The position numbers and the translations under genes were made by a program. The notes beneath the pieces were generated by a model that was not told where the DNA came from, made no database searches, and saw only the letters and a list, made by a program, of their open reading frames with translations. Of a stretch of 64,000 bases of DNA, positions 1 through 64,000 are shown one piece after another; position 1 is the stretch's first letter; each line of letters opens with the position of its first letter. Location: the IMG/VR virus record IMGVR_UViG_3300008261_000001, positions 226,180 through 290,179 of that record. One strand, written 5' to 3'.

Positions 1-4
1 TCTA

Positions 5-544
5 TTATTTGTCGTCATCTGTTTTGGGTATCCATTCGTTTATGACTTGGGGTAGGGTGACATCCTTTTCGCTTTTGGTCTTGATGGGGGGTTCACCGTT
101 GACGAAAATGGATAGTCGGTTAATGACGGCATTTTGGAGTTCGAAGACTTGTTCGCGTAGGAGTTGCATTTGTATCTGTGCATCTCTCAGTCGGGCAATA
201 AGTGCGGCTCTGTCTGCGTTAGCGGTGGCGAGTTTATCCTTTAGCTCTTCGACTTCGGAGGGGTCACGACCGCTTGCGATGGCGAGCATAGAGGATATGC
301 TCCCTGTGAGCATCCCTATGATGCCGATGAGGATATCCCTGTTTTGTTCTACGATCTGCACATAGGATAAGAAGATGATGAGTAGGACGATAAGGAGCAT
401 GAAGACCACGCTTGCCCACCAGCCCCTTTTTGCTTTTTCGGACTGAGTGAACTGCTTGTGGTTTGCGGATACGGAGTACGATTTTTGGTTGTCTGATTTT
501 TGGTCGTTACCTGATGACCCATTACCTGACATGAGCTTATTCAT
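5..544 (-). CDS. Two-TM membrane protein with C-terminal coiled coil, coupled to the cyclase
   Basis: Two hydrophobic segments (WWASVVFMLLIVLLIIFL; ILIGIIGMLTGSISSMLAIA) followed by a heptad-rich helix; ATGA overlap with the cyclase stop. Confidence 0.7.
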   Translation of the reverse strand: MNKLMSGNGSSGNDQKSDNQKSYSVSANHKQFTQSEKAKRGWWASVVFMLLIVLLIIFLSYVQIVEQNRDILIGIIGMLTGSISSMLAIASGRDPSEVEELKDKLATANADRAALIARLRDAQIQMQLLREQVFELQNAVINRLSIFVNGEPPIKTKSEKDVTLPQVINEWIPKTDDDK

Positions 545-1434
545 TTAGTGTTCCTCTGTATTTTTGAGAGATATTGGATAAGTGCTTCGAGGTAGACTTT
601 TAAGTCGTCTAACCAATCGAAGCCTTTGATTCCTAAAACATCTCTTAAAAATGGATATCGCAGTACATAATAATAAATGATAAAAATCCAGACGAGTACA
701 GATAACTTTGAGAGCTTATAGTAGACGATGAGCATCCGTTCTTTGCGGGTGAGGTTGACCCAACGGACTTTGATTCCGGAGTGGGAGACCCTTTTAGCTT
801 TTTCGGAGTCTGGTGGTGGTTTCAAGCATTCGAGGGTTTCACCGACTGCATAGATTTCTTGTGGTTGCCAAACACCTTTGAACTTGTATCTACCTACGCA
901 CACATATCTTGTACTTGGGGGAGTGTCTTTATTGGTACGGAAACGGATAACAGTCATGGCTTCTCTAGTAAGCAGAACTTGTCCTGCTTGGCAGAGGCTC
1001 ATGGTTCTAGCTGCTATGTTTTTGGCTAGACCTTCTAGTTCTATGCGTTTGGCGTTGGCGGCAACCCATACATCGTCTTGGTGTACTTCTACGACTACAT
1101 CCCAATGGATACCTATCCTTGCACCTATACCTGTCTTAGCAGGTATGGTTTTTTGATAGATAAGGGCGAAGTTTACAGCGTCTATTACATTCTCAAAGGA
1201 GCAAAGAAAGCCATCGGATCTGTCTATTTCTCTACCTCTAAATCTAAACAGAAGGGATCGTGTGGCTCTGTCGTGGTTTTGGAAGTGTAGAGCGGCATTT
1301 TTTGCCCCATGTTTTTGGACAAAAGCGGTGCTACCGATGAGGTCTAGGAGCAGAATGGCGAGCTTACGCTCGGTCATTTGTACATCTGCACCTACAGGCT
1401 TTTCTCCTTCAGTCCCTACAGGAAGGTTTTTCAA
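541..1434 (-). CDS. Class III nucleotide cyclase (EIDxSDG subtype) with C-terminal TM helix
   Basis: LLLDLIGST (Asp1), EIDRSDGF (Asp2), RIGIH, AKNIAAR, GQVLLT, YKFKGV; hydrophobic C-terminal segment. Confidence 0.85.
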   Translation of the reverse strand: MKNLPVGTEGEKPVGADVQMTERKLAILLLDLIGSTAFVQKHGAKNAALHFQNHDRATRSLLFRFRGREIDRSDGFLCSFENVIDAVNFALIYQKTIPAKTGIGARIGIHWDVVVEVHQDDVWVAANAKRIELEGLAKNIAARTMSLCQAGQVLLTREAMTVIRFRTNKDTPPSTRYVCVGRYKFKGVWQPQEIYAVGETLECLKPPPDSEKAKRVSHSGIKVRWVNLTRKERMLIVYYKLSKLSVLVWIFIIYYYVLRYPFLRDVLGIKGFDWLDDLKVYLEALIQYLSKIQRNTK

Positions 1435-1498
1435 TCTTTAGCCCTCCTTATACTCCCTTATGTACATAAGGTGGAGGGTTATAAATGGATAACTAAAG

Positions 1499-1678
1499 CT
1501 AGTATCCTCCCGTCTTGAACCAACCGCTTCCTTTTAGGATAAACGAACTCTGGCTGATGATCCTTTCGGTTTCACCTGAGCATTTTTCACAAACGGGTGG
1601 TGCGTCCTCAAACTTCTGTTGTTTGGTTTGGGTGTGTTGGCAGTTTGTGTCTTTGCACTTAAATGAGTATCTGGGCAT
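1499..1678 (-). CDS. FmdB-family zinc-ribbon protein (59 aa, below the ORF-track cutoff)
   Basis: Translates MPRYSFKCKDTNCQH...CEKCSGETERIISQSSFILKGSGWFKTGGY; MPxY..C..C/CxxC and FxLKGSGW signature; TAATG overlap with upstream stop. Confidence 0.85.
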   Translation of the reverse strand: MPRYSFKCKDTNCQHTQTKQQKFEDAPPVCEKCSGETERIISQSSFILKGSGWFKTGGY

Positions 1679-1920
1679 TATTTCTTTTCCTTATCGTTCT
1701 TGGGTTGGGTTTTTGTGATCTCAGAGGAGCGGATATTTCTCAATATTCTGTCTTGGTGTGAGATAAGGTTTTCCAAATCTCTTCTTACCCTTCTTAATAG
1801 GGCAGTATCCAAGTTCGCGTTCTTATACTTAGACCTACTTAGGACTGAGGTTATTCGCATAAGAGCGATGCTCAAGTCTTCAGTGTCCTTTTTCACCTCT
1901 TTTAAGGGATCGTCTGACAT
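1678..1920 (-). CDS. Hypothetical protein
   Basis: ORF with GGAG before ATG at 1920; coupled to the FmdB gene. Confidence 0.55.
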   Translation of the reverse strand: MSDDPLKEVKKDTEDLSIALMRITSVLSRSKYKNANLDTALLRRVRRDLENLISHQDRILRNIRSSEITKTQPKNDKEKK

Positions 1921-1984
1921 GGTTAAAACTCCAGATAAGAATATCATCACCGCATTATACTTGTTTGTAAGGGAGTACTTCAAT

Positions 1985-2386
1985 ATGACAAGCAGTTCGA
2001 TTGCTCCAGTGGATAAGACACAACCTCATTTCTGTATGTACACGATGGGCGAGCAGAAAAAGGATTGTTTTAACATCGAACTTGAGAAGCCCACTTGTTT
2101 ATCCAATCTCGACCCTATTAGTTGGGGGGATTGGGCGAATATGTCTCTCCAAAACAACCCCCTCTCCCACGGTTGTTTATTTTGGGGGGTGGTACATTTA
2201 AACTTCCCCACAGAGACACCCAATCCCCATGCCTTTTTAGCTATTTACGAGAGGGGTAAGCCTGTTATTTGTTTTTACTCCACCCTCGGTTTTAGCGAGC
2301 CCTTGAAGTTCTTGCCGTCTTCTTATTTATTCCCCGAGGGATGTTTTGATTTTGTAGACCACCTCTTAGAGTTCGCCCCTCAGTAA
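1985..2386 (+). CDS. Hypothetical protein
   Basis: 3' part of ORF 1700..2386; GGGAG before ATG at 1985. Confidence 0.55.
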   Translation: MTSSSIAPVDKTQPHFCMYTMGEQKKDCFNIELEKPTCLSNLDPISWGDWANMSLQNNPLSHGCLFWGVVHLNFPTETPNPHAFLAIYERGKPVICFYSTLGFSEPLKFLPSSYLFPEGCFDFVDHLLEFAPQ

Positions 2387-2389
2387 GTT

Positions 2390-3505
2390 TCAACCCCTAG
2401 TGGAAGGGTTCCAGTTTCCAATACGGGCATCGTAGTGCTTAATCTCTAGTTCTAATGAGTGTATATGGTTCTCAATAACCCCTGCTTTTCTGAGTTTCTC
2501 ACTCTTAACTGTTATGACTTCTTCCCTAGCCGCCTCTAGTTCTAACCTCAGCTTCAAAGATCTTTTTTCTTTGATCGTATCCTCCAGAAGCCTCTTTACG
2601 CCCTGTAGTCCTTCAACGGAGTCCTCTACGGGAGGGAACCCTGTACCGAAACAACCCGTAGAGGTTGTCCAATGCCTTATTATTTTATATCCGTGCTTTC
2701 GAATCATCTTATTAGCTGTGTTGACGGACCATACTTGAAAACAACCAGGACAAGTCCCTTCGTCTGCTCTCAATGTAGGTTTCTCGGTTGTGCCTACAAA
2801 TGAGCTACCCAAATAACTCTTTGCCTTTTCCACTCCGCCTTCCTTCACCACAAAGGCGATGAGCTTACTCAAGTCGAAGGATTGCAAACTATCCGTAATA
2901 GATAAGGTTAACTTAACCTTAGAAGATCCGCTAGATACAATCAGATTTTTAACGCCCTCTAAATAAGAGACATCATACCGTACATAAGTACTCCCAGATA
3001 CTTCAAAAATATCAACCTTCGAGGGGTCGAACACAAAGGCTATTTTTCCAAAAGGGATGCTCTTGGGCTTTGATCTGCTTACTGAAATGTTTGGGTCTTG
3101 TTCGTGTGTCCTTATTATGTGGCTTACAGCGGAGTTGGCACTCGCATTGTCCACCCTGTTCCTAAAAGGGATTGTATGTTGATCATGTTGTAACGACAAT
3201 CTATTGAAATCTATGTTGGGGTACAAACTTGGGAGTTGCTGATACAATCTGTTTATCAAATCCGACACTTCTTGTCTTTGTGCGACTTGTGTAGAATCTT
3301 CGGTTTTAACCCCGTATCCCAAAACGGTGAGAGCCTCTTGAAAGTGGTTTAGATTACCAACACTTGGCATCTTACTCGTCCTTGAGTGGTTTGCCAATGC
3401 TTGTATCATACCCTGTGCAGATGGGGATAGGCTATCACTAGCCTTACGCTCTAAACGAGCTAAACGATACTCAAGATTTCTTAAAACTTCGGATGCTGTT
3501 CTCAT
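2390..3505 (-). CDS. Hypothetical protein with MRTASEVLR leader and CxxC/H/C metal motif; possible virion-internal protein
   Basis: N-terminus shared with 51950..52273; CPGC...HGY...GCFG in the C-terminal part. Confidence 0.6.
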   Translation of the reverse strand: MRTASEVLRNLEYRLARLERKASDSLSPSAQGMIQALANHSRTSKMPSVGNLNHFQEALTVLGYGVKTEDSTQVAQRQEVSDLINRLYQQLPSLYPNIDFNRLSLQHDQHTIPFRNRVDNASANSAVSHIIRTHEQDPNISVSRSKPKSIPFGKIAFVFDPSKVDIFEVSGSTYVRYDVSYLEGVKNLIVSSGSSKVKLTLSITDSLQSFDLSKLIAFVVKEGGVEKAKSYLGSSFVGTTEKPTLRADEGTCPGCFQVWSVNTANKMIRKHGYKIIRHWTTSTGCFGTGFPPVEDSVEGLQGVKRLLEDTIKEKRSLKLRLELEAAREEVITVKSEKLRKAGVIENHIHSLELEIKHYDARIGNWNPSTRG

Positions 3506-3555
3506 ATTCATTACTCCAAGTTAGGGCATATCCTAACTGGAGTATAAAAAGATTA

Positions 3556-3840
3556 TCAGTAAGTGTGATCCCAAGATAGCCTAGCCTTACCTCGGAGCTT
3601 CTTAACAGCCCTCTCCGCTCTCATGGCTTCAGATCTGTTTGCATAGGTGCAATAGACACACATAAGCACCCACGGACGATACTTAGCTGTGTACTTAGCC
3701 CCACCAGCGATTTCTCCGTTGTGTTGCCTCAGTCGCCTCTCCACATTCGTCGTGCAACCCACATAATAAAAACCCTCTGCTGGCTTACCCTTCGCTGTGG
3801 TTCTCGGCATCTGACTTTGGATCACATAGACATACCACAT
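3556..3840 (-). CDS. GIY-YIG nuclease (Slx1/UPF0213-like)
   Basis: WYVYV...YYVGCTTNVERRLRQHNG..GGAKYT..RPW..SEAMRAE. Confidence 0.9.
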   Translation of the reverse strand: MWYVYVIQSQMPRTTAKGKPAEGFYYVGCTTNVERRLRQHNGEIAGGAKYTAKYRPWVLMCVYCTYANRSEAMRAERAVKKLRGKARLSWDHTY

Positions 3841-3892
3841 AGCATTCCTCCTATAATGGATAAGTAGATAGGACACCTATCCATTATAGAGA

Positions 3893-4498
3893 CTATCTGT
3901 GAAGCTGTCTGAGATATAGGTCGGCTATTTTTTGTGATGGACTCATGGGCTGTGTGGATCCAACCCTTCTTAGACTCGCCATGATTTGTCTGCCGTCTGC
4001 GTCTACCTCACGCTCAATCTTGAGAGCAGGTCTTCTGACTAAGTAGTTGGGCCACTTCTCAAACCACTTGGCGTAGAACTCGTCTTCCGCCACCTCACGA
4101 GTTGTCTTATCGGGGTTTGGGATATTGGGGTCTGCCACATGGACTATGTAGTTGCCCTTCTCTCCCGTCACATCGAAGATGAGGCTTGCATGGCTCCACT
4201 CTCGCCCCTCAGGGTTCCAAGCGATGAGGACTGGGTGTCCAGCGTCTGTCCACTCTTTGACTTGAGTGAGCGTAGCGGGAGTTGTGAGCGTTGCTCTACA
4301 ACCGAAGTACTGAGCACACGCTAGGACTTCTTCCCATCGAGCCCCTTGCATGGGTTTTGCACCGATGACCGAGTTTACTTCGTCTTCGGTGCATTTCACT
4401 CCTACTGCATTTAGTGCCATACAGGTGGAGGTGGCGACACAAGAGAACTGAGTTCTTTGGCGGATAGGACTTACATCTGCTTTGGCTAATCTTCTCAT
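3893..4498 (-). CDS. C39-like cysteine peptidase
   Basis: Q..QFSC, HAS, VADPN catalytic Cys/His/Asp arrangement. Confidence 0.8.
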   Translation of the reverse strand: MRRLAKADVSPIRQRTQFSCVATSTCMALNAVGVKCTEDEVNSVIGAKPMQGARWEEVLACAQYFGCRATLTTPATLTQVKEWTDAGHPVLIAWNPEGREWSHASLIFDVTGEKGNYIVHVADPNIPNPDKTTREVAEDEFYAKWFEKWPNYLVRRPALKIEREVDADGRQIMASLRRVGSTQPMSPSQKIADLYLRQLHR

Positions 4499-4562
4499 GC
4501 TAGTAGTCTCCTACTTGGACTTATGCTTATCCAATAGGTGATGTATAGAGACTCTAGTAGAT

Positions 4563-4991
4563 TTATCCAATCACTACGCAGTATCCAGAGCTTGGGTACT
4601 GCTTCTTTAAGGATTTCCAGACCCTATCCGCTTGCTCGGAGGTGGAGCCTCTAACGCTACATTTTTCTGGTATAATAACGAACGGCTTTCCAATCTCTTT
4701 CAGCCATCCTTTTATGAGTTGATTGTAGATTTCTGATCCAATGCCTTTTCCGTGATATTCTTTATTTAGGCTCACCACATTTACTTCGAGTATCCGTATG
4801 TCTTCTCCGTCCATGACTTTTGGATACTCGTAGCTAATGTCGATGAGGTCATCGGAGCAGGCGTAGGTGTGGACTACCTCCAACATGGATATGGAGTTTC
4901 CATAAGCCCTAGCAAGACCTATAGACTCACCATCGTCTTTCACCTCTACAAACACATTAGTTGGTGTTGTGGATATGGAGTAGGTGATCAT
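4563..4991 (-). CDS. GNAT-like acetyltransferase
   Basis: LNKEYHGKGIGSEIY acetyl-CoA motif A; ADRVWKSL. Confidence 0.65.
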   Translation of the reverse strand: MITYSISTTPTNVFVEVKDDGESIGLARAYGNSISMLEVVHTYACSDDLIDISYEYPKVMDGEDIRILEVNVVSLNKEYHGKGIGSEIYNQLIKGWLKEIGKPFVIIPEKCSVRGSTSEQADRVWKSLKKQYPSSGYCVVIG

Positions 4992-5660
4992 TTACTCTTC
5001 TTCTGTAGTGGTAGCGGTCTTCTTACCCCCTTTTGCAGAAGTCGAAGCACTAGATGAAGGGCTAGACTTGGTTGAGTACTTTAGCTCCATCTCCACAGCG
5101 TAGAGCTTCTTCTCTAAGTTCGACAGATCGGTGTCTACCTTGCTTTGAAGAGCGTCTGTTTTGCTCTGCACAGCGTCTAGCTTTTTGGATAAGCCATCTT
5201 GCTGTGTGGAGAGGGTGTCGAGCTGTTTTGACGCATTATTGGATAGTGTCTCGATCTCGCCTTTAAGAGTTCCGTAGGTCGCTTGAGCGATATCCATTTT
5301 CTCTAGATACTTTTTGCCCAAGAAGCCGACCACAAGGACAATGGCAAGCCACACATTGTCTCCAGCTAGGCGAACTACTTGTACAAGGTCTAGATCTCCG
5401 CCTTGTGTGTTCTGTTGAACCATTGGCTGTTGAACCATTGGCTGTTGTTGAGGGACACTTACAGGCTGATAAGTCTGTGGGGTGACAGCCACCACAGGTA
5501 CTTCTACGGGCTCTGTATCGCCAACAGAAGGTGCTTCCTCCTTAGAGGCATGGAGGAACTTGCACTCGGACAAGTCCGCCACCTTTGTCTTTCCGTCTAT
5601 GACCCAAAGGTTGCCCTCACGAGTGATGACGGGGTTTTTGGTTTTGATTACGCAAGTCAT
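4992..5660 (-). CDS. Membrane-anchored coiled-coil protein (paralogue of 9208..9873), possible lysis accessory
   Basis: Cys-bounded N-terminal domain, P/Q linker, one TM, coiled coil; overlaps the endolysin stop. Confidence 0.6.
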   Translation of the reverse strand: MTCVIKTKNPVITREGNLWVIDGKTKVADLSECKFLHASKEEAPSVGDTEPVEVPVVAVTPQTYQPVSVPQQQPMVQQPMVQQNTQGGDLDLVQVVRLAGDNVWLAIVLVVGFLGKKYLEKMDIAQATYGTLKGEIETLSNNASKQLDTLSTQQDGLSKKLDAVQSKTDALQSKVDTDLSNLEKKLYAVEMELKYSTKSSPSSSASTSAKGGKKTATTTEEE

Positions 5661-6100
5661 TTAGCCGCCCCCGATCTCTCGTCCCACCTTGCACCCTGCT
5701 TGTGTCCTGTAGCCTCACTTCTGACATCGTAGTGACAGAAATCGTCATAGACACCCAAGCCCCCATTGTACACCTTGCCCTCTTTGATGAGCTTGGTGAT
5801 GAGGGTGTGTACTTGTGTGGAGGTCATACCCTTGATTTTGATATCAGCGGCGGCGGCTTGTAGGTGGAGGGACTTGTCTTTCCCACCCACTGCCGCGTTG
5901 CGGGCGGCAGAACGATAACCACTTATGATGGTTATAGGTGCGTTAGCCGCTTCTCGGATAACCTGTAGGTTTTCCAATAGAAGGGTCGCGTTAGCCATAA
6001 ACTCAGGCGGGATTACATCGTAGAACTCAAGCTCTGAGTACTTGAAGTTCTTAGTGCAGGAAATATTTGTCTTTTGATCTTGAGAGAGGGGTGACGACAT
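5657..6100 (-). CDS. Peptidase M15A (Zn D-Ala-D-Ala peptidase family), putative endolysin
   Basis: ISGYRS..N..VGG..SLH...AADI, GLGVY..FCHYD. Confidence 0.9.
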   Translation of the reverse strand: MSSPLSQDQKTNISCTKNFKYSELEFYDVIPPEFMANATLLLENLQVIREAANAPITIISGYRSAARNAAVGGKDKSLHLQAAAADIKIKGMTSTQVHTLITKLIKEGKVYNGGLGVYDDFCHYDVRSEATGHKQGARWDERSGAAK

Positions 6101-6147
6101 GACTTACACTCCTATTGGGTTGTGTAAGTCCCCCCTATCATAAAAGG

Positions 6148-6549
6148 TTAATGATAAATATGTCCGAAGTCTGGGCAGTCACCACGGATGTCGAAGAACT
6201 CAGCTTTGGGGTTTTCGTTCTTTTCGAAGTCGATGAGGTCGAACTGATAAGACGAGACATTGTCTGACCCCTCGTTTTTGTAAATAGTAACGAGGACAAC
6301 CTCAGTGTTGTCCTCTTTGATTAAGATAGCCACCATCACGAAGCCTCCCTTCTCTAACAGAAGGTGTCTAGTGTAGTCCCCCCAACAGCAGATATCGGCA
6401 TGGACTTCCTCTGGAGCTTCGAGCCGTACTAGACCTTGAGAACCACCGAGTTTGAACATATACGGAGGCATATCGGATAGTTTTGGTGATTCTGGGCTGA
6501 CGAGTATCCCTCGAACTGCTTTTAAGATTTCCGCATTTGATGGGAGCAT
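6148..6549 (-). CDS. Hypothetical protein
   Basis: 133-aa ORF in the same orientation as its neighbours. Confidence 0.55.
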   Translation of the reverse strand: MLPSNAEILKAVRGILVSPESPKLSDMPPYMFKLGGSQGLVRLEAPEEVHADICCWGDYTRHLLLEKGGFVMVAILIKEDNTEVVLVTIYKNEGSDNVSSYQFDLIDFEKNENPKAEFFDIRGDCPDFGHIYH

Positions 6550-6622
6550 ATAACCAACTTTCTATTAAGAGCAACGACAGCAATATTACCCATTATAGCT
6601 ATCTAACGAGGATAAACCCGAG

Positions 6623-6655
6623 AAAAAGAAAAAGGGCTGATTTCTCAGCCCTTTT
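6623..6655 (-). terminator. Intrinsic (potentially bidirectional) terminator after tRNA-Lys
   Basis: aaaagggctga-tttc-tcagccctttt stem with T-runs on both strands. Confidence 0.8.
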
Positions 6656-6656
6656 A

Positions 6657-6729
6657 TGGGTCCTCTGGGGCTCGAACCCAGAACTAACGGATTAAAAGTC
6701 CGCTACTCTACCGATTGAGTTAAGAACCC
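6657..6729 (-). tRNA. tRNA-Lys(UUU), CCA not encoded
   Basis: GGGTTCT..AGGACCC acceptor stem, GCGGA-CTTTTAA-TCCGT anticodon arm, GTTCGAG T-loop. Confidence 0.95.
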
Positions 6730-6738
6730 TTGTTGTAG

Positions 6739-6768
6739 CCCTTATACCACATAAATCAAACCTAGCAA
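6739..6768 (-). promoter_or_regulatory. Sigma70-like promoter for tRNA-Lys
   Basis: TTGCTA...TGGTATAAGGG; the same TGGTATAAGGG lies upstream of tRNA-Thr (~7176-7186). Confidence 0.55.
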
Positions 6769-6777
6769 AAAAAATAG

Positions 6778-7091
6778 TCCAACCCCTCGCCAACTCCCGA
6801 AGGTTGACTGAGGGGTTGTGGGGTGGAGCGACTTCCCTGTCTATCTGAGTCCACATAACGCCCCTGTGTCGCCATACTGCTTCCCTTATCGTCTCCCCCT
6901 ATAGGTTGGGTTCAGAACCTCCCAACCTATAGGGCTTATCTAGCTTGCTTAGACACATTAAACACCTAGAGTCAGGATCTAGGTGCTTGGGGCTAGACAG
7001 ATCGATAAAGATATACATTTAGGTGTAAGCCCCTAAATGACGCATACCATCACCGCTTACTGCGTTTAAGGTGGCTTCTAGACCCCTTAAA
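6778..7091 (-). ncRNA. Unidentified highly structured RNA between the tRNAs
   Basis: At least six stems (one perfect 14 bp), cUUCGg tetraloop, crossing long-range pairings, G-U pairs favouring the minus strand, no ORF. Confidence 0.65.
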
Positions 7092-7092
7092 G

Positions 7093-7165
7093 TGCCACCT
7101 ACAGGATTTGAACCTGTGACATCCTGTTTACAAGACAGGTGCTCTACCAACTGAGCTAAGGGGGC
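7093..7165 (-). tRNA. tRNA-Thr(UGU), CCA not encoded, C4-U69 mismatch
   Basis: AGCTCAGTTGGTAGAGC D-arm, CCTGT-CTTGTAA-ACAGG anticodon arm, GTTCAAA T-loop. Confidence 0.93.
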
Positions 7166-7203
7166 GTGTGCTTACCCTTATACCAAACCCCTCCCCCTCA
7201 AAC

Positions 7204-7596
7204 TCAAATAAATTTATCTAGTATCGGCTTTCTGTCCTTTGGGTGGAGCTTGCAGTTAGAAAGATACGAGAACGGAACCCATTTCCACTCGTCATTTTCG
7301 TTATCCAATATGGGAGTAAACTTAGTCGATACTTCTGCCAAATAGAGCGTGTACCCCGAGCCATACAACTCGTCGTAAATCTGAAAAGGAACCTTCTCCA
7401 CTCCAATCAAGTTCTCTGAAGGATCTCCCCCTACCTCTTCGTAGAGTTCACGCATAGCTGTTTCGTAGTGCGTCTCCCCGCCCTCGGTTTTACCTCCAGG
7501 GAAGTTCCAATATCCGCTCCATCTGTCCTCTGTTTTGGATACCCTTCTTAGAATCAGCGTGTCCCCACCGCTTATGAACATAACACCTGCACCCAT
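7204..7596 (-). CDS. NUDIX hydrolase
   Basis: PGGKTEGGETHYETAMRELYEEVG Nudix box. Confidence 0.92.
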   Translation of the reverse strand: MGAGVMFISGGDTLILRRVSKTEDRWSGYWNFPGGKTEGGETHYETAMRELYEEVGGDPSENLIGVEKVPFQIYDELYGSGYTLYLAEVSTKFTPILDNENDEWKWVPFSYLSNCKLHPKDRKPILDKFI

Positions 7597-7684
7597 AGCG
7601 ACTCCTTTTATGTTTAGGTTGTAGGTTTTATTACCATAATAAACCTTTTATGTTTTTTCAGCCTAAACAATCGGAGAGAAAAAG

Positions 7685-8053
7685 ATGAAGTACTTATATC
7701 ACTACGAAGCTGAGGTGTTATCCGTTTACGATGGGGACACCTGTACCCTACAGATTTGCTGTGGGTTCGATATGTACACAAGGGTGACTTTTAGACTCAC
7801 AGGCATAGACACCGCTGAGATGAAGTCCAAAGACCCCTTAAAGAAAGAGGCAGCTCTACAAGCTAGAGACCACCTCAGAAGTCGTATCCTCGGCAAGAAG
7901 GTCATCGTCAACACTAGAGAGCGAGAGAAATACGGAAGGTGGCTTGGATACATTTGGGCAGACGAGGGACAAGATGAACTAGGGGAGTCCATCAACGACG
8001 AGATGATTCGTCTCGGTCATGCCAAGCCCTACGATGGTGGTAAGAAAGAATAA
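7685..8053 (+). CDS. Thermonuclease (SNase-like)
   Basis: VYDGDT, RLTGIDTAE, EKYGRWLG, GHAKPYDGG. Confidence 0.92.
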   Translation: MKYLYHYEAEVLSVYDGDTCTLQICCGFDMYTRVTFRLTGIDTAEMKSKDPLKKEAALQARDHLRSRILGKKVIVNTREREKYGRWLGYIWADEGQDELGESINDEMIRLGHAKPYDGGKKE

Positions 8054-8059
8054 ACTGCT

Positions 8060-8716
8060 CTATAGAGCTTTAGGGGAGGGTACTAAGGGTATTAGCTTAT
8101 CAAAGCCCTTAAAAGCAGACTTGTGGGTTACATCATTACTTTTAATCAGTGTGTCGCTATAGTTATCAGAGTCGTTTAAGACGCTAACATCTGCAATACC
8201 ACAGATGTAAAAATCTAGTCCCTCCTTCATTACGATCACTTGAGGGTACTCGTGCTTTTTAGCCGTGATAGAAGGTTTCTTCAGCAAAGGATAGTCGTAC
8301 TGATCCCCCTCTTTAGACCCAGTCTTAACGCCTATGGATAAACCACCACGCTCTAGATCTGGACTGTCGAAGTCAGCAGACTCACCCACAGAGAAATCTA
8401 CCACCTCTCTGTGGTCTAACCCAAGATACACACAGACTGCTATCTCACCTAGCTTTCCTGTAGTATGCCTCTTCCTTATAGACCCACCATCGTTTTTGTA
8501 CCCACCCTCACCCCTCTTTTTCTCTATGATGGGTGAGACCATCTCGGATACATACTGTTCAATATCTTCTGTTAGGGTGATTTTTGGTTTATCCGACACA
8601 TATTTCCAAATAGTATGTGGGTTGTTTTGTGACCACCTTGATTTGTTTAGCCTCTCCGCCCAATCGCCATTCTTGTCCTCATCCCCCAAGCTCTCTAGAA
8701 TCTTATCTAAGCTCAC
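8060..8716 (-). CDS. Putative PD-(D/E)xK-fold nuclease
   Basis: GKLGEIAV...SPDL...IGVKT; GTG start with AGGAGG. Confidence 0.45.
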   Translation of the reverse strand: MSLDKILESLGDEDKNGDWAERLNKSRWSQNNPHTIWKYVSDKPKITLTEDIEQYVSEMVSPIIEKKRGEGGYKNDGGSIRKRHTTGKLGEIAVCVYLGLDHREVVDFSVGESADFDSPDLERGGLSIGVKTGSKEGDQYDYPLLKKPSITAKKHEYPQVIVMKEGLDFYICGIADVSVLNDSDNYSDTLIKSNDVTHKSAFKGFDKLIPLVPSPKAL

Positions 8717-8827
8717 GCTGACCTCCTTTGGTTTCTCGTAGTTATTATGGGATTTAGGTGCTTAATAATTTGTTTATATACCCACAAAACATTGTCCAAA
8801 TAACCCCAACAAGAGAGTATATAGAGT

Positions 8828-9211
8828 ATGCCCCTAGTCCATCAGCACATCGTTGTCCGCTCCCATGTCATGAAGCCTCCCATGAGCGAGGAGGAGACGA
8901 AGAACTGGCTCAAAGAGCTTATTTCTAAAATCGACATGAAGATCCTAAACGGTCCTCATGCGACTTATTTAGATAAAGAGGGTAATAGGGGTGTGACGGG
9001 CGTCTGCATTATCGAGACTTCTCACATTGCAATCCATGTGTGGGATGAGGAGTCTCCAGGTCTTATTCAGCTTGATGTGTACTCGTGTAAGGACTTCGAC
9101 AAAGAGGTGGTGTTCAAGCACTTTGAGTGCTTTGAGCCTGTCTCGACCGAGTGGTTCATGCTCGACCGCACCGACAAGTTATCCATTACGGACGACATAC
9201 AGAAGAAATGA
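8828..9211 (+). CDS. speD: S-adenosylmethionine decarboxylase proenzyme
   Basis: GVTGVCIIETSHIAIHVW..QLDVYSC (pyruvoyl-forming Ser, catalytic Cys). Confidence 0.88.
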   Translation: MPLVHQHIVVRSHVMKPPMSEEETKNWLKELISKIDMKILNGPHATYLDKEGNRGVTGVCIIETSHIAIHVWDEESPGLIQLDVYSCKDFDKEVVFKHFECFEPVSTEWFMLDRTDKLSITDDIQKK

Positions 9212-9873
9212 GCGATCCTCGTTGTGTGATAGGTGCGGATGTAAAGCTCATCGAGAAAACCCCTGAGGGTTGGATTCTCGATGGGGCTGTGTATGTATCG
9301 GATATATCCGATTGCATAATCATGCCCTCACCACACGACAGAAGGATAGTCTTGTCCGTATTGGAAAAGAAGCCCATGCCCTCTAAGCCCAATAAAGTTA
9401 TCCCTCCTCTACCCCCTTTACCACCTAGCTCTGTGGGTGTGGCTGAAGTACCCCCACCCCCTCCTCACTTAACGGAGTACCCCTTGTTAAGTGAGGAGAT
9501 TGTAGAAGTCGTACAAGACACCTTATTGGATAAGTTAGGGGACAAGTTAGGAGAGAATATGTGGGCAGTAGGTTTAGCCATAGGTTTTACGCTGTTAAAG
9601 AAGTTAATGACTCAACAAGGTCAACAAGCGAGCAAGGCTCAAGAGGAAATGGATAAAAAGTGCAAGGGGAGGCACTCAGACTCAGAGAGCTATAAGGCTG
9701 AGATGGAAGCTCGCATAAAGGAGCTTACTGAGCAACTGCAAGCGAGGGACTTAGAGCTTAAGGGGTTCGCTTCGAGGCAATCCCTTAGAGCTACAGACGA
9801 GAGGTTAAAAGCCTTGTATGAGGAGTTCCATAAGTTCAAGAAGGAACTGCTCTTAAACATAGACGAGGACTAG
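9208..9873 (+). CDS. Membrane-anchored coiled-coil protein (paralogue of 4992..5660)
   Basis: CVI..W.LDG...V.D.S.C domain, Pro-rich linker, GEN.W TM, coiled coil; ATGA overlap with speD. Confidence 0.6.
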   Translation: MSDPRCVIGADVKLIEKTPEGWILDGAVYVSDISDCIIMPSPHDRRIVLSVLEKKPMPSKPNKVIPPLPPLPPSSVGVAEVPPPPPHLTEYPLLSEEIVEVVQDTLLDKLGDKLGENMWAVGLAIGFTLLKKLMTQQGQQASKAQEEMDKKCKGRHSDSESYKAEMEARIKELTEQLQARDLELKGFASRQSLRATDERLKALYEEFHKFKKELLLNIDED

Positions 9874-9902
9874 CCTCAGTCCTCATCCCCTCAAGAGCCG
9901 TA

Positions 9903-10775
9903 TTAGTATCCAAAGTCCTCTGAGTTTTGGGAGATGACTTTCTCGATTTGGTCGATGTGCTTTTTAAGCACCACTACTGAAACACCACGAGCCTCTGCCC
10001 AATCGTTCTGGTTTTGGAAAGTCTCGTCTACCTTGTCACGATAGATTTGGTAGCGGATACCCCCCTGCTCTTCACCGAACTTTTGGTTGAGAAGGCGTTG
10101 GACATGGTTAGAGACCGATTCAGCTTCGGCTATCTTTTCAGCCTCGGTGGAGTAGTCGGCATAGAAGTAGTCGGTTTCCGTTTTTTCAGGGTTGTCCTCG
10201 TTGGTTCGGATAACCTGCTTGGCTGAGTTTTCCGATATGTAGGCGTAGCGTGAGCCTCGCTTACACTCTTGTTGGGTCTTACGACCGCGTTGGCGTTGAA
10301 GAGCGTCTTGCCCCTCCACCATGCTCGCCCGCCAGATGAACTGCTTAAAGTGGTAGAAGATGCTGTTAAAGGTGGGGTCTTTGCCCTTAACCAACATTGG
10401 AGAGAGGTTGTCTTTCTCACACAGAAAGACAACAAAGTCGTGGTAGTAGTCCTCAAGGTCTTGCATTGCAAATGCGGTAGTGCTGTCCCTTGCCCCATGA
10501 CGGAGGCAAAAGTCCTTGAGCTTCTCGTAGTTTACAGACTTGCCCCCAAAGAGCCAATTTTCAGTCGCGTTCGTCTTACGCTTTTGACCGAAAGCCTTTG
10601 GTCTCTTAACTTGAGATGTGACCTCATAAGATGCCACCTGTAAGAGCACATCCGACCAATGCTCTTCCTTGAGAGTCGCCCTTGAGATTTGAGCCTCCAC
10701 TTGAGCGATCTGCTCTTTCAGAGCGTCCGCTTGGGCGTAGAGGCGGGTAAGAGTATCCTTTAAATTTTTCAACAC
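9903..10775 (-). CDS. Divergent sigma70-like factor / HTH transcription regulator
   Basis: Region-2-like LEDYYHDF..F.S.F, C-terminal HTH QNDWAEARGVS. Confidence 0.5.
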   Translation of the reverse strand: MLKNLKDTLTRLYAQADALKEQIAQVEAQISRATLKEEHWSDVLLQVASYEVTSQVKRPKAFGQKRKTNATENWLFGGKSVNYEKLKDFCLRHGARDSTTAFAMQDLEDYYHDFVVFLCEKDNLSPMLVKGKDPTFNSIFYHFKQFIWRASMVEGQDALQRQRGRKTQQECKRGSRYAYISENSAKQVIRTNEDNPEKTETDYFYADYSTEAEKIAEAESVSNHVQRLLNQKFGEEQGGIRYQIYRDKVDETFQNQNDWAEARGVSVVVLKKHIDQIEKVISQNSEDFGY

Positions 10776-10840
10776 TATGGGTCTCCTCGTACAGAGGGTT
10801 AGGTGTGCCTTAAGGGTTAGTCACCAGGCACGGGAGTACA

Positions 10841-10869
10841 CATAGTAGGTACATCGAACATAAAAATCA
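10841..10869 (-). promoter_or_regulatory. Host sigma70-type promoter for 9903..10775
   Basis: TTGATT-17 bp-TACTAT on the minus strand. Confidence 0.55.
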
Positions 10870-11000
10870 AGTTCAAAATCAACCCCCCCAGAAAAAAGAT
10901 CGTAGAGGTGTGGGTGTGGGGGGGAGACTCGAAAAAGATTTTTTTTTGTTTATACCCCTGCTCTTGCAAACGAAACCGATCTGAGAAATGGATACTTATA

Positions 11001-12608
11001 ATGGATAAGCAACTACAACGAGTGGGCATGATGTTGGAGCTTAGTGGTCTAGCTGAGACCAACAAGCAAGCCTCAGAAATCTTAGGGCTGTTACGCAAGC
11101 AAGCTGGAGTAGACAAGTTCGCCATGATGCCGACGAAGTGGAAAGACTCAAAAAAGAGTTATCATGGCACGATACCCTTAGACTCTTTACAGGGTTATTT
11201 CGTTCAGATGTGGTGGGGTGCTTTAAAGAAGCTAGGTTTGACAACTCTTGAGTGTCCACCTACATCGGACATAAAGGTACTCAGTCGTGCTTTGGGTGCG
11301 TCCTCTTTGTTCGGTAAGCTCATTAAGAATCCGCTTCCAGATTCAGACCCTCGTAAAGTCCTTTGGGCTTCATTAAGGGAGGCTTGGAACAAGCACAGCA
11401 CGGATTTCGAAACCTCTTGGAACAGGATTTTCGAGAGAGCTTATAACGCCACGAACTACATCAGAGGGGATAAAAGGATACCTGACTCTGAAACACGAAC
11501 ACAGCTTGAGATGGAGCAAGCCTCTGCGGTGTTCGATAGGTACTTTAAGGGCAATAAACTTTACACATTTGTGCAGAGTCTGAACCTTAGTAATCCCGAG
11601 TCTGTTTTTGAGCAAGCCTCGGCATTGGTGGTTTCTAATATCGCTAATGGGAACCACTCTTCAAAGTCAGTCTCTACAAAGCCCACGGACTTTGAGGCTC
11701 CAGAGGGTGGTGAGGCTTACAACTTCAGTGCTGAGGATGCCTTTATTCCTTACGGTTACACAAGGGACAGTGGCAACACTCCACTTACTGATGCTCAACT
11801 ACAAACCAACCAACAGATTTTGGAGGAGGCGGAGAAGCAAGAGGATTGGGCCGAGCTTGTTCGTGATATGCAAAAGAACGATCCAGATTTCTACAAGGAC
11901 TTAATGGATATTGTATCCGAAACTGTAGAGATCAAGAGGTTGTCTCCTGAGGCGGTTTTATCCACAAAGATTACTACTCTAGCACAGATGGAGATCCTTG
12001 CTACGCTCATAGACGACTGCTTATCGGCAGAATCTAGGGATAGGATAAAGAGGTCTGCTCTTTCAAGCATCAAGGCAGGCACATACGCGATTCTCTATGC
12101 GTATCTTGTGATGGCAGGTTTCACTTTTAGCACTCGTGAAGGGGAGAGCGTCACCATTAAGTTATCTGGAAACCCCTTCTTGGTTAACTACAGATCTTTC
12201 CAAAGGGATGTGGCAGTACCGCTAAGGTTAGCGGATGACTTTGAGAGGGTGGTCTCACGCTTGTGGGGGCTCATTGAGAAGTACATACCCAAAAAGCTCT
12301 TTAAGGCGGACTTAGAGACCTTTAGCACACAGATGCAGAAACTTGTGTTCGGTGGTGTTCACCCTGGTGTTGCTTTCCCTGAGATCACCCTAAAGGACAG
12401 CCGTTGGTTCTTGGTTTCTTGTCTTAAAGAGTTCATTCGTTTGAGGATGATTCTTGAAATCTCGGACGAGGATGTTTTAGAGGAGTTCGAGCCAGAGATG
12501 GATGGGGATTTGTGTATTAAGGCTCTTAGGGCTATCACGATTGCTCCCACACAGATTGTAGAGGAAGCGAGATTAGCCCTCATTAGTAGTATCGAGAAGA
12601 GAAGGTAA
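11001..12608 (+). CDS. Large hypothetical protein
   Basis: Long ORF; start probably at ATG 11001; N-terminal KQAS/KQAG motifs. Confidence 0.6.
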   Translation: MDKQLQRVGMMLELSGLAETNKQASEILGLLRKQAGVDKFAMMPTKWKDSKKSYHGTIPLDSLQGYFVQMWWGALKKLGLTTLECPPTSDIKVLSRALGASSLFGKLIKNPLPDSDPRKVLWASLREAWNKHSTDFETSWNRIFERAYNATNYIRGDKRIPDSETRTQLEMEQASAVFDRYFKGNKLYTFVQSLNLSNPESVFEQASALVVSNIANGNHSSKSVSTKPTDFEAPEGGEAYNFSAEDAFIPYGYTRDSGNTPLTDAQLQTNQQILEEAEKQEDWAELVRDMQKNDPDFYKDLMDIVSETVEIKRLSPEAVLSTKITTLAQMEILATLIDDCLSAESRDRIKRSALSSIKAGTYAILYAYLVMAGFTFSTREGESVTIKLSGNPFLVNYRSFQRDVAVPLRLADDFERVVSRLWGLIEKYIPKKLFKADLETFSTQMQKLVFGGVHPGVAFPEITLKDSRWFLVSCLKEFIRLRMILEISDEDVLEEFEPEMDGDLCIKALRAITIAPTQIVEEARLALISSIEKRR

Positions 12609-12676
12609 AATCCCTTATCTATTTATGATGACACCCATGTAGAGAAAACACACTCTTCGTGGAGTGACATCATATT

Positions 12677-13717
12677 ATGAGTAAAGACTTACAGATCGCA
12701 TATGCGTGTCCGCATTTGATACGATATGAAAGAGTTTCTTTGGACAGCGGTCGGTTTGTATCTGCCTCTAGTCCCATAGAGGGGGATAACCTACTTGTTC
12801 TTAGACGAGATGGTGTCGAACTGCCCGCTGAGGGACTCTTTAGGGAAGCATTTATCCAATGCCCTCTCAAAGGTCCTTATCGGATAAAGACGGATAAGAA
12901 CTCTCTTACGCTTGTCTTGGAGGGTGGTGCTACATATCAGGTGTCTATCCCACCTAAGATTTACAGCACTACGGCACTCGTGACTTTACTTAATGGAAAG
13001 TTCGGTGAGATTTCTGTTTTGGAGGATAACTTATCGGTTCGTTTTACGGATGAGCAAAGGGGTGTTGGTTTTAGTCTTTATGGGACAGCGATGGAGAGCT
13101 TGGGTTTTGTGGTATCCAAAGTCAGAGCAAAGCCTTTACGCCTAACGCCCTCTTGGAAACTGCGGAAAAGCACAACTGGGGGTTATTTAGTAGCTTTCGA
13201 TAAGCCTCTCGATCCGGAGGGCTTATTAGATGTCACCTATACGACCACAAAGAGCGAATGTCGTAGGTGCAACGCCACTGGGGTGGAGAACGACATAAGG
13301 TTCTCTATGGATGGTGATTTATCCACAATAGAGGGTTATGACTTATTGTATCAGAACATAGCAAAGACGCTTTTGACCATACAAGGGAGCAATCCTTATC
13401 ACGAGTGGTATGGGTCGAACGCTGTAGGTTTGGTGGGTAAGAAGTCCACCACTGCTTTACCTTCTCTGATCCGACAGAGCGTTAAAGAGGCATTGGATAG
13501 ATTTCAGGGTCTTCAGCGAGAGCAGGCGAAGTTACAGAGGGTATCTAATGAGGAACGCTTATTGAGCGTAGACAGCGTGACGGTGGAACGCATAGGGTCA
13601 GATGAGACATCTGTCTTGTGTACGGTCGTCGTTCGGGCGGCAAGTGGTTCGCCCGTTAACATAAACATTGTGTTTGCTGTACCTGGCAGTATTCCACTTG
13701 ATGGAGATCTAAGATGA
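12677..13717 (+). CDS. Baseplate wedge protein with C-terminal gp25-like domain
   Basis: LYQNIAKTLLTIQGSNPYHEWYGS is gp25-like; precedes baseplate J. Confidence 0.75.
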   Translation: MSKDLQIAYACPHLIRYERVSLDSGRFVSASSPIEGDNLLVLRRDGVELPAEGLFREAFIQCPLKGPYRIKTDKNSLTLVLEGGATYQVSIPPKIYSTTALVTLLNGKFGEISVLEDNLSVRFTDEQRGVGFSLYGTAMESLGFVVSKVRAKPLRLTPSWKLRKSTTGGYLVAFDKPLDPEGLLDVTYTTTKSECRRCNATGVENDIRFSMDGDLSTIEGYDLLYQNIAKTLLTIQGSNPYHEWYGSNAVGLVGKKSTTALPSLIRQSVKEALDRFQGLQREQAKLQRVSNEERLLSVDSVTVERIGSDETSVLCTVVVRAASGSPVNINIVFAVPGSIPLDGDLR

Positions 13718-16700
13718 GCCTTTTTGAAATAATCAAACCTGATGGGGTTAAGACTTCCAATCCCTCTGTCGTTTACTCTACTCTCAAAGACGAAGTGACC
13801 ATTAGGGGTAACATCGAGGGATACACGAGTATCGTCATAACTTTTAATGGAACCACCTACACTTCCACCGGTATAGACTCAGATATAAGCATATTGGATA
13901 ACTCTTGGTTATTCCCATCTGTTGGTGGTATAGACATCACTCAAGGTACGAACTCTTTTGAGATAGTAGCCTCAGGTGTGGGTTTATCCAATAAGTCCAT
14001 ACGGCTAGACATAGTATCTCCAGAGAACGAGCAGATATCTCCACCTGCTCCACCCACGAACATCAGAGTTTCTCGTCTCCAAAACGCTGTAGAGATTTCT
14101 TTTAACCACTCGGACACATCCGTGAGCTATTACAATGTGTATGGCTCATCAGCAAGTGGTGGGGGTCTTAATGGATACTTTTTGGTAAACGCGGTTCCTT
14201 TAGATCCAGTGACTTACGGTGTGCGTGTTGAGCAGTCTACAACACTTGGTGACTTGAGTGTGGATTTGAGTCCACAAGATGCCGACCCTTTATTTGTGGG
14301 GGTGCAGGCGTTGCAGAGTTCTAGTTCTCAAACCTTATCTACTACTAGCTTGGGGGATATTGAGATTCCAGAGGGTGCTATAAGGGTGAGGGTTACCTCT
14401 GTGGTTTCTTCTCTAACTCTTAATGAGACAGTTAAGTTTAAGCACTCTAGGACAGCCACCCCCAACTCACAACCACCGACCTATCAGATAGGTGAGTTCT
14501 CGACCTTACCCGCGACTACTCCCATTTATTATGTGGTCACAGCAGTTAAAGTGGCTGACGATGTTGAGATAGAGTCCTCTTACAGCATAGAAGTGGCAGG
14601 ACAGCCCATAGAGGTTCAATCCACCAATCTGAGCCTCCCCAATGTATCGGATAACGACATCACAACGAGTCTTATCCAATCAATCTACGCGGCGGACGAG
14701 GATGCGAGCGTTCAAGCTGGGTCTGCCATCCGAGACTTGATGATAGACCCTATGGTGTCTGAGCTATCTAGGGTGCGTTTTGTGTTGGACTACACCTATC
14801 GAGCCACGAGCTTTTTGAGCCTATTACGGATAGACGACCCCTTAAACACAGGTGCTTCCATTTCTGTGTCTGCGAGTTCTTACAAGCTCGCTCTGAAAGA
14901 CGCTTTGTTTTTACAAACGGATGCTCAGACACAGAACCTCATAGACTCTTCCTTTGACCGACTTGCCTCTAACTTTGGCTTGTCCCGCAGAATAGGCGTA
15001 AAGGCGAGGGGAGAGGTGGTGTTTTATGTTTCCGCTAAACCCACCTACACTATATCAGTTCCTCTAGGGACAGTTCTGACAGGCGGTGGAGTTTCCTTTA
15101 AGACGACTGAAACGGATAGCTTTAGTCCAGAGAACGCATCGAGCCTCTACAACCCTATCCGTAAACGATATGAGCTTACTTTACAAATAGAGGCGATAAA
15201 TGAGGGTTCAAGCGGAAATGTAACGAGCGGTCAGATCACACAAGGTGCTCCAGCAGGGTTGAGGGTTTCCAATACCGCACCAACTTTTGGGGGACAAGAC
15301 ACAGAGAGCAATAGTGATCTGTCCGCAAGAGCTTTGGGTTATTTATCTTCTGTGGATGTCGGCACTCGTAATGGATACTATCGCGTAGCACGAGAGACAG
15401 CAGGTGTATCCTCCGTCCTCATTATTGACGCAGACAGCCCCTACATGGTCAGAGATGATGGGATCGGTGGCAAAGTGGATGTGTGGGTAAGGGGTGAGAG
15501 CATAGCGAGTGTCACCGATGTGTACGCCCCCACCTACAAAACCAAACGCGGTGCTAGGTTCTTGCCCCTCATTAGCGAGGGGGCTTACATCTTCAAAGTG
15601 GCAGACATCTCGTCCCCCTCTATCTTTGAAATGATCGACAGAGAGGACTTGGGTCTTGGACTCCGTAACGCCACCACAAATGAGTTCTTCGACTTATCCA
15701 ATGTGGTCATATCTAATGGGAATACAATCACATTGGATAGTTCGATAGTACAGCCCTCTTATGTGTTTGGGGATGTGATACTAGGTGACTATAGGTCTAG
15801 CACCTCGGCAAATATCGTCTTAGATAGACAGCCTGTAAGAGAAGTCTTATCCGTGGCGAAAGAAGATGGGACACTCTTGGGTTTTGAGTTTGTTAAAGCT
15901 GAAGACCCCTTGAGGCTTGGGCAGTCAACTAGAGCTTCCGATTATGTGGTGGTGACGAATGATGGTTTGGATAAGTTTAAAGAAGTCTCCCAAGAGTCTC
16001 ATACGCTCATAGGATTTTACGGAGACCGTTTAGCCTATTTGGGTGTCGATGTGAACAGCATAGTGGTGACGAACACATCGGGTGTTGTGTTCGATAGCCC
16101 TCTCGACCCAAGTGTTTCCCAACCCCATTATGAGATCATCTCAGAAGTCGATCAGGTTTCTATACGCAGAACGAGCGTCAGTGGCGGTATAGCAGATGGG
16201 CAGATAGTGCTAGTCTCTTATCGTTACATAGAGAATATCACCATCACCTACAAGACGAACCTCGTTTTATCCAATCTACAATCAAACCTAGATGCGAATA
16301 AGCACTTAGGGGCGGATGTATTGGCTAAAGAGGTTTCTCCAGTATTTGTGGACATCAAAGCTGTGGTGGTCTTAGAGCGGGGTACACCCATCTCCACAGC
16401 GGACTCCCTCATACGCAACAACTTATCCAATCTTATCTTAGGGCAAGTACTCGGTGGGACGCTGAGAGTCTCAGATGTCATTAGGGAGATAGATAGCAGT
16501 ACAGGCGTTAGCTATGTCATCATGCCTCTCACACAACTCGCTCTACAGCAAGGGTCTAGTGTACTAAGAGAAGAAATCTTAGTGGGTTCTCTCCGAAACA
16601 TCACCCAACTTAACAACCCAACACATAACTTATGGTTATTGGATAGCCCTTTATCCAATGTGGTGGGGGTCGGAGGGGGTGCGACCGCTCGTGTGTTTTT

Positions 16701-17016
16701 AGATGGAGCGGAGATACCCCTCTTGAGCGTCTCACAGAGGGGACTCAAATCAAATTGGATAACCACGAGTGCATCGCTCATAGGTTTGGAGGGGTTGAGT
16801 GTTTACGACTCAACTATCTCTGCGTATGTGAACATAACAGCGAGCCAAAATAAGGTTTTGTTGTGTTTGCCTATAGGCGATCACCCTAGCAATCATCTTC
16901 TGAGTGCCAACTACACAACTGGAGACTCCACAGGTGTGGTGTCGGACATAGTGGTGAACGAGTTTTCTTATTTACAAGTGGGCGACTTGAGCTTTACTTA
17001 CGAGGAGGAACGATGA
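13714..17016 (+). CDS. Baseplate J-like wedge protein with Ig/FN3 insertions
   Basis: GSAIRDL, A.GEV.F, VPLGT, GSSGNV, GGQDTES..L..R, GKVDVW, LRVSDVI. Confidence 0.85.
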   Translation: MSLFEIIKPDGVKTSNPSVVYSTLKDEVTIRGNIEGYTSIVITFNGTTYTSTGIDSDISILDNSWLFPSVGGIDITQGTNSFEIVASGVGLSNKSIRLDIVSPENEQISPPAPPTNIRVSRLQNAVEISFNHSDTSVSYYNVYGSSASGGGLNGYFLVNAVPLDPVTYGVRVEQSTTLGDLSVDLSPQDADPLFVGVQALQSSSSQTLSTTSLGDIEIPEGAIRVRVTSVVSSLTLNETVKFKHSRTATPNSQPPTYQIGEFSTLPATTPIYYVVTAVKVADDVEIESSYSIEVAGQPIEVQSTNLSLPNVSDNDITTSLIQSIYAADEDASVQAGSAIRDLMIDPMVSELSRVRFVLDYTYRATSFLSLLRIDDPLNTGASISVSASSYKLALKDALFLQTDAQTQNLIDSSFDRLASNFGLSRRIGVKARGEVVFYVSAKPTYTISVPLGTVLTGGGVSFKTTETDSFSPENASSLYNPIRKRYELTLQIEAINEGSSGNVTSGQITQGAPAGLRVSNTAPTFGGQDTESNSDLSARALGYLSSVDVGTRNGYYRVARETAGVSSVLIIDADSPYMVRDDGIGGKVDVWVRGESIASVTDVYAPTYKTKRGARFLPLISEGAYIFKVADISSPSIFEMIDREDLGLGLRNATTNEFFDLSNVVISNGNTITLDSSIVQPSYVFGDVILGDYRSSTSANIVLDRQPVREVLSVAKEDGTLLGFEFVKAEDPLRLGQSTRASDYVVVTNDGLDKFKEVSQESHTLIGFYGDRLAYLGVDVNSIVVTNTSGVVFDSPLDPSVSQPHYEIISEVDQVSIRRTSVSGGIADGQIVLVSYRYIENITITYKTNLVLSNLQSNLDANKHLGADVLAKEVSPVFVDIKAVVVLERGTPISTADSLIRNNLSNLILGQVLGGTLRVSDVIREIDSSTGVSYVIMPLTQLALQQGSSVLREEILVGSLRNITQLNNPTHNLWLLDSPLSNVVGVGGGATARVFLDGAEIPLLSVSQRGLKSNWITTSASLIGLEGLSVYDSTISAYVNITASQNKVLLCLPIGDHPSNHLLSANYTTGDSTGVVSDIVVNEFSYLQVGDLSFTYEEER

Positions 17017-20000
17017 GCGTTTATCCGTATGACCCAAGATTCCAAAAAGACCCACTTGGGGCGACTACCAAGTCGAGTTCTAGGCGACTATTAGAGGATA
17101 TCCTATCCGAAAGGATAGTGTCCTCTCTAGCTCGTAGCACTGCTTCTAACTATATCACGGAGTCCTACGGATCTAACCACCGCATATTTTATGAGGGTGT
17201 AGCGAGCTTGCTCTCAGAGATCCTCGTGGACTCGGTGGACAACATAGACGACTCTGAACTGAGCCAACTTAGAGCAGAGTTCTTGTCCACCCGTTTGCTT
17301 TACTCGATTTTTCCACCTACGAACAACTCTGTACCTGAGACGGATACTATCGAGGAACTGCATAAGATACTTATTTTAGCCTTAGAATCTCTTTTTAGAG
17401 GTAGCACCCTAGAGTCCATAAAGCAAGCATTGGATAGTGTGTACTCAGAGAAGGTAGGTTTAGAGCTTGAGGGGTACATAGTCCGCCTCACATCGAGTAT
17501 ATTAAGCATCACAACGATTGAGGACAACCACCAACACTTCGTATTCACCCAATCTAAAGGTCTTGGCTCGACCACTTATCCAATAGGGCTGAAATGGGGT
17601 GATGATTTACACTCGCACCTGATCGTAGATGGTGTGGTGCAACCTTACACAGACGCAGAGGGTAACACACATACACACGAGGTCTCTTTAGGACTTATTC
17701 CGAATGTAGTACGCCTACAAGAAAACCTAAGGAAAGTCCTCTCGGTCATTAAACCTGCCCATATCAAGACAGGTACTATTTCATCGGTGTTGGAGGAAAA
17801 TGGAAACCTCGGTGTCTCCGAGGACGAGATGATCCTAAGCCTCGGTGGTCTTTATCAAGACGACATGAGACGAGTGAGGCTCGGCACTTGGGAAGATGTC
17901 TTATTTGGATACGCCTCGAATAAGACCTTGAGGGTCTATCGCACGAATATCACAAAACCCAACTCCCTCTTGGTCAAACCCAACGAAAACTCATCTACTG
18001 GTCAACGCACACGAGTCTTATCCATTTCCTCAAGCGTCCCTGCTAACGGAGAGTACACCTCTTGGAGCTTTCCATTAGACTCCGCCTCTGAAGCACTTTT
18101 TAGATCTACAGGTGTAGACACCCTCTCTGTAGATAATGGCTTCATCACAGGTAAAGACTCGTCAGACCCTAGCTCAGAACAAATACCAGCTTATTTCACC
18201 GATGGTAGCCTCGTTCTCTTAAATGGCGTGGCTTACTACATAGAACTGTTTCTGACCGAACCACCCAAGTACAAAGTCTCAGCACAAGTCATAACCACCG
18301 ACACACGCTTAAACGCAACAAACAGCGTTGTAGAAATCACCAATCTATCTAGTCCGTGGAAGGTTCGCCAAGACATACGCTATGAGACATACACCTTCAC
18401 TTACTATCCTCCAGCAGGCTCGGCTAACCTTTGGTTCAGCCTACCTCCTCTGAATGTACGGTTTTTCTACAAGGGCATTGCCCTCAACCCCACCAACTCT
18501 TTCTCGATATCCATTAATGGTGTGGCTGTCCCATCGAGCGTACTGAAGTTTTATAGCCACTACGACAACAACTTCTATCTGCTTAATGCGGGCGACTACT
18601 CGGCTGTACTCAATCCCCTTGATCGTGTGACGATCACCTACCCCTATGACGAAGATGAAGTTTATCGGTTTACATCACTCAATGACCCCCGCTTAGTCTT
18701 AAACGCCACACGCAAAGTAGGACAAGTCACCACCACCAACGGACGCAAGAGTTCTTACTTAGCTCCATCCGCTCCCCCTTACTACATTCGTCGCAAAAAC
18801 TATGTACTGAACAAAGTAGTGCCTATATCCCCTTACACTACAGAGTATCGTGATGCAACCTATGGGATAGGGTCTACCTCCACCACAAATACGATCACAC
18901 AAAAGATTAACAGCTCCTTTGTGTTAAACAGAGTTTCCCCTTCGTCTAAGGTGGCAAGTGTTTCCGCTCCCGCCACGAAAGTCATTACTACAAAAGATGG
19001 GGTTATCTCGTTTGTACAGCTTGGGTTCAAACCAGATTACATATTATCCATTTTTGATGGTGGTGGTACTGAGTACATAGGAGCATTGAGCAAAGGATAT
19101 CTCAGAGTAGCTGGGATAACCACCCCCACAACATTAACAATATCAGCCTTGAGTACTAGCCCCTTAACGGATAGTGGGACTTGGTATGAGGGCAGTAAAT
19201 ACTTAGAGGGACAAGCTCCCCTTAAAAAAACAGAACACTCGGTGAGCGGTCTGACTGAGAGTTCTGCCGATGAGATTATGGCTAACCCCTTAGGGTTGGC
19301 AGAACCTCAAGTGGGCGGAGGATTTAAAGACGCGGTAAGGAGCGTTATAGCCCGCTCTAGTTCGACTTCTATTGGCACTAGGGGTGAACCAGCCTTCTAT
19401 GAAGACCGACCCACCTCTTTTGCTGTTGGTGGATACCTCTCTGAAGTTCATACTGAGACTCAGTACTTGGACGAGGTCTTGTATGGGGATTATTCCCTCT
19501 ACCTTTTAGGACCCATCAGCACCACAGAGCTAACTACCCTTACAACTATCCCTACATATCTGTTTTTCCATTATAGCTTCCTCAGTACCTTCGGTGGAAA
19601 TGGATACTACTTTTCCATTTACCGTATAAGCTCAGACGGCATTAAGTACTATCAGACCCTTTATCCATTAGCCGATAGCGGAGCGTTTGAGTGTTTTGAA
19701 GAGCATCCAGCACCACCCAATGGGGCTCCGCTCGCTTATCGTTGGAAAGACGATGGGTCTGGAAGCGGTTTCTCTCTTAACTATCCCAATGGGAGCTTCC
19801 CTACTTATGAAGCCGACCCTAATGGGTACTTTAATCATATTCCCAATCAGACCTATTATGTAGAAGTGTACATGGAGCAGAATGGGGGCATAGACGAGCT
19901 TTACTTCTTCTCTAGTGGCACTAACGCCCCATACACGCTCGGTTCTTCATGGACGACTTCATCCGAAACATACGCCCTAGACGACCCAATGGATATGGGC

Positions 20001-23000
20001 TTCGGTAAAACCTACACCTTTCAAGTGACCTTCGCCACCAACCCAGGTGAGGTCACTTCTTGGTTGCAGATAGCAGACCCTGCTCCATCGGCTACAAAGA
20101 GTTCTGAGGAGGTCGGAGCTACCATAGAGATCATAGCGGATGTACTCTCACCTAGTGAGCCTCTCTACGGAGAGAGAGTATCTTTCATCCCTAATGGTGG
20201 CTTGTTTACTCCATTGGGGTTGCCATATTCTTTAGACCCAGTACCAGCCATATTGGATAGCGTTTCGATAGCTGAAACGAGGAACATTCAAGAGTTCTTA
20301 CCCACCACAGCAGACACTCTCTCTTTGAGTTACCTTTTATCGCCTTGTTCGATCACTGAGACGACCCAAGCTATAAACGACTCATTCACCTACACTTATA
20401 GGGTGGCTTTAGCCGATAGCTTATCTGTAAATGATGGGTCTACACAAGCCACCCAACTTATCCTAGAAGACAGCTTATTGTTGTTAGACGAGATAGACCA
20501 CAAACTCGGTCTTAACTTTTCTGACACATCTGTGGTCGTAGATACTATCCAAGCGAGCTTAGATATCAGTTTGACGCTTGAGGACTCTGTGTTTGTCGCG
20601 ACAAACACTGTCTCTACTACATATGGGTTCTCTCCCTCTATCTCTGTAGAGAGCGTTCCCTTGCCCTCTGATACGCTCACCACGAACCTAACACTCAGCA
20701 GAGGGGTACAAGACTCTCTATCTGAGATATTGGATAGTGTGGTTTTGAACCTATCAGGATATGACTTCTCGGATGTAGTACAGCCCGCAGATGACCAAGT
20801 GGCTGTACTTTATGCTTACGCCCCCACCGCTGTTCAAGACACGCTCGGTGGTATCTTAGATGATGTGCTGTTCAAGTACAGCGTACTTGAGGGAGACTCT
20901 GTTAGCCCCATATTGGATAGTGTATTAACGCAAGTTTCGGAGTATTTACTGCTCGACAGCGTGACCATTAGTGATGATGTAACCCTCAACTACGCCTACA
21001 CAAGCCAAGCTCTTCTTGATGCGGTTTTAGCCCTACAAGACGAAGTGACACATAGGGTGAGTTCCTTCAACCTAACGGATAGCTTGACGAATATCCTAGA
21101 TGAAGTGGGCGTACTAGAAACACGCTCTATCAGCCTATTGGATAGCTTGAGCTTAACCGACAGCGTGAGTACCTCTTATGTGTATGGGAACATCAACATA
21201 ACTGAGAGCGTTGCCTCTATTTTAGACTCTGTCTCGACCTCTTACTTGTTCTCGGCTTTGACGCTCTCGGATAGCGTGTCGGCTCAAGTGGACGCTGTAC
21301 AAGCGTACATAAAGAGCCTTCACATAAGCGACCAAGTGGGCGTGACGGATGAAGGCTCTGCCCGCATCTCGTCTTTTGGGGTGACTGACGACTTATCCAT
21401 TACTGATGTGGTGGGCATCACAGTACCTGTCATTTCTGTTTCTGACAGCACTAGCCTATCCGATGTTGGGCAAGCACATATATCCTCAATAAAGACATTG
21501 GATACTTTGTCTTGGGGGGACACAATAGAAACGAGTTTGAGTTTAACTTCTTTATTGGTTGAGGACTTGGTTGTATTGAACGACACGGTTCTAACAACTT
21601 ACGCACTTAATGGTTTGGATTTGGTGGATACCGTAGGTTTTAGCGACTCTGATGTAGAGATCACACCCATTGTTTATGTTTCGGATAGTGTTTCTGCCCC
21701 CACAGACGAAACAGATACAGTTCAGTTATTCGAACCTTTGGAAAAATCTGATAGCGTAGTGTTCTCAGACGGTGTTTTAACAAGCTATGTCTTATTACCC
21801 AGCTCAGTATCTGAGAGCGTACCTGATGTAGAAGACTCTACGGATTTGTCTTTGAGCTTAACCTCGACTTTGAATGAGGGGGCAGTGAGCGTTTTAGACA
21901 CGGGACTTGCTCGCATCTCCTCTAAGTTCTTGTCCGATACCCTAGATATGACGGACGATGTTTCGACCACTTATGAGGAGTCCTTGAGACTTGTAGATGG
22001 GAGCATAGCGTTTGCGGGTACAGACACGAGTTATCTTGTGGGTGCGGACATATCTGCGTTCGATACGGGTACTAATGCCTTCCGCATAGAGTGGTGGATG
22101 TATTTGGACAGCACAGGAGCTGGAAATAACCCTGTTGTGTTCTCAAGAAATCTTAGGGGGACATCGGATAGATTTAGGGTGAAGCTCCTCAATAAGACAG
22201 GTCTTCAACTGTCCCTTTCTACAGGTTCTGCCCTTGTAACCAACAGCTTTGGTTCCGTTGCGAATGACGAGTGGGTACACATCGCTATCGTTGGTCGTAG
22301 CTCGGTTGTAAGGGCTTATGTGAACGGAGTACAGCTTGGTTCGAGCTGGTCAACGACCTACAACATCACCAACGCAAGCACTGCCGCTTTCTACATAGGA
22401 AACGAGACAACCCCCATAGCAGATACTGCTTTCAAGGGCTACATCACCAACCTAAGGTATCTTTACCAAATCTCAGGTGCATCCGACCTCACCACACGAA
22501 CAGGAACATTCAGCATCCCCACAGCACCTTTACCATCTGTTTCTCTTAATGTGTTTAGGCTTGTAGCTACAGATTCGTCAACCGCGTTTACAGGAACAGG
22601 AACTACACTAACTAATACCTCTTCTGTGTCTTGGTCTAGCTCCGTACCTACAATCACTGACCCCATGAGTTCTCTGTCGTTAAATGGGGTTATATCTTTT
22701 CCCTATGCTAATGGATACTTGAGCAGACTGAGCGACAGCGACTTTAACTTGGGCTCTGGGGACTTTACCATAGAGTGGCATCAGTATTTAACGACCACAG
22801 AACTAGCCACCAGCTACTCTCATAGGGCTTATATCTTCGACCTAGACTACACCGCTGCTATAAAACAGATTTCTGTGTATTACGACTCCGCATTGGAAAA
22901 GATTGTTTTGTTCTATCGTGTGAACGGATCTACCTCTTACACGATTGGCTATCAAGTTAACAACATAAGGGACAGATGGTCTCACTTTGCCCTAAGCAGA

Positions 23001-24368
23001 CACAATGGTACTTTGTACCTTTACCAAAATGGATACTCTTTATCCGCCACCAAGATAGACGATGCCTTCTCTCTCGCAGACTTCTCTACTGGCAGTAGCG
23101 GTAGCTTCTACATAGGCACAGACAAAGCTCTAACATCAAACTACTTCTTTAATGGATACCTATCCAACTTTAGGTTGAGCGTGGGTATAGCGAGGCATAC
23201 AACAGCGGACGCTCCATTTACACCCCCCACGAGTGTTTTCACCACGGATGTCTACACTAAGCTCTTGCTTACTGCGGATAGCCTAAGCGATCTTGGTACA
23301 GATACAAGTGGTTCATCTAATACTATGACTTTATCCAATGTAGAGTGGGAGAGTTTCTCAAAATCCTACGCGGATAAGTCTCTGAGTGTGGCGGTGCAGA
23401 CGGGATCTTCTGTTTACGGTGCTTCTCAGTTCTTTGTCTATAGCTCTAACGATTACTACGCTAGACAAGCGAGGGGAAATAACTCGTACCCAACTCTTGT
23501 ATCGAGCTTGCCTAGATATAAAGAGCTACCCACGAACGCTTTGGCTTACGAGGGCAACTATAAAGGGGCATATGAGCCTGCTTTGAGTGCTGGGTACTCC
23601 AATACCACACCCACCCAACCCGACTTGGTATTTAAGGCATTAGCGACTAGCACTAGAAACAATGTGGTCGAGGAATACAACTCTCCCTCTCAACCCACAG
23701 AGTACAAAATCTTCTCTCGGTTGAATAACGATGCGAGTCCTACTCCAGAGTTCAACATCGCCTTCCGATACAAAAATAACACATGGGGTAGCTATTACAA
23801 TCTGTTCCCCTCCACAGGTGCCACTAACATCAGACGCAACTACCTACACACGCTAAGAGTAAACAGCGATGGCACGACCACATTTACACAAGACACCACA
23901 GGACAGACGGCACTTTATCCTTATTCGACAACCGTGAGGCTCTACGCTTATTTTAAGAACTTGGACAATGGCTTGGGGGCGAGTGCCACACCACAGTCCA
24001 CCGTGTTACTAAGGACTGACCCCTCGTTAGGTTCATTAACAGGGCAAGTGGCTTCTGTTCCTAGTGAGTACTCTTTTACAGGTGGTTTAATACCCAAGAC
24101 TTTGATTACAAACACGAATAATGTGTCTCAAATGTCTTGGCAGGTTGTTACAGGTACTAAGTATAGGTTGTACCTCGACAAAGCCACAGGAGTAGATTTA
24201 ATCCTTGCGTTTAGAGCGTACACCTACACAGCAGGTGCGACCGATTACAACACGCTGTATGACGCGAACAACCCCCCCAACTACAAGTCGTTCTCTAACG
24301 CTGTGTGTCAGCAAAACCTCTATCTTCAAGTGCTTGAAGATGGCTCAGTTCTTATCACTCAATCATAA
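17013..24368 (+). CDS. Giant baseplate/tail-fibre protein: tail-I-like N-terminus, ~20-aa repeat shaft, two LamG domains
   Basis: RGSTLESIK and IKPAH motifs; LxDSV repeats; F.IEW, W.H.A, F.GY..N LamG signatures. Confidence 0.75.
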   Translation: MSVYPYDPRFQKDPLGATTKSSSRRLLEDILSERIVSSLARSTASNYITESYGSNHRIFYEGVASLLSEILVDSVDNIDDSELSQLRAEFLSTRLLYSIFPPTNNSVPETDTIEELHKILILALESLFRGSTLESIKQALDSVYSEKVGLELEGYIVRLTSSILSITTIEDNHQHFVFTQSKGLGSTTYPIGLKWGDDLHSHLIVDGVVQPYTDAEGNTHTHEVSLGLIPNVVRLQENLRKVLSVIKPAHIKTGTISSVLEENGNLGVSEDEMILSLGGLYQDDMRRVRLGTWEDVLFGYASNKTLRVYRTNITKPNSLLVKPNENSSTGQRTRVLSISSSVPANGEYTSWSFPLDSASEALFRSTGVDTLSVDNGFITGKDSSDPSSEQIPAYFTDGSLVLLNGVAYYIELFLTEPPKYKVSAQVITTDTRLNATNSVVEITNLSSPWKVRQDIRYETYTFTYYPPAGSANLWFSLPPLNVRFFYKGIALNPTNSFSISINGVAVPSSVLKFYSHYDNNFYLLNAGDYSAVLNPLDRVTITYPYDEDEVYRFTSLNDPRLVLNATRKVGQVTTTNGRKSSYLAPSAPPYYIRRKNYVLNKVVPISPYTTEYRDATYGIGSTSTTNTITQKINSSFVLNRVSPSSKVASVSAPATKVITTKDGVISFVQLGFKPDYILSIFDGGGTEYIGALSKGYLRVAGITTPTTLTISALSTSPLTDSGTWYEGSKYLEGQAPLKKTEHSVSGLTESSADEIMANPLGLAEPQVGGGFKDAVRSVIARSSSTSIGTRGEPAFYEDRPTSFAVGGYLSEVHTETQYLDEVLYGDYSLYLLGPISTTELTTLTTIPTYLFFHYSFLSTFGGNGYYFSIYRISSDGIKYYQTLYPLADSGAFECFEEHPAPPNGAPLAYRWKDDGSGSGFSLNYPNGSFPTYEADPNGYFNHIPNQTYYVEVYMEQNGGIDELYFFSSGTNAPYTLGSSWTTSSETYALDDPMDMGFGKTYTFQVTFATNPGEVTSWLQIADPAPSATKSSEEVGATIEIIADVLSPSEPLYGERVSFIPNGGLFTPLGLPYSLDPVPAILDSVSIAETRNIQEFLPTTADTLSLSYLLSPCSITETTQAINDSFTYTYRVALADSLSVNDGSTQATQLILEDSLLLLDEIDHKLGLNFSDTSVVVDTIQASLDISLTLEDSVFVATNTVSTTYGFSPSISVESVPLPSDTLTTNLTLSRGVQDSLSEILDSVVLNLSGYDFSDVVQPADDQVAVLYAYAPTAVQDTLGGILDDVLFKYSVLEGDSVSPILDSVLTQVSEYLLLDSVTISDDVTLNYAYTSQALLDAVLALQDEVTHRVSSFNLTDSLTNILDEVGVLETRSISLLDSLSLTDSVSTSYVYGNINITESVASILDSVSTSYLFSALTLSDSVSAQVDAVQAYIKSLHISDQVGVTDEGSARISSFGVTDDLSITDVVGITVPVISVSDSTSLSDVGQAHISSIKTLDTLSWGDTIETSLSLTSLLVEDLVVLNDTVLTTYALNGLDLVDTVGFSDSDVEITPIVYVSDSVSAPTDETDTVQLFEPLEKSDSVVFSDGVLTSYVLLPSSVSESVPDVEDSTDLSLSLTSTLNEGAVSVLDTGLARISSKFLSDTLDMTDDVSTTYEESLRLVDGSIAFAGTDTSYLVGADISAFDTGTNAFRIEWWMYLDSTGAGNNPVVFSRNLRGTSDRFRVKLLNKTGLQLSLSTGSALVTNSFGSVANDEWVHIAIVGRSSVVRAYVNGVQLGSSWSTTYNITNASTAAFYIGNETTPIADTAFKGYITNLRYLYQISGASDLTTRTGTFSIPTAPLPSVSLNVFRLVATDSSTAFTGTGTTLTNTSSVSWSSSVPTITDPMSSLSLNGVISFPYANGYLSRLSDSDFNLGSGDFTIEWHQYLTTTELATSYSHRAYIFDLDYTAAIKQISVYYDSALEKIVLFYRVNGSTSYTIGYQVNNIRDRWSHFALSRHNGTLYLYQNGYSLSATKIDDAFSLADFSTGSSGSFYIGTDKALTSNYFFNGYLSNFRLSVGIARHTTADAPFTPPTSVFTTDVYTKLLLTADSLSDLGTDTSGSSNTMTLSNVEWESFSKSYADKSLSVAVQTGSSVYGASQFFVYSSNDYYARQARGNNSYPTLVSSLPRYKELPTNALAYEGNYKGAYEPALSAGYSNTTPTQPDLVFKALATSTRNNVVEEYNSPSQPTEYKIFSRLNNDASPTPEFNIAFRYKNNTWGSYYNLFPSTGATNIRRNYLHTLRVNSDGTTTFTQDTTGQTALYPYSTTVRLYAYFKNLDNGLGASATPQSTVLLRTDPSLGSLTGQVASVPSEYSFTGGLIPKTLITNTNNVSQMSWQVVTGTKYRLYLDKATGVDLILAFRAYTYTAGATDYNTLYDANNPPNYKSFSNAVCQQNLYLQVLEDGSVLITQS
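20240..21980 (+). repeat. Degenerate tandem protein repeat (LxD[S/T]V...D)
   Basis: Periodic ILDSV/LEDS/VSDS units about every 18-23 aa. Confidence 0.7.
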
Positions 24369-24421
24369 ACCCTTTATGATTGAGTGCATACAAAGGCAAC
24401 CCTCTAAATGGAGTATCCGAT

Positions 24422-25093
24422 ATGATGATCATCACAGGTAAAGTACACGCTATCGTCCGCAACACAGCAGGCGAGGTTATCCAAGAAGTCTTTGGACCTA
24501 ACGCTGTTGTGGAGATGTCGAATAATATCCTCATGGACTCGATTTTCCCCAAGCTCGGGACCAACGCATCCCCCACGGCTATTCCCAATAGACCCGAGGG
24601 TACGAACATGACGGATAACACGACCTTCCCTACAGGTGGCAACTACATCGGTGCAGGTGGAGCGAGCCAAACTATCCAAGAAGCGGCTCGTAATCACATT
24701 GCCTATATTGCTGTGGGCGATAACGAAGGCTCTAACGATACGGGTGTGGCGAATCAAAACCAAAAGGTCACGATGGTAGACACGAGTTTCGATCCTACGG
24801 ACGCTGTGACCGTGTATGCGAGGAGCGTGGACTCAGTCACTTTCCCTGCATACAACCAAGTCAAGTTCACCACAACTTACTCCACCGCACAAGGCAACCT
24901 CGCAGGTGGTATCTCTGAAATAGGTCTTTGGACAGCGGGCAATAACGCGGACGCAAATGGGTTCATCACCTCTGAAGTCCCCACAACCTCAACCAACATG
25001 AGATTGTTTGCCCGTAAGATCCTCGCTAATGCGATCACCAAGACCGACGATGGTACACTTGAGATTAACTACACTCTAACCTTTGGGGCGTAA
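24422..25093 (+). CDS. Tail/baseplate structural protein (tail-collar-like)
   Basis: N.VV, YIAVG, ISEIGL, LFARK, ITK..D.TL.I.Y pattern; GGAG before ATG 24422. Confidence 0.65.
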   Translation: MMIITGKVHAIVRNTAGEVIQEVFGPNAVVEMSNNILMDSIFPKLGTNASPTAIPNRPEGTNMTDNTTFPTGGNYIGAGGASQTIQEAARNHIAYIAVGDNEGSNDTGVANQNQKVTMVDTSFDPTDAVTVYARSVDSVTFPAYNQVKFTTTYSTAQGNLAGGISEIGLWTAGNNADANGFITSEVPTTSTNMRLFARKILANAITKTDDGTLEINYTLTFGA

Positions 25094-25185
25094 AGGTTAA
25101 TGGGTGGGGTTTAAACACGCTAGGTGTGTGGGGTTGTAGTTATTTAATACTCCATAACCTAGCCCCATAGGTCATGGAGGACAAT

Positions 25186-25842
25186 ATGATCAAATCTGTA
25201 ATCCCACCACCCAAGACTTCCAGTATCCAATTTGGCTTGGGCTTTTCTGAGCTAGGTGTCAAAGTCAAAGGTGATGTCTTTGGCGTACTGCTCCATGCCG
25301 ATGGGCGTGAAGAAGTCGTATTGGATAAGTCGAACATCTACACACTGGACGGTGGTGTGTTGGCGGCCTTGTTATTTTCTGGTGACTCCCGCTCTCGCCC
25401 CATAGATATGCTCGGTGTGGGTACAGGAGCGAGCGGAAACGCTCAGTCACCAGATGTGGCGGATAACCGTCAACGGAGGCTACAAACTCCCCTCTATCGC
25501 AAGGCTTTCTCTACGCCTATTTTCCGTACCGCCCTCGGAGAAATCTCGGAGGATGTAGATGGAAACTCTATCCCCACCAACATTGTGGACTTCACAACGA
25601 CCTTTGAGGCGAGCGAAGCTGTAGGTGCTTTGACGGAGATGGGTCTTTTATCTACGGCTGATGGGGTAGAGGGTTCAGTCTTTACTCCTGTTCAAGAAGA
25701 TGGCTCCGATGTCGTTTTCCCAAGCAGAGATACGACCGTAGATATATCCGATTACGACATACTTGTGAACTACTTGACCTTCCCTGTGATAAATAAACCC
25801 AGTGGATCAATCCTAGCCATCACTTGGCGACTCACCTTTTAA
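25186..25842 (+). CDS. Tail/baseplate structural protein (tail-collar-like)
   Basis: LGVGTG, EAVGALTEMGL, TFPVINK, ITWRLTF; GGAGG before ATG 25186. Confidence 0.7.
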   Translation: MIKSVIPPPKTSSIQFGLGFSELGVKVKGDVFGVLLHADGREEVVLDKSNIYTLDGGVLAALLFSGDSRSRPIDMLGVGTGASGNAQSPDVADNRQRRLQTPLYRKAFSTPIFRTALGEISEDVDGNSIPTNIVDFTTTFEASEAVGALTEMGLLSTADGVEGSVFTPVQEDGSDVVFPSRDTTVDISDYDILVNYLTFPVINKPSGSILAITWRLTF

Positions 25843-25863
25843 ATAGGGAAAGGGTTATCCATT

Positions 25864-28800
25864 ATGACTAAGTATCTATCTACGGTCAGTAGGAGCTTGT
25901 CCCCCACTGATTACGCTTGGGACTCGGTGGTTCATCAGTTTGCCCGCCCCCTCTTGGACAGCGAGCTAAACTTATCACAAGACATACTATCCGAAAAGAC
26001 ACGACCAGATCTCCCCTCAGGTATCTTAACTCGTTATCCAATAAACGATAACGAGGTTGGATTTGAGTTCTTAAAGCCAACAGATGGAGACTTTGAGCCG
26101 AATGTTCTGAGGCTCAAGCGTTTCAAAGCATTGGTGGCTGGAAAAATCCTCGATGTTAAAAGCACCTCATCCACGACCACGATAAATAAAGTCATTTTAC
26201 CTGACCCTGAGACCACAAGTGGTCCTGGCACCAACACCAAAAGAACCGACTTTGTGTTCTTAGAGATGTGGCTTCAAGAAGTCACCCCCTCCATGAACGC
26301 ACGAGCTAGACTTCGTGCCGTAGGCGTGTTAGCTGGAGATACGCTCACCATAGGTGATGGTGTTAATCCCGATGTAGTGCTGACGGCAGATACCGATTTC
26401 TCTGTGGGTGCCTCCAATCCACATACGGCAAGAAACATCTCTGAAGCCATAAACAACTATGACGGACTCAACCTCGGTTTAACGCTAGGTTCGGTGACGA
26501 TTACGGCTGAGACCAGAGGTTCTGACTTTCTGTTTATACTGATGACAGGTGGGGCTGACGGAAACAATATAACCTTTACGCCTAGCTCCTTGTCCTCCAT
26601 AGAGGTGACCAATACTTCTTCAGGTGGTACTACAGGTACGGGTAAACCCGATGCCAACCATGTGTACTATGCGGGAAATGTACTATCCGATAGTTCACTA
26701 TGGCTTGATGACGACATACAAGACCCCAACATAGCCACATCTAGCACAAGACGAGTGCAGGTGCAGTATCGCATAAGGGTCTACTCAAGCACCTTTTTTA
26801 ACCCAGTCACCACCCCCTTTGGTTTGGACGATGGGTCTATCTATGCACAAGGTGGAGCAGGTTCAGTAGTCTCCCCTTACATATTCTCTCGTCACGACAC
26901 CGACTATGGATTATGGATAGCTGGGAGTGGAGACTTAACCTCGGCTACGGACTTAAATACCGTAGACGGATTCGTTTATGCCATACCCCTTTGCTTTGTG
27001 TTTAGACGCAACCAAGCTGATGTGGGTAATGGATACGGATTCAACCCTTATGACGATGTAAACACGGGTCTGTTATCTACACATGACGGAACATTTACGA
27101 ACGCTGTTATCTGTGCCGACCCCATACCTGTAGGTGAATCGGATAGACCCGATGGGTTATTTGCCGATGAGATTTCTGAGGCTGATGTATTGGACTTGAG
27201 GAGGAGGGTCTTTCCACAGGGTGTGGACTACTCTTCTGCCTTAGAGTATCAGTTCCACTCATTATTGGATAACACCAACAGAACATGGTTCTTAGACGAG
27301 TCCGTGTTCAACACCTATGGCGACAGCACAGGTGGTATATCAACGACACCGATGGTGTGTGATGTGTTTGGGTTGGAGGATTTGTCTAGTGGAAACTACA
27401 AGAGAGACTTTGACCGCATAGCTCGTAGGTTCTCGACCGCTCCTTTAATCGAGAGAACGACAATAGTCGCGTACCCTCAAGACTCCTTTACGGTGGCACC
27501 TTTTTTTGTCTCTCCCAACGGAGTAAGCGTAACTTCAGCGGGGGGTGATCCAACGAAGTGGTTTGAGGGTGACGAGATCATCATAGACTTTCAGCAGTTA
27601 AATGCTCGCTCTAATGCCCTATGGGTCAACTTTGAACCTGGAGACCCACAGACTGATAATCCAAGTGATTATTGGATAAGTGGGACTAAGGTGTTGGATG
27701 TGGGGTTATGCTGGCATGACGACACTGATGGTAGCCCTACCTCCACCACGAACAATAGGGCTAAGTTTTCCAAAATAGAAATCTTGTCCGAAACTCAAGT
27801 GAAACTGACACTTGGTAGGAACGCACAACTTGCCAACAGAGGAAATGGGGTCACACCACCTGCACCGACTGAGTGCTTGGTGGGCGACTCTACAGGCAAC
27901 ACGGGCAGTGCATATGGGTTGTACATAGAGGTGATTTTGGAATATCCAGCTACGGATAAGGGCTTGACCGAGACACCCATAGGTTCTCTAGAGCCAAGTG
28001 TGACGGCTTATCCAACAGGAGCAGTGCTTAATCTACCCGTAGGGACAATGCCTCATGATGACGCTGAAAACGAAAAGCCTTTGGTTTATCTAGCTGATCA
28101 AAGGCGAGAGGTATCCATTGAGTACATAGGGCAAGCTATCACGACAGAGCTTGTGTCTATAAGCGGAACGGCTGTTAGACTTCCTTACAGGGTGTACTAC
28201 GACGGAATAACGCCTCCCACGGTAGAGGACATATCTGGAGGTGCTGAGGATGGGACTCTTAAGACGCTCATCTTATCGGAGTGTAAGTTTGGACAAGCGG
28301 AGACGCTTCTCGTTTGGGTGGCGGATACGATAACAACACCTAGATTGGTGAGCGTTACGGCTTATCCATTATTGCCCTGTGTGCCAACAAAGGTGAGTTA
28401 TTATCTCTACTACCGAGCGGTGTGTCCTCAGACTTGTGGGACAAAGGTGGGTTCGGTAAGTGGATATTGTCCTGACGAGTTAGAGCTACAGCCCTTGAGT
28501 GTATCGAGGAACATCACAACCTTATTGCAAGGTGCTGGGGCAAGCACATCTGGTTATCCATTTTATGCCCCTTATGAGCAACTAGGTACGAGTTCTTTGG
28601 CAGAGACGACTTATGTGTACACCGAGTGGGGGGTGTTAAATGGGACCGAGGTGTACTTAGATGATTTACGGATAAACACGGGCATGGTGGATTTGCCGAG
28701 CTTTGTGCCTTTTGTGAGTTCTGTGAACATCACACTAGGTGAGATTACAGGCGGTGGAGTTCCGACAAAGGATAACGAGGGTCGTGTGGTTTATCCAACT

Positions 28801-29064
28801 CTAGAGAACGCGAGCTATTTCCCATCAGCTTTTGCCAAGAACTTGAGTGCGTTTTATCGGGACTACAAGACCTGTTTGCCTGCTTTGATGAAAATCACTT
28901 CGGACGAACACACGCTTTATCGCAAGGGTGAAGTAGTCCTTGTGGTGTTTGTTAAGACTAATCCGTGGGGTCAAGGGGTGTCTGTGGATATGAGAGAAGA
29001 TGAAACAAACCTCGTAGTGGCTTGTGTCTATCGCACACGCCATCTCATGTTGTTGGGAGACTGA
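25864..29064 (+). CDS. Tail fibre/baseplate protein (paralogue of 35472..40640)
   Basis: VVHQFARPLLDSELN, RTDFVFLE, RVQVQYRIRV, RPDGLFADEI. Confidence 0.7.
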   Translation: MTKYLSTVSRSLSPTDYAWDSVVHQFARPLLDSELNLSQDILSEKTRPDLPSGILTRYPINDNEVGFEFLKPTDGDFEPNVLRLKRFKALVAGKILDVKSTSSTTTINKVILPDPETTSGPGTNTKRTDFVFLEMWLQEVTPSMNARARLRAVGVLAGDTLTIGDGVNPDVVLTADTDFSVGASNPHTARNISEAINNYDGLNLGLTLGSVTITAETRGSDFLFILMTGGADGNNITFTPSSLSSIEVTNTSSGGTTGTGKPDANHVYYAGNVLSDSSLWLDDDIQDPNIATSSTRRVQVQYRIRVYSSTFFNPVTTPFGLDDGSIYAQGGAGSVVSPYIFSRHDTDYGLWIAGSGDLTSATDLNTVDGFVYAIPLCFVFRRNQADVGNGYGFNPYDDVNTGLLSTHDGTFTNAVICADPIPVGESDRPDGLFADEISEADVLDLRRRVFPQGVDYSSALEYQFHSLLDNTNRTWFLDESVFNTYGDSTGGISTTPMVCDVFGLEDLSSGNYKRDFDRIARRFSTAPLIERTTIVAYPQDSFTVAPFFVSPNGVSVTSAGGDPTKWFEGDEIIIDFQQLNARSNALWVNFEPGDPQTDNPSDYWISGTKVLDVGLCWHDDTDGSPTSTTNNRAKFSKIEILSETQVKLTLGRNAQLANRGNGVTPPAPTECLVGDSTGNTGSAYGLYIEVILEYPATDKGLTETPIGSLEPSVTAYPTGAVLNLPVGTMPHDDAENEKPLVYLADQRREVSIEYIGQAITTELVSISGTAVRLPYRVYYDGITPPTVEDISGGAEDGTLKTLILSECKFGQAETLLVWVADTITTPRLVSVTAYPLLPCVPTKVSYYLYYRAVCPQTCGTKVGSVSGYCPDELELQPLSVSRNITTLLQGAGASTSGYPFYAPYEQLGTSSLAETTYVYTEWGVLNGTEVYLDDLRINTGMVDLPSFVPFVSSVNITLGEITGGGVPTKDNEGRVVYPTLENASYFPSAFAKNLSAFYRDYKTCLPALMKITSDEHTLYRKGEVVLVVFVKTNPWGQGVSVDMREDETNLVVACVYRTRHLMLLGD

Positions 29065-29067
29065 GCC

Positions 29068-32000
29068 ATGCCTAAGAAATCCATAAACCGCAACGATGTG
29101 GTCATCTCTTCCAATAGGGGTACAGACGAGTCCTCTTGGTTGATTAATATCTTTAATAATCAGTCTGGGTCTTCTTCTGCTGATCAAGTCTCTAGCACTA
29201 ACCCTTTTGGGGCTTATCTAGGAGAAACTGTACAGTTCAACCTAGACGACTTAAGCTCTTCTGCTTTACAAAACCAACCTCCTCGTATTGGATACTCCCC
29301 CATAACATACACCAACCGCTTGGGTATGACCGCTTCCCATGACGGCAGACCCGATTGGGGTGGTGCCAAGATAAACGATCTGCCTACTTGGAAGTACTTA
29401 GGAAAGAAGTGGGCTGAAGAACGCGAAATGCCCCATAAGGGTGTGGGTGTGAAGCAGAGTGATGGATTGTATGGAGACTCAGCAGAGGAGCAATACAAAT
29501 ACATCAACGAAGGGGGCGTTTATGACACACTTTCCATTTCCTACAGGGACGAGGGTGCTAACTCCTTTTATGGGGTAGTCACACCCACAACACCTTTGCT
29601 TCCTCAGTTTAGCTCTGGGTTAAACACCGACATCCGACACGCTGTACCAAGACAAGCCTTTAACCTCGGATTAATGGATAACACCATCTATCCATTCTTG
29701 TACGGTTCATCAGGTATATCAGAGACACAATCGGATTTGTTCAACTCAGCCACAGGGTTAACTTTAGGCTTCACTGGAGACATAGCCACGGCATCGTTGG
29801 GTGTTAAGAACTCGTTAGAACCCTCTATGGTGGTAGTCCCATCGGCTCAGTCTTATGACCCCCTCAAGGCATATGACCTTTTAGATGCGACCGCTACGGA
29901 TAACGGCTTGGATAATGTAGGGCTTGTGGTGTCCGGCATAGTGTTCCCCGCAGATAGGGGTACGCTCGCTCTCATTAGATTTCCATCAGAAGAAGATGGT
30001 GTTAGTGGGTCTATCCTAACACCTGCGACTACAACTCAAGACATATTGGATAGAGTCGTAGCAGCGATAAATCTAGGACAAGGGGTAGGTCTTAATGACG
30101 GACAGCCAGGTGGGGATCTCTTTACTGACTTATCCAATATGGACTTCCCAAGTAGGATAACAGGTCAGTATGACCTATACGAGCTACACACGGGCAACTA
30201 TATTCCTCACTCGACCCGAACGGGATCTATCAGCGGGCTAACTGGTGATAAGTTCAAGGGGCAGGTAAGGCTTCTATCCGACCCTATGGCTTTCAATGTA
30301 AGCTCCCCCACAATAACAGGTGGGATACCAGTTCTGTTCTCTCCTTATGTGTGGGACACAGCGGGCGGAACACAAACGCTTAAAGAAGACCGCAACTTTC
30401 TGAGCTATAGGTTGCCGTTGTTGGCGGATTATTCCCCACAAGGCTTAAAGACCCCTAGCGTAGAGAGAGACAGATACTTCACCAAAAACCGACCCAATAA
30501 GGACGAGTACTTGGGGGACTATAATCCAGTCTTTGATACAGCGGGTGGTTATGTGACCTTTGGTGAAGCGGATAACTACAGCTATCAAGTGGCGAGATAC
30601 CGCCATGTGGTGACCCTCATTGAGGACTACATAGACCACATGACCAACACCGCAGGTGTGGAGGGTGAAAGCAACTTCGGTAGCTTTGCACTTATTCATT
30701 TTAAGACTGAGAGTGCCTTTGAACGCTTGGTTCGAGATGGTGTTTCACCTTCGGACAGCGAGGTTTACAGCAGAAATCTAATATCCTATTCTGACATTAA
30801 GCAGAACATTGGATACTCTTTAGGCACTACAGGTGATGATGGTTTATTGGATAGTTCTGAGTCTTTTGAGCGTAGTGCGAGCTTATCGGTTTTTAGGGCG
30901 AATGTGAGTTTTGAGCGTAGGGCGAATCCCCCATTGAAGTCCGCCATATCACACGAGACAAAGACAAGGGCTTATCATCCCACAATAGCGACTGCGACCA
31001 CATTGGATAGACTGAACAGCTATTTCATGTTCATGTCTGGGGTGGTTTACACACATCCCACAACACATACAGGCTACACAGGGCATAAAGCCACACGAGA
31101 TGACGATGCTGAGTTTGTTCTACCTGAGAGTATCCGTTATAGCCGTATGTCAACCAAGATAGGTGTTTGGCAAGAGGTCGTTCCCAACTTCGGTGGGACT
31201 TCTTACTCTTACACCTATTGGGACGGCACAGCGGAGTCTTCATCTACTCCCTTCGCCACAATCAGACCGCTCGCTCAAGCTCTATTGAGCGACTACACAG
31301 CACAAGACAACCTCTACGCCAACAGCTATGACTATCTTAGCGGTGATGCCTTCGCCACCGAGTTCGATTTCTCACCTAAGCACCAACAGATGTGGATCAC
31401 CTTACAGGGGTTCAATGGAGAGGACATAACAGCGGGGTATGTCTTTACTGAAGTTTATCCAACAGGTGACGCACCGAGAGCCATAGACGACTTGACCCTT
31501 TGGGATAAAAAGGACGGCTTGTGTGTGATGAGTTCTGTAGGTGGTAGGGCAAGTCTTTTGGTTAATAATCCGTATGTACAGCACAGCAACTCAGGTGTGG
31601 ACTATGTAAAAGACAGCGTAGAGTACTCGAACATACCCAAGACCCTCTACCATAGCTCGCGTAAGGTGTCCCTATTAGAACTTTATGGACACAGACTCGA
31701 CCCACAAGGCACAACAAGCTCTTTCGATGGGGCTACAGCGAGCATAGCACCCATAACGAGCGTGACCTATAGGGAAAACCCTGACTATCCATTTGGTGCT
31801 TATATTTGGGGTTCTAACGGCACAGACATTGTGTACAACGAGTTCAATCAGAACTTCAAGTATGTGTATTTATGGATAGATTGGGGTACGAATATATCCT
31901 TACCTTCGCCTAAGGCTATGGGGCAGTCTTTCGCTATCTACCGCTATGATGATGAGGGCTATAAGGTGTATCAAGACCTTGAGCTTTTACCCATAGGTGG

Positions 32001-34656
32001 TGATGAAGATAATGGATATGCTTTAGAGGCGTGTGCGGGTTGGGATTGGGTGTCCTCGTTGGACTTAGACTTAAATGTGAACTATCCATTTCGTTATCCA
32101 AACGACCGACCTGTGTTCAGGCCTACGGAGAACTCCAATACGGCTAGGTCTTCACTAAAGACTCATGCAGACGCTCGGTTCTTGGGTGTTTTGGGTGTGA
32201 CTTATTACATAGAGGTGTTGCCCTCTATTGATACGGATACATACAACAACCCTAGCGTTTGGGACGAGGTGACCCAAGTCTTGACTGTAAGGGACTCTGC
32301 AACGGCTACCTCAGCGGACGACTTATGTTTGGGCTTTAGTAGTGCTTTAGATACCCCTGCTAGTACCTATTACAACCTCTATTATCAGTACTCCACTATT
32401 GCTCTTACACAGCTTGAGACTCTCATCGCTAGTCCCCTATCTGCGGATCATCCATCTGCCAATACGGGTGCAATACTAGCTTTAAGAAAACTATCCATTA
32501 ACCCATCCACAGGGTCTTTGTCTTACACAGCGAGTCCTGTGGCGAACCCTCATCCCTATGCGACTTCGGTCAATAGCGATGGGACGATGAACTATGGATA
32601 CCGCATAATAGAAATCGCACCTACGGGTAGGAGACAACTGCCTGAGTATGGAAACCTCACAATGGATACAAGGGGTTTCATTAGCGTGTGTGGTGTGGGC
32701 AATCCGCCCGCTGATATAGGTGACGACATATTAGCTGTGTCGGATCCTTCTTACGCTCGCAGAGTTCCATTAAGGTCTTTGTTTACACTAAGGAAGGACA
32801 CACAAGAGAGGTTCTTAGACGAGTCCTACCGCGTAGAGTCATTGTTTACGAACTTGAACTCGGATACGCTCTCTTCGAGGTACAGCGTAAATATGGAGGA
32901 AAACCTAAGGGGACCAGGTGTACCCTATCCTACTGAGGGAGAGAACATAGCTGGTTACATCAGCTTCCCTGTAAGGGACGACTACTTTATTACAGCTTCA
33001 AACCCACAGAGTGGCGTACACGACTCAGAGTATAGCGTAGCCCCTCATGGAAAGGCTGGGTATTTGAGGAACAGCCTGCACTTACGGAGAATATCGAGCG
33101 ACTTTAGAGAAGCACAAGTGATGGGATTTCCCAATGCCACGAGAAATCTCTTAAGTGGCTCTCAGTATGGAACACCGCCACGAGGTGTCTTGGTTTATCC
33201 ATTTAATGATTTCCAAGACGCAACGAGCGTGTTTTTGGGAGAGGACTTAACGACCAACACGATGTTGCTTGCTAATCAGGGTTTTCACGCACCGAACTCT
33301 GAGGTCGCGAATGTAAACGCAGGAGATGGTTGGATAGACGACTTGGTTGCGACAGACCCCATTTTACGCCATGCCCAACCTCAGTACAACAACTTACCTC
33401 AAGGGGACTTAACGAGCGTAGATGTGAACTATGTGAGGGCTTTCGATGCCAACTTTGGAAAAGACCCTCGTTTAACCCCTCAACAGCCTTATTGGAATAA
33501 GGATTGGACAGAGACGACCACAAGTGGGGCTCTCGTCTATAGATCAGCCGAGTCCGCCCAAAACTCAGGCTTGATTGAAAAGGGCGACCTACAGCGTGTT
33601 AGCCTAGATGCAAGCGGAGTTATCCAATTTGCACCCTTAAAGCTAAGGCTTGTGGGTGTGGATTGGGACATGATTTCTTATGTGGATCCCAAGTTTCCAT
33701 TACAGCGTAGAGACGGATATGTGCATGAGATAGGTTCGGACTTGTATCTTATGCGTAAGAGGGTCATGCGTGTATTCGTTAAAGTGCCTGGCTTAACTTG
33801 TTGGTTAGATGTTGGTGTGATGGATGGGCAAGAGGGCGAGTCCTACTTACACTATGATGCTGACGAGAGCTTAATAGGTGGACGAGACCCCAATGGTTCA
33901 ACCTCTGAGAAGTCTCACCCCACAACAGACGGAGCTGGATGTTGTGTTCGCTATGTAGAGAAGTATCTACCTGCGGAGGGTGTGGTGTGCTTAGACTTGG
34001 ACTTAAATGTGGGGTTCATACCCTCGTTCAACAGCCGTTCAGTCACGAGCGAAGACACTTATTTGGGGATAACCACAACAATCGACTTACGCAAAGACAA
34101 CGCCATATCGGATACTTTGTTTGGGTTTGAGCCTGCACAAGACGAGTACATCATAGAGGCGAGGAGGGCATCGAACTACGAGGCACCTGTCTTGGTTAAG
34201 GTGATCTTATCCGACACTTCTTATCCAAAATACGAGGTGGATGGTGGGGGTGATCTTCTCGGACTCGGTGGGTTCACAACTTATCCAATAGGTGATTTGG
34301 GTGTGACGATAAAGGATATTAAGCCTGCACCGAACAAGAGCTATGTGGGTCAATCTTATCCGCCAGACGATAGGGCTCCTACATGGGCTAGGCGTGGTTT
34401 GATGGGTGTAGAAATCCTAAGACCAGATGGGAAGAACTACGATGGTGATTTGGCGGTGGATAGACCCGACTTTTGTGGTGTAAATCTGCATGACGATGTG
34501 GGGTTGTACTATTGGAAACAATCGGCAATAGGGACTTACGAGTGGTACTCGAAGGCTGAGTCTTCGATGACAAACGCGGTGACTTACACACATGAAACAG
34601 ATGCGGACACGCAAGTGTCTAGCTTAGACTCGCTAACCAATAAGGGAGAGGGTTAA
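29068..34656 (+). CDS. Large virion structural protein
   Basis: 1862-aa G/S/T/D/Y-rich ORF within the tail module. Confidence 0.6.
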   Translation: MPKKSINRNDVVISSNRGTDESSWLINIFNNQSGSSSADQVSSTNPFGAYLGETVQFNLDDLSSSALQNQPPRIGYSPITYTNRLGMTASHDGRPDWGGAKINDLPTWKYLGKKWAEEREMPHKGVGVKQSDGLYGDSAEEQYKYINEGGVYDTLSISYRDEGANSFYGVVTPTTPLLPQFSSGLNTDIRHAVPRQAFNLGLMDNTIYPFLYGSSGISETQSDLFNSATGLTLGFTGDIATASLGVKNSLEPSMVVVPSAQSYDPLKAYDLLDATATDNGLDNVGLVVSGIVFPADRGTLALIRFPSEEDGVSGSILTPATTTQDILDRVVAAINLGQGVGLNDGQPGGDLFTDLSNMDFPSRITGQYDLYELHTGNYIPHSTRTGSISGLTGDKFKGQVRLLSDPMAFNVSSPTITGGIPVLFSPYVWDTAGGTQTLKEDRNFLSYRLPLLADYSPQGLKTPSVERDRYFTKNRPNKDEYLGDYNPVFDTAGGYVTFGEADNYSYQVARYRHVVTLIEDYIDHMTNTAGVEGESNFGSFALIHFKTESAFERLVRDGVSPSDSEVYSRNLISYSDIKQNIGYSLGTTGDDGLLDSSESFERSASLSVFRANVSFERRANPPLKSAISHETKTRAYHPTIATATTLDRLNSYFMFMSGVVYTHPTTHTGYTGHKATRDDDAEFVLPESIRYSRMSTKIGVWQEVVPNFGGTSYSYTYWDGTAESSSTPFATIRPLAQALLSDYTAQDNLYANSYDYLSGDAFATEFDFSPKHQQMWITLQGFNGEDITAGYVFTEVYPTGDAPRAIDDLTLWDKKDGLCVMSSVGGRASLLVNNPYVQHSNSGVDYVKDSVEYSNIPKTLYHSSRKVSLLELYGHRLDPQGTTSSFDGATASIAPITSVTYRENPDYPFGAYIWGSNGTDIVYNEFNQNFKYVYLWIDWGTNISLPSPKAMGQSFAIYRYDDEGYKVYQDLELLPIGGDEDNGYALEACAGWDWVSSLDLDLNVNYPFRYPNDRPVFRPTENSNTARSSLKTHADARFLGVLGVTYYIEVLPSIDTDTYNNPSVWDEVTQVLTVRDSATATSADDLCLGFSSALDTPASTYYNLYYQYSTIALTQLETLIASPLSADHPSANTGAILALRKLSINPSTGSLSYTASPVANPHPYATSVNSDGTMNYGYRIIEIAPTGRRQLPEYGNLTMDTRGFISVCGVGNPPADIGDDILAVSDPSYARRVPLRSLFTLRKDTQERFLDESYRVESLFTNLNSDTLSSRYSVNMEENLRGPGVPYPTEGENIAGYISFPVRDDYFITASNPQSGVHDSEYSVAPHGKAGYLRNSLHLRRISSDFREAQVMGFPNATRNLLSGSQYGTPPRGVLVYPFNDFQDATSVFLGEDLTTNTMLLANQGFHAPNSEVANVNAGDGWIDDLVATDPILRHAQPQYNNLPQGDLTSVDVNYVRAFDANFGKDPRLTPQQPYWNKDWTETTTSGALVYRSAESAQNSGLIEKGDLQRVSLDASGVIQFAPLKLRLVGVDWDMISYVDPKFPLQRRDGYVHEIGSDLYLMRKRVMRVFVKVPGLTCWLDVGVMDGQEGESYLHYDADESLIGGRDPNGSTSEKSHPTTDGAGCCVRYVEKYLPAEGVVCLDLDLNVGFIPSFNSRSVTSEDTYLGITTTIDLRKDNAISDTLFGFEPAQDEYIIEARRASNYEAPVLVKVILSDTSYPKYEVDGGGDLLGLGGFTTYPIGDLGVTIKDIKPAPNKSYVGQSYPPDDRAPTWARRGLMGVEILRPDGKNYDGDLAVDRPDFCGVNLHDDVGLYYWKQSAIGTYEWYSKAESSMTNAVTYTHETDADTQVSSLDSLTNKGEG

Positions 34657-34660
34657 TCTA

Positions 34661-35458
34661 ATGCCAGCGATATTTGAACGCTCAACTGAAAGGTTGATCC
34701 AAGTCATCCCCAACTATCCATCTTCTTTGGAAATGGTAGGGAAGTATGTGGTGGATTATCCAGACTATATGAACCTAGACATAGATGGGTTGGACATCAC
34801 AGCGAGCGTGGTCGCAATAAAGGCAGATATCCTATCGGCTAAGGACACGATTATGGAGTCTACTTTTAGCAACTACAAACACATATTAACCAACAACTTA
34901 GAGGACTTAGCGTCTGTGGATCCTAGCTCTGATTTGGGTTTTGAGTTAGACCAAGTTTTTCCGTGGGCTACAACAGGAGAGTTTTTGGAGAGTGGGGTAA
35001 AGATATCTGACTCCCCCAACTGTGTGGCGGTTATGGGTCGTTATCCAACTGTGAACCATGTGTCCGCTGGGGTGGCTGTAAACGACGACACCCTTACAGG
35101 TGGACACGCTTTGATTACTAAAGAAATAGACATAACGAGCTATACTGCTGATGGTTTGGGACGGTCTGACTATATGGTGTATTTTAGGGGTGCTTTGAAG
35201 TCTTATGTTAAAGACATAACGCCTTTAGAGGGCGTTAACAGTGAAGGGGTGAGGGGGGGTTTGTTTTACACCCAAACGGATAAGTCTTCTGAGTTAAAAC
35301 TTAGATTGTTTATATCGGCAGATAATGGAAACAGCTACCAAGAAATGGATAGTTTAAGTCCATTTCAGTTTCCATCGAGTAAGGACAAGATAAGGTTAGC
35401 TTTTGTGAACTTCACGAATGTAGACCTACACCTCCTCTCTTTCACATTGATGTTCTGA
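34661..35458 (+). CDS. Putative structural protein
   Basis: ISADNGNSY motif; lies in the tail operon. Confidence 0.55.
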   Translation: MPAIFERSTERLIQVIPNYPSSLEMVGKYVVDYPDYMNLDIDGLDITASVVAIKADILSAKDTIMESTFSNYKHILTNNLEDLASVDPSSDLGFELDQVFPWATTGEFLESGVKISDSPNCVAVMGRYPTVNHVSAGVAVNDDTLTGGHALITKEIDITSYTADGLGRSDYMVYFRGALKSYVKDITPLEGVNSEGVRGGLFYTQTDKSSELKLRLFISADNGNSYQEMDSLSPFQFPSSKDKIRLAFVNFTNVDLHLLSFTLMF

Positions 35459-35471
35459 AAGGGCAGATAAC

Positions 35472-38400
35472 ATGGCGAATGACAACTATGGATCGAGCGT
35501 AAGTAGAACACTAGCCACGGACAACACTCGTTTTTCTGGCGTTGTGTGGCAAGCAGGGAAACCACCCCTCGACTCAGAGCTAAACCTCGTGGGTCAACTC
35601 GCTTGGGAAAACCAAGCGGATATGCTCAGAACTCTGACGCATAGCGGATTTTTACTAGACCCTCGCAACCCACAACAAGATTTTGTATTCGACCCCCTCT
35701 GGTCGAACTACTTTGAAGTGGGGAACTCGACAACACCACTTCATGCCTTAGTTAACGGTTGGGTTATCCCCTTAGCAGGAAGCGACTCCGACAACTCTGT
35801 TCTACCGCTGTCTATTAAGCTACCTCCGCCCCCAGCCACAGGCTCTAGAACTGACTTTGTGTTCCTAGAGGTGTGGAAGGCTATCATACCTGAGGGTGTG
35901 GCGAGCGTGATTAAGCCTGCTGACGGATTCATTTACGAGAGAGGAAATGTCGTAAATGGAAAGGCAGTAGAAGACGAGCTAGTCGATCCTGAGGTTGGCT
36001 TTGAAACCACAAAGCGTGTGCAAGTGCAGTACCGCATAAGGGTCGAAGCAGGTGTGGACTTAACCACCTATGTGGAAGGCTTCTACCCTAGCCTCTATGG
36101 GCAAGGTCCTAGCTCGGTAGCCAGTGGGGGGGAGTTCTTAAATGACACCTCGGATAAAGGACTTTGGAGGTCTGTACACACAGATACGGCAGATGGCTAT
36201 GTGTACGCCTTGCCCATAGGGGCTGTCTTTAGACGGAACTCAACTCCGTATTTAATGAAAGACCCCACAGGTGGTAATCAAAACGGAGCGGTCAATCGCA
36301 AGCCCTCATCATCTTCTGTAGATGACGCAACTATCCTTGTGCAAGCAGAGCTAGGTTCTCAACTATCCGCTTCGTACACGGGTAGCTTTGGTTTATCCAA
36401 TTTGGAGAACTCTGGTATAGATGACGCGGACTTTATGGATACAAATCCTCGTTTGTTGGTCATAGGTGAGGGTTTGGAAGCTGAAGTGGTGGCTATAACG
36501 GCAGTAGGTAGTACCTCTGTGACTATATCGGAGAGGGGCAGAGCAGGAACTCAAGCGAAGCTACACACAGCAGGTGCAAAAGTATCCGTTTATAACGGCA
36601 GACCAGATGGTAAGTACGCGGACGAGATACACCCACTAGATTTCTTAGACATGAGACACGCAGTTCGTGTGGGCGAGTGGGACTATCAGTCCATGCTTGT
36701 TAACGCTGTCTCAGATTTGTTAAATAACAATTTACGCACTACACAGAAGCAGAACTCTTTAGGGGCGGATAGTAGGGGTGTGTGTGTAGAGGAGGTGAGC
36801 CTATTGCACCATACGGCAGTGAACAATACGCATAAGCTAGATGCTCCGAACGGCATAAGAAGCGTATGGTCAGATGGTGCAGTAGCTCAGTATGGGATAA
36901 CGCTGTATTTAGACCCAAGTGTGGCTGTGGACACAAGGGGTTTATCTACCGCAACTCTGGACTCTACAGAGGCAGGATTCTGGGCTATTGGTGCTGATGT
37001 ACAACCCAATGCCTTCTTATATCCATCAGGTTTGGATAAGGGCTCGGTTATATTCCTCTCTTTGGATAACTCAGAGGGCAATATATCTTATGGGGTGAAG
37101 GGTACTACGCCCAACAAAAGGGGTGTGAGGCTCATCTCTCCTCTAGAGAACTCTTATGAGAGTCGTTATTACAACACAGCACCTCCTGTAAAGATAGAGC
37201 TAAAGGGCGATGAAACCGAGTATTATCCAAAATCTACGGAGCAGTACGAAGCTCCGTTTGTCGTGTTGGGAGATCAGCTTAGTTCTGTAGACTTCTTAGC
37301 GGATACGACCAACAACATAGCGACTCTGTATTTGTCTGAGGTTAACTACTCTTCAGCGAGCCATGAGTCTCTTGGGACATTCGACAATCAGATTAAGGTG
37401 TATGCTTTTAAGACGGGGACCACTTACAACTCCGTGTGGGCATCCACGAGCCTATACAGTGGAGAGACAACTTACACTGATCTGATTCTTAAGAGTGGAG
37501 AGGACTTATCTGGTCGTAGTTCTGAGCTTTATGCTTTGGTGTATGGAGATCCGAACAATCAAGACAACAATGGCTTGTTTAGGGTTATCTCAGCGGGCGT
37601 GGTAAACGAGACAACCTTTTACACCAATACTTCGGGTGCGGTATGGACACCTGCGGACAGAGAAGAATGGATAGTTTGTTTACCTGTGGGTGACAACTCG
37701 GCAAGAACACCCGTTAACTCTGGTGTGAGTTTGACTTTGGAACTGAGGACTCAGCACCTCAGAGACACGGATACTTCGGCAGTTATTGCCATCACCTCTT
37801 CTGATTTAGCCACCTCAGATCCGTTTTACTTGAGCTTTGCTATCCAATATCCTGCGGGACTCGGTGGTACAGCGAGCGTAGCGGATGACATTCACTTCAT
37901 AGGTGTCCAACCATCGGATACAACTTCGTTTCTTAGGAACGCTATTTCCGCTTTAGACCCAACACCAGGTGAAGTACCCTCTCTCAATACAGATGAGATC
38001 GCCTTACCAAGTAAGAATCACATCAGCTTCTGGAACAGACTTGGGAGCAATGGATGGGGTACGAGAGCTGGTTTGAACTTGGTTTATGGCGGTCGTGTTG
38101 TAAATAACGAGATAGACAGAGAGAGCGAAGCGTTTTATGATGCGGGAAGTAAGACGCTTTTATTACAGGCTTATCAGAATAAGTCTGTTATTCTCCACAC
38201 AAAGCAACAGGCGAGTGCTGTAATCCCCTCTGCATATGCAGACTCAACCCCAACGGATGACGCTGGTATCTTCGAGACGACTCATAGGGGTGTGTTTATC
38301 CTCCCTCAGACGGTCATGCCTCGGTTTGGCAGACAAGATATCCCAATGCACACCTATTTAGGGAGTGGGGACTCGTTTTTGAGTGGGCTTAACCACTTAT

Positions 38401-40640
38401 TTACGGATGTGAGTGGAAACACAGACACTGTGTTTAACCTGATCGGTGGGCGTGATAACAACGGAACAGCCAATGTGTATCCAATGTTGTTCGACACAGC
38501 AGGTACAACCTATGGCTTGTACGACTCGACCTTATCCTCGGGTGCTTTTACGCTCACGAGTCGTAAGGTGAGCTTATCTGTGCCTTCAAGCGATTTTGGA
38601 GCTATCCTAAAGGGCATAGAGTTACCTGCCTTCGTAGGGATTGCCCGTGTGTATGGTGTGTATGAGAGATCAAACTACGATGCCAATCTAGGTCAAGGCG
38701 GTGGACATGACTCGACTAGGATAAACCCTGTCGTAGCCGTCACAAACGGAACCGTAGTGAATCTGCTGAGAACCGATGCTTCTGAGTTCACCATGTACAT
38801 CAGAGAGGGCGGTGCAGATGCCGATGTGGGCGAGACAGGTTGCCACACCTATGTGCTTACTGAACACGCGGTGGACATAACACGCATCCCCACATGGAGC
38901 GAGGGTACTGCTTTTGAGGACTATGACTATGTTGTAGAGGCGGTGGTGTTCGGTTTTGCTCAGAACTTCATCAACGAGAACCGTTTTGTGATGATGAGGA
39001 ACCACAGCGGTCTTGGCACAACGCTATCCTCAACAGACGACATAACTGCTCGCATAGGTGCTTGCATACCCTACGCTTTACCTTTGGGGGCAGAGGTGGG
39101 TGTGGCTTACAGAAGAACTCCCTATCAAGGAAATGTGTATCACACACAGACAAGTGTGGGGTTGAATGATGACGATCAGATGGTTCCATATGGGAGAATA
39201 GACAGGGATGACGCATACAGCTTTAGTTCCCCTCGTCTACAAGACACCCCCACAACGGAAAACATCAACTTATCCAATCCCAAAAAGCTCCAAGTCCTCG
39301 CCACGATGGATTTCTACACGACCCTCGGTACGGGCGGAATCGGAGGGAGTTTCTATCCCTCTACGCTACACGATATTGGATACCACACATTGGATAGAAT
39401 CCCAAGTAGTGTTGGGTCACTTCACCCTCAGACCTTGAGTGGTGCTTTCAACACAGCAACCGCAGGGGTTAAGGGTTTTGTGTCTTTGTTCTTGATGGCG
39501 AACGCACACGGACGCTATAACGATGCCTCCGATGGTCTTGTCGTCACCTTAACGGATAGTAAACTCAACACCACGAATACTATCCAATATAACACACTAG
39601 GGGCAACGACCGTAGAAGAGGCAGTGCTTCTTATTCAAAAAGAGATGTTGTTGTTAGAGCCCTCTTACAAGGCATACATCATAAAGGGCTTTACAGAGGC
39701 GGATACGAAGAAATACTTCTGCCTTTTAATCGAGGCACCTACTTCAGACAAGACACATGAGATAAGCGTATCCCTATCTATTGGTGGAAAGACCTCCCCT
39801 TATGTGGGGCAAGATTTTCAGTTATTTGAGGGCATAAGAGAAATGCCCTTACAGATGTTATTTAACTCGTATGTTGAGGCTCGTTTACCAAGCGTTCTGA
39901 GAACCGCAACTAGGGCGAGTTTTGTAGAGTCTAAGCCCATAGTATCCAATGCTGGGACTGGAGACATCCCCCTCTCTCTTGTAGGACTAACAAGTCGTCT
40001 TCCTCTTGGGGTATTGGTGCGTGACTTCGATTTCTTATGTGAGGACATCTTAAACGATGGTTCGAGCTATCTTGGATCTAGTTTGGGGCAAGTGGGTGTA
40101 AGAGCTTTATCTGTACCCGTGAACGAGTTCGGTCTCCCCTACACTCAAATAGGTGGTTTGGTTGGAGATGTTATCCATTTATGTGACGGAGATCGGCTCG
40201 TTTATAATAAGTGGAATGGTTTGAGCGGTAGCAAGAACTATCTTATTGCCCGAGGTGGGGGTAGCGTCTATGGAATCAGCGGAGATAATCCAGGTGCTCC
40301 TTTATCCTATTCTGTCACCTCGTTTGGGCAGTCGGATAACCCTGTACTTAAGGGTTCGGCTTTAGCTTGTCGTGCTATGCTCGTTCGGAACTACGAGGAG
40401 ACCAACCCTGTATCTGGAGGACTTGTCTCTAGGGGTGATGAGATACAGCTTGTGATTGTAACAAATTGTGTTGATGGCACAACCTCGACAGGGGTATCTC
40501 TCAGTGGAGAGATTTCTCCATCTGGTTATGGAGAGGGGTATGCTTCAGCGGATAGATTTAGAGTAAAGGGTTTGCCTTTAGTAAAGACACACTCAGACCT
40601 CGGTGCTAGTAGCGTAAGACCTGCTCCATATAACCCTTAA
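35472..40640 (+). CDS. Tail fibre/baseplate protein (paralogue of 25864..29064)
   Basis: VVWQAGKPPLDSELN, RTDFVFLEVW, RVQVQYRIRV, RPDGKYADEI. Confidence 0.7.
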   Translation: MANDNYGSSVSRTLATDNTRFSGVVWQAGKPPLDSELNLVGQLAWENQADMLRTLTHSGFLLDPRNPQQDFVFDPLWSNYFEVGNSTTPLHALVNGWVIPLAGSDSDNSVLPLSIKLPPPPATGSRTDFVFLEVWKAIIPEGVASVIKPADGFIYERGNVVNGKAVEDELVDPEVGFETTKRVQVQYRIRVEAGVDLTTYVEGFYPSLYGQGPSSVASGGEFLNDTSDKGLWRSVHTDTADGYVYALPIGAVFRRNSTPYLMKDPTGGNQNGAVNRKPSSSSVDDATILVQAELGSQLSASYTGSFGLSNLENSGIDDADFMDTNPRLLVIGEGLEAEVVAITAVGSTSVTISERGRAGTQAKLHTAGAKVSVYNGRPDGKYADEIHPLDFLDMRHAVRVGEWDYQSMLVNAVSDLLNNNLRTTQKQNSLGADSRGVCVEEVSLLHHTAVNNTHKLDAPNGIRSVWSDGAVAQYGITLYLDPSVAVDTRGLSTATLDSTEAGFWAIGADVQPNAFLYPSGLDKGSVIFLSLDNSEGNISYGVKGTTPNKRGVRLISPLENSYESRYYNTAPPVKIELKGDETEYYPKSTEQYEAPFVVLGDQLSSVDFLADTTNNIATLYLSEVNYSSASHESLGTFDNQIKVYAFKTGTTYNSVWASTSLYSGETTYTDLILKSGEDLSGRSSELYALVYGDPNNQDNNGLFRVISAGVVNETTFYTNTSGAVWTPADREEWIVCLPVGDNSARTPVNSGVSLTLELRTQHLRDTDTSAVIAITSSDLATSDPFYLSFAIQYPAGLGGTASVADDIHFIGVQPSDTTSFLRNAISALDPTPGEVPSLNTDEIALPSKNHISFWNRLGSNGWGTRAGLNLVYGGRVVNNEIDRESEAFYDAGSKTLLLQAYQNKSVILHTKQQASAVIPSAYADSTPTDDAGIFETTHRGVFILPQTVMPRFGRQDIPMHTYLGSGDSFLSGLNHLFTDVSGNTDTVFNLIGGRDNNGTANVYPMLFDTAGTTYGLYDSTLSSGAFTLTSRKVSLSVPSSDFGAILKGIELPAFVGIARVYGVYERSNYDANLGQGGGHDSTRINPVVAVTNGTVVNLLRTDASEFTMYIREGGADADVGETGCHTYVLTEHAVDITRIPTWSEGTAFEDYDYVVEAVVFGFAQNFINENRFVMMRNHSGLGTTLSSTDDITARIGACIPYALPLGAEVGVAYRRTPYQGNVYHTQTSVGLNDDDQMVPYGRIDRDDAYSFSSPRLQDTPTTENINLSNPKKLQVLATMDFYTTLGTGGIGGSFYPSTLHDIGYHTLDRIPSSVGSLHPQTLSGAFNTATAGVKGFVSLFLMANAHGRYNDASDGLVVTLTDSKLNTTNTIQYNTLGATTVEEAVLLIQKEMLLLEPSYKAYIIKGFTEADTKKYFCLLIEAPTSDKTHEISVSLSIGGKTSPYVGQDFQLFEGIREMPLQMLFNSYVEARLPSVLRTATRASFVESKPIVSNAGTGDIPLSLVGLTSRLPLGVLVRDFDFLCEDILNDGSSYLGSSLGQVGVRALSVPVNEFGLPYTQIGGLVGDVIHLCDGDRLVYNKWNGLSGSKNYLIARGGGSVYGISGDNPGAPLSYSVTSFGQSDNPVLKGSALACRAMLVRNYEETNPVSGGLVSRGDEIQLVIVTNCVDGTTSTGVSLSGEISPSGYGEGYASADRFRVKGLPLVKTHSDLGASSVRPAPYNP

Positions 40641-40647
40641 GAGGCTT

Positions 40648-40857
40648 ATGAGAACCGCCAACGATAAACAAAGACCATTAGACCATTGCACAGGTTGTGG
40701 TAAGAGACTTCCCGAAACAAGGAGAGGTTGGGGGCTTGTTTGGGACGATGGGTCCGGATTTTGTGCAAAATGCTTATACGACATAAGGGTAAAAATAGGA
40801 TACTTTGAGCGTATAGATAAGACCTACGCTCCTAAAAGACGCAAGGATTATAAGTAA
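40648..40857 (+). CDS. Small zinc-finger protein
   Basis: CTGC...CAKC; GAGG RBS. Confidence 0.55.
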   Translation: MRTANDKQRPLDHCTGCGKRLPETRRGWGLVWDDGSGFCAKCLYDIRVKIGYFERIDKTYAPKRRKDYK

Positions 40858-40910
40858 AATGTGGAGTCTCGGTAAGGTATAAAATACATACCTTCTTTAG
40901 AGAGCCCCAC

Positions 40911-41216
40911 ATGACAAAATGGATAACACCCCTAGCTAGTAGTAATCAGATTTACGATGTTGTCTCTTCCATGTTCTCACAGCCCTATGAGAAATCTAGT
41001 CTAAGTCGCTTATCCGTCTTGGGCTTCTCTATCAGTAGAACAGATAGGGGCGTTATCTTAATGAGTAGGGGATTATCCACCTACATAAATGAGGTGACCG
41101 AAAATGAAAACGCCTTGTATGTTGGCTCAGACGGCAGAACATACAAGGCGTTAGAAGAGGCGATTGTGGGGCTATTCGAGCCTCATCTGAGGGCTGAGGT
41201 GTCTAGGAGGCTTTAG
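40911..41216 (+). CDS. Hypothetical protein
   Basis: 101-aa ORF with upstream GGTATAAAA. Confidence 0.55.
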   Translation: MTKWITPLASSNQIYDVVSSMFSQPYEKSSLSRLSVLGFSISRTDRGVILMSRGLSTYINEVTENENALYVGSDGRTYKALEEAIVGLFEPHLRAEVSRRL

Positions 41217-41572
41217 TCCTCGTCAATAATGCTCTCGACCTTAGCGTCTTGAATATTAGCGTCTTGAACCTTCGAGGGTGCTGGCAAGAGCTTCACATCG
41301 AGGGTAGCACCGAACAACTGACGCTTAGAGAGCATACGGATAGTGTCCGAGTCCCACTCCTCGACATTGTAGTAGTCCGTGTCCTCAAAGTCGAACATAT
41401 CCGTATTCGTGAGGGGGAGCTTCAGAGCCTCGATCTTGGAGGGGGCAAAGTCGGTGCGGAGGATCTTGTACTCCCCCTCGTCATCGGACTTGGCTGAAAG
41501 CACAATCCCAAAGGAAAACTGATCCTTGTTCGCTGTGTTTAAGAAAAAGGATAAACCGCGTCTAGGCTTCAT
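41213..41572 (-). CDS. Hypothetical protein
   Basis: GAGG RBS, C-rich third codon positions. Confidence 0.6.
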   Translation of the reverse strand: MKPRRGLSFFLNTANKDQFSFGIVLSAKSDDEGEYKILRTDFAPSKIEALKLPLTNTDMFDFEDTDYYNVEEWDSDTIRMLSKRQLFGATLDVKLLPAPSKVQDANIQDAKVESIIDED

Positions 41573-41669
41573 AAAACCTCGCTCAAGGGTTAAGGGTTCG
41601 TGCTTTTACTTATAGAAAAAGCAGAATCCAACCACCGAAAACTCGAACTTGAAAACTTGTACTTTTTTC

Positions 41670-41696
41670 ATCCCAACCCTCGAAGCTCTATATTAG
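41670..41696 (+). promoter_or_regulatory. ATCCCAAC-N14-ATTAG promoter-like element, copy 1
   Basis: Identical boxes and spacing at 41670, 45886 and 52353. Confidence 0.7.
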
Positions 41697-41730
41697 AGGG
41701 GGCAACCAACAGACACACAAAGGATGTTGC

Positions 41731-42042
41731 ATGGCTACGAAACGCAAGCTCCCCCTCCCCCTCAAGGATCACAACCCCACAGCCGACTCTTTTTGGCAGA
41801 GTCGCCCACGCACCATGTCTTCAGAGCAGGCTTTTTACGCTGTTTATCTGTGGGCGACGAACACATGGAGCTGGCAGGAGTTTTGCCTCAAGGGCGACCC
41901 AGTCCTCTCAGCCCTCAACCCCTTAAGCAAGGATCAAACTAAGCTCTTCCTTGAGGTGACGGACGACTCCCGTTGGGAGTGGGGCGACATCTCTAAGATT
42001 GCAGAGGAGAACTATGCTCGCCTCGTATCTCCCCACCCCTAA
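41731..42042 (+). CDS. Hypothetical protein
   Basis: AAGGA RBS, downstream of the promoter motif. Confidence 0.6.
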   Translation: MATKRKLPLPLKDHNPTADSFWQSRPRTMSSEQAFYAVYLWATNTWSWQEFCLKGDPVLSALNPLSKDQTKLFLEVTDDSRWEWGDISKIAEENYARLVSPHP

Positions 42043-42063
42043 GACCACCAACGACTATGGCAT

Positions 42064-42408
42064 CTAAGGGTTAAGGGGCTTCTGACACCACAAGGTGCGT
42101 ATAGTCTCTAACACCCTATTGCCAAAGTCTTCTGTGTCTTGAGCAATGTGATCGTACTCAAGGATGAACTGAGTTTTTCCATTATATACGCTCACGACTA
42201 GCTCCTCACTATCTGGGTCGAAGTCTGGGTCGTGGTCGGAGCGGAAAACTATTTGCACCCATACAGTGTTCTGTAGGTGCATGGTCAGCAAGGGTAGGCT
42301 TTGGTCTAGGATAAATCCAGCTTCACCGAGCATGAGGGGTAAAGCTCTGATGTAAAAGAGGGGTGTGCAGACCCTCTTTCCATTTTCTATTTTGCTGAAG
42401 TTAGTCAT
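42064..42408 (-). CDS. Hypothetical protein, GKRV family
   Basis: K..NGKRV, E.GF, C-terminal ..R..W like 63228 and 63617. Confidence 0.55.
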   Translation of the reverse strand: MTNFSKIENGKRVCTPLFYIRALPLMLGEAGFILDQSLPLLTMHLQNTVWVQIVFRSDHDPDFDPDSEELVVSVYNGKTQFILEYDHIAQDTEDFGNRVLETIRTLWCQKPLNP

Positions 42409-42694
42409 CTAAGAGCTTTAAGAGGCAGTCATTGAGCCTCTCTCCAGACACGGACTTGTTGTTGAATATAACCACCCAACGATAGTCTTCGAAGGCTAGT
42501 GAAAACACCTCGGGTTGCCGAGATAGCAGAAGGGATAGAAGGCAGCCTGTGTTAGCAGGGTCAAGGGGGTCTATTCCGTTTGGTCTCCACTTTTGAGCGT
42601 CTTGGTTTCCATTAGAGGCTCTCCAAGTTCCATCGAAGTTTTGTTGGTGTACTCTCCACCCATTAGCGTCTAACATACCAGCAAGAAATCTCAT
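42401..42694 (-). CDS. Hypothetical protein
   Basis: DPANTGCLL motif; AGGA RBS. Confidence 0.55.
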   Translation of the reverse strand: MRFLAGMLDANGWRVHQQNFDGTWRASNGNQDAQKWRPNGIDPLDPANTGCLLSLLLSRQPEVFSLAFEDYRWVVIFNNKSVSGERLNDCLLKLLDD

Positions 42695-42721
42695 GGTGTT
42701 TATCCTATTGGTGAGTTTATT

Positions 42722-43393
42722 TTAATAGAAGAGCTTTTTGAGGGCTTGTAGCCCACCAGCTTTCCAAACTTCCCCAGGGTCTTTTCCTCTGTACTTCCAT
42801 TGTACGGATCGGATGCCGATGTCTGTCATTTGCTTGTGTAGCCAAGCTGATTTTTTACGACCTGTTTCATCGTTATCGTAGCAGATATATATAGTGGACA
42901 GAGGCGTGTAAAACTGAGCAATGGTAGCTAGGGTGTTTGAGTCCATACCTGCTCTGAGTGTGGAACACACAGCGTCTGTGGGGGGTATGGATTTCTCGAC
43001 TGCTATAAGGTCAAAAACGCCTTCGACTATCCAAAGGTCGTTTCCCTCCCACAAAGCGTTCAGTGCTTTTTCACTGCCGAGTAGGTAGGGGTTCCATTGG
43101 GATTTTGGTGTTCTGTACTGAAGAACTTTCTTTTGTCCCTCAGCGTCTATGGAACGCACCTCAAGACCGAGTATCTCACCACGGGGGGATGTGATCGGAA
43201 TAATCAGATGGTCTTTGATGCGTTCGCCTAAAGAGCCGAACATGGCTTTGAAGCGTGGGTCTTGGATCTGATCGTGGGGTATCCAAGAGTGAAAGGATAT
43301 TGAAGATTGGCTATCTACACCCCTAGAGGCTAGATAGGGCTTGTAAGCCTCTAGGGGTGAACCGAGTCCTTTTCGTAGCCAACCATCGTCCAT
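42722..43393 (-). CDS. DNA primase catalytic (Toprim) domain protein
   Basis: YLASRG, IIPI, IVEGVFD, CYDNDETG, KDPGE. Confidence 0.88.
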   Translation of the reverse strand: MDDGWLRKGLGSPLEAYKPYLASRGVDSQSSISFHSWIPHDQIQDPRFKAMFGSLGERIKDHLIIPITSPRGEILGLEVRSIDAEGQKKVLQYRTPKSQWNPYLLGSEKALNALWEGNDLWIVEGVFDLIAVEKSIPPTDAVCSTLRAGMDSNTLATIAQFYTPLSTIYICYDNDETGRKKSAWLHKQMTDIGIRSVQWKYRGKDPGEVWKAGGLQALKKLFY

Positions 43394-43396
43394 TTT

Positions 43397-44152
43397 TTAT
43401 CCGTTATTCTGACTAACCGCCCAAGAAGGAGCCTCGGCTTCTCCTTTTTTAACTTTAAGGGCGAGTTCGTATCCCGCTTTATAGACATCGGCTTGAGAGT
43501 TCATTGGTTTTCCTTGAATACCATCTAGATAGCCTTGAACCATCTCTACGGGGGTAGCGGAGGCGGGGGTGCCTGTTCTCATCATAGCCATGTTTTGTAC
43601 TCCTTTATCTGAGCAGGTGACGATTTTATATTGGAAGTAGGTTATCCAATAATCGAGTCTCTTTTTATACCAAGCATCGCAAGTGCCGTTGATACCACTC
43701 TGATGGTGGCACGGATGTAAGTCCTTATCGTCGAACAAAGTTAAGAACTTTTTCATCACTTCGACTGAGTACTTGGTGTTGGGGTTTTTGAGCTTAACGC
43801 ACTCCTTTTGGATAGCGTCTTTATGCTCTTCTGGTTTCCAACCGTTCCAATGCCCCCTAGTGAACTGAGGGTACGAGTACCTAGCGTGTATTTGAAACAC
43901 ACCGCAAGCTCGTCCATTATCTCCTCTGTTCACATTAGGACGGATACGGCTTTCCATCCAAGCGAGAGCGAGAAGTCTGGGGTCTGGGTTTCCATCTTCC
44001 CATGCGTGTTGGAGCAATCGAATCTGATCGGAGTAGTTCGCAGGCTTAGAGTAGTGGAACTTCCAATTTGGTTCGATGTTTACCCGAGACGCATACTGAA
44101 GGGAATCCATCATACAATGGAAAGATAGGGTTAAGATTAAGAGATGAGGCAT
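43397..44152 (-). CDS. SLT/lysozyme-like transglycosylase with in-frame C-terminal small protein
   Basis: LALAWMESR, ACGVFQI; internal AAGGAG-ATG at 43591. Confidence 0.65.
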   Translation of the reverse strand: MPHLLILTLSFHCMMDSLQYASRVNIEPNWKFHYSKPANYSDQIRLLQHAWEDGNPDPRLLALAWMESRIRPNVNRGDNGRACGVFQIHARYSYPQFTRGHWNGWKPEEHKDAIQKECVKLKNPNTKYSVEVMKKFLTLFDDKDLHPCHHQSGINGTCDAWYKKRLDYWITYFQYKIVTCSDKGVQNMAMMRTGTPASATPVEMVQGYLDGIQGKPMNSQADVYKAGYELALKVKKGEAEAPSWAVSQNNG

Positions 44153-44153
44153 C

Positions 44154-44336
44154 TCATTCCTCGTGGGGATTTGGGAGCTTCTCTGATGTATGTGATCGAA
44201 AATGGAAATCCTCACGGGGTACGCGGAGGGGGGTACGCTTCCATATTCCTTTGTATTTCAGTCCGAGCAACACCCCATTTGAGTACTTCTCGGAGCTTGG
44301 ATACATCGTGTCGGCTAGTTGAAAGAGCATAAGCAC
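44154..44336 (-). CDS. Small hypothetical protein
   Basis: 60-aa ORF abutting the RBS of the SLT gene. Confidence 0.35.
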   Translation of the reverse strand: MLMLFQLADTMYPSSEKYSNGVLLGLKYKGIWKRTPLRVPREDFHFRSHTSEKLPNPHEE

Positions 44337-44607
44337 CTTATGGTGAGATAGTCAGGTGCTTATATAAGATATGGGGCATCAACCCCACATCTAGACTAGT
44401 GTTCATCGCTATCTCGAAAAGACTTCGGATAGTCTTCGGATTGTTTAACTCCTTTACGCTGAGATCGGTTGTGGCGGTGTTAAAAAGGGGTTTAGTCTGC
44501 ATCTAACTAGAACCTTGCTTCATTTTAGATTTGACTCCCCTTGATTTATGGTTAATAACCTCGTATCCATTTCATACCCCTACCCCCCCACCATAAGAGA
44601 GTAAAGC

Positions 44608-45231
44608 ATGGATTGTGTTGTGGACTATACCCAAGTGCAACCAACCAAGCGTTGGCATTTGGGTGTGTGTACGATTCTTACATTTAACTTTAAGCAGATT
44701 TCACTTAAAAACAAAAAGAAACTAGGGATAGACATAGACAAAAAGCGTGAAGATATAAGACTTCTCTTTTACAAGAGGCAAGCCAAGCAGGTGGCTCGTT
44801 TGGGGCTAGACCCAGAGGATGTACTTCAAGAGGTCTACAAGGGCTTGATTATCCGCAACGAGGGTACTTGCCCTTACGACCCAAAGAAATCTGCCTTCTC
44901 CACCTATGTTGTCATGGTCATGAACTGCGTAGTCATGAACATCGTCAAAAAGCGTAAGCTCTACAACGATAGAGAGGTTGTCGGTGAAGAGGACGATGCC
45001 GCCACCTATAATGTTGCTTCCCATTATCAGAACCAAGACGAAGAGTTATTACTAGAGCAAGTTCGTGGGTCTTTTAACGGAGATTTGCTTAAGGTATATG
45101 ACGCTCTGATGGAGGGTACAAAACACGCCCATATTGCAAACGAGCTTGGTTGGGAGATTCGTAAGGTGAATATGTGCATTAAAGAGATCAGAACGAAGGT
45201 AGCTAACTACTTGGGGCGGTCTGCGGACTAA
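44608..45231 (+). CDS. Phage sigma70/ECF-like sigma factor
   Basis: EDVLQEV..YDPKKSAFSTYV (region 2), HIANELG HTH (region 4). Confidence 0.8.
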   Translation: MDCVVDYTQVQPTKRWHLGVCTILTFNFKQISLKNKKKLGIDIDKKREDIRLLFYKRQAKQVARLGLDPEDVLQEVYKGLIIRNEGTCPYDPKKSAFSTYVVMVMNCVVMNIVKKRKLYNDREVVGEEDDAATYNVASHYQNQDEELLLEQVRGSFNGDLLKVYDALMEGTKHAHIANELGWEIRKVNMCIKEIRTKVANYLGRSAD

Positions 45232-45818
45232 ACAGAGAACTTGTAAAGCCCAAAGACCCTCCTCGAAACAGGTAGGTATCCAAAACCTGGGTCTATAGAA
45301 GTACCTTGTGTGATCTGCTGTCCAAGCTCGTCTATCTTCATGTTAAAAGTAGCCCTCTCTGCTTTATTCGAATCAGACCCTACACCAAAAGTGGAAATCT
45401 CTTCGATATTGTCAGCCCAAGCCATAAGATAAATACTGCCCTCAAAAGGTTCACCCTTAAAGTCGGTTCTAAGCCCGTAAGCGAACACAGGTATCTGTAG
45501 TTCGTCTGCAATACGAGTAAGACCCAAGACTTGGTCTTTACTCAAGAACTGAGCCTCATCCACGAATAAGACTTTGATGGGTTTATCCAATACTGCTAGG
45601 TAGGGACATTCTGAGGAGCTTAAGGATTGAGCCTTCTGTGTGAAGCCGATGCGGGAAGCGACTTTGGATACTTCGTCTCTCTGTGAAGCGACATGAGGCA
45701 CTAAGACCTCGTATGGGATTTCTCGCTCAAAGCATGAGTGAGCCCTCATGATAAGGTTGGCACTCTTACCAGCGTTGACGGTGGAGTAGATGAAGGTGAG
45801 CATCGTTTTTCTTTCCAT
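45228..45818 (-). CDS. tdk: Thymidine kinase (type II), zinc ligands lost
   Basis: YSTVNAGKS, SRIG, VDEAQF, YGLRTDFKGEPFEGS. Confidence 0.92.
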   Translation of the reverse strand: MERKTMLTFIYSTVNAGKSANLIMRAHSCFEREIPYEVLVPHVASQRDEVSKVASRIGFTQKAQSLSSSECPYLAVLDKPIKVLFVDEAQFLSKDQVLGLTRIADELQIPVFAYGLRTDFKGEPFEGSIYLMAWADNIEEISTFGVGSDSNKAERATFNMKIDELGQQITQGTSIDPGFGYLPVSRRVFGLYKFSV

Positions 45819-45885
45819 TTCTAGTTTTCTTACCTTTATACACCTCCAGCACTTATGTGAAATAAAGATTATCCGAAAAAAGATT

Positions 45886-45912
45886 ATCCCAACTCGTGAT
45901 GTTCTCTATTAG
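45886..45912 (+). promoter_or_regulatory. ATCCCAAC-N14-ATTAG promoter-like element, copy 2
   Basis: Exact box match and spacing. Confidence 0.7.
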
Positions 45913-45947
45913 GGGGGTGTACACACCCACACCACAGAGAGAACACC

Positions 45948-46523
45948 ATGACCAAGCTCGACATCCTCAACATCATCATCAAGCTCCTTGTCCTCGACAA
46001 CGCAGTCGGGCTCGACAACCCTAAGGTCAAGACGCACCTGGACGCGGTCGCCACCGCCATCCATGCCGAGGCTGGTGAGGTTCCCGCCTCACGCCTCATC
46101 AGCCTCGCTTATAACGAGTCTCGATTTGGATATAAAGAGATCAAGCTCGACTCTTACCCCACCACCTCGTGGGGGGCTTGTGGCATCTATCAGCAGGTGG
46201 CGAAGTTCTCCACCATCCCCACCACCTGCCACAAGCTGGGGACAGATGTTCGTCACGCCACGAAGGTGGCTGTGGCTTACCTCAAGTACATGAAGGGTCG
46301 GTGGAAGGTCACGACCTCCACCGAGAAGATGGACGACCTCATGTGCCACTACTACAGCGGAAACACCTGTGATCGAGAGGCTAAGGCTTACGCCAAGAGG
46401 CATAAGAAAATCCGCGAGAAGGCGAGCGAGCTTCTAGCTTCTAAGGCTAAGGGGCTGAAGAAGCCTAAGTCTAAGGGGCTGATGGTAGCTTCTCGTAAGG
46501 GGCTTCCCCCTCGCACCATCTAA
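45948..46523 (+). CDS. SLT-like lytic transglycosylase with N-terminal hydrophobic segment
   Basis: LISLAYNESR, GACGIYQ, YLK, HYYSG. Confidence 0.65.
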   Translation: MTKLDILNIIIKLLVLDNAVGLDNPKVKTHLDAVATAIHAEAGEVPASRLISLAYNESRFGYKEIKLDSYPTTSWGACGIYQQVAKFSTIPTTCHKLGTDVRHATKVAVAYLKYMKGRWKVTTSTEKMDDLMCHYYSGNTCDREAKAYAKRHKKIREKASELLASKAKGLKKPKSKGLMVASRKGLPPRTI

Positions 46524-46536
46524 GAGGAGTGTACAC

Positions 46537-47058
46537 ATGAAGATACATAGCAATGCGGGTATCACTCATTGGTCTAAAGAGATCGAGGACGACACCCTCT
46601 TAGGTTCCCTAGAAATGGGTCTAGGGGAGGATGGCAAGAGGGTGGTGGTTTCTTGGAAAGAGGGGGAATCTGCCTTCAAGGTCTTCGGATCTTGGTTCTT
46701 GCAGATGGGGCTACAAGACTTAATCTTGATCGTTAATGGGACATACGATTGTCGTGTGAACACCCTAGAGGGTGGTACACACAAAGGCGAGGGGGGTATG
46801 GTACTGAGGGTAGAGTGGTCTACAGGGAACGACCCAGATAGGAATGTGATCGTTTATAACGACTTGAAGGATAAGGAAAGCTACACGGGTCATAACTTTC
46901 AGAAGCAAGAGGGGTATCTGAGGGTTGTACTTATCCGTGGTACTCAGGTACATCTTGGGACATGGGGTGGAGGTTATCCGACTGCTGATTTTGGGGCTTT
47001 AGGTTCTCATATGAACTCTATAATGGATTGGATTAGGTATATCTACAAAGCCAACTGA
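46537..47058 (+). CDS. Hypothetical protein
   Basis: GAGGAG RBS. Confidence 0.6.
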   Translation: MKIHSNAGITHWSKEIEDDTLLGSLEMGLGEDGKRVVVSWKEGESAFKVFGSWFLQMGLQDLILIVNGTYDCRVNTLEGGTHKGEGGMVLRVEWSTGNDPDRNVIVYNDLKDKESYTGHNFQKQEGYLRVVLIRGTQVHLGTWGGGYPTADFGALGSHMNSIMDWIRYIYKAN

Positions 47059-47069
47059 GGAGGGCTTTA

Positions 47070-48281
47070 ATGTTTGAGTATGACAGAGAAAAGGGCTTCA
47101 AGACACTTGCGGAGTACAAGCTGTTTGAGGACGGAGAAATCTACATACCACCGCATATATGGAAAGAGATTAAGGATCAGTTCCCTCGTGATGAGGTGAT
47201 ACTACACTTATCCAATCTTTTGAGGGCTATGCCTTTTCCTTTGACGCAGTATTCGGCGGCGGAGGTTCTATCCGATTGGAACAGCTTGAAGAACACCCCT
47301 CAAAATGTCGAGATGACTGAATGGACTTGTCATAGGTTGTTCGACAGTATTCCCCTTCTGTACCGAGGAAAGCCTTGCCTTATCCAATCTAACACGAAGG
47401 GCAGAAAGGTATCCAATCAGTTTACTGAGTCTGTTAGGATGGAGTGTGGTTCAAAAGCATTTCCATCCCCTATTTCGTACTGGACGGAAAACAAGGTCAT
47501 GTATTGGCTCAGATCTCTTTGGACTCTCTTAGACGATAAAGAGGGGTTAAACGGAAGGAGTATTCAACAATGCATCGCCTTAAGTTCTTATGTGGCGAGT
47601 CAGTTTAATCCTAGCACAGCTAAGTGCATTTATGACTTCTTTGGGGCTAAGAAGGTCTTGGACTTATCTATGGGTTGGGGGGATAGACTCGTAGGGTTTC
47701 TAGCTAGTGGTGCGGATAGTTATGTGGGCATAGACCCCAACACTAAGCTCCACACGCCCTATCAGAGCATCTGCGATTGGACAGAGAACAAGGGGGGCTT
47801 GGATAAGCCTAAAACGACTCGGTTCATCTGTTCACCTGCTGAGGAGGCGGACTTATCCAATATGAAGTTCGACTTTGTGTTTACCTCGCCTCCGTACTTC
47901 AACATAGAGAGGTACTCCGAGGATGGAACACAGAGCTGGAAACGCTATAAGCAGTTATCCGCTTGGCATGAGGGCTTTTTGTTCCCGTCTTTGAAGAAGG
48001 CTTGGGACAGCTTAGAGGAGGGCGGTCGGATAGCCATCAACATCGCAGACAGCTTGAGAGATAAGCATAACATCTGTACGCCCATGTTATCCTATATGGA
48101 GTCGATAGGTGCAACTTACGAGGGTGTTATGGGGTATCGTATGTCTAAGCGACCTGGGAACTTTTCTCAGTACACGGATGATATAAAAGAGATCGGTGTG
48201 TTTGGTGAGCCGATATTTATATGGAGTAAGGGGGAAGCCCCTGAGCCCAAGTGGAACCAAGATAACTTCTTTGGAGTCTGA
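47070..48281 (+). CDS. SAM-dependent DNA amino-methyltransferase-fold protein, copy 1
   Basis: VLDLSMGWGDRL (motif I), YVGIDPN, FTSPPYF (motif IV). Confidence 0.88.
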   Translation: MFEYDREKGFKTLAEYKLFEDGEIYIPPHIWKEIKDQFPRDEVILHLSNLLRAMPFPLTQYSAAEVLSDWNSLKNTPQNVEMTEWTCHRLFDSIPLLYRGKPCLIQSNTKGRKVSNQFTESVRMECGSKAFPSPISYWTENKVMYWLRSLWTLLDDKEGLNGRSIQQCIALSSYVASQFNPSTAKCIYDFFGAKKVLDLSMGWGDRLVGFLASGADSYVGIDPNTKLHTPYQSICDWTENKGGLDKPKTTRFICSPAEEADLSNMKFDFVFTSPPYFNIERYSEDGTQSWKRYKQLSAWHEGFLFPSLKKAWDSLEEGGRIAINIADSLRDKHNICTPMLSYMESIGATYEGVMGYRMSKRPGNFSQYTDDIKEIGVFGEPIFIWSKGEAPEPKWNQDNFFGV

Positions 48282-48991
48282 TGATGTACCATATAACAGC
48301 AAAAAATTGTGCAGAGGCATGGGTGAAAGCCACACAAGATATTCTCGACAAAGGGGAGGATATGGGGGGGTTGTACGAGATATTAAATATGGGGATAGAG
48401 ATAACCTCTTCTGAAGTGTGTCCTTTGTTTGACGAGGAGTTTCGTAAGGTTTTTGGGGACGAGAGAATAGACTATGCGAAGTCTGTGACTTTCGTGCGTC
48501 CTGAGCCTAATGTGCTTTTCCCTCAAATGATGGATTATAGACAGAACCAAGAAGGGAAATGGACTAATAGTTATTGGGGTCGTATGATCTCTTGGAACGG
48601 TGGATATAATCAGATAGAGCAGGCGATAAAGAGGCTTCAACAAAACAAGCAGTCTAAAACCATCGTCATTGGTGTTTTCGATCCTCAGACGGATGGGAAA
48701 AAACAAATGGGTGGTATGCCCTGCTTACTGACAATAGACTTAAAGCCTAGAGGTGGGAAGCTCAATCTCACAGCAAACTTTAGAAGCCAAGCGGTATCTA
48801 AGTCTGGCTATGCCGATTATATGGCGTTAGTAGAGTTGTGTGATTTCTTGTGCAAAGAGAGCGGTTGTCTCGACTTTGGACTTGTCACTTCATTCGCTCA
48901 CTCTTGCCATGTACGCACCGAAAACAACGAGCTGAAAAACTCAAAGCGACTTATGGAGCAGTATGGAAACCGAATGGGTGAACTCGTTTAA
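48281..48991 (+). CDS. Thymidylate-synthase-family enzyme, dCMP-hydroxymethylase-like
   Basis: YWGR, MPCL (catalytic Cys), FRSQ, GYAD (Asp at the specificity position), HSCHV. Confidence 0.8.
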   Translation: MMYHITAKNCAEAWVKATQDILDKGEDMGGLYEILNMGIEITSSEVCPLFDEEFRKVFGDERIDYAKSVTFVRPEPNVLFPQMMDYRQNQEGKWTNSYWGRMISWNGGYNQIEQAIKRLQQNKQSKTIVIGVFDPQTDGKKQMGGMPCLLTIDLKPRGGKLNLTANFRSQAVSKSGYADYMALVELCDFLCKESGCLDFGLVTSFAHSCHVRTENNELKNSKRLMEQYGNRMGELV

Positions 48992-49883
48992 GACACTCAT
49001 CTATGAGTCGATAAAATCGTTACCTGACGAGGTGAGCTTGTCTTTTAGCGGAGGTATTGACTCCTCTATGATCTTATTCACTATGATTGATTTAGGGAAG
49101 CCCCCCAAAGAACTCATCACATTTGAGATAGAGGGAGAGCCGTCTAAAGATTTAGAATATGCTAAAAAGATTGCACAGCATTACGATCTGCCTTTGAAGG
49201 TTGCGAAGATCCCATCTTCTCCGAGTCGTGACGACTTATTAGGGGAAGTTAAAGAAGTTATTAAGACCACACGCACCACGAGGAACATTGAAACTCAAGT
49301 GTGCTACGCATATTCCTACATGATACCCCTTATTACAACAGAGCATCTGGTCACAGGGTTTTACGAAGACATACTGTTCGCCACGAATGCAAACATCTCT
49401 TCAAAGTACAGCAAACACCTTAAAGGTTTAATGTCCAAAGAGGATTTTGATGATGAATATAAACTGATTAGAAAACAAGTATTTGAGGGGAAATACAAAT
49501 CTGGTGCGGAACACAACTACCTTGTGATTATGAGGTACTTGGAGGCGAAAGGCATTAAAGTAGAATGTCCTTATAATACGGATTGTATATACAATTTATT
49601 TCAATCCCTCACTTTTAAACAAACGAACTATAATCCCAATACAGGTAAGAAACATAAAAAGTGGTTCATCACAGAAGAAACGCATAAAGATTTTTTTGCT
49701 CTGTTCAATAACCATAAAAACATCAATAATATGCACACAACAGGTAAAGATGGCGGGCTTAAAGGTCTACATAGGCGTGTGTTATTAACAGGGACATCTT
49801 TTAAGGACACAAGGGCTATTTATAACGAGGTACTGAAAGAAATTGAGTTTGAAGAAAAGGCTATGTTCGATGTTAAACTTTAA
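48963..49883 (+). CDS. Asparagine-synthetase-like PP-loop ATP pyrophosphatase, no glutaminase domain
   Basis: SFSGGIDSS, DLEYAKKIA, VTGFYEDILF, ECPY, KWF. Confidence 0.8.
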   Translation: METEWVNSFKTLIYESIKSLPDEVSLSFSGGIDSSMILFTMIDLGKPPKELITFEIEGEPSKDLEYAKKIAQHYDLPLKVAKIPSSPSRDDLLGEVKEVIKTTRTTRNIETQVCYAYSYMIPLITTEHLVTGFYEDILFATNANISSKYSKHLKGLMSKEDFDDEYKLIRKQVFEGKYKSGAEHNYLVIMRYLEAKGIKVECPYNTDCIYNLFQSLTFKQTNYNPNTGKKHKKWFITEETHKDFFALFNNHKNINNMHTTGKDGGLKGLHRRVLLTGTSFKDTRAIYNEVLKEIEFEEKAMFDVKL

Positions 49884-50703
49884 TACGCCTTTAGAGACTT
49901 ACACTGTGGCTCACAAAAACATAGATGTGAAGCGAGATGACTTGCTTAATGGAGACCTCGATCTGCCTCCGTGGGCTAAACTTGAAGGGGTTCGCAGACT
50001 GCTCGAATCGGATTACTATAAGAAGGATAAACCGATTGTGCATCTGACCGTTAGGGGGAGTTACACAGGGTGGGTGTTGTCTTATTGGGGGAAACAAATG
50101 GGGTACGACATAAAGATTGCTTACCCTAACACAAAAAACTACGGACAAGTTATGCTCGATAAGATCACCCAGTATGGCGGAGAACTTATCCCTCTTAAAC
50201 ACAACATGGTAGCTGTTCTTTCGGCACAAACTAAAAAAATGGCTTCTGAAAATGATTGGCAGATGAGCCCAGACGCTTTTAATCATCCGATCTATATAGA
50301 CTATTGGACACAACGCTCGACTGAGTTTTTCAAAGAAAACGAGTACGATACTCTTGTCGTACAAGGAGGGAGTGGAGTCACATCTGTTGGACTCATCAAA
50401 GGGTTTTTAGGTGTGGATTACATCTCAGGGTCTCTATTTGAATCGGATTACGGAAAGAAGAAAATCGTCCTCGTGGCTACCTCAAGTGTTAAGACCGTCA
50501 CAAACGCTCTGATCTCTAATCTAGGTGCTGTGCCTTCTTGTCTCAAGGTCTATAAGTCTGAGTACGACTTTTACGATGAAATGGAACACCTAACGACCCC
50601 ATTCCCTTGCAACCCTTATTGGGACAAGAAAGCGTGGGGCTGGATTCAAGATAACCCAGATAAGATGAAAGGTCGTACCCTGTTTTGGAATCTAGGAGCT
50701 TAA
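49870..50703 (+). CDS. PLP-dependent fold-type-II enzyme
   Basis: NTPLE, VKRDDL, AKL (Schiff-base Lys), GGSGVTSVG, YWDKKAW, LFWNLG. Confidence 0.82.
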   Translation: MLNFNTPLETYTVAHKNIDVKRDDLLNGDLDLPPWAKLEGVRRLLESDYYKKDKPIVHLTVRGSYTGWVLSYWGKQMGYDIKIAYPNTKNYGQVMLDKITQYGGELIPLKHNMVAVLSAQTKKMASENDWQMSPDAFNHPIYIDYWTQRSTEFFKENEYDTLVVQGGSGVTSVGLIKGFLGVDYISGSLFESDYGKKKIVLVATSSVKTVTNALISNLGAVPSCLKVYKSEYDFYDEMEHLTTPFPCNPYWDKKAWGWIQDNPDKMKGRTLFWNLGA

Positions 50704-50724
50704 ACCTTTTTTCGGGGTCTAGTT

Positions 50725-51945
50725 ATGTTTTTTGATTATGAGCGAACAAAGTTATCTTCTCTAGATGACTATGAACTGACGACCGACTCTAAGATTTCTA
50801 TTCCTCCCCACATATGGCGTGAGATTACAACGACTTTCAGTAAGAAAGATATCATTGAACATCTGTCCAATCTTATTGAAGTGGGGAAACTCCCTTTTCC
50901 GCTGAGGGAGTACTCATCAGCGGGGTTGGATCTTGACTTCAAGATGCTGAAAAACGAGGATTGCTTAGTAAAGCTAGGTGATTGGGAGTGCCTAAGGACA
51001 ATCCCCAACCAAGAGCTGAGTTATCGTGGGCGTAGGTGTTATTTTAACCCTTCTTCTAATGGATTAAGCGTTTCGGATAACTTCACTCAGCTTGAAAGGA
51101 TGGAGTGTTCTCACTTTGAACATAAGAGTCCAATGAGGGAATGGACGAGGGAAGGTTGTAGGTCAAAGACACGCTATATGCTGAGGGTCTTATGGACACT
51201 TAACGAGAAGGACGCTTTAGAGAACGGTGTTAGCAATAAGCAGTTAAGAGACTGCATACGGCTTGGAAACTACCAAGCAAGTCAGTTCAAGCCCTCATGT
51301 GCTAAGACGATTTATGACTTCTTTGGGGCTAAGAAGGTCTTGGACTTTTCAGCAGGTTGGGGGGACAGACTCGTTGGCTTCCTAGCGTCTAGTGCCGAGA
51401 GCTATGTGGGCATAGATCCTAACTCAAAACTAACGGATAAGTATAGAGCCATATCTAGCTTTTGCTCTACGGATAAACAGACAAGTTTCATCTGCTCCCC
51501 CGCAGAAGACGCTGACTTATCCAATATGAGATTCGACTTTGTGTTTACCTCCCCCCCTTACTTCAACATCGAGAGGTATTCAGAGGAGAGTACTCAGTCT
51601 TGGAAACGCTATAAGACGGAGAGCGACTGGTTGGAGTTTTTCTTGTTGGTCGCTTTAAAGAAATCTTGGGACAGCTTAGAAGACGGTGGGAGGATAGCTA
51701 TCAACATCGCGGATAAGGGTCATTCAAGGACAGATGTCATTTCTTCTATCTGTACGCCTATGCTGTCTTATATGGAGTCTTTAGGTGCGGTGTTTGAGGG
51801 GGTGATAGGATATAGGATGAATAAAAGACCTGGTGACAGAATGGGTTCTGTAGGTGGTTCGGTGTTCGGTGAACCTATATTCGTGTGGTCTAAAGGTGTT
51901 GCCACCGAACCCAAGTGGAAGCAAGACAACTTCTTTGGGATCTGA
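50725..51945 (+). CDS. SAM-dependent DNA amino-methyltransferase-fold protein, copy 2
   Basis: VLDFSAGWGDRL, FTSPPYF; collinear paralogue of 47070..48281. Confidence 0.88.
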   Translation: MFFDYERTKLSSLDDYELTTDSKISIPPHIWREITTTFSKKDIIEHLSNLIEVGKLPFPLREYSSAGLDLDFKMLKNEDCLVKLGDWECLRTIPNQELSYRGRRCYFNPSSNGLSVSDNFTQLERMECSHFEHKSPMREWTREGCRSKTRYMLRVLWTLNEKDALENGVSNKQLRDCIRLGNYQASQFKPSCAKTIYDFFGAKKVLDFSAGWGDRLVGFLASSAESYVGIDPNSKLTDKYRAISSFCSTDKQTSFICSPAEDADLSNMRFDFVFTSPPYFNIERYSEESTQSWKRYKTESDWLEFFLLVALKKSWDSLEDGGRIAINIADKGHSRTDVISSICTPMLSYMESLGAVFEGVIGYRMNKRPGDRMGSVGGSVFGEPIFVWSKGVATEPKWKQDNFFGI

Positions 51946-51949
51946 GCGT

Positions 51950-52273
51950 TTAACTATTCACGATGAAGTTAAACTGAGGCAACATCTGAGCGATCTTTTG
52001 AAGGCAATCGCTATCCGACCCACAAGAGACATAAATCTCTTTCATAGATCCAGCGTTTGAAGTTTCGGTCTTGTACCCTGCCTTCATGATAGTTCTCTCA
52101 ATAGTCGTAGCATCCCATGACGCTACGATGAGATTTAAGTCGTTCATACCCTCAAAGTTCACAAGCACAGGAGCTTTGACCTTATGGATGTTTCGTGAGG
52201 CAACCTTACGACCACCTTCGAGGGCGGCGAGGCGGACTTCAAGACTTCTTAATACTTCACTTGCTGTTCTCAT
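51950..52273 (-). CDS. Small protein with MRTASEVLR leader
   Basis: Leader and RBS shared with 2390..3505. Confidence 0.65.
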   Translation of the reverse strand: MRTASEVLRSLEVRLAALEGGRKVASRNIHKVKAPVLVNFEGMNDLNLIVASWDATTIERTIMKAGYKTETSNAGSMKEIYVSCGSDSDCLQKIAQMLPQFNFIVNS

Positions 52274-52352
52274 GTCATTACTCCAAGATGGGGGGTGGTA
52301 TGTTAGGTGGTTATTCCACCTATCCAAGACTACAGATTATAAACCTTTTATT

Positions 52353-52379
52353 ATCCCAACTCTAAGAGTAGCTCATTAG
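52353..52379 (+). promoter_or_regulatory. ATCCCAAC-N14-ATTAG promoter-like element, copy 3
   Basis: Exact box match and spacing. Confidence 0.7.
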
Positions 52380-52412
52380 TGGGCTAGAACCCCACAAGCT
52401 AGGAGACAGAAT

Positions 52413-52637
52413 ATGATTATCAAAGGACTCGACCCCAAGTTTTACGGAGAGAACGAGGTTGAAAACAGCCTCTCCCTTATCTACCCCCGCCTCACCCCCC
52501 GCGAAGCATTGCTTGAAGCCGTGGACGATTGGAACCGACTCAACGCTCGGAAAATCCCCCCAATGATGAAGGGCATGACGGCTTATGAGAAGTGCCTCAT
52601 ATTAGATACCCTGTTCGACCAACTTAACGAGTTTTAA
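52413..52637 (+). CDS. Hypothetical protein
   Basis: AGGAG RBS. Confidence 0.6.
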   Translation: MIIKGLDPKFYGENEVENSLSLIYPRLTPREALLEAVDDWNRLNARKIPPMMKGMTAYEKCLILDTLFDQLNEF

Positions 52638-52705
52638 GAAAAACCCTTTACATCTCAAGCCTTTTCTGCTAAAGGGCTGGCGACTATCTAAATAGGAGCT
52701 TTGAG

Positions 52706-52795
52706 ATGTGCAATCTAACCCTATGGGCGGTGCTCTCTGTAATATATGGCTGGTATGTAGTGGAGGCGTACAAGTCGTACAAGGGAAAGCACTAG
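52706..52795 (+). CDS. Putative 29-aa membrane peptide
   Basis: AGGAG RBS; MCNLTLWAVLSVIYGWYVVEAYKSYKGKH. Confidence 0.45.
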   Translation: MCNLTLWAVLSVIYGWYVVEAYKSYKGKH

Positions 52796-52829
52796 GAGGG
52801 GTGAGCTAGTAGGAGGGGTGAGCTAGTAG
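52793..52829 (+). repeat. 17-bp tandem duplication
   Basis: taggaggggtgagctag twice, then tag. Confidence 0.85.
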
Positions 52830-52871
52830 ATTGTTTATGAGCCAAACACCTACAAGAAAGGTGCGTGGCTC

Positions 52872-53258
52872 ATGAAGAAATCTTCTGCTCAACTGAAAGA
52901 GATTTTATCCAATATGGACGAGGATATTATTTCCAAGTCGAGGGACTTGGTGTCCTCGGTGGTGGGTTCGTTCGAGGAACAGCTTTTAAAAAGCCCTTTA
53001 ACTTTTAGGGTTGGGGACTACGAGGTTTTGGTGGAGGCGAAGAGCGGAAGTCTTAGTGGTGGGGATTTGGATATTTATCTGTCGTGTAGCTGTGGTTATT
53101 GGCAGTATCAGGGACCAGAATATCACGCTAAACAAAATGGATACTTGTTTGGTAAAGCGAGGGGTACGGCTGAGAAGCCTACGAGTAAAGACCCCAACGG
53201 TACACATAAGCTATGTAAGCACTCTTATGTTGTACTTAAAGACTATTTTGGAGCTTGA
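52872..53258 (+). CDS. SWIM-type zinc-finger protein
   Basis: CSC..W...CKH. Confidence 0.7.
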   Translation: MKKSSAQLKEILSNMDEDIISKSRDLVSSVVGSFEEQLLKSPLTFRVGDYEVLVEAKSGSLSGGDLDIYLSCSCGYWQYQGPEYHAKQNGYLFGKARGTAEKPTSKDPNGTHKLCKHSYVVLKDYFGA

Positions 53259-53260
53259 TT

Positions 53261-53641
53261 ATGCCAACCTATGATTTCTCATGTACCTCTTGCGAGGCTC
53301 ACTACACCAAATCCCTTCGTATGTCTGAGCGTGACTCAGAGACTCGTTGTCCTGAGTGTGGAGACTTAGGGCGTAGGGTTCCCTCTTTACCTCAGTTCAT
53401 CCTTGTGGGTGATGGGTGGACAGGTAAGAACCTTAGGGTGAAGCAGCAGATGCAAGAGAAGAACAACAAGCTAGAGACACGGCAGAATGAAATGAAGCGT
53501 GATGCTCCCGCAGTGACTCTTGCACCGAATGTGGATGGGGAGAGGGTGGACTCTTGGTCTGACGCACAAAAGCTCGCCAAGTCAAAGGGCAAGAACGCAG
53601 ATAGCTACAACGCACTCGTGCAGAAAGAGCAGGCTAAATAA
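53261..53641 (+). CDS. FmdB-family zinc-ribbon protein
   Basis: MPTYDFSCTSC..CPECG..FILVGDGW. Confidence 0.8.
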   Translation: MPTYDFSCTSCEAHYTKSLRMSERDSETRCPECGDLGRRVPSLPQFILVGDGWTGKNLRVKQQMQEKNNKLETRQNEMKRDAPAVTLAPNVDGERVDSWSDAQKLAKSKGKNADSYNALVQKEQAK

Positions 53642-54351
53642 TGTCTAGGGGTCGCTTAATACCAAGCCTTAACTATCGCTCCAAAGGACTGATAGATGTC
53701 TCTATACCGAATGCCTCATTAAGGGGTATGGACGAGATAAGGGTTTATGGAGCGTCAAATCTAAATGACGCTTTCAACAACCCCTTAGAAATCTTACGCA
53801 CTAAGTACGATGTGAACTTTAAGAGTTCGTCTATTTTATCTCAGCGGTTGAGGGTCGAGGAGAGCAATAGAGACTTAACTCGTATGGTTTTTAACCTCAA
53901 CGACTTCTCTACAGCACCTGCAAACCCTCGTATCCCAACTGACGAAGAGGTGTGTTTTATCCGACTGAGGGGTCGCATGAAGGCTACTGGGGAGCTTACT
54001 GACTTTGGTCCTGTGGTCGTAGTCGTACCCTATGACTTCTTTAGCGTGACTGCACCCATATTTACGGTTGTAGGTACTGCACCGGACATAAACTCTGGTG
54101 GGGTACCAGATAACTTGGGTATTGGATCTATGAATATCCATTTACCTTACTTCAGTCAGACGATAAGCGTTCAGAATCTAGACGATACGGACAGCTTGTA
54201 TGTGTCTTGTGCTCCAGGAATGAGTCCAACGATTATTCGCCCCTTGGATACTTTGGGCATAACGGGTGGTGCAGTGCCTGAGTTCTTTTTAGCTGGTGAT
54301 GGAGCGACTCCTCAGTTCACCATAAGGGCGAGTCTTGTAAATAGAGGTTAA
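53641..54351 (+). CDS. Hypothetical, probably structural protein
   Basis: Beta-rich 236-aa ORF in the late cluster. Confidence 0.5.
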   Translation: MSRGRLIPSLNYRSKGLIDVSIPNASLRGMDEIRVYGASNLNDAFNNPLEILRTKYDVNFKSSSILSQRLRVEESNRDLTRMVFNLNDFSTAPANPRIPTDEEVCFIRLRGRMKATGELTDFGPVVVVVPYDFFSVTAPIFTVVGTAPDINSGGVPDNLGIGSMNIHLPYFSQTISVQNLDDTDSLYVSCAPGMSPTIIRPLDTLGITGGAVPEFFLAGDGATPQFTIRASLVNRG

Positions 54352-54371
54352 TAATGGATAAGTGGTGTTAA

Positions 54372-54387
54372 TAATAGTTCGTTTATA
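54372..54387 (+). promoter_or_regulatory. Candidate late promoter TAATAG-N3-GTTTATA
   Basis: Near-identical copies at 61079, 8763 and 52338 (minus strand). Confidence 0.6.
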
Positions 54388-54435
54388 ACAAGGCGTATTG
54401 TTAACGGATAACGATAACCCTCTAGGAGAGACAAT

Positions 54436-55143
54436 ATGCCATACATCATCGCAAGGCGTTCTGAGATTCAAAATGGCTCGGTGCAGATCACGGACTTGTT
54501 CCCTAATCAGAGCCAAGCCAACCCCATGATAGACCCTGCACCTCAAGGTCCTTTCTATGTAAGAGTTCCCAATATTGGGGATACAGGTAAGTATCGTCCT
54601 GTGTTGGTGACTTTAGGTGATGGCTCGATTGTGTTTGGTCGTGAGTCTCATGGCTTAACATCTTACATCATCAAAAACATAGACGCATCTCCAGCGGGCG
54701 GTGACACCACCGTAACCGTCACACAAGCAGAAGAAATCGCTTCTGCCCTTTTAACAAGGGCGAGGGGTGGTTTGGCACTCGCTGAGGCGAATATCAACGC
54801 GGTCTTGGTGGCGACTCTAGGTGCAGGAGCCGCGATAGATGCAGGTGACTCTACTGCGAGCGTAGATGTTATCCTTCAGATCCTTTCTGGTGAGTCTTAT
54901 GTTGTGCCTTATGGCTACACCGTTCAGACAGCCGGTGGTGACCATGTGGTTGTCATTTCGGATAGTAGCCTCGGCTCTACCGTTAGAAGGCTCGTGGAGA
55001 GGGATACCTCGTGGCAAGTATCTTTCAATGAGGGTTGCCTTGCAGGTTTAGTGGCGGCTCGTCCTAATGGCTTTGCAGGCAATACAGCCACCACCCCCCT
55101 CGTTGCTGTCTATAACGCTGACGGCACCATCTACAACGGATAA
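54436..55143 (+). CDS. Putative virion protein, paralogue 1 of 3
   Basis: QITDLFPNQSQANP..DPAPQGP ... VYNADG. Confidence 0.6.
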   Translation: MPYIIARRSEIQNGSVQITDLFPNQSQANPMIDPAPQGPFYVRVPNIGDTGKYRPVLVTLGDGSIVFGRESHGLTSYIIKNIDASPAGGDTTVTVTQAEEIASALLTRARGGLALAEANINAVLVATLGAGAAIDAGDSTASVDVILQILSGESYVVPYGYTVQTAGGDHVVVISDSSLGSTVRRLVERDTSWQVSFNEGCLAGLVAARPNGFAGNTATTPLVAVYNADGTIYNG

Positions 55144-55154
55144 GGAGTCTAACC

Positions 55155-55850
55155 ATGCCTTTCGTATGCACACCTAGAGTCACCAACTCAACGGATAGTG
55201 GCGTTGCACTTCAGATTACTGACTTGTTCCCCCACAAGACTCAGTCCAACGCTGTCATTACCCCCCGCTTTCAAGGTCCTCGCTACCTTTACGCTCATGG
55301 CAGAGCTTTGACTCAGACCGTAGCCCTCAATGGTGCTTTCAACACGACCGCAGCATTTACGGGTCTAGCGGCTTATATTCTCGCCACCATCGAGAACACC
55401 GCCGCCGCAGGCGTGTGCTTAACTGCCGCACAAGCGAATAACATCGCTTCGGACATCCTCTCTCTCATGGAAGCGGGAGAGGCTCTTACTGTATCCGCTA
55501 TCAACGCTGAGATTAGTGACCGCACGGGTGGTGGAGCCAACGGTATTGGTCTAGGGGACTCGACCGCTACCGTCTTGCAGATCCTTCAGATTGTGTCAGG
55601 CTACAAGGTATTCACCCTCCCCAACAACACCTCTGTAGGTGGTGTCGGTGGTGCCTTCGAGGCACCTGCTGTGGGTGGGTTCTTTGCTGACCCTGCGGAT
55701 GTAGCGAGCCTTTGGACCTCGTTCGATTCGAGCTTCTACCTCTCCGCTCGTAGTGGACAGCTAAAGAAAGCTCAGACCCGCGTGGACGCTAACGGAAACT
55801 CGGCTCCCTTCGTTGTCTGTTATGCAGATGACGGCACACTCATTCAGTAA
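55155..55850 (+). CDS. Putative virion protein, paralogue 2 of 3
   Basis: QITDLFP..QSN...QGPRY ... YADDG. Confidence 0.6.
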   Translation: MPFVCTPRVTNSTDSGVALQITDLFPHKTQSNAVITPRFQGPRYLYAHGRALTQTVALNGAFNTTAAFTGLAAYILATIENTAAAGVCLTAAQANNIASDILSLMEAGEALTVSAINAEISDRTGGGANGIGLGDSTATVLQILQIVSGYKVFTLPNNTSVGGVGGAFEAPAVGGFFADPADVASLWTSFDSSFYLSARSGQLKKAQTRVDANGNSAPFVVCYADDGTLIQ

Positions 55851-55863
55851 GGACTAAGACACC

Positions 55864-56490
55864 ATGAATAACCCCGTTATTTGCTTACGCGATGCGAATA
55901 TCCCCAACGGCTCACTTATGATTAAGGATATGTGGCCAAACAGGTCACAAGCGAACCCTGTGGTCGATCCAGCACCTCAGGGTCCTCGTTATATCCGTCA
56001 GCCTGAGAACACCCTTCCTGTGGTAAATGCTTTAGCTGTGGCTAGAGAAGTAAGTGGTCTTGCCGCTTATCTCTTAGTCACCGTAGATGCAGACGGTGCC
56101 AACTTCACAGGTGCAGAAGCCAAAGAAGCGGCTGACGCCATCATCACCGCCATGAGAGCGGGCGATGCACTTGCGGAAGCAGACCTCAACGACATCCTCG
56201 ATGGTGTTGTTGCGGGAGCAGGTATTGTCGGCACAGGGAACTCCACCGCCACCGTGGGGAACATCCTCGCTGTCCTCGGTGGGGCTAAGTTCGTAGTACC
56301 AGCCGGTACCGATGTAGACGATGCTTATCTGACTGAGGCAGAGCAAGAGGCTTTGTTCGATACAGGTGCCTATGCTCCCATCGTTAACGAGGACTCTAGC
56401 TTTTGGATTTCTTTAGAGCAAGGGAATCTCTTTAAGGCTAAGACTAACGACTTCGTAGTCGTTTACGATGTCGATGGTTCTGTTCTCTGA
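55864..56490 (+). CDS. Putative virion protein, paralogue 3 of 3
   Basis: IKDMWPNRSQANPVVDPAPQGPRY ... VYDVDG. Confidence 0.6.
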   Translation: MNNPVICLRDANIPNGSLMIKDMWPNRSQANPVVDPAPQGPRYIRQPENTLPVVNALAVAREVSGLAAYLLVTVDADGANFTGAEAKEAADAIITAMRAGDALAEADLNDILDGVVAGAGIVGTGNSTATVGNILAVLGGAKFVVPAGTDVDDAYLTEAEQEALFDTGAYAPIVNEDSSFWISLEQGNLFKAKTNDFVVVYDVDGSVL

Positions 56491-56506
56491 GATTGGATAG
56501 GATAGA

Positions 56507-56731
56507 TTGAAAGTATCATTATCCGATAAAAAAGCTGTGGGTGCGTTCCTTCAAGGTGAGAGCTTTGAAGGAAGGGTGTTAGTATCCACGGGTAAAGAGC
56601 TAAGAGCCACATGGGGCAATAAGCCTTTAGTGGCACATTGGAAAGACGGAAAAGTTATCCAATGTGTCTCTGAGGACAAGGGAGTTAAGAGGGCATTGGA
56701 AATAATGGATAGTTTGGGGATAAAGGGCTGA
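56507..56731 (+). CDS. Hypothetical protein
   Basis: TTG start, AGGA RBS. Confidence 0.5.
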   Translation: MKVSLSDKKAVGAFLQGESFEGRVLVSTGKELRATWGNKPLVAHWKDGKVIQCVSEDKGVKRALEIMDSLGIKG

Positions 56732-56735
56732 GTTT

Positions 56736-56990
56736 ATGGACTTCGAGCCTGCGGAGCTTTACAAGACTTCGGACTTGTATTTTGCCGCGTTCTTGAAGTC
56801 TGCGGGCTTAGACCTACTTACCTCTGAGGTATTGGATAAGAAGGTCGTTTTTGTCTTTGAGAAAATAGATTTAATAAAAGACCTCAAACGCGAGTACTTC
56901 AACCGCACCGCTCGCGTATCTGCTTTGACCTTTGTGGACGAAATAAGAAATCTTAAATCTCTCACCCACATGACTAGAGAAGGTTCTTAA
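56736..56990 (+). CDS. Small phage protein (DUF5659-like)
   Basis: YKTSDLYFAAFL...VVFVF...LKS pattern. Confidence 0.55.
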   Translation: MDFEPAELYKTSDLYFAAFLKSAGLDLLTSEVLDKKVVFVFEKIDLIKDLKREYFNRTARVSALTFVDEIRNLKSLTHMTREGS

Positions 56991-57040
56991 AGGCTTTATA
57001 CCCCTTGTATTGGATAAAACCTAGAGGGGGTTTAAGCAAT

Positions 57041-57400
57041 ATGACACCAGCAGTTATTCATGTAGAAGAGGGCAAGTCTGTTCCATGTTCGGTGGGGTGG
57101 ACGGACTCTATTGGTCGTCCATTAGAGGTGGAGGATGTTCAAGCGTCACTTTACACCTATAACGGAAATGTAAGGAGCGTATTGGTCGAGCCAGCGTTGA
57201 TGATACAGACGGATCAGACGCATAGGTACATACTGAGGTTTGTGATACCTGAGGGGTACTTGGGCAAGTACTTGTATGTGGAGTTTACGGCTAATCTCGT
57301 ATCGGATAACTCAGCTTTGTCCTCTGATTTAATCCTTTATGTGATAGACCCATTATCCGATGGGGGTATAACCCCTAGCCCCATCGTAAGGGTTTTGTAA
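57041..57400 (+). CDS. Ig-like putative structural protein
   Basis: Beta-strand pattern; GAGGGG RBS before ATG 57041. Confidence 0.5.
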   Translation: MTPAVIHVEEGKSVPCSVGWTDSIGRPLEVEDVQASLYTYNGNVRSVLVEPALMIQTDQTHRYILRFVIPEGYLGKYLYVEFTANLVSDNSALSSDLILYVIDPLSDGGITPSPIVRVL

Positions 57401-57467
57401 ATCGTTTATATTTAGCTATATAAGCCTATCTCTACAAAGATAGTCCTCTACACAAAGGATAATAAAA

Positions 57468-57779
57468 ATGAGCGTAAGAAAAGAACTGATTCGTATTGCC
57501 AACGAGAACCCTCACCTTCGTTCAGTGATCATCCCTGCGTTAAAGAAGAACGATCAGAGTGAGCTTGTTAGGGTTGCTCAGAGTATCTTGGCTGAAGAAG
57601 AGGCTGAAGCTCCTACATCGGCACCTGCTCCTGTAGAGCCAGAGGCTAAGACGGCATCTCAAGCTAAGACCGCTAAGGCTGATTTGGATGCGAATCTTCG
57701 CAAGCAGATTATCCGTTTGGCTTCTGAGCGTCCTGATCTTAGGGAAGTGCTTGTCCCTTTACTCAAGGCAACCAAGTGA
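57468..57779 (+). CDS. Small protein with duplicated RKxxIRxA.E.PxLR helix; possible scaffold or internal head protein
   Basis: Two copies of the motif separated by an acidic/Ala-Pro linker. Confidence 0.55.
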   Translation: MSVRKELIRIANENPHLRSVIIPALKKNDQSELVRVAQSILAEEEAEAPTSAPAPVEPEAKTASQAKTAKADLDANLRKQIIRLASERPDLREVLVPLLKATK

Positions 57780-58100
57780 ATGTCGGTTGTCTTTAGACAG
57801 AGGCAGGTGCTTGGTCCAAACGACCTTCGGATAGAGTTTTATCTGTCTGATGGGAGTCCTTTTGAGCCTTACTCTATCACTTATGCTTTTTATGGTGACG
57901 ATCCTTTGATGGGTAAATGGCGTGTAGGGAGTGCGGGTCGTATCCCCTTTCAAGAAGCTGAGGGTAAGTACTTTGTAGCAGAGACGCTCACCACAGCGTT
58001 TAAGCCTGGTGCTTACTACATAGAGTGGACTATGCAGAGGACAAGCACCTCTCCTTTAGAAATCGCTAAGAAGCAAGAGTTTGCGTTTGTAGCCGAGTAG
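57780..58100 (+). CDS. Ig-like putative structural protein
   Basis: GKYF...PGAYYIEW. Confidence 0.5.
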   Translation: MSVVFRQRQVLGPNDLRIEFYLSDGSPFEPYSITYAFYGDDPLMGKWRVGSAGRIPFQEAEGKYFVAETLTTAFKPGAYYIEWTMQRTSTSPLEIAKKQEFAFVAE

Positions 58101-58163
58101 ATTTTATCCATATTTCGTTTATATCTTTTACCTTTTTCAAACAGAAAGAGGTAGGTGATATAA

Positions 58164-58532
58164 ATGGGAAACTTTTGGATTAGAGAAAATGGTGTGAACA
58201 CGCTCAAGGGTGTAGAGGGCGAAGAGGGTAACTTTCCAATCTTGCCAGCCATTCTCATCGTCACCATGCTAAATGAAAATCAGCAGGCGAGAGACGACTT
58301 TGAGAAGTTGTTTCCGATGATGTCCCCCACAGAGCAAGAGCGTTTAACCGAGTTATTTTCTTTTACACGACCGCCCTTAGAGTATCCGCAGGTGGTTGAG
58401 GATAAGTTCCAAAAGGGTTTAAATAACCTAGTAGTAAGGAGTGTCACAAACCTACCGAGGAACATAAACAGGTCTGAAAATAAGTACTCGGGTACGGTCG
58501 TTAGGCTCTCAAGCCCTCCGAGGAGTAGATAG
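58164..58532 (+). CDS. Hypothetical protein
   Basis: GAGGTAGGTG RBS inside a hairpin. Confidence 0.55.
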   Translation: MGNFWIRENGVNTLKGVEGEEGNFPILPAILIVTMLNENQQARDDFEKLFPMMSPTEQERLTELFSFTRPPLEYPQVVEDKFQKGLNNLVVRSVTNLPRNINRSENKYSGTVVRLSSPPRSR

Positions 58533-58535
58533 TTT

Positions 58536-58889
58536 ATGTTGCTCACACCGCCACCCAAAAAGACTGAACCTAAAGACGAGGGTTTTGACTTGGAGGATCT
58601 GAACAGACTGCCCTTAAAGAGTAAAAAGTTCTTGGCTTATCTGATATCCGAGGTAGGTTGGAAATGCTCCCTTTTTGGGGTTTTATATCTCTATCGTGCT
58701 GAGATAGATTACTATGCTTTCTTTCTGTTGTTAGCCATCGTAGTGACGAATGGTTTCCTACAAATCGGATACATTTTGGGGGAGGTCGCTTTAGACAAGT
58801 ACAGCCGAGTAGCGGTTCAGGCAGTTAAAGGCAGAAAACAAAAGGGTGAGAAGTGGGATAAAGTCGTCATAGACGAGGAAGAGGATTAA
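58536..58889 (+). CDS. Two-TM membrane protein (holin-like)
   Basis: KSKKFLAYL followed by two hydrophobic helices, charged tail. Confidence 0.5.
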   Translation: MLLTPPPKKTEPKDEGFDLEDLNRLPLKSKKFLAYLISEVGWKCSLFGVLYLYRAEIDYYAFFLLLAIVVTNGFLQIGYILGEVALDKYSRVAVQAVKGRKQKGEKWDKVVIDEEED

Positions 58890-58893
58890 AGCC

Positions 58894-60261
58894 ATGAGTG
58901 CATCCACATCTTACGCTAATAAGACAACTAAAGCCCTAAAAGCCCTCGCTTTATCCCTAAGGCATTACAAGAAGCCATTACCATCATCGGATAAAGAAGA
59001 GCAAAGGGTTCACATCAAGGGCATATTGGATAAGATTAAAGAACTGCCGAATGTGGTTTTATTTTTAGATTCACACATAGGGAAAACACAAGTGAAGCCC
59101 GTTAAGTCGGGTCGGGCAGGTGCTGTAAGGCTACTTGCTCAGTACTTGGGTGGGAAGTTTTCTATTGTAGAGATGGAGGAGGCGGCGGTCGGTTTTTTCC
59201 AAAAGAACTACGAAGCTAGGGCTATTCATAGGGGGCAAGCTCCACTAAATGAAACGATACCCGAGAAGATTAAAGCGTTCCTACCACCTAAAATAGTGAT
59301 TAAATTGGATAACGATGGGTACATAAAGGAAATAACCGATATGTACGACAACGAGTCGTATGGGCTTTTAGAAAAAATAAACGCACAACAAAAGATACTG
59401 CGGGAGTACAAAACCATACAGAGGAAAGTATGGAATGGATTCGATTCAAAAGACGAGGCAGTTAAAAACTTATCCATTATTTTGGGTGTTATAATAGAGA
59501 CAGGGATTAGACCTGGGAGTAGGTCTAATGGGATAAAAGAGATACTGAGTGGTAAAGAGGTGAGAAAAGAGACTTTTGGTGCGGTCTCGTTGAAGAGAAA
59601 GCACTTGGTTTTATCCAAAGACGAAATCAAGCTAGAGTTCGAAGGAAAAAAGGGGACTATCAATAGGGCGACTATCAAGGATAAAAGACTTCTGATGGCT
59701 CTCAAAGGTGTCTGTGCGGAGAGGCGAGGGGGAGATCTGTACTTGTTTCCAGATGTGGAATATGAGGACTTAGCCAAGTTCTTCAAAAAGAACTTCGAGG
59801 GGTTGAAGATAACGGACTTTAGGAAGCTAAGAGCCACTAAAGAAGTTTACGATGGGTTAAAGGCAGAACAAGCTCGTTTGTTTAAGACCATTAAGGGGTT
59901 CGTTGGGTTAGAAGTAAAGAAGCAAGAGGAGATGGTGATTGACGCTATAGCCGATACGCTTAAGAGCGTACACTCAAAGGCTCAAACGGCACTCAGCCAT
60001 GAGTCCTCCAAAACCACTGAAAAGTCTTATATCAACCCACAGATCTTGTTGTCGTTTTTATCCAATGGTGGGCTTTTACCCTCTATCGAAGAGTGTGTCT
60101 TAGAGGGGAAAACACGACTTGTATTCGACATACAATCATTTCTTAAAAACTCTAAGCGTGTCGCCTCGGTTGGGGGGGTAAAATACCCTATAATGACTAC
60201 ATCTAAGGGACTCGACAGAAACCTATCGGATATCTTGTTCGATCTGATTGAGTGCCTCTAG
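58894..60261 (+). CDS. DNA topoisomerase IB (poxvirus/bacterial-type catalytic domain)
   Basis: ETGIRPG (R), FGAVSLKRKH, FEGKKG (K), DFRK (R), LSHE (H), KSYINP (Y). Confidence 0.85.
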   Translation: MSASTSYANKTTKALKALALSLRHYKKPLPSSDKEEQRVHIKGILDKIKELPNVVLFLDSHIGKTQVKPVKSGRAGAVRLLAQYLGGKFSIVEMEEAAVGFFQKNYEARAIHRGQAPLNETIPEKIKAFLPPKIVIKLDNDGYIKEITDMYDNESYGLLEKINAQQKILREYKTIQRKVWNGFDSKDEAVKNLSIILGVIIETGIRPGSRSNGIKEILSGKEVRKETFGAVSLKRKHLVLSKDEIKLEFEGKKGTINRATIKDKRLLMALKGVCAERRGGDLYLFPDVEYEDLAKFFKKNFEGLKITDFRKLRATKEVYDGLKAEQARLFKTIKGFVGLEVKKQEEMVIDAIADTLKSVHSKAQTALSHESSKTTEKSYINPQILLSFLSNGGLLPSIEECVLEGKTRLVFDIQSFLKNSKRVASVGGVKYPIMTTSKGLDRNLSDILFDLIECL

Positions 60262-60275
60262 TTAGGAGTAATGTA

Positions 60276-60485
60276 ATGAACCGCCATATGTTCTTATCCA
60301 TTTTATTTGTCTGTTCTGTGGTGTTTGTGTACTACGCCACATCAACATCTCTAGCCCACGATCTAACACAGCCTTGTACTGATCTTCTCGAAAACAAGTT
60401 TGAGCAAGAAAAGCCAAAAGAGATAGACTATGGGCTTGAGGACTCGGATATGTACTCAGACGAAGATTTTAGGTGTGATTGTTAA
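60276..60485 (+). CDS. Small secreted or membrane protein
   Basis: N-terminal hydrophobic segment; AGGAG RBS. Confidence 0.5.
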   Translation: MNRHMFLSILFVCSVVFVYYATSTSLAHDLTQPCTDLLENKFEQEKPKEIDYGLEDSDMYSDEDFRCDC

Positions 60486-60487
60486 TC

Positions 60488-61081
60488 ATGAGTTCAGATA
60501 AAAATCCATTTGGGGGCGGTAACGCTGTCTCCCTTTACATACCCATCACCGACATCGAACAAGAGTTCTTAGCTCGTTTAACTGAGAGCAAAGACATAAT
60601 GCTTATTGTTCACGAGTGGGGCTACATAGAGTCACCGAGGATTACCTTTGGTGATAAGAACCTCCATGTACACTTCAAGATGTTGTTTGACCGACCTGAC
60701 CCACCGATGGGTGTGAGAGCGTTCGACCTAGAACTTAAGACGAGAAGTGGACTTTCTCTTTTTCGTCAAAAGATGAGCGTAGAGTACGATGGAGAACCGC
60801 TCTTGGTAGGTGCTGGTTTAGAGTTCGACATGGTGTGGGATATAGCCATCCGATACATAGACCCAAAAGTCATTAAAGCCCTTATGCCTCATACGATTGG
60901 GATGACATCTAGGCTCCAAGACACCGCCACACACGATATGACCGTAACAGGTAATATGAAGCTCACCCAAGACCTTGTTCGTAAGGCACACGCTCTAAGA
61001 GAGACAGAGCTACTACTGCCTTCCTTGATCGAAAAGGCAAAGCAAGAGGCGAGGGTGAAGGCAAGTAAGAAGAAGTCTTAA
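60488..61081 (+). CDS. Hypothetical protein
   Basis: ~200-aa ORF; AGGTG RBS. Confidence 0.6.
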   Translation: MSSDKNPFGGGNAVSLYIPITDIEQEFLARLTESKDIMLIVHEWGYIESPRITFGDKNLHVHFKMLFDRPDPPMGVRAFDLELKTRSGLSLFRQKMSVEYDGEPLLVGAGLEFDMVWDIAIRYIDPKVIKALMPHTIGMTSRLQDTATHDMTVTGNMKLTQDLVRKAHALRETELLLPSLIEKAKQEARVKASKKKS

Positions 61082-61129
61082 TAGTGCGTTTATAACCCCC
61101 TTAAGGCACAACTTTAAGGAGGGTATTAA

Positions 61130-61564
61130 ATGCTCTTAAATCGCATAGCCTCACTACATAGGCGTATCTTAGCACTAGAAGAGGTAGCTCCTAGTGCAGA
61201 AGAGCACTTCTTCGATAACCCACAATATAAAAGCGTGAGGGAGTTCGGAAACTCTGAGGCTATATCCAATAAGCCCGATGTGGCTACCAAAGCCGTCAAA
61301 GAGTCCGATGCTCCAGATAGAAGCGTCACTGAGGCTAAAAGGGAAAGCCTTCAAGCACCTCCTCCTCCTGAGGAAATAATAGAAAAGCCAGGTGGTAAAG
61401 ACTTCTCTACGCTCACTCAGCTTCTGATCGAAACCGAAGAGCCTGTCAAGGGTGTTCCTGAGGGGTATGAAGACGCACCAAAAGCACAACCTGTCCCCCC
61501 TCACAGCGAGGAAGTCAAAAAACAGGCTGTTAAACAAGCCATGCGGAAACTCGGATACCGCTAA
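61130..61564 (+). CDS. Acidic/Pro-rich protein with RIAS leader; possible internal head protein
   Basis: NRIASLHRRILALE; late-motif promoter and RBS hairpin upstream. Confidence 0.55.
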   Translation: MLLNRIASLHRRILALEEVAPSAEEHFFDNPQYKSVREFGNSEAISNKPDVATKAVKESDAPDRSVTEAKRESLQAPPPPEEIIEKPGGKDFSTLTQLLIETEEPVKGVPEGYEDAPKAQPVPPHSEEVKKQAVKQAMRKLGYR

Positions 61565-61582
61565 CCATCACCTAAGGAGTAC

Positions 61583-62152
61583 ATGATGACTATAGATAAC
61601 TTGATGGCAACGGCTCATGACTTAGATGTAATCGTCATGGGGGATAGATTCCCCGTCGTAGCTGGTCCTTTACTCAGAGCGAGTAAATGGAAATCTGGAA
61701 CATGGGTGCGTTATGTCGAGGACGAGAACAACACCAATAACTGGACTGTAGAGAAATCTAACGGCATATATGCGGCAGGTTTTCTCATCTATGGTAGTGA
61801 GGATTATTCCAACGCTCGTAGATCGAGCTATAGGAACTTCACCTCGTATCAGAACGCTGGCGAGTTATCCGAAGCCTCTGGTACTGCCGTTGTCACTATG
61901 ATTACAGGTGGGGGTAGGTTCCTCTTTGCTAACTACGAAACCGTAGCCCTCAACGGAGCAGGTGAGCGTTCCGGTGGTCCAATCACTTATGTGTTGGGTG
62001 AGTATCTAAAGGTATCCGAAAATGGACTGTTGTGTAACGATACGGACGCTAACCTATTAGCCGCTACAGGTGGAACAGAGACAATAACAGTGGGGGTGTG
62101 TTCCAAGCTACCTGTAAATGGTGGGAAAATAGGCTTCGACCTCAAGTACTGA
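61583..62152 (+). CDS. Putative head decoration/structural protein
   Basis: Y.LG..L.VSENGLL..VG.C pattern typical of capsid cement proteins. Confidence 0.45.
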   Translation: MMTIDNLMATAHDLDVIVMGDRFPVVAGPLLRASKWKSGTWVRYVEDENNTNNWTVEKSNGIYAAGFLIYGSEDYSNARRSSYRNFTSYQNAGELSEASGTAVVTMITGGGRFLFANYETVALNGAGERSGGPITYVLGEYLKVSENGLLCNDTDANLLAATGGTETITVGVCSKLPVNGGKIGFDLKY

Positions 62153-62429
62153 GGGATAACCTATTTCGGATAGTTTTCTCACAAACTCCGTACCTCTGAG
62201 CGATCTTTTTGTGAGTGAACCCTAGCTCCCTTAACCTCTTTATTTCCTCCAAGTCTAGGGGTATGGGCTTTCGGTTAGATGGGCAACCTTGTTTGCGTAG
62301 AGGTTCTCCAGCACCCACTAAACGATTTCTTATGGTGTTGGTTGAAACCCCATACTTGCGGGCTATAACGCTCATGCTATGCCCATCTCTGTACTCTTGA
62401 AGTAAGGCGGATATGGAAAGCTGTATCAT
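62142..62429 (-). CDS. Tandem helix-turn-helix DNA-binding protein
   Basis: IARKYGVSTNTIRNRL and IAQRYGVCEKTIRNRL. Confidence 0.8.
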   Translation of the reverse strand: MIQLSISALLQEYRDGHSMSVIARKYGVSTNTIRNRLVGAGEPLRKQGCPSNRKPIPLDLEEIKRLRELGFTHKKIAQRYGVCEKTIRNRLSLST

Positions 62430-62866
62430 AGGTTGTCTTTTAGCCAAGACAAGTCGAGCGTCCACTCGAACCTAGAGCGGTCTGTCCACACATTAAAGAC
62501 CCCTTGTATGTAAGCAGCAAGCTGTGCATCGTCTAGTTCGTTCACTTTGGATAAGTGAATCAAAACACGAGCTGGATCGTCTCCTATGCTCAAGGTACGC
62601 CCGAGGTGCTTTGCCTTGTGACAGAGCGGACAGAGAGCGATGAGACCCATGAGCTTTTGAATATGGTTCTCATCGTCATATTCCCAAATCTCGTGGCACT
62701 CCACTGGATGGTTTCGACCGACTCCGTTGCATATTTCACACCGATGAGAAGCCTTAGCGTAGCAAGCCTTGCGGAGCTTGTCCCACTCTGATGTTTTAAG
62801 GTTAGCATCGCTACGGAGATTGTTTCCCCAAGAAGTTTTGGGTACTAACTCTATCTTTAGTCTCAT
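62426..62866 (-). CDS. HNH endonuclease-like protein
   Basis: CEIC..ECHE.W..LCPLCHKAKH; GGAGGT RBS. Confidence 0.8.
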   Translation of the reverse strand: MRLKIELVPKTSWGNNLRSDANLKTSEWDKLRKACYAKASHRCEICNGVGRNHPVECHEIWEYDDENHIQKLMGLIALCPLCHKAKHLGRTLSIGDDPARVLIHLSKVNELDDAQLAAYIQGVFNVWTDRSRFEWTLDLSWLKDNL

Positions 62867-62927
62867 AAACACTACCTCCTCATGTATGATTGCACTTATA
62901 GAGAGGCACATCGGAAAGGATGAAAAA

Positions 62928-63245
62928 ATGAACCCTTTAAATAACCCTAAGTTTTACCTCAAGGCGGGCATGGAGTTTATGTCCAAAGCAGAGATGGGAG
63001 ATCTACATATAGTCGTACTGCGTGACGAGTCCGAGGATCCTACTATCCAAGCTCAAGACCTACCCACTAAGAAAGAAATGACAATGAGCTTGTCGAATCT
63101 AAAAGAAAACTTCATATACACGGCTTGTCCAGCTAATCTCACTTTCTTGAGAGCATATATCCGTCAAGAGGGTGTGGAGCCTTGCTCCTCAACGGACAAG
63201 ATTGCCCTTTTAAATCAGCTTTATCGGTTATGGGTTAGCTATTAA
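62928..63245 (+). CDS. Hypothetical protein
   Basis: AAGGA RBS before ATG 62928. Confidence 0.5.
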   Translation: MNPLNNPKFYLKAGMEFMSKAEMGDLHIVVLRDESEDPTIQAQDLPTKKEMTMSLSNLKENFIYTACPANLTFLRAYIRQEGVEPCSSTDKIALLNQLYRLWVSY

Positions 63246-63611
63246 AGCCCAAGACTCACGAAGGAAACCTAGTATATTCTCCCCCATAGTAATGAAAAAA
63301 TCCTCAGTGCCCTGAGCATCGTCTTTGAGGTACAAGTTGGGTGGGTTTTTCAAATCCGTGTAAAATATGATTAAATGCCCAGGGGATCCTCCCCCTGCAA
63401 TAACAAGTGGTGGGTAGCTAGGGTGGGTGAAGTTTGCAGACATAGCAGACATAGATTTGCTTACGGTTACTTGCTCTTGTATGAAACCACACTCCTCGAT
63501 GAGTTTAACACAGAATGAGAAGACCGATTGTGAGTTTACTTCGGATAAGTAAACTTGCAGATCGTCCGTTATGACCACTCGCTTTCCGTTAACTTTAGCT
63601 GTTATGGTCAT
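63228..63611 (-). CDS. Hypothetical protein, GKRV family
   Basis: GKRVV, ECGF, F.HPSYP.L, FLRESW. Confidence 0.65.
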   Translation of the reverse strand: MTITAKVNGKRVVITDDLQVYLSEVNSQSVFSFCVKLIEECGFIQEQVTVSKSMSAMSANFTHPSYPPLVIAGGGSPGHLIIFYTDLKNPPNLYLKDDAQGTEDFFITMGENILGFLRESWALIANP

Positions 63612-63616
63612 GGGCG

Positions 63617-63994
63617 TTAACCTTTAGTGGAAAATAAATCCCAAGACTCCCTCAAGAAAAGCAGTAACTCTACCCCCAATCTTTTGTAGAACTGAGCTTT
63701 AGTTTCAGTAGGTATGATGGGTGGCACGGTCAGCCTCTTATCCACACCTTCCCAAGTGAACACCACATAGAAGCTGGGTTCGTTATGGCTGAAACCATAA
63801 AGAGTAGGATAGCTTGGGTGGTTGAACGACAGTTCTCTACTACTCTCATCTAACGACAATGAACACATCTTTAAGTAAAAACCGCACTCATGCAACACCC
63901 CCTGTAGAAATGCCCAACAGGTCGTTTGATTTAATGATTTCTCGTCTAACTCGACCACTACACGCTTGCCCTCTACAACCTTTGTGTATTGCAT
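63617..63994 (-). CDS. Hypothetical protein, GKRV family
   Basis: GKRVV, ECGF, F.HPSYP.L, FLRESW. Confidence 0.65.
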   Translation of the reverse strand: MQYTKVVEGKRVVVELDEKSLNQTTCWAFLQGVLHECGFYLKMCSLSLDESSRELSFNHPSYPTLYGFSHNEPSFYVVFTWEGVDKRLTVPPIIPTETKAQFYKRLGVELLLFLRESWDLFSTKG

Positions 63995-64000
63995 GGCTTA

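Follow-up and report, generated by a model that had tools for sequence, protein, structure and literature searches.

A jumbo phage genome densely populated by the short DNA word TATCC

Short DNA words that occur far more often than chance, and that lie inside genes as well as between them, are known from several biological settings. Chi sites are over-represented in bacterial chromosomes and in some lambdoid phages, where they are concentrated between the origin and the packaging site, and they have been proposed to separate self from non-self before a nuclease (PMC3784561). The uptake sequences of Pasteurellaceae (USS) and Neisseria (DUS) lie in both orientations and in all frames of genes, with a strict core and graded flanks, whilst HIP1 (GCGATCGC) of cyanobacteria is a palindrome iterated across the host chromosome whose core is a methyltransferase target, and an example of a methylation target that is over- rather than under-represented (PMC6604393). 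DnaA boxes (TTATNCACA, with a conserved 3' CACA) cluster at origins or at titration loci such as datA, and Type III, Type IIS-style or orphan amino-methyltransferases recognise short asymmetric sites, although the targets of known phage methyltransferases are not reported to be enriched in their own genomes. Here, we describe an uncultured jumbo phage that carries about 1,000 extra copies of the word TATCC (best form TTATCCAAT).

We analysed a stretch of 64,000 bp (hereafter the window), which is the last 64 kb of a single 290,179-bp phage contig (IMG/VR record IMGVR_UViG_3300008261_000001). An earlier note, made from the sequence alone, had reported a genome-wide enrichment of this word in both orientations, and this observation is confirmed. 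All 15 coordinates listed in that note are exact TTATCCAAT matches, and in total the window holds 39 copies (28 on +, 11 on -), against a mean of 0.58 and a maximum of 3 in 100 dinucleotide-preserving shuffles. TATCC/GGATA occurs 401 times in the window against 132 expected, and 38 times in the first 5 kb against 10.3 expected, where the note had given about 30 against 10. Across the whole genome, we counted 154 copies of the 9-mer (76 on + and 78 on -) against 2.9 expected, and 1,780 of TATCC against 594. The features of the window considered here are as follows.

573..60066 (no strand): span of the 39 exact TTATCCAAT copies in the window, within which lie 401 copies of the strict core TATCC/GGATA
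2099..2107 (+): example copy of TTATCCAAT
4527..4571 (+): two TTATCCAAT copies 36 bp apart (4527-4535 and 4563-4571); close pairs like this are no more frequent than chance
16754..16762 (-): example copy on the minus strand, lying antisense inside a plus-strand gene
45228..45818 (-): thymidine kinase, flanking the modification-type cluster
47070..48281 (+): SPPY amino-methyltransferase-like paralog 1 (403 aa), with a Trm11/RsmD/CamA-like Rossmann domain and a hypervariable N-terminal domain of about 185 aa; a candidate reader or writer of a dispersed word
48281..48991 (+): thymidylate-synthase-like (TS-like) protein (236 aa), part of a nucleotide/DNA-modification-type cluster, with no homolog in the word-free relative G001
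48963..49883 (+): PP-loop ATPase (Asn-synthase/QueC-like, 306 aa), with 0 TATCC sites against 5.5 expected and GC 0.38, so that it looks recently acquired
49843..50703 (+): PLP-dependent enzyme (PALP/threonine-dehydratase-like, 286 aa)
50725..51945 (+): SPPY amino-methyltransferase-like paralog 2 (406 aa, 55% identical to paralog 1)
48601..51074 (no strand): the most motif-poor stretch of the genome, with two gaps of 1,423 and 888 bp (genome coordinates 274780-276203 and 276365-277253), covering the TS-like, PP-loop and PLP genes
58894..60261 (+): type IB topoisomerase-like protein (455 aa), considered as a pentamer-specific reader and set aside because the word-free relative G001 has it too

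The word has a strict 5-bp core, and every single substitution within it returns the count to background. The flanks, on the other hand, are graded: not-A is preferred before the core, whilst after it come A>G, then A/T, with G almost excluded (2%), and then T>A. The signal is one of DNA rather than of protein coding, as sense and antisense counts are equal (802 against 817), all three frames are used, and density is 8.8 per kb in intergenic DNA against 5.9 per kb in coding DNA. The codon readings pointed out in the earlier note are real frame preferences, with TTA-TCC-AAT accounting for 61 of 85 sense copies and x-TTG-GAT-AA for 39 of 57 antisense copies. However, the note's own refutation test, a shuffle preserving amino acids and codon usage, does not refute the enrichment: after permuting synonymous codons within each gene, TATCC is 1,619 observed against 730 +/- 22, TATCCAA 422 against 81, and TTATCCAAT 142 against 12.5 (z = 37-47). 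Likewise, under a permutation that also preserves the genome's avoidance of 26 palindromes, TATCC falls to about 700.

The word behaves as a property of density rather than of special loci. Gaps are Poisson-like (mean 163 bp, median 114 bp), no paired spacing and no clusters appear, and per-gene counts are Poisson (chi2/df 1.14), with shared genes carrying 6.3 per kb and lineage-specific genes 5.1 per kb. Importantly, the sites are maintained: against a relative with 76% nucleotide identity, 60 of 106 sites sit at the same position against 24.9 expected (p = 3e-13), and synonymous differences fall to 24% inside the word against 40% outside. Only relatives with 91-100% identical TerL share the word (the records L013, L017, L079 and L117), whilst relatives with 75-80% identical TerL do not. 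Intriguingly, sister phages carry different words with the same properties. G010 has AGAAAGA at 764 against 39, strand-symmetric, in all frames and Poisson-spaced; G009 has CGCGCTC/GAGCGC; and G008-type phages have AGAAATA. The genome studied here also has a second word, AGAA(A/G/C)TCT, with 211 copies.

How does this word compare with the described systems? Like Chi, it is short, asymmetric and over-represented. However, it differs between sister phages and is absent from some of them, shows no polarity or regional concentration, and is not known to be shared by any host (that of this phage is itself unknown); moreover, its 54-fold excess as a 9-mer appears to exceed what is known for Chi in any chromosome. 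The comparison with uptake sequences is close in density, with about 530 copies of the 9-mer per Mb against what is probably roughly 800 per Mb for the Haemophilus USS core, and also in orientation, frame usage, strict core and graded flanks; accumulation through a drive is a plausible origin. Yet this is a tailed phage, with terminase, portal and baseplate genes and no uptake machinery, in which several words coexist, and we saw no inverted pairs of the kind that form terminators, there being no excess at any spacing from 1 to 60 bp in any orientation class. In contrast to HIP1, the word is asymmetric and phage-specific; a GCGATCGC-type sequence cannot occur in this genome because GCGC has 0 copies, and the HIP1-rich cyanobacterium examined here (G227) has no TATCC excess. 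The strict 5-bp asymmetric core with a defined excluded base nearby is shared with amino-methyltransferase recognition sites, as is the presence of multiple paralogous enzymes with variable recognition domains in the same genomes, although the pairing of enzyme and word is unproven.

The earlier note had remarked that the word matches the first 7 nt of a DnaA box, but this resemblance is not supported. TTATCCA, with 399 copies, does equal the first seven bases of the E. coli-type box TTATCCACA; the full box, however, occurs only 13 times against 154 for TTATCCAAT. Position 8 gives A 154, T 86, C 5 and G 2, and positions 8-9 prefer A/T then T rather than C then A. The invariant positions are 2-6, including position 5, which is degenerate in DnaA boxes, and not the T2/T4/CACA pattern. 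Maximum local counts equal the Poisson expectation in windows of 100-500 bp, leaving no origin-like cluster, and sister phages use unrelated words. We consider a DnaA decoy effectively refuted by sequence.

The note's more general inference, that of a dispersed DNA-level binding or modification site, holds, although which of its listed options is right could not be settled. We posit that TATCC is a recognition word set by the phage lineage itself, and not by protein coding, codon usage or a general host factor, with self-marking as the mechanism we think most likely; we give this reading a probability of only about 0.35. In this scenario, a phage-encoded sequence-specific enzyme would place a modified base at each word, so that phage DNA is densely and uniformly marked and shielded from nucleases, or distinguished from host DNA. 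Selection for mark density, possibly helped by a conversion-type drive, would then push every gene toward the word wherever the protein sequence allows. That a modification enzyme reads the word, which enzyme this is, and that a denser mark is what is selected are all inferences.

The best candidate enzyme is one of the lineage-restricted SPPY amino-methyltransferase-like paralogs, which sit beside the TS-like/PP-loop/PLP modification-type cluster. There are three paralogs in this genome, with an amino-methyltransferase fold, in which the catalytic half is conserved (58-69% identity) and the N-terminal half diverges (30-48%). The family is absent from the word-free, 95-100% complete genomes G001, G004 and G012, and present in all word-rich records with enough sequence; the split is 4 of 7 lineages against 1 of 17 (Fisher p = 0.014), although this test counts related lineages and is not phylogenetically independent. 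A phyletic-pattern screen also returned this family among only three gene families. However, the link is imperfect, as the family is present without any strong word in L112 (11-12 paralogs, with a PALP gene inside the array), L114-L116, G014, G019 and G331. Furthermore, genomes that share a word do not share a closely related N-terminal domain, which contradicts a simple pairing: our three paralogs reach at most 48% identity with the copies in the TATCC-rich relatives, and no G009-G010 pair exceeds about 50%, although both are rich in CGCGCTC. The nearest solved structures are tRNA m2G methyltransferases (Trm11), so an RNA substrate is not excluded, and we know of no precedent for a phage enriching its own methyltransferase's target.

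Other explanations seem less likely, but most cannot be dismissed. Perhaps the word is bound by an abundant sequence-specific protein, either a phage nucleoid, packaging or head-internal protein coating the chromosome, or a host protein titrated by the phage. A strict core with graded AT-rich flanks is typical of protein-DNA recognition, the sites are conserved, and the phage makes at least 11 proteins sharing one N-terminal peptide, probably a head-targeting signal, which would travel with the DNA. However, no candidate DNA-binding gene tracks the word: the phyletic screen gave only the methyltransferase-like family, a SLOG/DprA-like protein and a GGACT enzyme, and a profile search finds distant relatives of the SLOG protein in word-free genomes. 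Nor did we see a nucleation cluster, phasing or dimer spacing. A host-factor decoy, one of the options in the earlier note, is made less likely because it should be shared by phages of the same host, whereas the word is specific to one sub-lineage. Somewhat more doubtful is a Chi-like attenuator, in which TATCC(A) would be recognised on single-stranded DNA by a helicase-nuclease, either the host's RecBCD/AddAB or a phage enzyme, so that every few hundred bases of phage DNA would switch the nuclease from degradation to repair and make the phage look like self. The short, asymmetric, strictly defined and lineage-specific word with its flank effects would fit, and a uniform, strand-symmetric spread is what a circularly permuted genome exposed at random ends would need. 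Indeed, the phage is under extreme nuclease pressure (ACGT 0 of 1,127 expected, GCGC 0 of 911 expected), and it encodes UvrD-like and RecD2-like helicases, although no RecB/AddA-type nuclease domain was found in them. Against this, the phage has its own RecA-like recombinase (genome 101717-103009, 144 bits, over the family threshold), a class that avoids Chi in the lambdoid study (PMC3784561), and two or more words occur per genome. Sister phages with similar GC carry no word or a different one, including G001, whose palindrome-avoidance spectrum is moderately similar (r = 0.67) and which carries none. Amongst 301 sampled genomes of Cyanobacteriota, the only phylum scanned, none shows the excess, the single outlier for an extended 11-mer proving to be a repeat family with TATCC at 0.92 of expectation.

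Neutral molecular drive is less likely still. Here, a sequence-specific repair or conversion activity, such as context-specific mismatch correction of the very-short-patch type, would keep converting near-cognate sequences into the word with no benefit per site. This is in line with the uniform, Poisson-like distribution, which is at least as dense outside genes and extends even to accessory genes, with the mild depletion of one-substitution neighbours (TATAC 0.36, TATTC 0.62 and GATCC 0.60 of expectation), and with words that seem to rise and decay among lineages, several per genome at different strengths. A Vsr/DUF559-superfamily nuclease is encoded at genome 221969-222913; however, it scores below the Vsr family threshold, the word-free G001 has it at 69% identity, and it was not found in the word-rich G010 or G009. 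Neighbour depletion is also not confined to C-to-T transition neighbours, as very-short-patch repair would predict, and no C5-methyltransferase was identified among the part of the proteome scanned. Lastly, a by-product of amino-acid content, codon usage or palindrome avoidance is refuted by the permutations above (z about 40 in both), even if codon-shuffled genomes still hold somewhat more TATCC (730) than the base-composition expectation (594), and one other enriched word, AAGCTC, is partly explained by avoidance of AAGCTT and GAGCTC (231 rises to about 300, against 478 observed). G001 avoids palindromes similarly (GCGC 0) yet has no TATCC excess, which in our phage is also present in intergenic DNA.

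Considering these words together, it is tempting to speculate, and we regard this as possible rather than likely, that a clade of uncultured jumbo phages uses lineage-specific 'self words'. Each lineage would write its own 5-7-bp asymmetric word (TATCC here; AGAAAGA, AGAAATA and GAGCGCG in sisters) every 150-400 bp on both strands of its whole chromosome, and a fast-evolving phage-encoded reader, which could be a sequence-specific modification enzyme or a word-attenuated nuclease, would use the word density to tell phage DNA from host DNA. This would be a viral, rapidly diversifying counterpart of Chi/USS-type self-recognition, with words that are born, spread over a genome and decay.

The 290,179-bp contig, of which the window is the last 64 kb (226180-290179), has a GC content of 47.3% and belongs to a virus record judged 93% complete. 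It encodes a large terminase, portal, baseplate J and sheath-initiator proteins, a DnaB-like helicase, a family-A-type DNA polymerase, ribonucleotide reductase, RecD2-like and UvrD-like helicases, and a RecA-like recombinase, and is therefore an uncultured jumbo myophage. Searches of the annotated phage collection with window DNA and with a window protein returned no close annotated relative; the best match by terminase is an unannotated 485-kb metagenomic phage at 64% identity, whilst the nearest isolate is Tunturiibacter phage Tunturi_5, at only 29%. IMG/VR holds a large clade of related contigs of 100-530 kb, with GC ranging from 31 to 64%. Alongside these genes lie several features that bear on the virion or are of unknown function:

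Window 13714-40640 (+): a run of very large structural genes of 1,100, 2,451, 1,066, 1,862 and 1,722 aa, including baseplate J and a protein with a Laminin-G/ConA-like lectin domain, probably baseplate and fibre proteins.
Window 54436-56490 (+): three tandem paralogs of about 210-235 aa of unknown function (54436-55143, 55155-55850, 55864-56490), one homolog of which occurs in the TATCC-rich relative L117.
Window 2390-3511 (-) and 51950-52327 (-), and genome 21576, 22022, 121208, 149811, 150466, 160291, 172006, 212036, 218975 and others: at least 11 otherwise unrelated proteins that start with, or contain near the start, the same peptide of about 19 aa, MRTASEVLRSLEARIARLE, which ends in L-E, like the T4-type prohead-protease cleavage and capsid-targeting signals, and is probably a head-targeting propeptide for internal virion proteins.

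Every coordinate listed in the earlier note, which had reported a genome-wide enrichment of this word, is an exact TTATCCAAT. The window holds 39 copies against 0.58 expected, and the genome 154 (76 on + and 78 on -) against about 3 expected; indeed, the most abundant 7- to 12-mers of the genome are all overlapping versions of one word. Dissection of this word shows a strict pentamer core, TATCC, which occurs 1,780 times against 594 by base composition and against 1,131 under a maximal-order Markov model, and any single substitution in the core returns the 9-mer or 7-mer to background. The flanks, on the other hand, are graded: before the core the order is T>C>G>>A, and after it A>G>T>C, then A or T (G only 2%), then T>A, then a weak A.

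Importantly, this is a DNA-level signal. Within genes the core is as common antisense (817) as sense (802), it occurs in all three frames, with preferences that reflect which codons can spell it and where TAA would be a stop, and it is denser between genes (8.8 per kb) than within them (5.9 per kb). When synonymous codons were permuted within each gene, which keeps every protein and each gene's codon usage, we obtained 730 +/- 22 TATCC against 1,619 observed, and 12.5 against 142 for the 9-mer. The test that the earlier note had named as a possible refutation, i.e. loss of the enrichment under an amino-acid- and codon-preserving shuffle, therefore does not refute the finding, and a codon or amino-acid artefact is rejected.

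A second possible artefact arose from the extraordinary degree to which this genome avoids palindromes, as shown by the following counts.

Palindrome avoidance in the window and in the whole genome (word: window observed; genome observed; genome expected)
ACGT: 0; 0; 1,127
GCGC: 0; 0; 911
AATT: 15; 87; 1,394
CCGG: 9; 33; 911
GGCC: 5; 48; 911

In addition, 23 of the 64 hexamer palindromes are absent and 40 are below 10% of expectation, and related phages, including a marine one with GC 39%, share parts of this spectrum (ACGT, GCGC, AATT). However, a synonymous-swap Markov chain that never lets the number of 26 avoided words rise still brings TATCC down to about 700 and the 9-mer to about 12, and the distant relative G001 avoids palindromes in a similar way but has no TATCC excess. 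The enrichment is therefore not a side effect of avoidance.

Along the genome, sites are spread as a Poisson process, with a mean gap of 163 bp and a median of 114 bp, and the largest gaps are about as large as expected. No preferred spacing appears in any orientation class from 1 to 60 bp, no local cluster exceeds simulation, and no strand polarity is seen along the chromosome; searches for helical phasing, nucleation clusters or a composite site with the second word of this genome likewise gave nothing. Per-gene counts fit a Poisson model with chi2/df of 1.14, and genes shared with G001 carry 6.3 sites per kb, whilst lineage-specific genes carry 5.1 per kb. Only a few low-GC genes are nearly empty, one being a PP-loop gene (window 48963-49883) which probably arrived recently. 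The word therefore behaves as a property of the whole DNA molecule, and not as a set of special loci.

Among 60-odd related loci, only near-identical contigs and those with 91% identical terminase share the excess, at 3.2-3.7-fold (L013, L017, L079 and the 110-kb contig behind L117), whilst relatives with 75-80% identical terminase show none. Our genome and L079 are only 76% identical in DNA; even so, 60 of our 106 aligned sites carry the word at the same position in L079, against 24.9 expected from phase-matched pentamers (p = 3e-13), and codons inside the word show 24% synonymous differences against 40% elsewhere, so the sites are maintained. Against word-free relatives, homologous positions carry the word only at background, and the codons involved differ mostly synonymously, with a small rise in replacements (25% against 20%).

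Intriguingly, the phenomenon is not unique to this word, as under the same codon-preserving null sister phages have words of their own. The sister phages G010/G007 have AGAAAGA at 764 against 39 by composition (z = 39), strand-symmetric, in all frames, denser between genes, and with a Poisson gap median of 242 against 249 expected. G009, a further sister phage, shares CGCGCTC/GAGCGC with G010, G008-type contigs have AGAAATA, and one contig (L036, from G005) has AGTTC, whereas the complete or nearly complete genomes G001, G004 and G012 have no comparable word. Our genome also carries a second, weaker word with a strict core, AGAA(A/G/C)TCT, with 211 copies genome-wide in all frames and both orientations, and no fixed distance to TATCC; within the window there are 28 AGAAATCT copies against 2.5 expected, the AGAATTCT form being missing, presumably because AATT is avoided, and the AGAAATA and AGAAAGA of sister phages are related words. 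GCGC has zero copies in G000, G001, G004 and G006, but stands at 1.2-2.4 times expectation in G010 and G009.

To ask what might read the word, we looked for genes that track its presence. The window holds two paralogs (55% identical) of a roughly 405-aa protein with methyltransferase motifs I and IV (SPPY), and a third lies elsewhere in the genome:

Window 47070-48281: SPPY methyltransferase-like paralog.
Window 50725-51945: SPPY methyltransferase-like paralog.
Genome 217753-218973: third paralog.
Window 45948-51945: gene cluster comprising a 191-aa protein, a 173-aa protein, an SPPY methyltransferase-like protein, a thymidylate-synthase-like (TS-like) protein, a PP-loop ATPase, a PLP enzyme and an SPPY methyltransferase-like protein; the cluster from the 173-aa gene onward (window 46537-51945) is absent from G001.
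Window 58894-60261 (+): a 455-aa protein with a eukaryote/poxvirus-type topoisomerase IB catalytic domain.
Genome 186911-187384 (-), outside the window (L010:6911-7384): P0121, a 157-aa fast-evolving SLOG/DprA-like protein whose glycine-rich loop is degenerate in this phage.
Genome 221969-222913 (-), outside the window (L012:1969-2913): a 314-aa protein with a C-terminal DUF559/MTES_1575/Vsr-superfamily nuclease domain, GC 0.39 and zero TATCC sites, 69% identical to a gene in G001; it looks like a mobile or recently acquired nuclease gene.

A confident structural model (pLDDT 90.6) places the C-terminal half of the SPPY protein among amino-methyltransferases (Trm11, TrmN, RlmL and the DNA adenine methyltransferase CamA), whilst the N-terminal 185 residues match nothing. 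Paralogs are 58-69% identical in the catalytic half but only 30-48% in the N-terminal half, a pattern expected of a target-recognition domain. The genes between the two window paralogs, with thymidine kinase beside them, look like a nucleotide or DNA-modification cluster, and similar methyltransferase-like arrays elsewhere include PALP and Asp/Arg-hydroxylase genes (the contig L112). The family is large, with 801 or more proteins and at least 593 matching stretches in IMG/VR, and forms arrays of up to 11-12 paralogs on one contig. Among terminase relatives, full-length members occur in every word-rich record with enough sequence and in none of the word-free complete genomes; the split is 4 of 7 lineages against 1 of 17 (Fisher p = 0.014, not phylogenetically corrected). 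A screen for genes of our phage present in both G010 and G009 and absent from G001, G004 and G012 returned only three families: this one, a gamma-glutamyl-cyclotransferase-like protein, and the SLOG/DprA-like protein.

However, this link has its weaknesses. Several contigs carry the family without any strong word (L112, L114-116, G014, G019 and G331), and genomes that share a word do not share a closely related N-terminal domain; our attempt to match methyltransferase N-terminal domains to shared words found no pairing. P0121 was considered as the best phyletic correlate, with a close subfamily that occurs only in word-rich phages, but is weakened as a candidate by distant homologs in the word-free genomes G019, G011 and G330, and by only 42% identity between the two TATCC-rich phages. 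Conversely, no gene was found to be common to the word-free genomes and missing from the word-rich ones. The topoisomerase, considered as a pentamer-specific reader by analogy with poxvirus topoisomerase, was set aside because the gene is also present in word-free G001.

Whilst a modification enzyme remains our preferred candidate, other readings deserve consideration. A Chi-like attenuator fits the form of the word and has a precedent in lambdoid phages, yet the phage has its own recombinase, sister phages differ, and no host with the word was found among 301 sampled Cyanobacteriota genomes. The single outlier among these, a 4.1-Mb chromosome (G227:C1), has 55 dispersed copies of the 11-mer CTTATCCAATA, against 3 for the reversed control, but TATCC at 0.92 of expectation, so that this is presumably an unrelated repeat family containing that 11-mer and not the same phenomenon; the genome is also HIP1-rich (GCGATCGC at about 174 times expectation). 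Nor did we find a phage RecBCD/AddAB-like machine, as only UvrD-like and RecD2-like helicases were found, with no nuclease domain detected. A coating or decoy protein would fit the graded flanks, but has no candidate gene. A neutral conversion drive fits the uniform Poisson spread, although the only Vsr-superfamily nuclease scores below threshold and is found in G001 too. We regard each of these as possible but unlikely, whilst the DnaA-box and compositional explanations are refuted by sequence.

The observation is thus confirmed, and is far beyond chance or coding constraints. The general idea in the earlier note of a dispersed binding or modification site survives; the DnaA-box idea does not. 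We posit that the most likely mechanism is a phage-determined recognition word kept at high, uniform density as a self-mark, probably through sequence-specific DNA modification, although this specific mechanism remains tentative (a probability of about 35%); the broader statement, that a fast-evolving phage-encoded reader, rather than the host, sets the word, we consider likely. We found no description of such lineage-specific dispersed words in phages in what was a limited literature search, which is not proof of novelty.

Dispersed over-represented words such as Chi, USS/DUS, KOPS and HIP1 are among the few cases where the sequence of a whole genome is shaped by one molecular reader, and are known almost only from bacterial chromosomes. 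Here, the same kind of signature appears in a virus, where it reaches USS-like density, is stronger than any codon-level effect, and shows different words in sister phages; the specificity of the reader must therefore turn over quickly while about a thousand sites follow it. It also provides a practical signature for binning these phages and linking metagenomic contigs, and the accompanying total absence of ACGT and GCGC shows how strongly oligonucleotide content is selected in this group. If the reader is a modification enzyme, this would be, to our knowledge, the first case in which a phage enriches its own modification target, which points to a density-dependent protective or self-marking function; if it is a nuclease attenuator, it would be a phage-owned Chi system. 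Either way, three candidate genes and a defined word offer a direct handle on this biology.

What the first reader, a model, noticed from the sequence alone, without database searches (positions are those of the whole stretch)
3481..3520. Shared RBS plus N-terminal leader cassette on two unrelated proteins; recurring [RK]xAS motif
Seen: 2390..3505 begins MRTASEVLRNLEYRLARLERKAS and 51950..52273 begins MRTASEVLRSLEVRLAALEGGRKVAS, after which they diverge. The upstream DNA is also conserved (cttggagtaatgaatatgagaacagc vs cttggagtaatgacatgagaacagc), and both follow the late-type motif. Similar [RK]-x-A-S words occur in 57468 (KTAS, RLAS), 61130 (RIAS), 11001 (KQAS) and near the end of topoisomerase IB (RVAS). 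Known: T4 internal proteins carry a cleavable capsid-targeting leader. Inference: a portable capsid-targeting/protease-cleavage tag that loads diverse cargo into the head for injection.
Basis: partly seen in the sequence, partly recalled or inferred. Interest (0 to 1): 0.6.

Follow-up and report, generated by a model that had tools for sequence, protein, structure and literature searches.

The report
Shared head-loading leader peptide, jumbo phage
A conserved 20-residue N-terminal helix ending in an Arg/Lys-x-Ala-Ser site is fused to at least 16 otherwise unrelated proteins of this 290-kb freshwater phage, and to hundreds of protein families in related uncultured phages. It is most likely an address tag that loads them into the forming head and is then cut off by the head protease.

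Summary
The two window genes (2390..3505 and 51950..52273, both minus strand) share the ribosome-binding 13-mer and a 19-residue leader, and their remaining sequence is unrelated. The whole 290-kb genome carries 16 strong copies and one weak one. Four lie inside the head-gene module, between the portal and protease genes and just after the capsid gene. A leader profile finds 709 protein clusters in public metagenomes, nearly all with the leader at residue 1, with very diverse unannotated cargo.

The [RK]-x-A-S word is about 13-fold enriched in leader proteins and in four head-module proteins. It sits at fixed positions in the protease and scaffold of relatives. It also closes two unrelated leader types, in a sister phage and in Bacillus phage G. 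One cargo family exists with and without the leader, and the leaderless forms start just after the motif. The protease model matches herpesvirus and T4 head proteases best.

Best reading: a T4-like capsid-targeting propeptide, removed at [RK]-x-A|S. This is inferred from sequence only; packaging, cleavage and injection are untested.

The parts
2390..3505 (-). Leader-bearing gene 1 (371 aa). The cargo has no relatives outside its own cluster; its C-terminal part has a Cys-rich stretch and a coiled-coil-like tail.
3449..3505 (-). Leader coding region, residues 1-19 (MRTASEVLRNLEYRLARLE)
3437..3448 (-). R-K-A-S word directly after the leader (residues 20-23); proposed protease site, cut after Ala
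3508..3520 (-). Shared 13-mer CTTGGAGTAATGA, which holds the Shine-Dalgarno GGAG (3514-3517)
3513..3543 (-). Hairpin in the 5' untranslated region. ACTCC in the 5' arm pairs with GGAGT (the Shine-Dalgarno sequence) in the 3' arm.
3543..3548 (-). TTTATA late-type promoter-like word that abuts the hairpin
51950..52273 (-). Leader-bearing gene 2 (107 aa); cargo has no family match
52217..52273 (-). Leader coding region, residues 1-19 (MRTASEVLRSLEVRLAALE)
52196..52207 (-). K-V-A-S word after the leader (residues 23-26); proposed protease site
52275..52287 (-). Second copy of the shared 13-mer with the Shine-Dalgarno sequence (52281-52284). This copy lacks a strong hairpin that would sequester the Shine-Dalgarno sequence.
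52338..52343 (-). TTTATA promoter-like word upstream of gene 2

Best explanation
The leader is a portable capsid-targeting propeptide of a phage-G-like jumbo myovirus. Shown: a conserved peptide, consensus M-R-(R)-T-A-S-E-V-[LI]-R-x-L-E-x-R-[IV]-A-R-L-E followed by [RKG]-x-[AS]-small, heads many unrelated proteins, each expressed from its own late-type promoter. Inferred: the helix docks the protein into the assembling prohead. The likeliest partner is the scaffold core, possibly through the same receptor that holds the protease's conserved C-terminal tail. After the shell closes, the assemblin-fold head protease cuts after the Ala of [RK]-x-A|S. The same site type would trim the protease, chop the scaffold, and remove the scaffold's C-terminal capsid-binding tail. 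The mature cargo would stay inside the head and probably enter the host cell with the DNA.
For: (1) Copy number and position: 16 strong copies in the genome. Fourteen are N-terminal, one is internal and one is C-terminal.
(2) Head context: two leader genes lie between the portal and protease genes, and two directly follow the major capsid gene. The related contig G002 has the same arrangement.
(3) Selection on the peptide: invariant Ser, Arg and Leu residues use both codon families.
(4) Breadth and modularity: 709 clusters hit at E<=1e-3. Of the best 150, 142 carry the leader at the N-terminus. 138 cargo sequences fall into 119 BLAST groups with practically no Pfam hits.
(5) Natural leader-plus and leader-minus forms: one cargo family has 33 leader-bearing and 34 leaderless members. 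The Met of the leaderless forms aligns right after the [KR]-x-[AS]-N of the others.
(6) Motif statistics: [RK].A[SAGT] occurs within 10 residues after the leader in 49% of representatives, against 1.5% of background windows. In this genome it is 13-fold enriched in leader proteins and 12.6-fold in four head proteins.
(7) Positional conservation: R25 and W21 are present in 118 of 118 protease homologs, and A27 and [SA]28 in 117 of 118. A motif lies 16-23 residues before the scaffold C-terminus in three phages.
(8) Two other leader types end in the same word. The 11-copy leader of LR745208.1 ends [RK]-x-A-[GAM]. The start of 8 phage G proteins reads MKRLIKK[ASG].
(9) Protease fold: the best structural matches among 48,161 chains are varicella-zoster virus protease (Z 7.2) and T4 gp21 (Z 6.2); PHROG head maturation protease hit at 5.5e-17.
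(10) Herpesvirus assemblins cut at x-A|S or x-A|T sites, including a site that frees the scaffold from the capsid protein (PMC4498786). T4 internal proteins share only a capsid-targeting sequence (PMC3012670).
Against: There is no protein-level evidence. The phage is uncultured, no virion proteome exists, and no RNA runs hold it. The complex prediction of leader with the scaffold mid-segment gave no answer. The protease model is of modest quality (pLDDT 59) and the structural Z scores are in the range where chance matches occur; Foldseek found nothing significant. Motif conservation in the protease N-terminus could be structural rather than a cut site. The leader itself begins with the same word (M-R-T-A-S), which is odd for a cleavage site. 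Many leader genes lie far from the head module, among replication genes. A conserved K-L-A-A-S in the capsid protein is probably not cut, so the word alone is not sufficient. Cargo isoelectric points range from 4.6 to 9.4, unlike the basic T4 internal proteins.
Confidence: 0.55

Rival explanations
1. The leader is a short coiled-coil assembly tag. It joins these proteins to each other or to another structure (outer capsid, tail, or an intracellular assembly), not to the head interior. The following motif is just part of the tag.
For: The leader has a heptad-like pattern (L8, L11, I15, L18) with Glu and Arg at flanking positions, and is predicted helical. Copies also occur internally and at C-termini, which suits a pairing module. 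Many genes lie outside the head module.
Against: This does not explain why the same [RK]-x-A-small word ends three unrelated leader types, is enriched in scaffold and protease, and marks the start of leaderless cargo homologs. The amphipathic moment is not exceptional (12% of shuffles reach it).
Confidence: 0.2
2. The leader is a pro-sequence or protease-recognition handle. It keeps the cargo inactive, or marks it for processing by the head protease or a host protease, without directing it into the head.
For: The cleavage-type motif is the most conserved common feature across leader types. Leaderless homologs show that the cargo folds without the leader.
Against: A head protease is normally active only inside the procapsid, so its substrates must get in. 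Four genes sit in the head module. The 20-residue helix is much more conserved than a mere spacer would need to be.
Confidence: 0.12
3. The conservation is at the nucleic-acid level: a promoter, untranslated region and start-region cassette spread by recombination for high late expression. On this view the peptide has no role.
For: About 75 nt upstream, including a hairpin loop sequence, is nearly identical in roughly eight copies. The first four codons are almost invariant in DNA.
Against: Beyond codon 4 the invariant residues are written with different codons: 591 synonymous against 332 non-synonymous pairwise codon differences. The peptide is conserved in distant phages whose upstream DNA differs.
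Confidence: 0.03
4. It is an export signal (Tat- or Sec-like) for proteins that act outside the cytoplasm.
For: Many relatives start M-R-R, which superficially resembles a twin-arginine motif.
Against: No hydrophobic core follows. The segment is a charged amphipathic helix with mean hydrophobicity -0.17. In this genome most copies have a single Arg.
Confidence: 0.01

Closest known systems
Capsid targeting sequence (CTS) of the phage T4 internal proteins IPI, IPII and IPIII
   Same: A short conserved N-terminal peptide is the only thing shared by a diverse set of proteins. It ends at the head protease's site, the genes are late and scattered, and the cargo is hypervariable between relatives (PMC3012670).
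   Different: There is no sequence similarity. The leader is 20-25 residues and helical, against about 10 in T4. The proposed cut is after Ala in [RK]-x-A|S, not after Glu. The phage has no T4-type protease or capsid family. There are 16 or more cargo proteins per genome and 709 clusters overall, far more than the T4 set.
Herpesvirus assemblin with its release and maturation sites
   Same: The protease model matches assemblins best. The protease domain is followed by a linker and a helical C-terminal extension. The proposed Ala|Ser cut includes a site 16-23 residues from the scaffold C-terminus that would free the scaffold from the capsid protein (PMC4498786).
   Different: The preferred residue three positions before the cut is basic (Arg or Lys) rather than Val, Leu or Tyr. 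The scaffold is a separate gene. No cleavage has been demonstrated here.
Propeptides of head proteins in phiKZ-like phages (phiKZ gp175, SPN3US gp245)
   Same: These are jumbo phages in which many internal head and ejection proteins carry N-terminal propeptides removed by the prohead protease. Several motif copies lie in tandem within the propeptides (PMC10052503).
   Different: Those propeptides are not similar to each other in sequence and are cut after Glu (the A-x-E type, from my own knowledge). Here one conserved leader is reused.
Encapsulin cargo-loading peptides
   Same: A short portable peptide directs diverse cargo into a shell built from an HK97-fold protein.
   Different: Encapsulin tags are usually C-terminal, are not removed, and bind the shell protein directly. 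Here a portal, scaffold and protease are present and the tag looks cleavable. This comparison rests on my own knowledge and was not tested.
T4 late genes e and soc: Shine-Dalgarno sequence hidden in a hairpin of read-through transcripts
   Same: A late-promoter word abuts a hairpin whose 3' arm holds the Shine-Dalgarno sequence. A late transcription start inside the 5' arm would free the ribosome site.
   Different: The transcription start is unknown here. The arrangement is common to many genes of this phage, not only to leader genes. The comparison with T4 rests on my own knowledge.

Membership tests
T4-type capsid-targeting-sequence internal proteins | A short N-terminal peptide shared by otherwise unrelated proteins of one phage | tested here: met
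   16 strong copies in the genome; the two window cargos are unrelated
T4-type capsid-targeting-sequence internal proteins | The tag ends at the consensus site of the phage's own prohead protease | tested here: inconclusive
   The [RK]-x-A-small word ends the tag and is enriched or position-conserved in scaffold and protease. The protease's real specificity is unknown.
T4-type capsid-targeting-sequence internal proteins | The proteins are present, processed, inside the mature head | not testable with these tools
   Uncultured phage with no proteome; no RNA run holds it
T4-type capsid-targeting-sequence internal proteins | Homology to the T4 system (T4-type prohead protease PF03420, capsid protein PF07068) | tested here: not met
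   No match to either family in the genome. The resemblance is functional analogy, not membership.
T4-type capsid-targeting-sequence internal proteins | The tag is transferable between cargo proteins | tested here: met
   The same cargo family occurs with the leader, without it, and behind an extra N-domain. This is natural evidence only.
Assemblin-fold head maturation proteases (herpesvirus assemblin, T4 gp21) | Fold of the catalytic domain | tested here: inconclusive
   The top two of 48,161 chains are varicella-zoster virus protease (Z 7.2, 116 residues aligned) and T4 gp21 (Z 6.2). The model has pLDDT 59 and Foldseek found nothing significant. PHROG 18299 head maturation protease hit at 5.5e-17.
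Assemblin-fold head maturation proteases (herpesvirus assemblin, T4 gp21) | Catalytic Ser and His residues in place | not tested
   Invariant His and Ser residues exist in 118 homologs (for example H59, H131, S182) but were not mapped onto the known triads.
Phage-G-like jumbo myoviruses | Major capsid protein homologous to phage G gp27, and the same head-gene order | tested here: met
   PDB 6wkk gp27 at 1.1e-63; 39% identity to phage G, 47% to Tunturi_5, 90% to LR745208.1; the order portal, protease, scaffold-like, decoration-like, capsid is shared
Tat or Sec signal peptides | A hydrophobic core after the basic N-terminus | tested here: not met
   The segment is a charged amphipathic helix with mean hydrophobicity -0.17

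The most novel reading that the evidence does not exclude
Phage-G-like jumbo phages would share a clade-wide system of interchangeable address tags. At least three unrelated N-terminal leader types were seen: this one, the 11-copy type of LR745208.1, and the MKRLIKK start of phage G. All end in [RK]-x-A|small and would be read by an assemblin-fold protease with herpesvirus-like Ala|Ser specificity. That protease would also release the scaffold at a site like the herpesvirus maturation site. The tags would load a fast-evolving arsenal of hundreds of unknown protein families into the head for delivery into the host. That would make the leader a sequence handle for finding injected phage effectors in metagenomes.
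Probability: 0.35. Interest if true: 0.8.

Novelty: new variant of a known kind. Interest (0 to 1): 0.68.

Why it matters
If the reading is right, a simple sequence profile picks out the packaged, and probably injected, proteins of a large and widespread group of uncultured jumbo phages. That amounts to hundreds of unannotated families that are natural candidates for anti-defence or host-takeover functions.

It would also show a phage head protease that cuts Ala|Ser sites, including a tail-removing site in the scaffold. This is the logic known from herpesviruses, and it would strengthen the evolutionary link between the two maturation systems.

The leader could serve as a natural tag for loading foreign proteins into large capsids.

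The claim is directly testable in the cultured relatives, phage G and Tunturi_5.

Tried and rejected
- DNA search of the leader gene region against GenBank phages found no match. A tblastn search with a consensus leader against the same 50,697 records also found none, so no cultured phage carries this leader type.
- Pfam and PHROG scans of the two window proteins and of 15 genome copies gave nothing, except phrog_9437 for one cargo. Pfam on 147 representatives gave practically nothing.
- The cargo of the 371-aa window protein has no relatives beyond its own cluster. The protein atlas gave only unnamed viral clusters.
- The type-A leader is absent from the sister phage LR745208.1. That led to the discovery of its own leader type.
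- Complex prediction of leader residues 1-45 with scaffold residues 225-330 gave no verdict (ipSAE 0.02). It counts neither for nor against binding.
- RNAalifold on a MAFFT alignment of 16 upstream regions gave no consensus structure, because the hairpins differ in length and the alignment is poor. Single-sequence folds do show the hairpins.
- Foldseek of the protease model and of the cargo model against the PDB found no significant hit.
- Literature searches for the peptide words and for phage G processing found no description of such a leader. The phage G supplementary table as held gave no per-protein virion data for the MKRLIKK proteins.
- Export-signal and nucleic-acid-only explanations were considered and rejected.
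- No alternative genetic code was used. Proteins known only from annotated-record loci were kept out of fold and profile jobs.

Full report
**Observation.** Both genes lie on the minus strand. Window 2390..3505 encodes a 371-aa protein and 51950..52273 a 107-aa protein. Their first 19 residues differ at four positions and are followed by R-K-A-S and G-G-R-K-V-A-S. Past residue 26 the proteins are unrelated. The 13-mer CTTGGAGTAATGA, which holds the Shine-Dalgarno GGAG, occurs only at 3508-3520 and 52275-52287; 0.15 matches are expected by chance. A TTTATA word lies 40-70 nt upstream of each gene.

**The genome.** The window is the last 64 kb of a 290,179-bp virus record, estimated 93% complete. 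The phage is a myovirus: the window holds baseplate wedge genes. Its major capsid protein is a homolog of Bacillus phage G gp27 (PDB 6wkk, 1.1e-63). It is 90% identical to that of the uncultured 485-kb phage LR745208.1 and 47% to Tunturiibacter phage Tunturi_5. T4-type protease and capsid families are absent. Near-identical DNA occurs in freshwater and lake metagenomes of 13 studies; no RNA run holds it.

**The leader family.**
- A search of the whole genome and a small profile find 16 strong copies and one weak one.
- Fourteen head an open reading frame. One is internal (gene 159593-160261) and one is C-terminal (ORF 45009-45545).
- Invariant positions are R2, A4, L11, R14, A16, L18 and E19.
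- Invariant Ser, Arg and Leu residues are written with codons from both families. There are 591 synonymous against 332 non-synonymous pairwise codon differences, so selection acts on the peptide. Only the first four codons are nearly fixed in DNA.

**Head context.** PHROG scans place the following on genome 145.9-160.7 kb:
- the large terminase and the portal;
- two leader genes;
- a 206-aa and a 1062-aa protein;
- a 461-aa head maturation protease;
- a 494-517-aa acidic scaffold-like protein;
- a decoration-like protein and the major capsid protein;
- two further leader genes.

The related 143-kb contig G002 (protease 60% identical) has the same order, with a leader gene next to the portal gene. 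In another relative the leader heads a 140-aa protein that repeats the acidic ADDMWADDLEADD segment of the scaffold.

**Spread.**
- A pattern scan of IMG/VR found 27 loci, several per contig, always at N-termini.
- The leader profile, run against 1.84 billion representative proteins, gave 709 clusters at E<=1e-3. Of the best 150, 142 carry the leader within the first six residues.
- The cargo of 138 representatives falls into 119 BLAST groups, and Pfam recognises practically none.
- Sources are Tara Oceans, the Global Ocean Sampling survey and JGI freshwater samples. The contigs reach 251-317 kb and carry the same protease family.
- No GenBank phage has the leader. I found no paper that describes it.

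**The [RK]-x-A-S word.**
- Genome-wide there are 119 occurrences against 52.7 expected; permuted control words give 36-68.
- The excess sits in leader proteins (26 against 2.0) and in four head-module proteins: a 796-aa protein with ten sites, the scaffold-like protein, the protease and the 1062-aa protein (21 against 1.7). All other proteins show 72 against 49.
- Among 141 representatives, [RK].A[SAGT] lies within ten residues after R-L-E in 49%, against 1.5% of background windows.

**Comparative support for a cleavage site.**
- In 118 protease homologs (44-98% identical) the N-terminal W-D-K-V-R-V-A-S-G is almost invariant: R25 in 118 of 118, A27 and [SA]28 in 117 of 118. A second K-T-A-S word is also conserved.
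- The scaffold-like proteins of this phage, G002, LR745208.1 and Tunturi_5 all have R-E-A-S or K-V-A-S 16-23 residues before a conserved C-terminal tail. In herpesviruses, the maturation site (V-Q-A|S in pseudorabies virus) removes the scaffold tail that binds the capsid protein (PMC4498786).
- LR745208.1 lacks this leader but has 11 copies of a different 30-residue leader. Every copy ends in [RK]-x-A-[GAM] before the sequences diverge.
- Phage G has eight proteins that start M-K-R-L-I-x-K, with none for the reversed control pattern. These continue as K-K-A-S, K-T-A-A or K-K-S-x.
- The cargo of gene 160297-160686 (phrog_9437) has 67 homologs: 33 with the leader and 34 without. The start of the leaderless forms aligns immediately after the [KR]-x-[AS]-N of the leader-bearing ones. 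Some members have an extra N-domain before an internal leader.
- The AlphaFold model of this protein (pLDDT 88.6) shows the leader as one long helix that runs into a small alpha/beta domain, with a confidence dip at the linker.

**The protease.** There is no Pfam match, but there is a PHROG head-maturation-protease match. The model is modest (pLDDT 59). Even so, an exhaustive structural comparison ranks varicella-zoster virus protease first (Z 7.2, rmsd 3.8, 116 residues) and T4 gp21 second (Z 6.2). Cytomegalovirus and Kaposi's sarcoma herpesvirus proteases also appear. Foldseek alone was not significant. The conserved C-terminal tail of the protease ([DE]-x-x-R-L-V-R-L-A-K-L-L-S) resembles the leader core R-[IV]-A-R-L-E-[RK]. 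In LR745208.1 the protease tail T-L-I-R-L-A-S resembles that phage's own leader K-L-I-R-L-A-H. This suggests that the leaders copy the protease's own targeting helix. That is inference only.

**Mechanism proposed.**
- Shown: a portable, peptide-level conserved leader; its link to head genes; and the recurrent terminal motif.
- Inferred: docking into the prohead core, cleavage after Ala by the head protease, retention in the head and delivery into the host.
- The scaffold mid helix (L-K-x-A-N-A-R-L-A-x-Q-V-R-K-L-A-D) is conserved in the two phages that use this leader and is replaced in LR745208.1. That makes it my preferred receptor, but the complex prediction gave no verdict.

**Upstream region.** Twelve of 16 leader genes have a strong hairpin in which ACTCC pairs with the Shine-Dalgarno GGAGT, directly after the TTTATA word. 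The stems differ in sequence but keep their pairing. The same layout, TTTAT[AG] followed by a hairpin with the Shine-Dalgarno sequence in its 3' arm, precedes many other genes, including head and baseplate genes. It is therefore a general late-gene feature. About eight leader genes share a nearly identical 75-nt version, which points to spread of the whole cassette by duplication or recombination.

**Verdict.** The leader is a real, widespread and previously undescribed family. It works most probably like the T4 capsid-targeting sequence, but it is not related to it. The proposed cleavage logic resembles that of herpesvirus assemblin. The joint reading (targeting plus cleavage) has confidence 0.55.

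Noticed in passing
window 58894-60261 (+): A 455-aa protein matches the eukaryotic-type DNA topoisomerase I catalytic core (PF01028, 1.8e-10, above the curated cut-off). A type IB topoisomerase in a phage is uncommon. Its R-V-A-S word near the C-terminus is not distinguishable from chance.
   Followed up: partly
whole genome; e.g. window 3513-3548 (-), genome 223689, 138951, 205977, 172626: Many genes are preceded by TTTAT[AG] directly followed by a hairpin whose 3' arm holds the Shine-Dalgarno sequence. This would hide the ribosome site in read-through transcripts if late transcription starts inside the 5' arm. ATTTATA is under-represented genome-wide (22 occurrences against about 60 expected).
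   Followed up: partly
LR745208.1 (loci L064, L073-L083): The sister phage, whose capsid protein is 90% identical, lacks this leader. It has 11 copies of another 30-residue N-terminal leader (start M-T-T-L-R-S-K-L-I-R-L-A-H) on ORFs of 143-594 aa. All copies end in [RK]-x-A-[GAM].
   Followed up: partly
Bacillus phage G NC_023719.1 (loci L066, L084-L091): Eight proteins start M/L-K-R-L-I-x-K (0 hits for the reversed control pattern), three of them in the head module (gp13, gp17, gp38). This may be a short counterpart of the leader in the only long-cultured relative.
   Followed up: partly
genome 45009-45545 (-), 159593-160261 (+); G002 115572-115973; proteins P0295, P0296, P0299: Leader copies also occur at a C-terminus or in the middle of proteins. 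A conserved N-domain of about 90 aa followed by the leader recurs in several phages, sometimes fused to a cargo. It could be an adaptor that pairs with N-terminal leaders, or a two-part cargo.
   Followed up: partly
genome 154859-156244 (protease), residues about 190-233: The head protease carries an inserted Cys/His cluster (C192, C195, C206, H208, C231 and H233 are invariant in 118 homologs; zinc-ribbon Pfam hits below threshold). It also has a well-predicted helical C-terminal domain (pLDDT about 90).
   Followed up: no
genome 156273-157757 (scaffold-like protein): The acidic scaffold-like protein has an EF-hand-like loop (D-S-D-A-D-G-F-L-D-H-E-E; Pfam EF-hand hits just below cut-off).
   Followed up: no
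window 47070-48281 and 50725-51945 (+): Two paralogous genes of 403 and 406 aa (phrog_12517, with a weak DNA-methyltransferase-like region) lie 2.4 kb apart. The second ends 5 nt before the stop codon of leader gene 2 on the opposite strand.
   Followed up: no
window 13714-40640 (+): A run of very large genes (1100, 2451, 1066, 1862 and 1722 aa) follows the baseplate wedge genes. They are presumably baseplate or fibre proteins; most have no family match.
   Followed up: no
window 2300-3650: Near-identical DNA of this phage is present in freshwater, lake, lagoon and aquaculture metagenomes of 13 separate studies (2019-2025), so the phage is widespread.
   Followed up: no
genome 160297-160686 (locus L016): The conserved cargo gene that follows the capsid gene folds with high confidence into a small alpha/beta domain. 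Its only weak likeness is to the T4 MotA C-terminal DNA-binding domain (probability 0.8, TM 0.49).
   Followed up: partly

What the first reader, a model, noticed from the sequence alone, without database searches (positions are those of the whole stretch)
3512..61130. Systematic promoter-overlapping hairpins that bury the ribosome-binding site
Seen: at about 10 genes the TTTATR box of the candidate late promoter, or the bases just after it, forms the 5' arm of a stem whose 3' arm is the SD and/or ATG. Examples: 3512-3544 (-) tactcca/tggagta plus gttagg/cctaac; 4500-4557 (-); 8773-8825; 12624-12674 tatgatg/catcata with GGAG paired; 25150-25179 ctccat/atggag; 52837-52873 atgagcca/tggctcat plus cacct/aggtg; 56993-57037; 58118-58164 tttatatc/gatataaa plus tacctttttc/gaaagaggta; 61095-61124. 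Related cases occur at the endolysin (6101-6130) and 40859-40912. Known: T4 uses this trick at a few late genes (e, soc), where read-through mRNA is silent and the late start truncates the stem. Inference: here it is a general design, so a gene is translated only when transcribed from its own promoter.
Basis: partly seen in the sequence, partly recalled or inferred. Interest (0 to 1): 0.8.

Follow-up and report, generated by a model that had tools for sequence, protein, structure and literature searches.

The report
Promoter-anchored hairpins that hide ribosome sites
In this uncultured freshwater jumbo phage and its relatives, many genes carry a conserved promoter-like box whose own and following bases pair with the gene's ribosome-binding site, but only when another gene reads into them from upstream, which fits a phage T4-style trick used genome-wide so that a gene is translated only from its own transcript.

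Summary
A 17-nt promoter-like motif (TTAATAG-like block, then TTTAT) sits 32-69 nt upstream of at least 14 window genes. Six to seven of their leaders fold far better than shuffles (z -3.6 to -6.2), with the SD/AUG in the 3' arm. The partner of the ribosome site is anchored to the box (box -2 to +15), whatever the leader length. Orthologous leaders in related phages keep box and pairing but change arm sequences; in 14 clades of the baseplate leader, cognate arms give -22 kcal/mol against -9 for non-cognate.

The new, discriminating result: among box genes in 20 loci, buried ribosome sites occur only where the upstream gene is co-oriented (54% against 0% of ortholog-group states, Fisher 2e-4). 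Four gene families found in both arrangements all follow this rule. Removing box +0 to +15 returns ribosome-site opening energy to background.

It is not proven: no transcription start is mapped, "late" is unverified, and an RNase III-type processing site remains possible. The design covers about half of co-oriented promoter-bearing genes, not all. I rate it a new variant of a known kind.

The parts
12611..12627 (+). Promoter-like motif (upstream block plus TTTATG box) before baseplate gene 12677-13717
   Evidence: Position-weight-matrix hit. The box is kept upstream of the orthologous gene in 14 clades.
12624..12674 (+). Leader hairpin; 5' arm starts inside the box, 3' arm holds GGAG and ends 2 nt before ATG
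   Evidence: -22.6 kcal/mol, z -6.2. Ribosome-site opening energy is 14 kcal/mol in read-through RNA and 5 after removing box +0..+12. Covaries in 14 clades.
3507..3559 (-). Motif (3543-3559) and leader hairpin (3507-3548) of gene 2390-3505
   Evidence: -18.2 kcal/mol, z -5.2. Opening energy falls from 15.8 to 3.5 on truncation at box +12.
6101..6155 (-). Motif (6139-6155) and hairpin (6101-6130) before the Peptidase_M15 endolysin gene 5657-6100
   Evidence: z -2.5; Pfam hit. The 5' arm starts at box +14, so truncation up to +15 does not open it.
52823..52874 (+). Motif and hairpin before gene 52872-53258; the box itself is paired and the AUG lies in the stem
   Evidence: -20.1 kcal/mol, z -6.2. 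Opening energy falls from 23 to 4 at box +15. The phage B ortholog keeps the box with different arm sequences.
56984..57036 (+). Motif and hairpin before gene 57041-57400
   Evidence: -13.8 kcal/mol, z -1.9, or -2.5 in the -50..+3 frame. Opening energy 15.4. A population variant adds one C after 57000, giving C5 opposite the G5 of the 3' arm.
58107..58164 (+). Motif and hairpin before gene 58164-58532; TTTATATC pairs with GATATAAA next to the ATG
   Evidence: -19.9 kcal/mol, z -6.1. Opening energy falls from 21.8 to 1.8 at box +15.
61078..61130 (+). Motif and hairpin before gene 61130-61564; ACCCCC after the box pairs with GGAGGGT
   Evidence: -15.8 kcal/mol, z -3.6. Opening energy falls from 15.1 to 8.9.
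1442..1496 (-). Motif (1480-1496) and moderate hairpin (1442-1478) before gene 541-1434, at a divergent junction
   Evidence: -13.5 kcal/mol, z -1.5. Opening energy 9.5.
4500..4557 (-). Hairpin before gene 3893-4498, with box variant TCTATA inside the 5' arm
   Evidence: -20.1 kcal/mol, z -2.1. Opening energy 9.4.
25150..25179 (+). Weak to moderate hairpin (CTCCAT/ATGGAG) after a TTTAAT variant, before gene 25174-25842
   Evidence: z -1.3 to -1.9. Opening energy 15.5.
40859..40912 (+). Hairpin burying the start of gene 40911-41216; no sense-strand box
   Evidence: z -3.4 to -3.9. Opening energy falls from 11.9 to 2.3 when the 5' arm is cut off.
45894..45951 (+). Hairpin before gene 45948-46523, with box variant TCTATT in the 5' arm, at a divergent junction (an exception to the orientation rule)
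   Evidence: -27 kcal/mol, z -4.5. Opening energy falls from 11.9 to 2.1.
7636..7687 (+). Motif with unstructured leader before SNase-like gene 7685-8053 (divergent junction): natural control
   Evidence: z 0.05. The phage B ortholog follows a co-oriented ORF and has a -26 kcal/mol hairpin with opening energy 22.7.
8762..8830 (+). Motif with near-unstructured leader before AdoMet decarboxylase gene 8828-9211 (divergent junction)
   Evidence: z -1.4. Opening energy 5.6, against 10.2 in the co-oriented phage B ortholog.
24362..24424 (+). Motif with open leader before gene 24422-25093 (co-oriented, no hairpin)
   Evidence: Matrix score 20.1. Opening energy 5.4.
54371..54438 (+). Motif with moderate leader structure before gene 54436-55143
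   Evidence: Matrix score 21.5. Opening energy 7.4-8.7.
57394..57470 (+). Motif with open ribosome site before gene 57468-57779 (co-oriented, no burying hairpin)
   Evidence: Matrix score 20.1. Opening energy 3.8.

Best explanation
A short phage-specific promoter (consensus about TTAATAGTTTnTTTAT) is embedded in the DNA that encodes the 5' strand of a leader hairpin. The 3' strand of that hairpin is the gene's Shine-Dalgarno sequence and start codon.

RNA that reads in from a co-oriented upstream gene contains both strands and folds, so its ribosome site is closed at a cost of 14-28 kcal/mol. RNA started at the gene's own promoter begins some 8-10 nt after TTTAT, lacks the 5' strand and is translated. 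Each such gene is therefore translated only from its own transcript.

Shown here:
- the motif;
- the hairpins;
- their anchoring on the box and on the ribosome site;
- covariation across relatives;
- dependence on the orientation of the upstream gene;
- the computed opening of the ribosome site after truncation.

Inferred, not shown:
- that the motif is a promoter;
- where transcription starts;
- that read-through RNA exists;
- that translation differs between the two RNA forms.
For: Motif:
- It is enriched in intergenic DNA, orientation-specific, and lies at a fixed range from start codons.
- It is conserved in relatives of 31-48% GC.

Hairpins:
- They fold far better than shuffles and are associated with the box.
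- Box genes have ribosome-site opening energy 11.0 against 6.7 kcal/mol for other genes, p 9e-6.

Anchoring:
- The segment box +6..+18 is complementary to its own ribosome site and not to the sites of other genes (permutation p 5e-5).
- Pairing partners of the ribosome site fall between box -2 and box +15, although leader length ranges from 32 to 69 nt.

Covariation:
- Orthologous leaders in phage B use different arm sequences.
- In 14 clades of the baseplate leader, cognate arms give -22.3 kcal/mol and non-cognate -8.9 (p <=1e-5), with only 28% identity between 5' arms.
- All 9 of 9 consensus pairs show compensatory changes.

Orientation rule:
- Co-oriented box genes have mean opening energy 13.5, and 56% are >=12. 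Divergent box genes have mean 5.9, and 4% are >=12 (Fisher 1.1e-5).
- After collapsing ortholog groups the figures are 54% against 0% (Fisher 2e-4).
- Genes without a box show no orientation effect.
- Four ortholog groups occur in both arrangements, and all four follow the rule.

Truncation series for 28 strong leaders (kcal/mol): read-through 18.5, box +5 14.9, box +12 8.7, box +15 6.2, which equals background.

No terminator-like sites lie between the co-oriented genes of 52.8-62.2 kb.

Precedent: T4 genes e, soc, 49 and I-TevI (PMC3014915), and Bacillus subtilis sigma-B internal promoters (PMC8208050).
Against: - No transcription start is known. No public RNA run holds the phage, and the patchy run X25 shows no informative ends.
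- If transcription started at the last base of the box, as in phiKZ TATG promoters (PMC4666361), most window hairpins would stay closed, with mean opening energy 9-15 kcal/mol.
- There is no purine peak 12-15 nt after the box start that would mark a start site.
- The promoter proper (-8..+5) is not significantly complementary to its own ribosome site across all sites (p 0.18).
- The endolysin hairpin and a few relatives (L009:484, L031, L036) remain partly closed after truncation at +15.
- Neighbouring genes that both carry the same box would be transcribed at the same time, so temporal insulation as in T4 does not obviously apply.
- One strong hairpin (45894-45951) sits at a divergent junction.
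Confidence: 0.55

Rival explanations
1. The hairpins are double-strand-specific RNA processing sites of the RNase III type, as found next to several phage T7 promoters. Cleavage would separate the cistrons of polycistronic RNA, leave a protective hairpin on the upstream piece and free the ribosome site of the downstream gene.
For: - Several stems are 16-25 bp and nearly perfect, within the usual RNase III size range: window 12624-12674 and 58118-58164, and baseplate leaders of L025 and L031 at -30 to -35 kcal/mol.
- They occur only between co-oriented genes.
- Stems this stable would need some way of being removed.
- The T7 promoter/RNase III pairing is recalled from general knowledge and was not checked here.
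Against: - This does not explain why the 5' arm is anchored on the box and the 3' arm on the SD/AUG over leader lengths of 32-69 nt.
- It does not explain why all partners of the ribosome site end by box +15.
- Several window stems are short and interrupted (1442-1478, 56995-57036, 61089-61130).
- Host and nuclease are unknown.
Confidence: 0.17
2. The whole hairpin is present in the gene's own transcript because transcription starts at or before the box. It would be a regulated translational operator, opened by a phage-made factor, a helicase, temperature or standby ribosomes.
For: - Base 6 of the box is a purine in 70% of sites, as expected for a start nucleotide directly after TTTAT, by analogy with phiKZ TATG (PMC4666361).
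- One clade of relatives has a conserved loop sequence, GTGAGA followed by YAWNAT, on top of covarying stems. That pattern is typical of a protein-binding operator.
Against: - A gene-intrinsic operator should not depend on the orientation of the upstream gene. Yet the same gene family has the hairpin only when a gene reads into it (4 of 4 families).
- Burial of 20-28 kcal/mol for an essential baseplate gene would need a very strong activator.
- Loop sequences are not conserved in the window phage.
Confidence: 0.12
3. The hairpins serve the upstream gene. They would be terminators, insulators or 3'-end protectors of the upstream transcript, and their overlap with the next ribosome site is a by-product of tight spacing.
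For: - The orientation dependence fits.
- The upstream stop codon lies only 4-17 nt before the box in most strong cases (gap minus box distance).
- Two relatives (L022, L037) have a U run after the stem.
Against: - No leader hairpin in the window is followed by a T run, and the terminator scan finds none of them. A canonical terminator does exist elsewhere, at 6630-6655.
- In long leaders the stem still spans from box to ribosome site, with inner hairpins filling the gap, instead of forming a compact hairpin.
- A terminator between promoter and gene would also stop the gene's own transcript unless the start lies inside it. That case reduces to the main model.
Confidence: 0.07
4. The hairpins are 5'-terminal stabilisers that protect primary transcripts from 5'-end-dependent decay, or devices that couple translation to the upstream gene.
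For: - Hairpins begin within a few bases of the box.
- In some cases the upstream stop codon is close enough (4-7 nt) for a terminating ribosome to fray the base of the stem.
Against: - A 5' stabiliser should be present at all promoters, but 0 of 16 divergent box-gene groups have it.
- A stabiliser has no need to include the SD and AUG.
- A terminating ribosome cannot reach the SD-pairing part (box +6 to +15) in most cases.
Confidence: 0.06

Closest known systems
Phage T4 genes e, soc, 49 and I-TevI: inhibitory leader structures with an embedded late promoter (review PMC3014915, section 29)
   Same: - The SD and/or AUG is sequestered in a helix.
- The promoter lies in the DNA that encodes the 5' strand.
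- Longer upstream transcripts are predicted to be silent and short ones open.
- As in T4-type phages, related phages keep the arrangement while sequences differ.
   Different: - T4 uses it at a handful of genes to block early expression of late functions. Here it is at about half of all co-oriented promoter-bearing genes and is conserved across a deep, uncultured phage family.
- The promoter motif (TTAATAG..TTTAT) is unrelated to TATAAATA.
- Neighbouring genes carry the same box, so the role may be insulation from read-through rather than timing.
- Start sites are unmapped here.
Bacillus subtilis sigma-B internal promoters giving translation-competent short mRNA isoforms (McCormick et al. 2021, PMC8208050)
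   Same: - Long isoforms from an upstream promoter fold over the ribosome site.
- An internal promoter excludes the structure and activates translation.
- Several genes of one regulon use it.
   Different: - That is a cellular stress regulon with two different sigma factors and long-range folding.
- Here the leaders are compact (32-69 nt), use one promoter type, and belong to a phage.
- There is no experimental structure or translation data here.
Phage T7 promoter-adjacent RNase III sites (general knowledge, not checked here)
   Same: Hairpins lie between co-oriented genes, close to phage promoters, in polycistronic RNA.
   Different: T7 sites generally lie upstream of the ribosome site rather than containing it. 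Cleavage has not been tested here.
phiKZ late promoters, TATG with the G as start site (PMC4666361)
   Same: A short AT-rich conserved element, TAT followed by a purine, in a jumbo phage.
   Different: - Here an extra conserved block lies 4-11 nt upstream, and base 6 is not always a purine (TTTATT and TTTATC occur in relatives).
- No phiKZ-type polymerase genes were seen in the window.
- An ECF-like sigma factor gene is present at 44608-45228.

Membership tests
T4-type promoter-embedded inhibitory leader (e/soc class) | SD and/or AUG base-paired in a stable helix | tested here: met
   Opening energy of -15..+3 is 14-23 kcal/mol at six window genes, against about 7 for other genes.
T4-type promoter-embedded inhibitory leader (e/soc class) | Promoter lies in the DNA encoding the 5' strand of the helix | tested here: met
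   Partners of the ribosome site map to box -2..+15. The cognate-arm test gives p 5e-5. That the box is a promoter is inferred from motif statistics and conservation, not from RNA data.
T4-type promoter-embedded inhibitory leader (e/soc class) | Transcripts from the embedded promoter start inside or after the 5' strand | not testable with these tools
   No RNA run holds the phage. Computation shows only that a start at box +12 to +15 would suffice.
T4-type promoter-embedded inhibitory leader (e/soc class) | Longer transcripts read in from upstream | tested here: met
   Indirect evidence. Buried sites occur only after co-oriented genes: 54% against 0% of ortholog-group states, Fisher 2e-4, with 4 of 4 families found in both arrangements. 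No terminators lie between the genes.
T4-type promoter-embedded inhibitory leader (e/soc class) | Long form poorly translated, short form well translated | not testable with these tools
   Needs reporters, toeprinting or ribosome profiling.
Intrinsic terminator | GC-rich stem followed directly by a U run | tested here: not met
   None of the leader hairpins is called by the terminator scan. The stems are followed by the start codon.
5'-terminal mRNA stabiliser stem-loop | Present on primary transcripts irrespective of what lies upstream | tested here: not met
   Box genes at divergent junctions have open leaders (mean 5.9 kcal/mol, 0 of 16 groups >=12).
RNase III processing site (T7 type) | About two turns of mostly regular helix between cistrons | tested here: inconclusive
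   Some stems are 16-25 bp. Others are short and interrupted.
RNase III processing site (T7 type) | Cleavage by RNase III | not testable with these tools
   The host is unknown and there are no RNA end data.
Any described RNA family (Rfam 15) | Match at gathering score | tested here: not met
   Only the two tRNAs match in the window.

The most novel reading that the evidence does not exclude
A widespread, uncultured family of aquatic jumbo myoviruses uses one conserved 17-nt phage-specific promoter. Wherever a promoter-bearing gene follows another gene, the promoter region doubles as the anti-ribosome-site strand of a covarying leader hairpin. Read-through RNA is then translationally silent, and each gene's output is set only by its own promoter. 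This would be a genome-wide 'translational insulation' architecture rather than the few timing switches known from T4.
Probability: 0.5. Interest if true: 0.75.

Novelty: new variant of a known kind. Interest (0 to 1): 0.62.

Why it matters
If correct, this shows that isoform-specific translation is an organising principle of a whole phage genome, kept by compensatory evolution over deep divergence, rather than a curiosity of four T4 genes. It would let a phage pack many co-oriented promoters without terminators and still set each protein's level independently.

It also has practical uses:
- It gives a sequence-only rule (box, hairpin and co-orientation) that helps to annotate promoters, true start codons and transcription units in uncultured jumbo phages.
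- It defines a new conserved promoter motif whose reader (polymerase or sigma factor) is unknown.
- It supplies compact natural parts (32-69 nt) for insulating genes in synthetic operons.

Tried and rejected
- Near-identical search of the phage collection found nothing.
- The closest GenBank record, LR745208.1 (37% amino-acid identity on the baseplate J protein), has 54% GC and no box, so it was dropped.
- RNA evidence was sought three ways:
  - Two run searches and the single read-laying run found only DNA-type contigs and one patchy run of unknown kind. There were no start-like ends.
  - Contigs carrying the exact protein 58164-58529 were all metagenomic.
  - Population variants in the leaders were too few for covariation: one change in an internal loop, and one C insertion that improves pairing.
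- Reading the upstream block or the box as a sigma-70 -10 element gave no convincing register, and sigma-70-like promoters are depleted.
- An archaeal TATA/BRE reading was considered. It was rejected because of the bacterial-type genes and because a start 25 nt downstream would delete the SD in short leaders.
- The loop motif GTGAGA-YAWNAT was tested as a general promoter. It occurs only in the baseplate leader of one clade.
- The MAFFT alignment of the covarying leaders is imperfect, so a cognate versus non-cognate arm test was used instead.


Full report
**What the window is.** The window is the last 64 kb of a 290-kb viral contig from lake water, IMGVR_UViG_3300008261_000001.
- It encodes baseplate J and wedge proteins, very large fibre-like proteins, an M15 endolysin, a thymidine kinase, a DnaG-like primase, a type IB topoisomerase-like protein, an ECF-like sigma factor and two tRNAs.
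- It is therefore a jumbo myovirus of an unknown bacterial host that uses strong GGAG-type ribosome sites.
- Near-identical DNA is present in many freshwater metagenomes.
- No cultured relative exists in the phage collection.

**The box.** TTTATR is five times denser in intergenic DNA than in genes.
- Fourteen copies lie in sense orientation 38-63 nt before a start codon.
- They share an upstream block, so the motif is about 17 nt long.
- In 47 non-redundant sites from this phage and its relatives, the consensus is TT-A-A-T-A-R-W-Y-Y-n-TTTAT. The T and A at -7 and -6 are nearly invariant.
- The motif keeps its form in relatives whose GC content ranges from 31% to 48%. This points to a phage-encoded reader.
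- That the motif is a promoter is inferred. The timing class is unknown, because it precedes structural, lysis, nucleotide-metabolism and many small genes.

**The hairpins.** Folding from the box to the ATG gives these z-scores against dinucleotide shuffles:
- gene 2390-3505: -5.2
- 12677: -6.2
- 52872: -6.2
- 58164: -6.1
- 61130: -3.6
- endolysin: -2.5
- 57041: -1.9
- 7685 and 8828: about zero

Box genes as a group differ from the other 51 genes (mean z -2.6 against -0.3, p 5.5e-4). I measured burial as the free energy needed to unpair positions -15 to +3. It is 12.2 kcal/mol for 23 box leaders of this phage and phage B in read-through context, and 7.1 for genes without a box.

**Anchoring.** The segment box +6 to +18 is complementary to its own ribosome site far more than to those of other box genes (permutation p 5e-5). 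The promoter proper (-8 to +5) is not, over all sites (p 0.18), although six of nine phage B sites rank in the top five of 23. In the base-pair probability matrices, partners of the ribosome site lie between box -2 and box +15 with sharp edges, although the box-to-ATG distance varies from 32 to 69 nt. Long leaders bridge the gap with inner hairpins. The selected feature is therefore pairing between the box-proximal bases and the ribosome site, not merely a hairpin somewhere in the spacer.

**Conservation.** Phage B has 65-96% protein identity (loci L009 and L013). It keeps the motif before orthologous genes but uses different arm sequences. A metagenome scan with the baseplate protein gave 34 loci from fresh and sea water, on contigs up to 345 kb.
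- In 14 clades the baseplate leader is a 12-25 bp hairpin (-22 to -35 kcal/mol) running from the box to the ATG.
- Cognate arms pair at -22.3 kcal/mol and non-cognate arms at -8.9 (p <=1e-5), while the 5' arms are only 28% identical between clades.
- All nine consensus pairs in an automatic alignment show compensatory changes.
- No Rfam family matches.

**The discriminating test.** If the hairpin acts on RNA that reads in from upstream, it should be present only where the upstream gene has the same orientation. I called genes in 20 loci (263 genes), scored boxes with a weight matrix and computed burial.
- Box genes after a co-oriented gene: mean 13.5 kcal/mol, 56% at or above 12.
- Box genes at divergent junctions: mean 5.9, 4% at or above 12 (Mann-Whitney 2.6e-6, Fisher 1.1e-5).
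- Genes without a box show no orientation effect.
- Counting each ortholog group once per arrangement gives 54% of 24 against 0% of 16 (Fisher 2e-4). With high-scoring boxes only, it is 50% of 18 against 0% of 9.
- In this phage alone it is 9 of 14 against 0 of 4 (p 0.04).

Four gene families occur in both arrangements, and all four follow the rule:
- The nuclease gene scores 5.5 at the divergent junction in the window, and 22.7 and 12.0 where co-oriented in L009 and L027.
- The AdoMet decarboxylase gene scores 5.6 against 10.2.
- The baseplate gene scores 13.8-27.9 in 13 co-oriented cases and 7.3 in the one divergent case.
- For a tandem pair of roughly 780-residue genes in L050, the first copy (divergent) is open at 6.0 and the second (co-oriented) is closed at 16.9.

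This result argues against a plain 5' stabiliser and against a gene-intrinsic operator.

**Where would transcription have to start?** For the 28 strongly buried leaders, cutting the RNA at increasing distances from the first T of the box lowers burial in steps:

| Cut position | Opening energy (kcal/mol) |
|---|---|
| read-through | 18.5 |
| box +0 | 17.3 |
| box +5 | 14.9 |
| box +9 | 11.1 |
| box +12 | 8.7 |
| box +15 | 6.2 |
| beyond +15 | flat |

A start 8-10 nt after TTTAT would therefore give normal ribosome sites. That is the distance expected if TAT is read like the start of a -10 element. A start at the last base of the box, as in phiKZ TATG promoters (PMC4666361), would leave most sites closed. 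No start-site signal is visible in the sequence, and no RNA data exist. This step is inference.

**Rivals.**
- An RNase III-type processing site fits the orientation rule and the long perfect stems of some relatives. It does not explain the double anchoring.
- A terminator or 3' protector is unlikely. The stems lack U runs and are missed by the terminator scan, although a canonical terminator exists at 6630-6655.
- Translational coupling is possible only where the upstream stop codon lies 4-7 nt before the box.
- The endolysin hairpin begins at box +14 and may work differently.

**Comparison with what is known.** The logic is that of T4 genes e, soc, 49 and I-TevI. In T4 the late promoter lies in the DNA for the 5' strand, and long early transcripts are about 100-fold less translated (PMC3014915). 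It is also the logic of sigma-B internal promoters in Bacillus subtilis (PMC8208050). Four things differ here:
- the scale (about half of co-oriented promoter-bearing genes);
- the depth of conservation with covariation;
- an unrelated promoter motif;
- the fact that neighbouring genes share the same box, which suggests insulation from read-through rather than timing.

**Verdict.** The feature is a new variant of a known kind. It merits transcript-end mapping and reporter tests.

Noticed in passing
whole window, e.g. 573-581, 13893-13901, 57009-57017; also L009 and L013: The 9-mer ATTGGATAR occurs 55 times on both strands, against 1.2 expected from shuffles. Most copies are inside many different genes. 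The density is the same in phage B and near zero in more distant relatives. It may be a DNA-level signal (binding, modification or recombination site) of unknown role.
   Followed up: partly
L022:2477, L023:2017, L031:5946, L033:4547, L036:1456, L037:1360, L039:9971: In one clade of relatives, the apical loop of the baseplate-leader hairpin keeps the sequence GTGAGA followed by YAWNAT (a -10-like hexamer), while the stems covary. It is found only at this gene. It could be an internal promoter in the loop or a protein-binding operator.
   Followed up: partly
window 24358-24384: A perfect 12-bp palindrome with a CCC loop lies around the stop codon of the 2451-residue gene. It contains the box motif on both strands.
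   Followed up: no
window 52793-52826: An exact tandem duplication of the 17-mer TAGGAGGGGTGAGCTAG sits just upstream of the box of gene 52872.
   Followed up: no
window 44608-45228: A 207-residue protein gives weak but consistent matches to ECF-type sigma-70 factors (regions 2 and 4). It is a candidate phage sigma factor, and its promoter class is unknown.
   Followed up: partly
window 47070-48281 and 50725-51945: Two paralogous genes of about 405 residues have weak DNA methyltransferase similarity. Phage B has one copy.
   Followed up: no
window 57000: Some lake populations carry one extra C after 57000. This turns C4 into C5 opposite the G5 run of the 3' arm and so improves the hairpin.
   Followed up: no
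window 41690-41705, 45903-45915, 4536-4547(-); L009:440-452: A box variant with TCTAT instead of TTTAT (TCTATTAG, TCTATATTAG, TCTATAC) precedes several genes, sometimes followed by a G run. It may be a weaker or second class of the same promoter.
   Followed up: no
window 6630-6655 and 6657-7165: A canonical bidirectional intrinsic terminator lies next to two tRNA genes (Lys-TTT, Thr-TGT). Sigma-70-type promoter-like sites are fewer than in shuffles across 44-64 kb (14 against 26.6).
   Followed up: no
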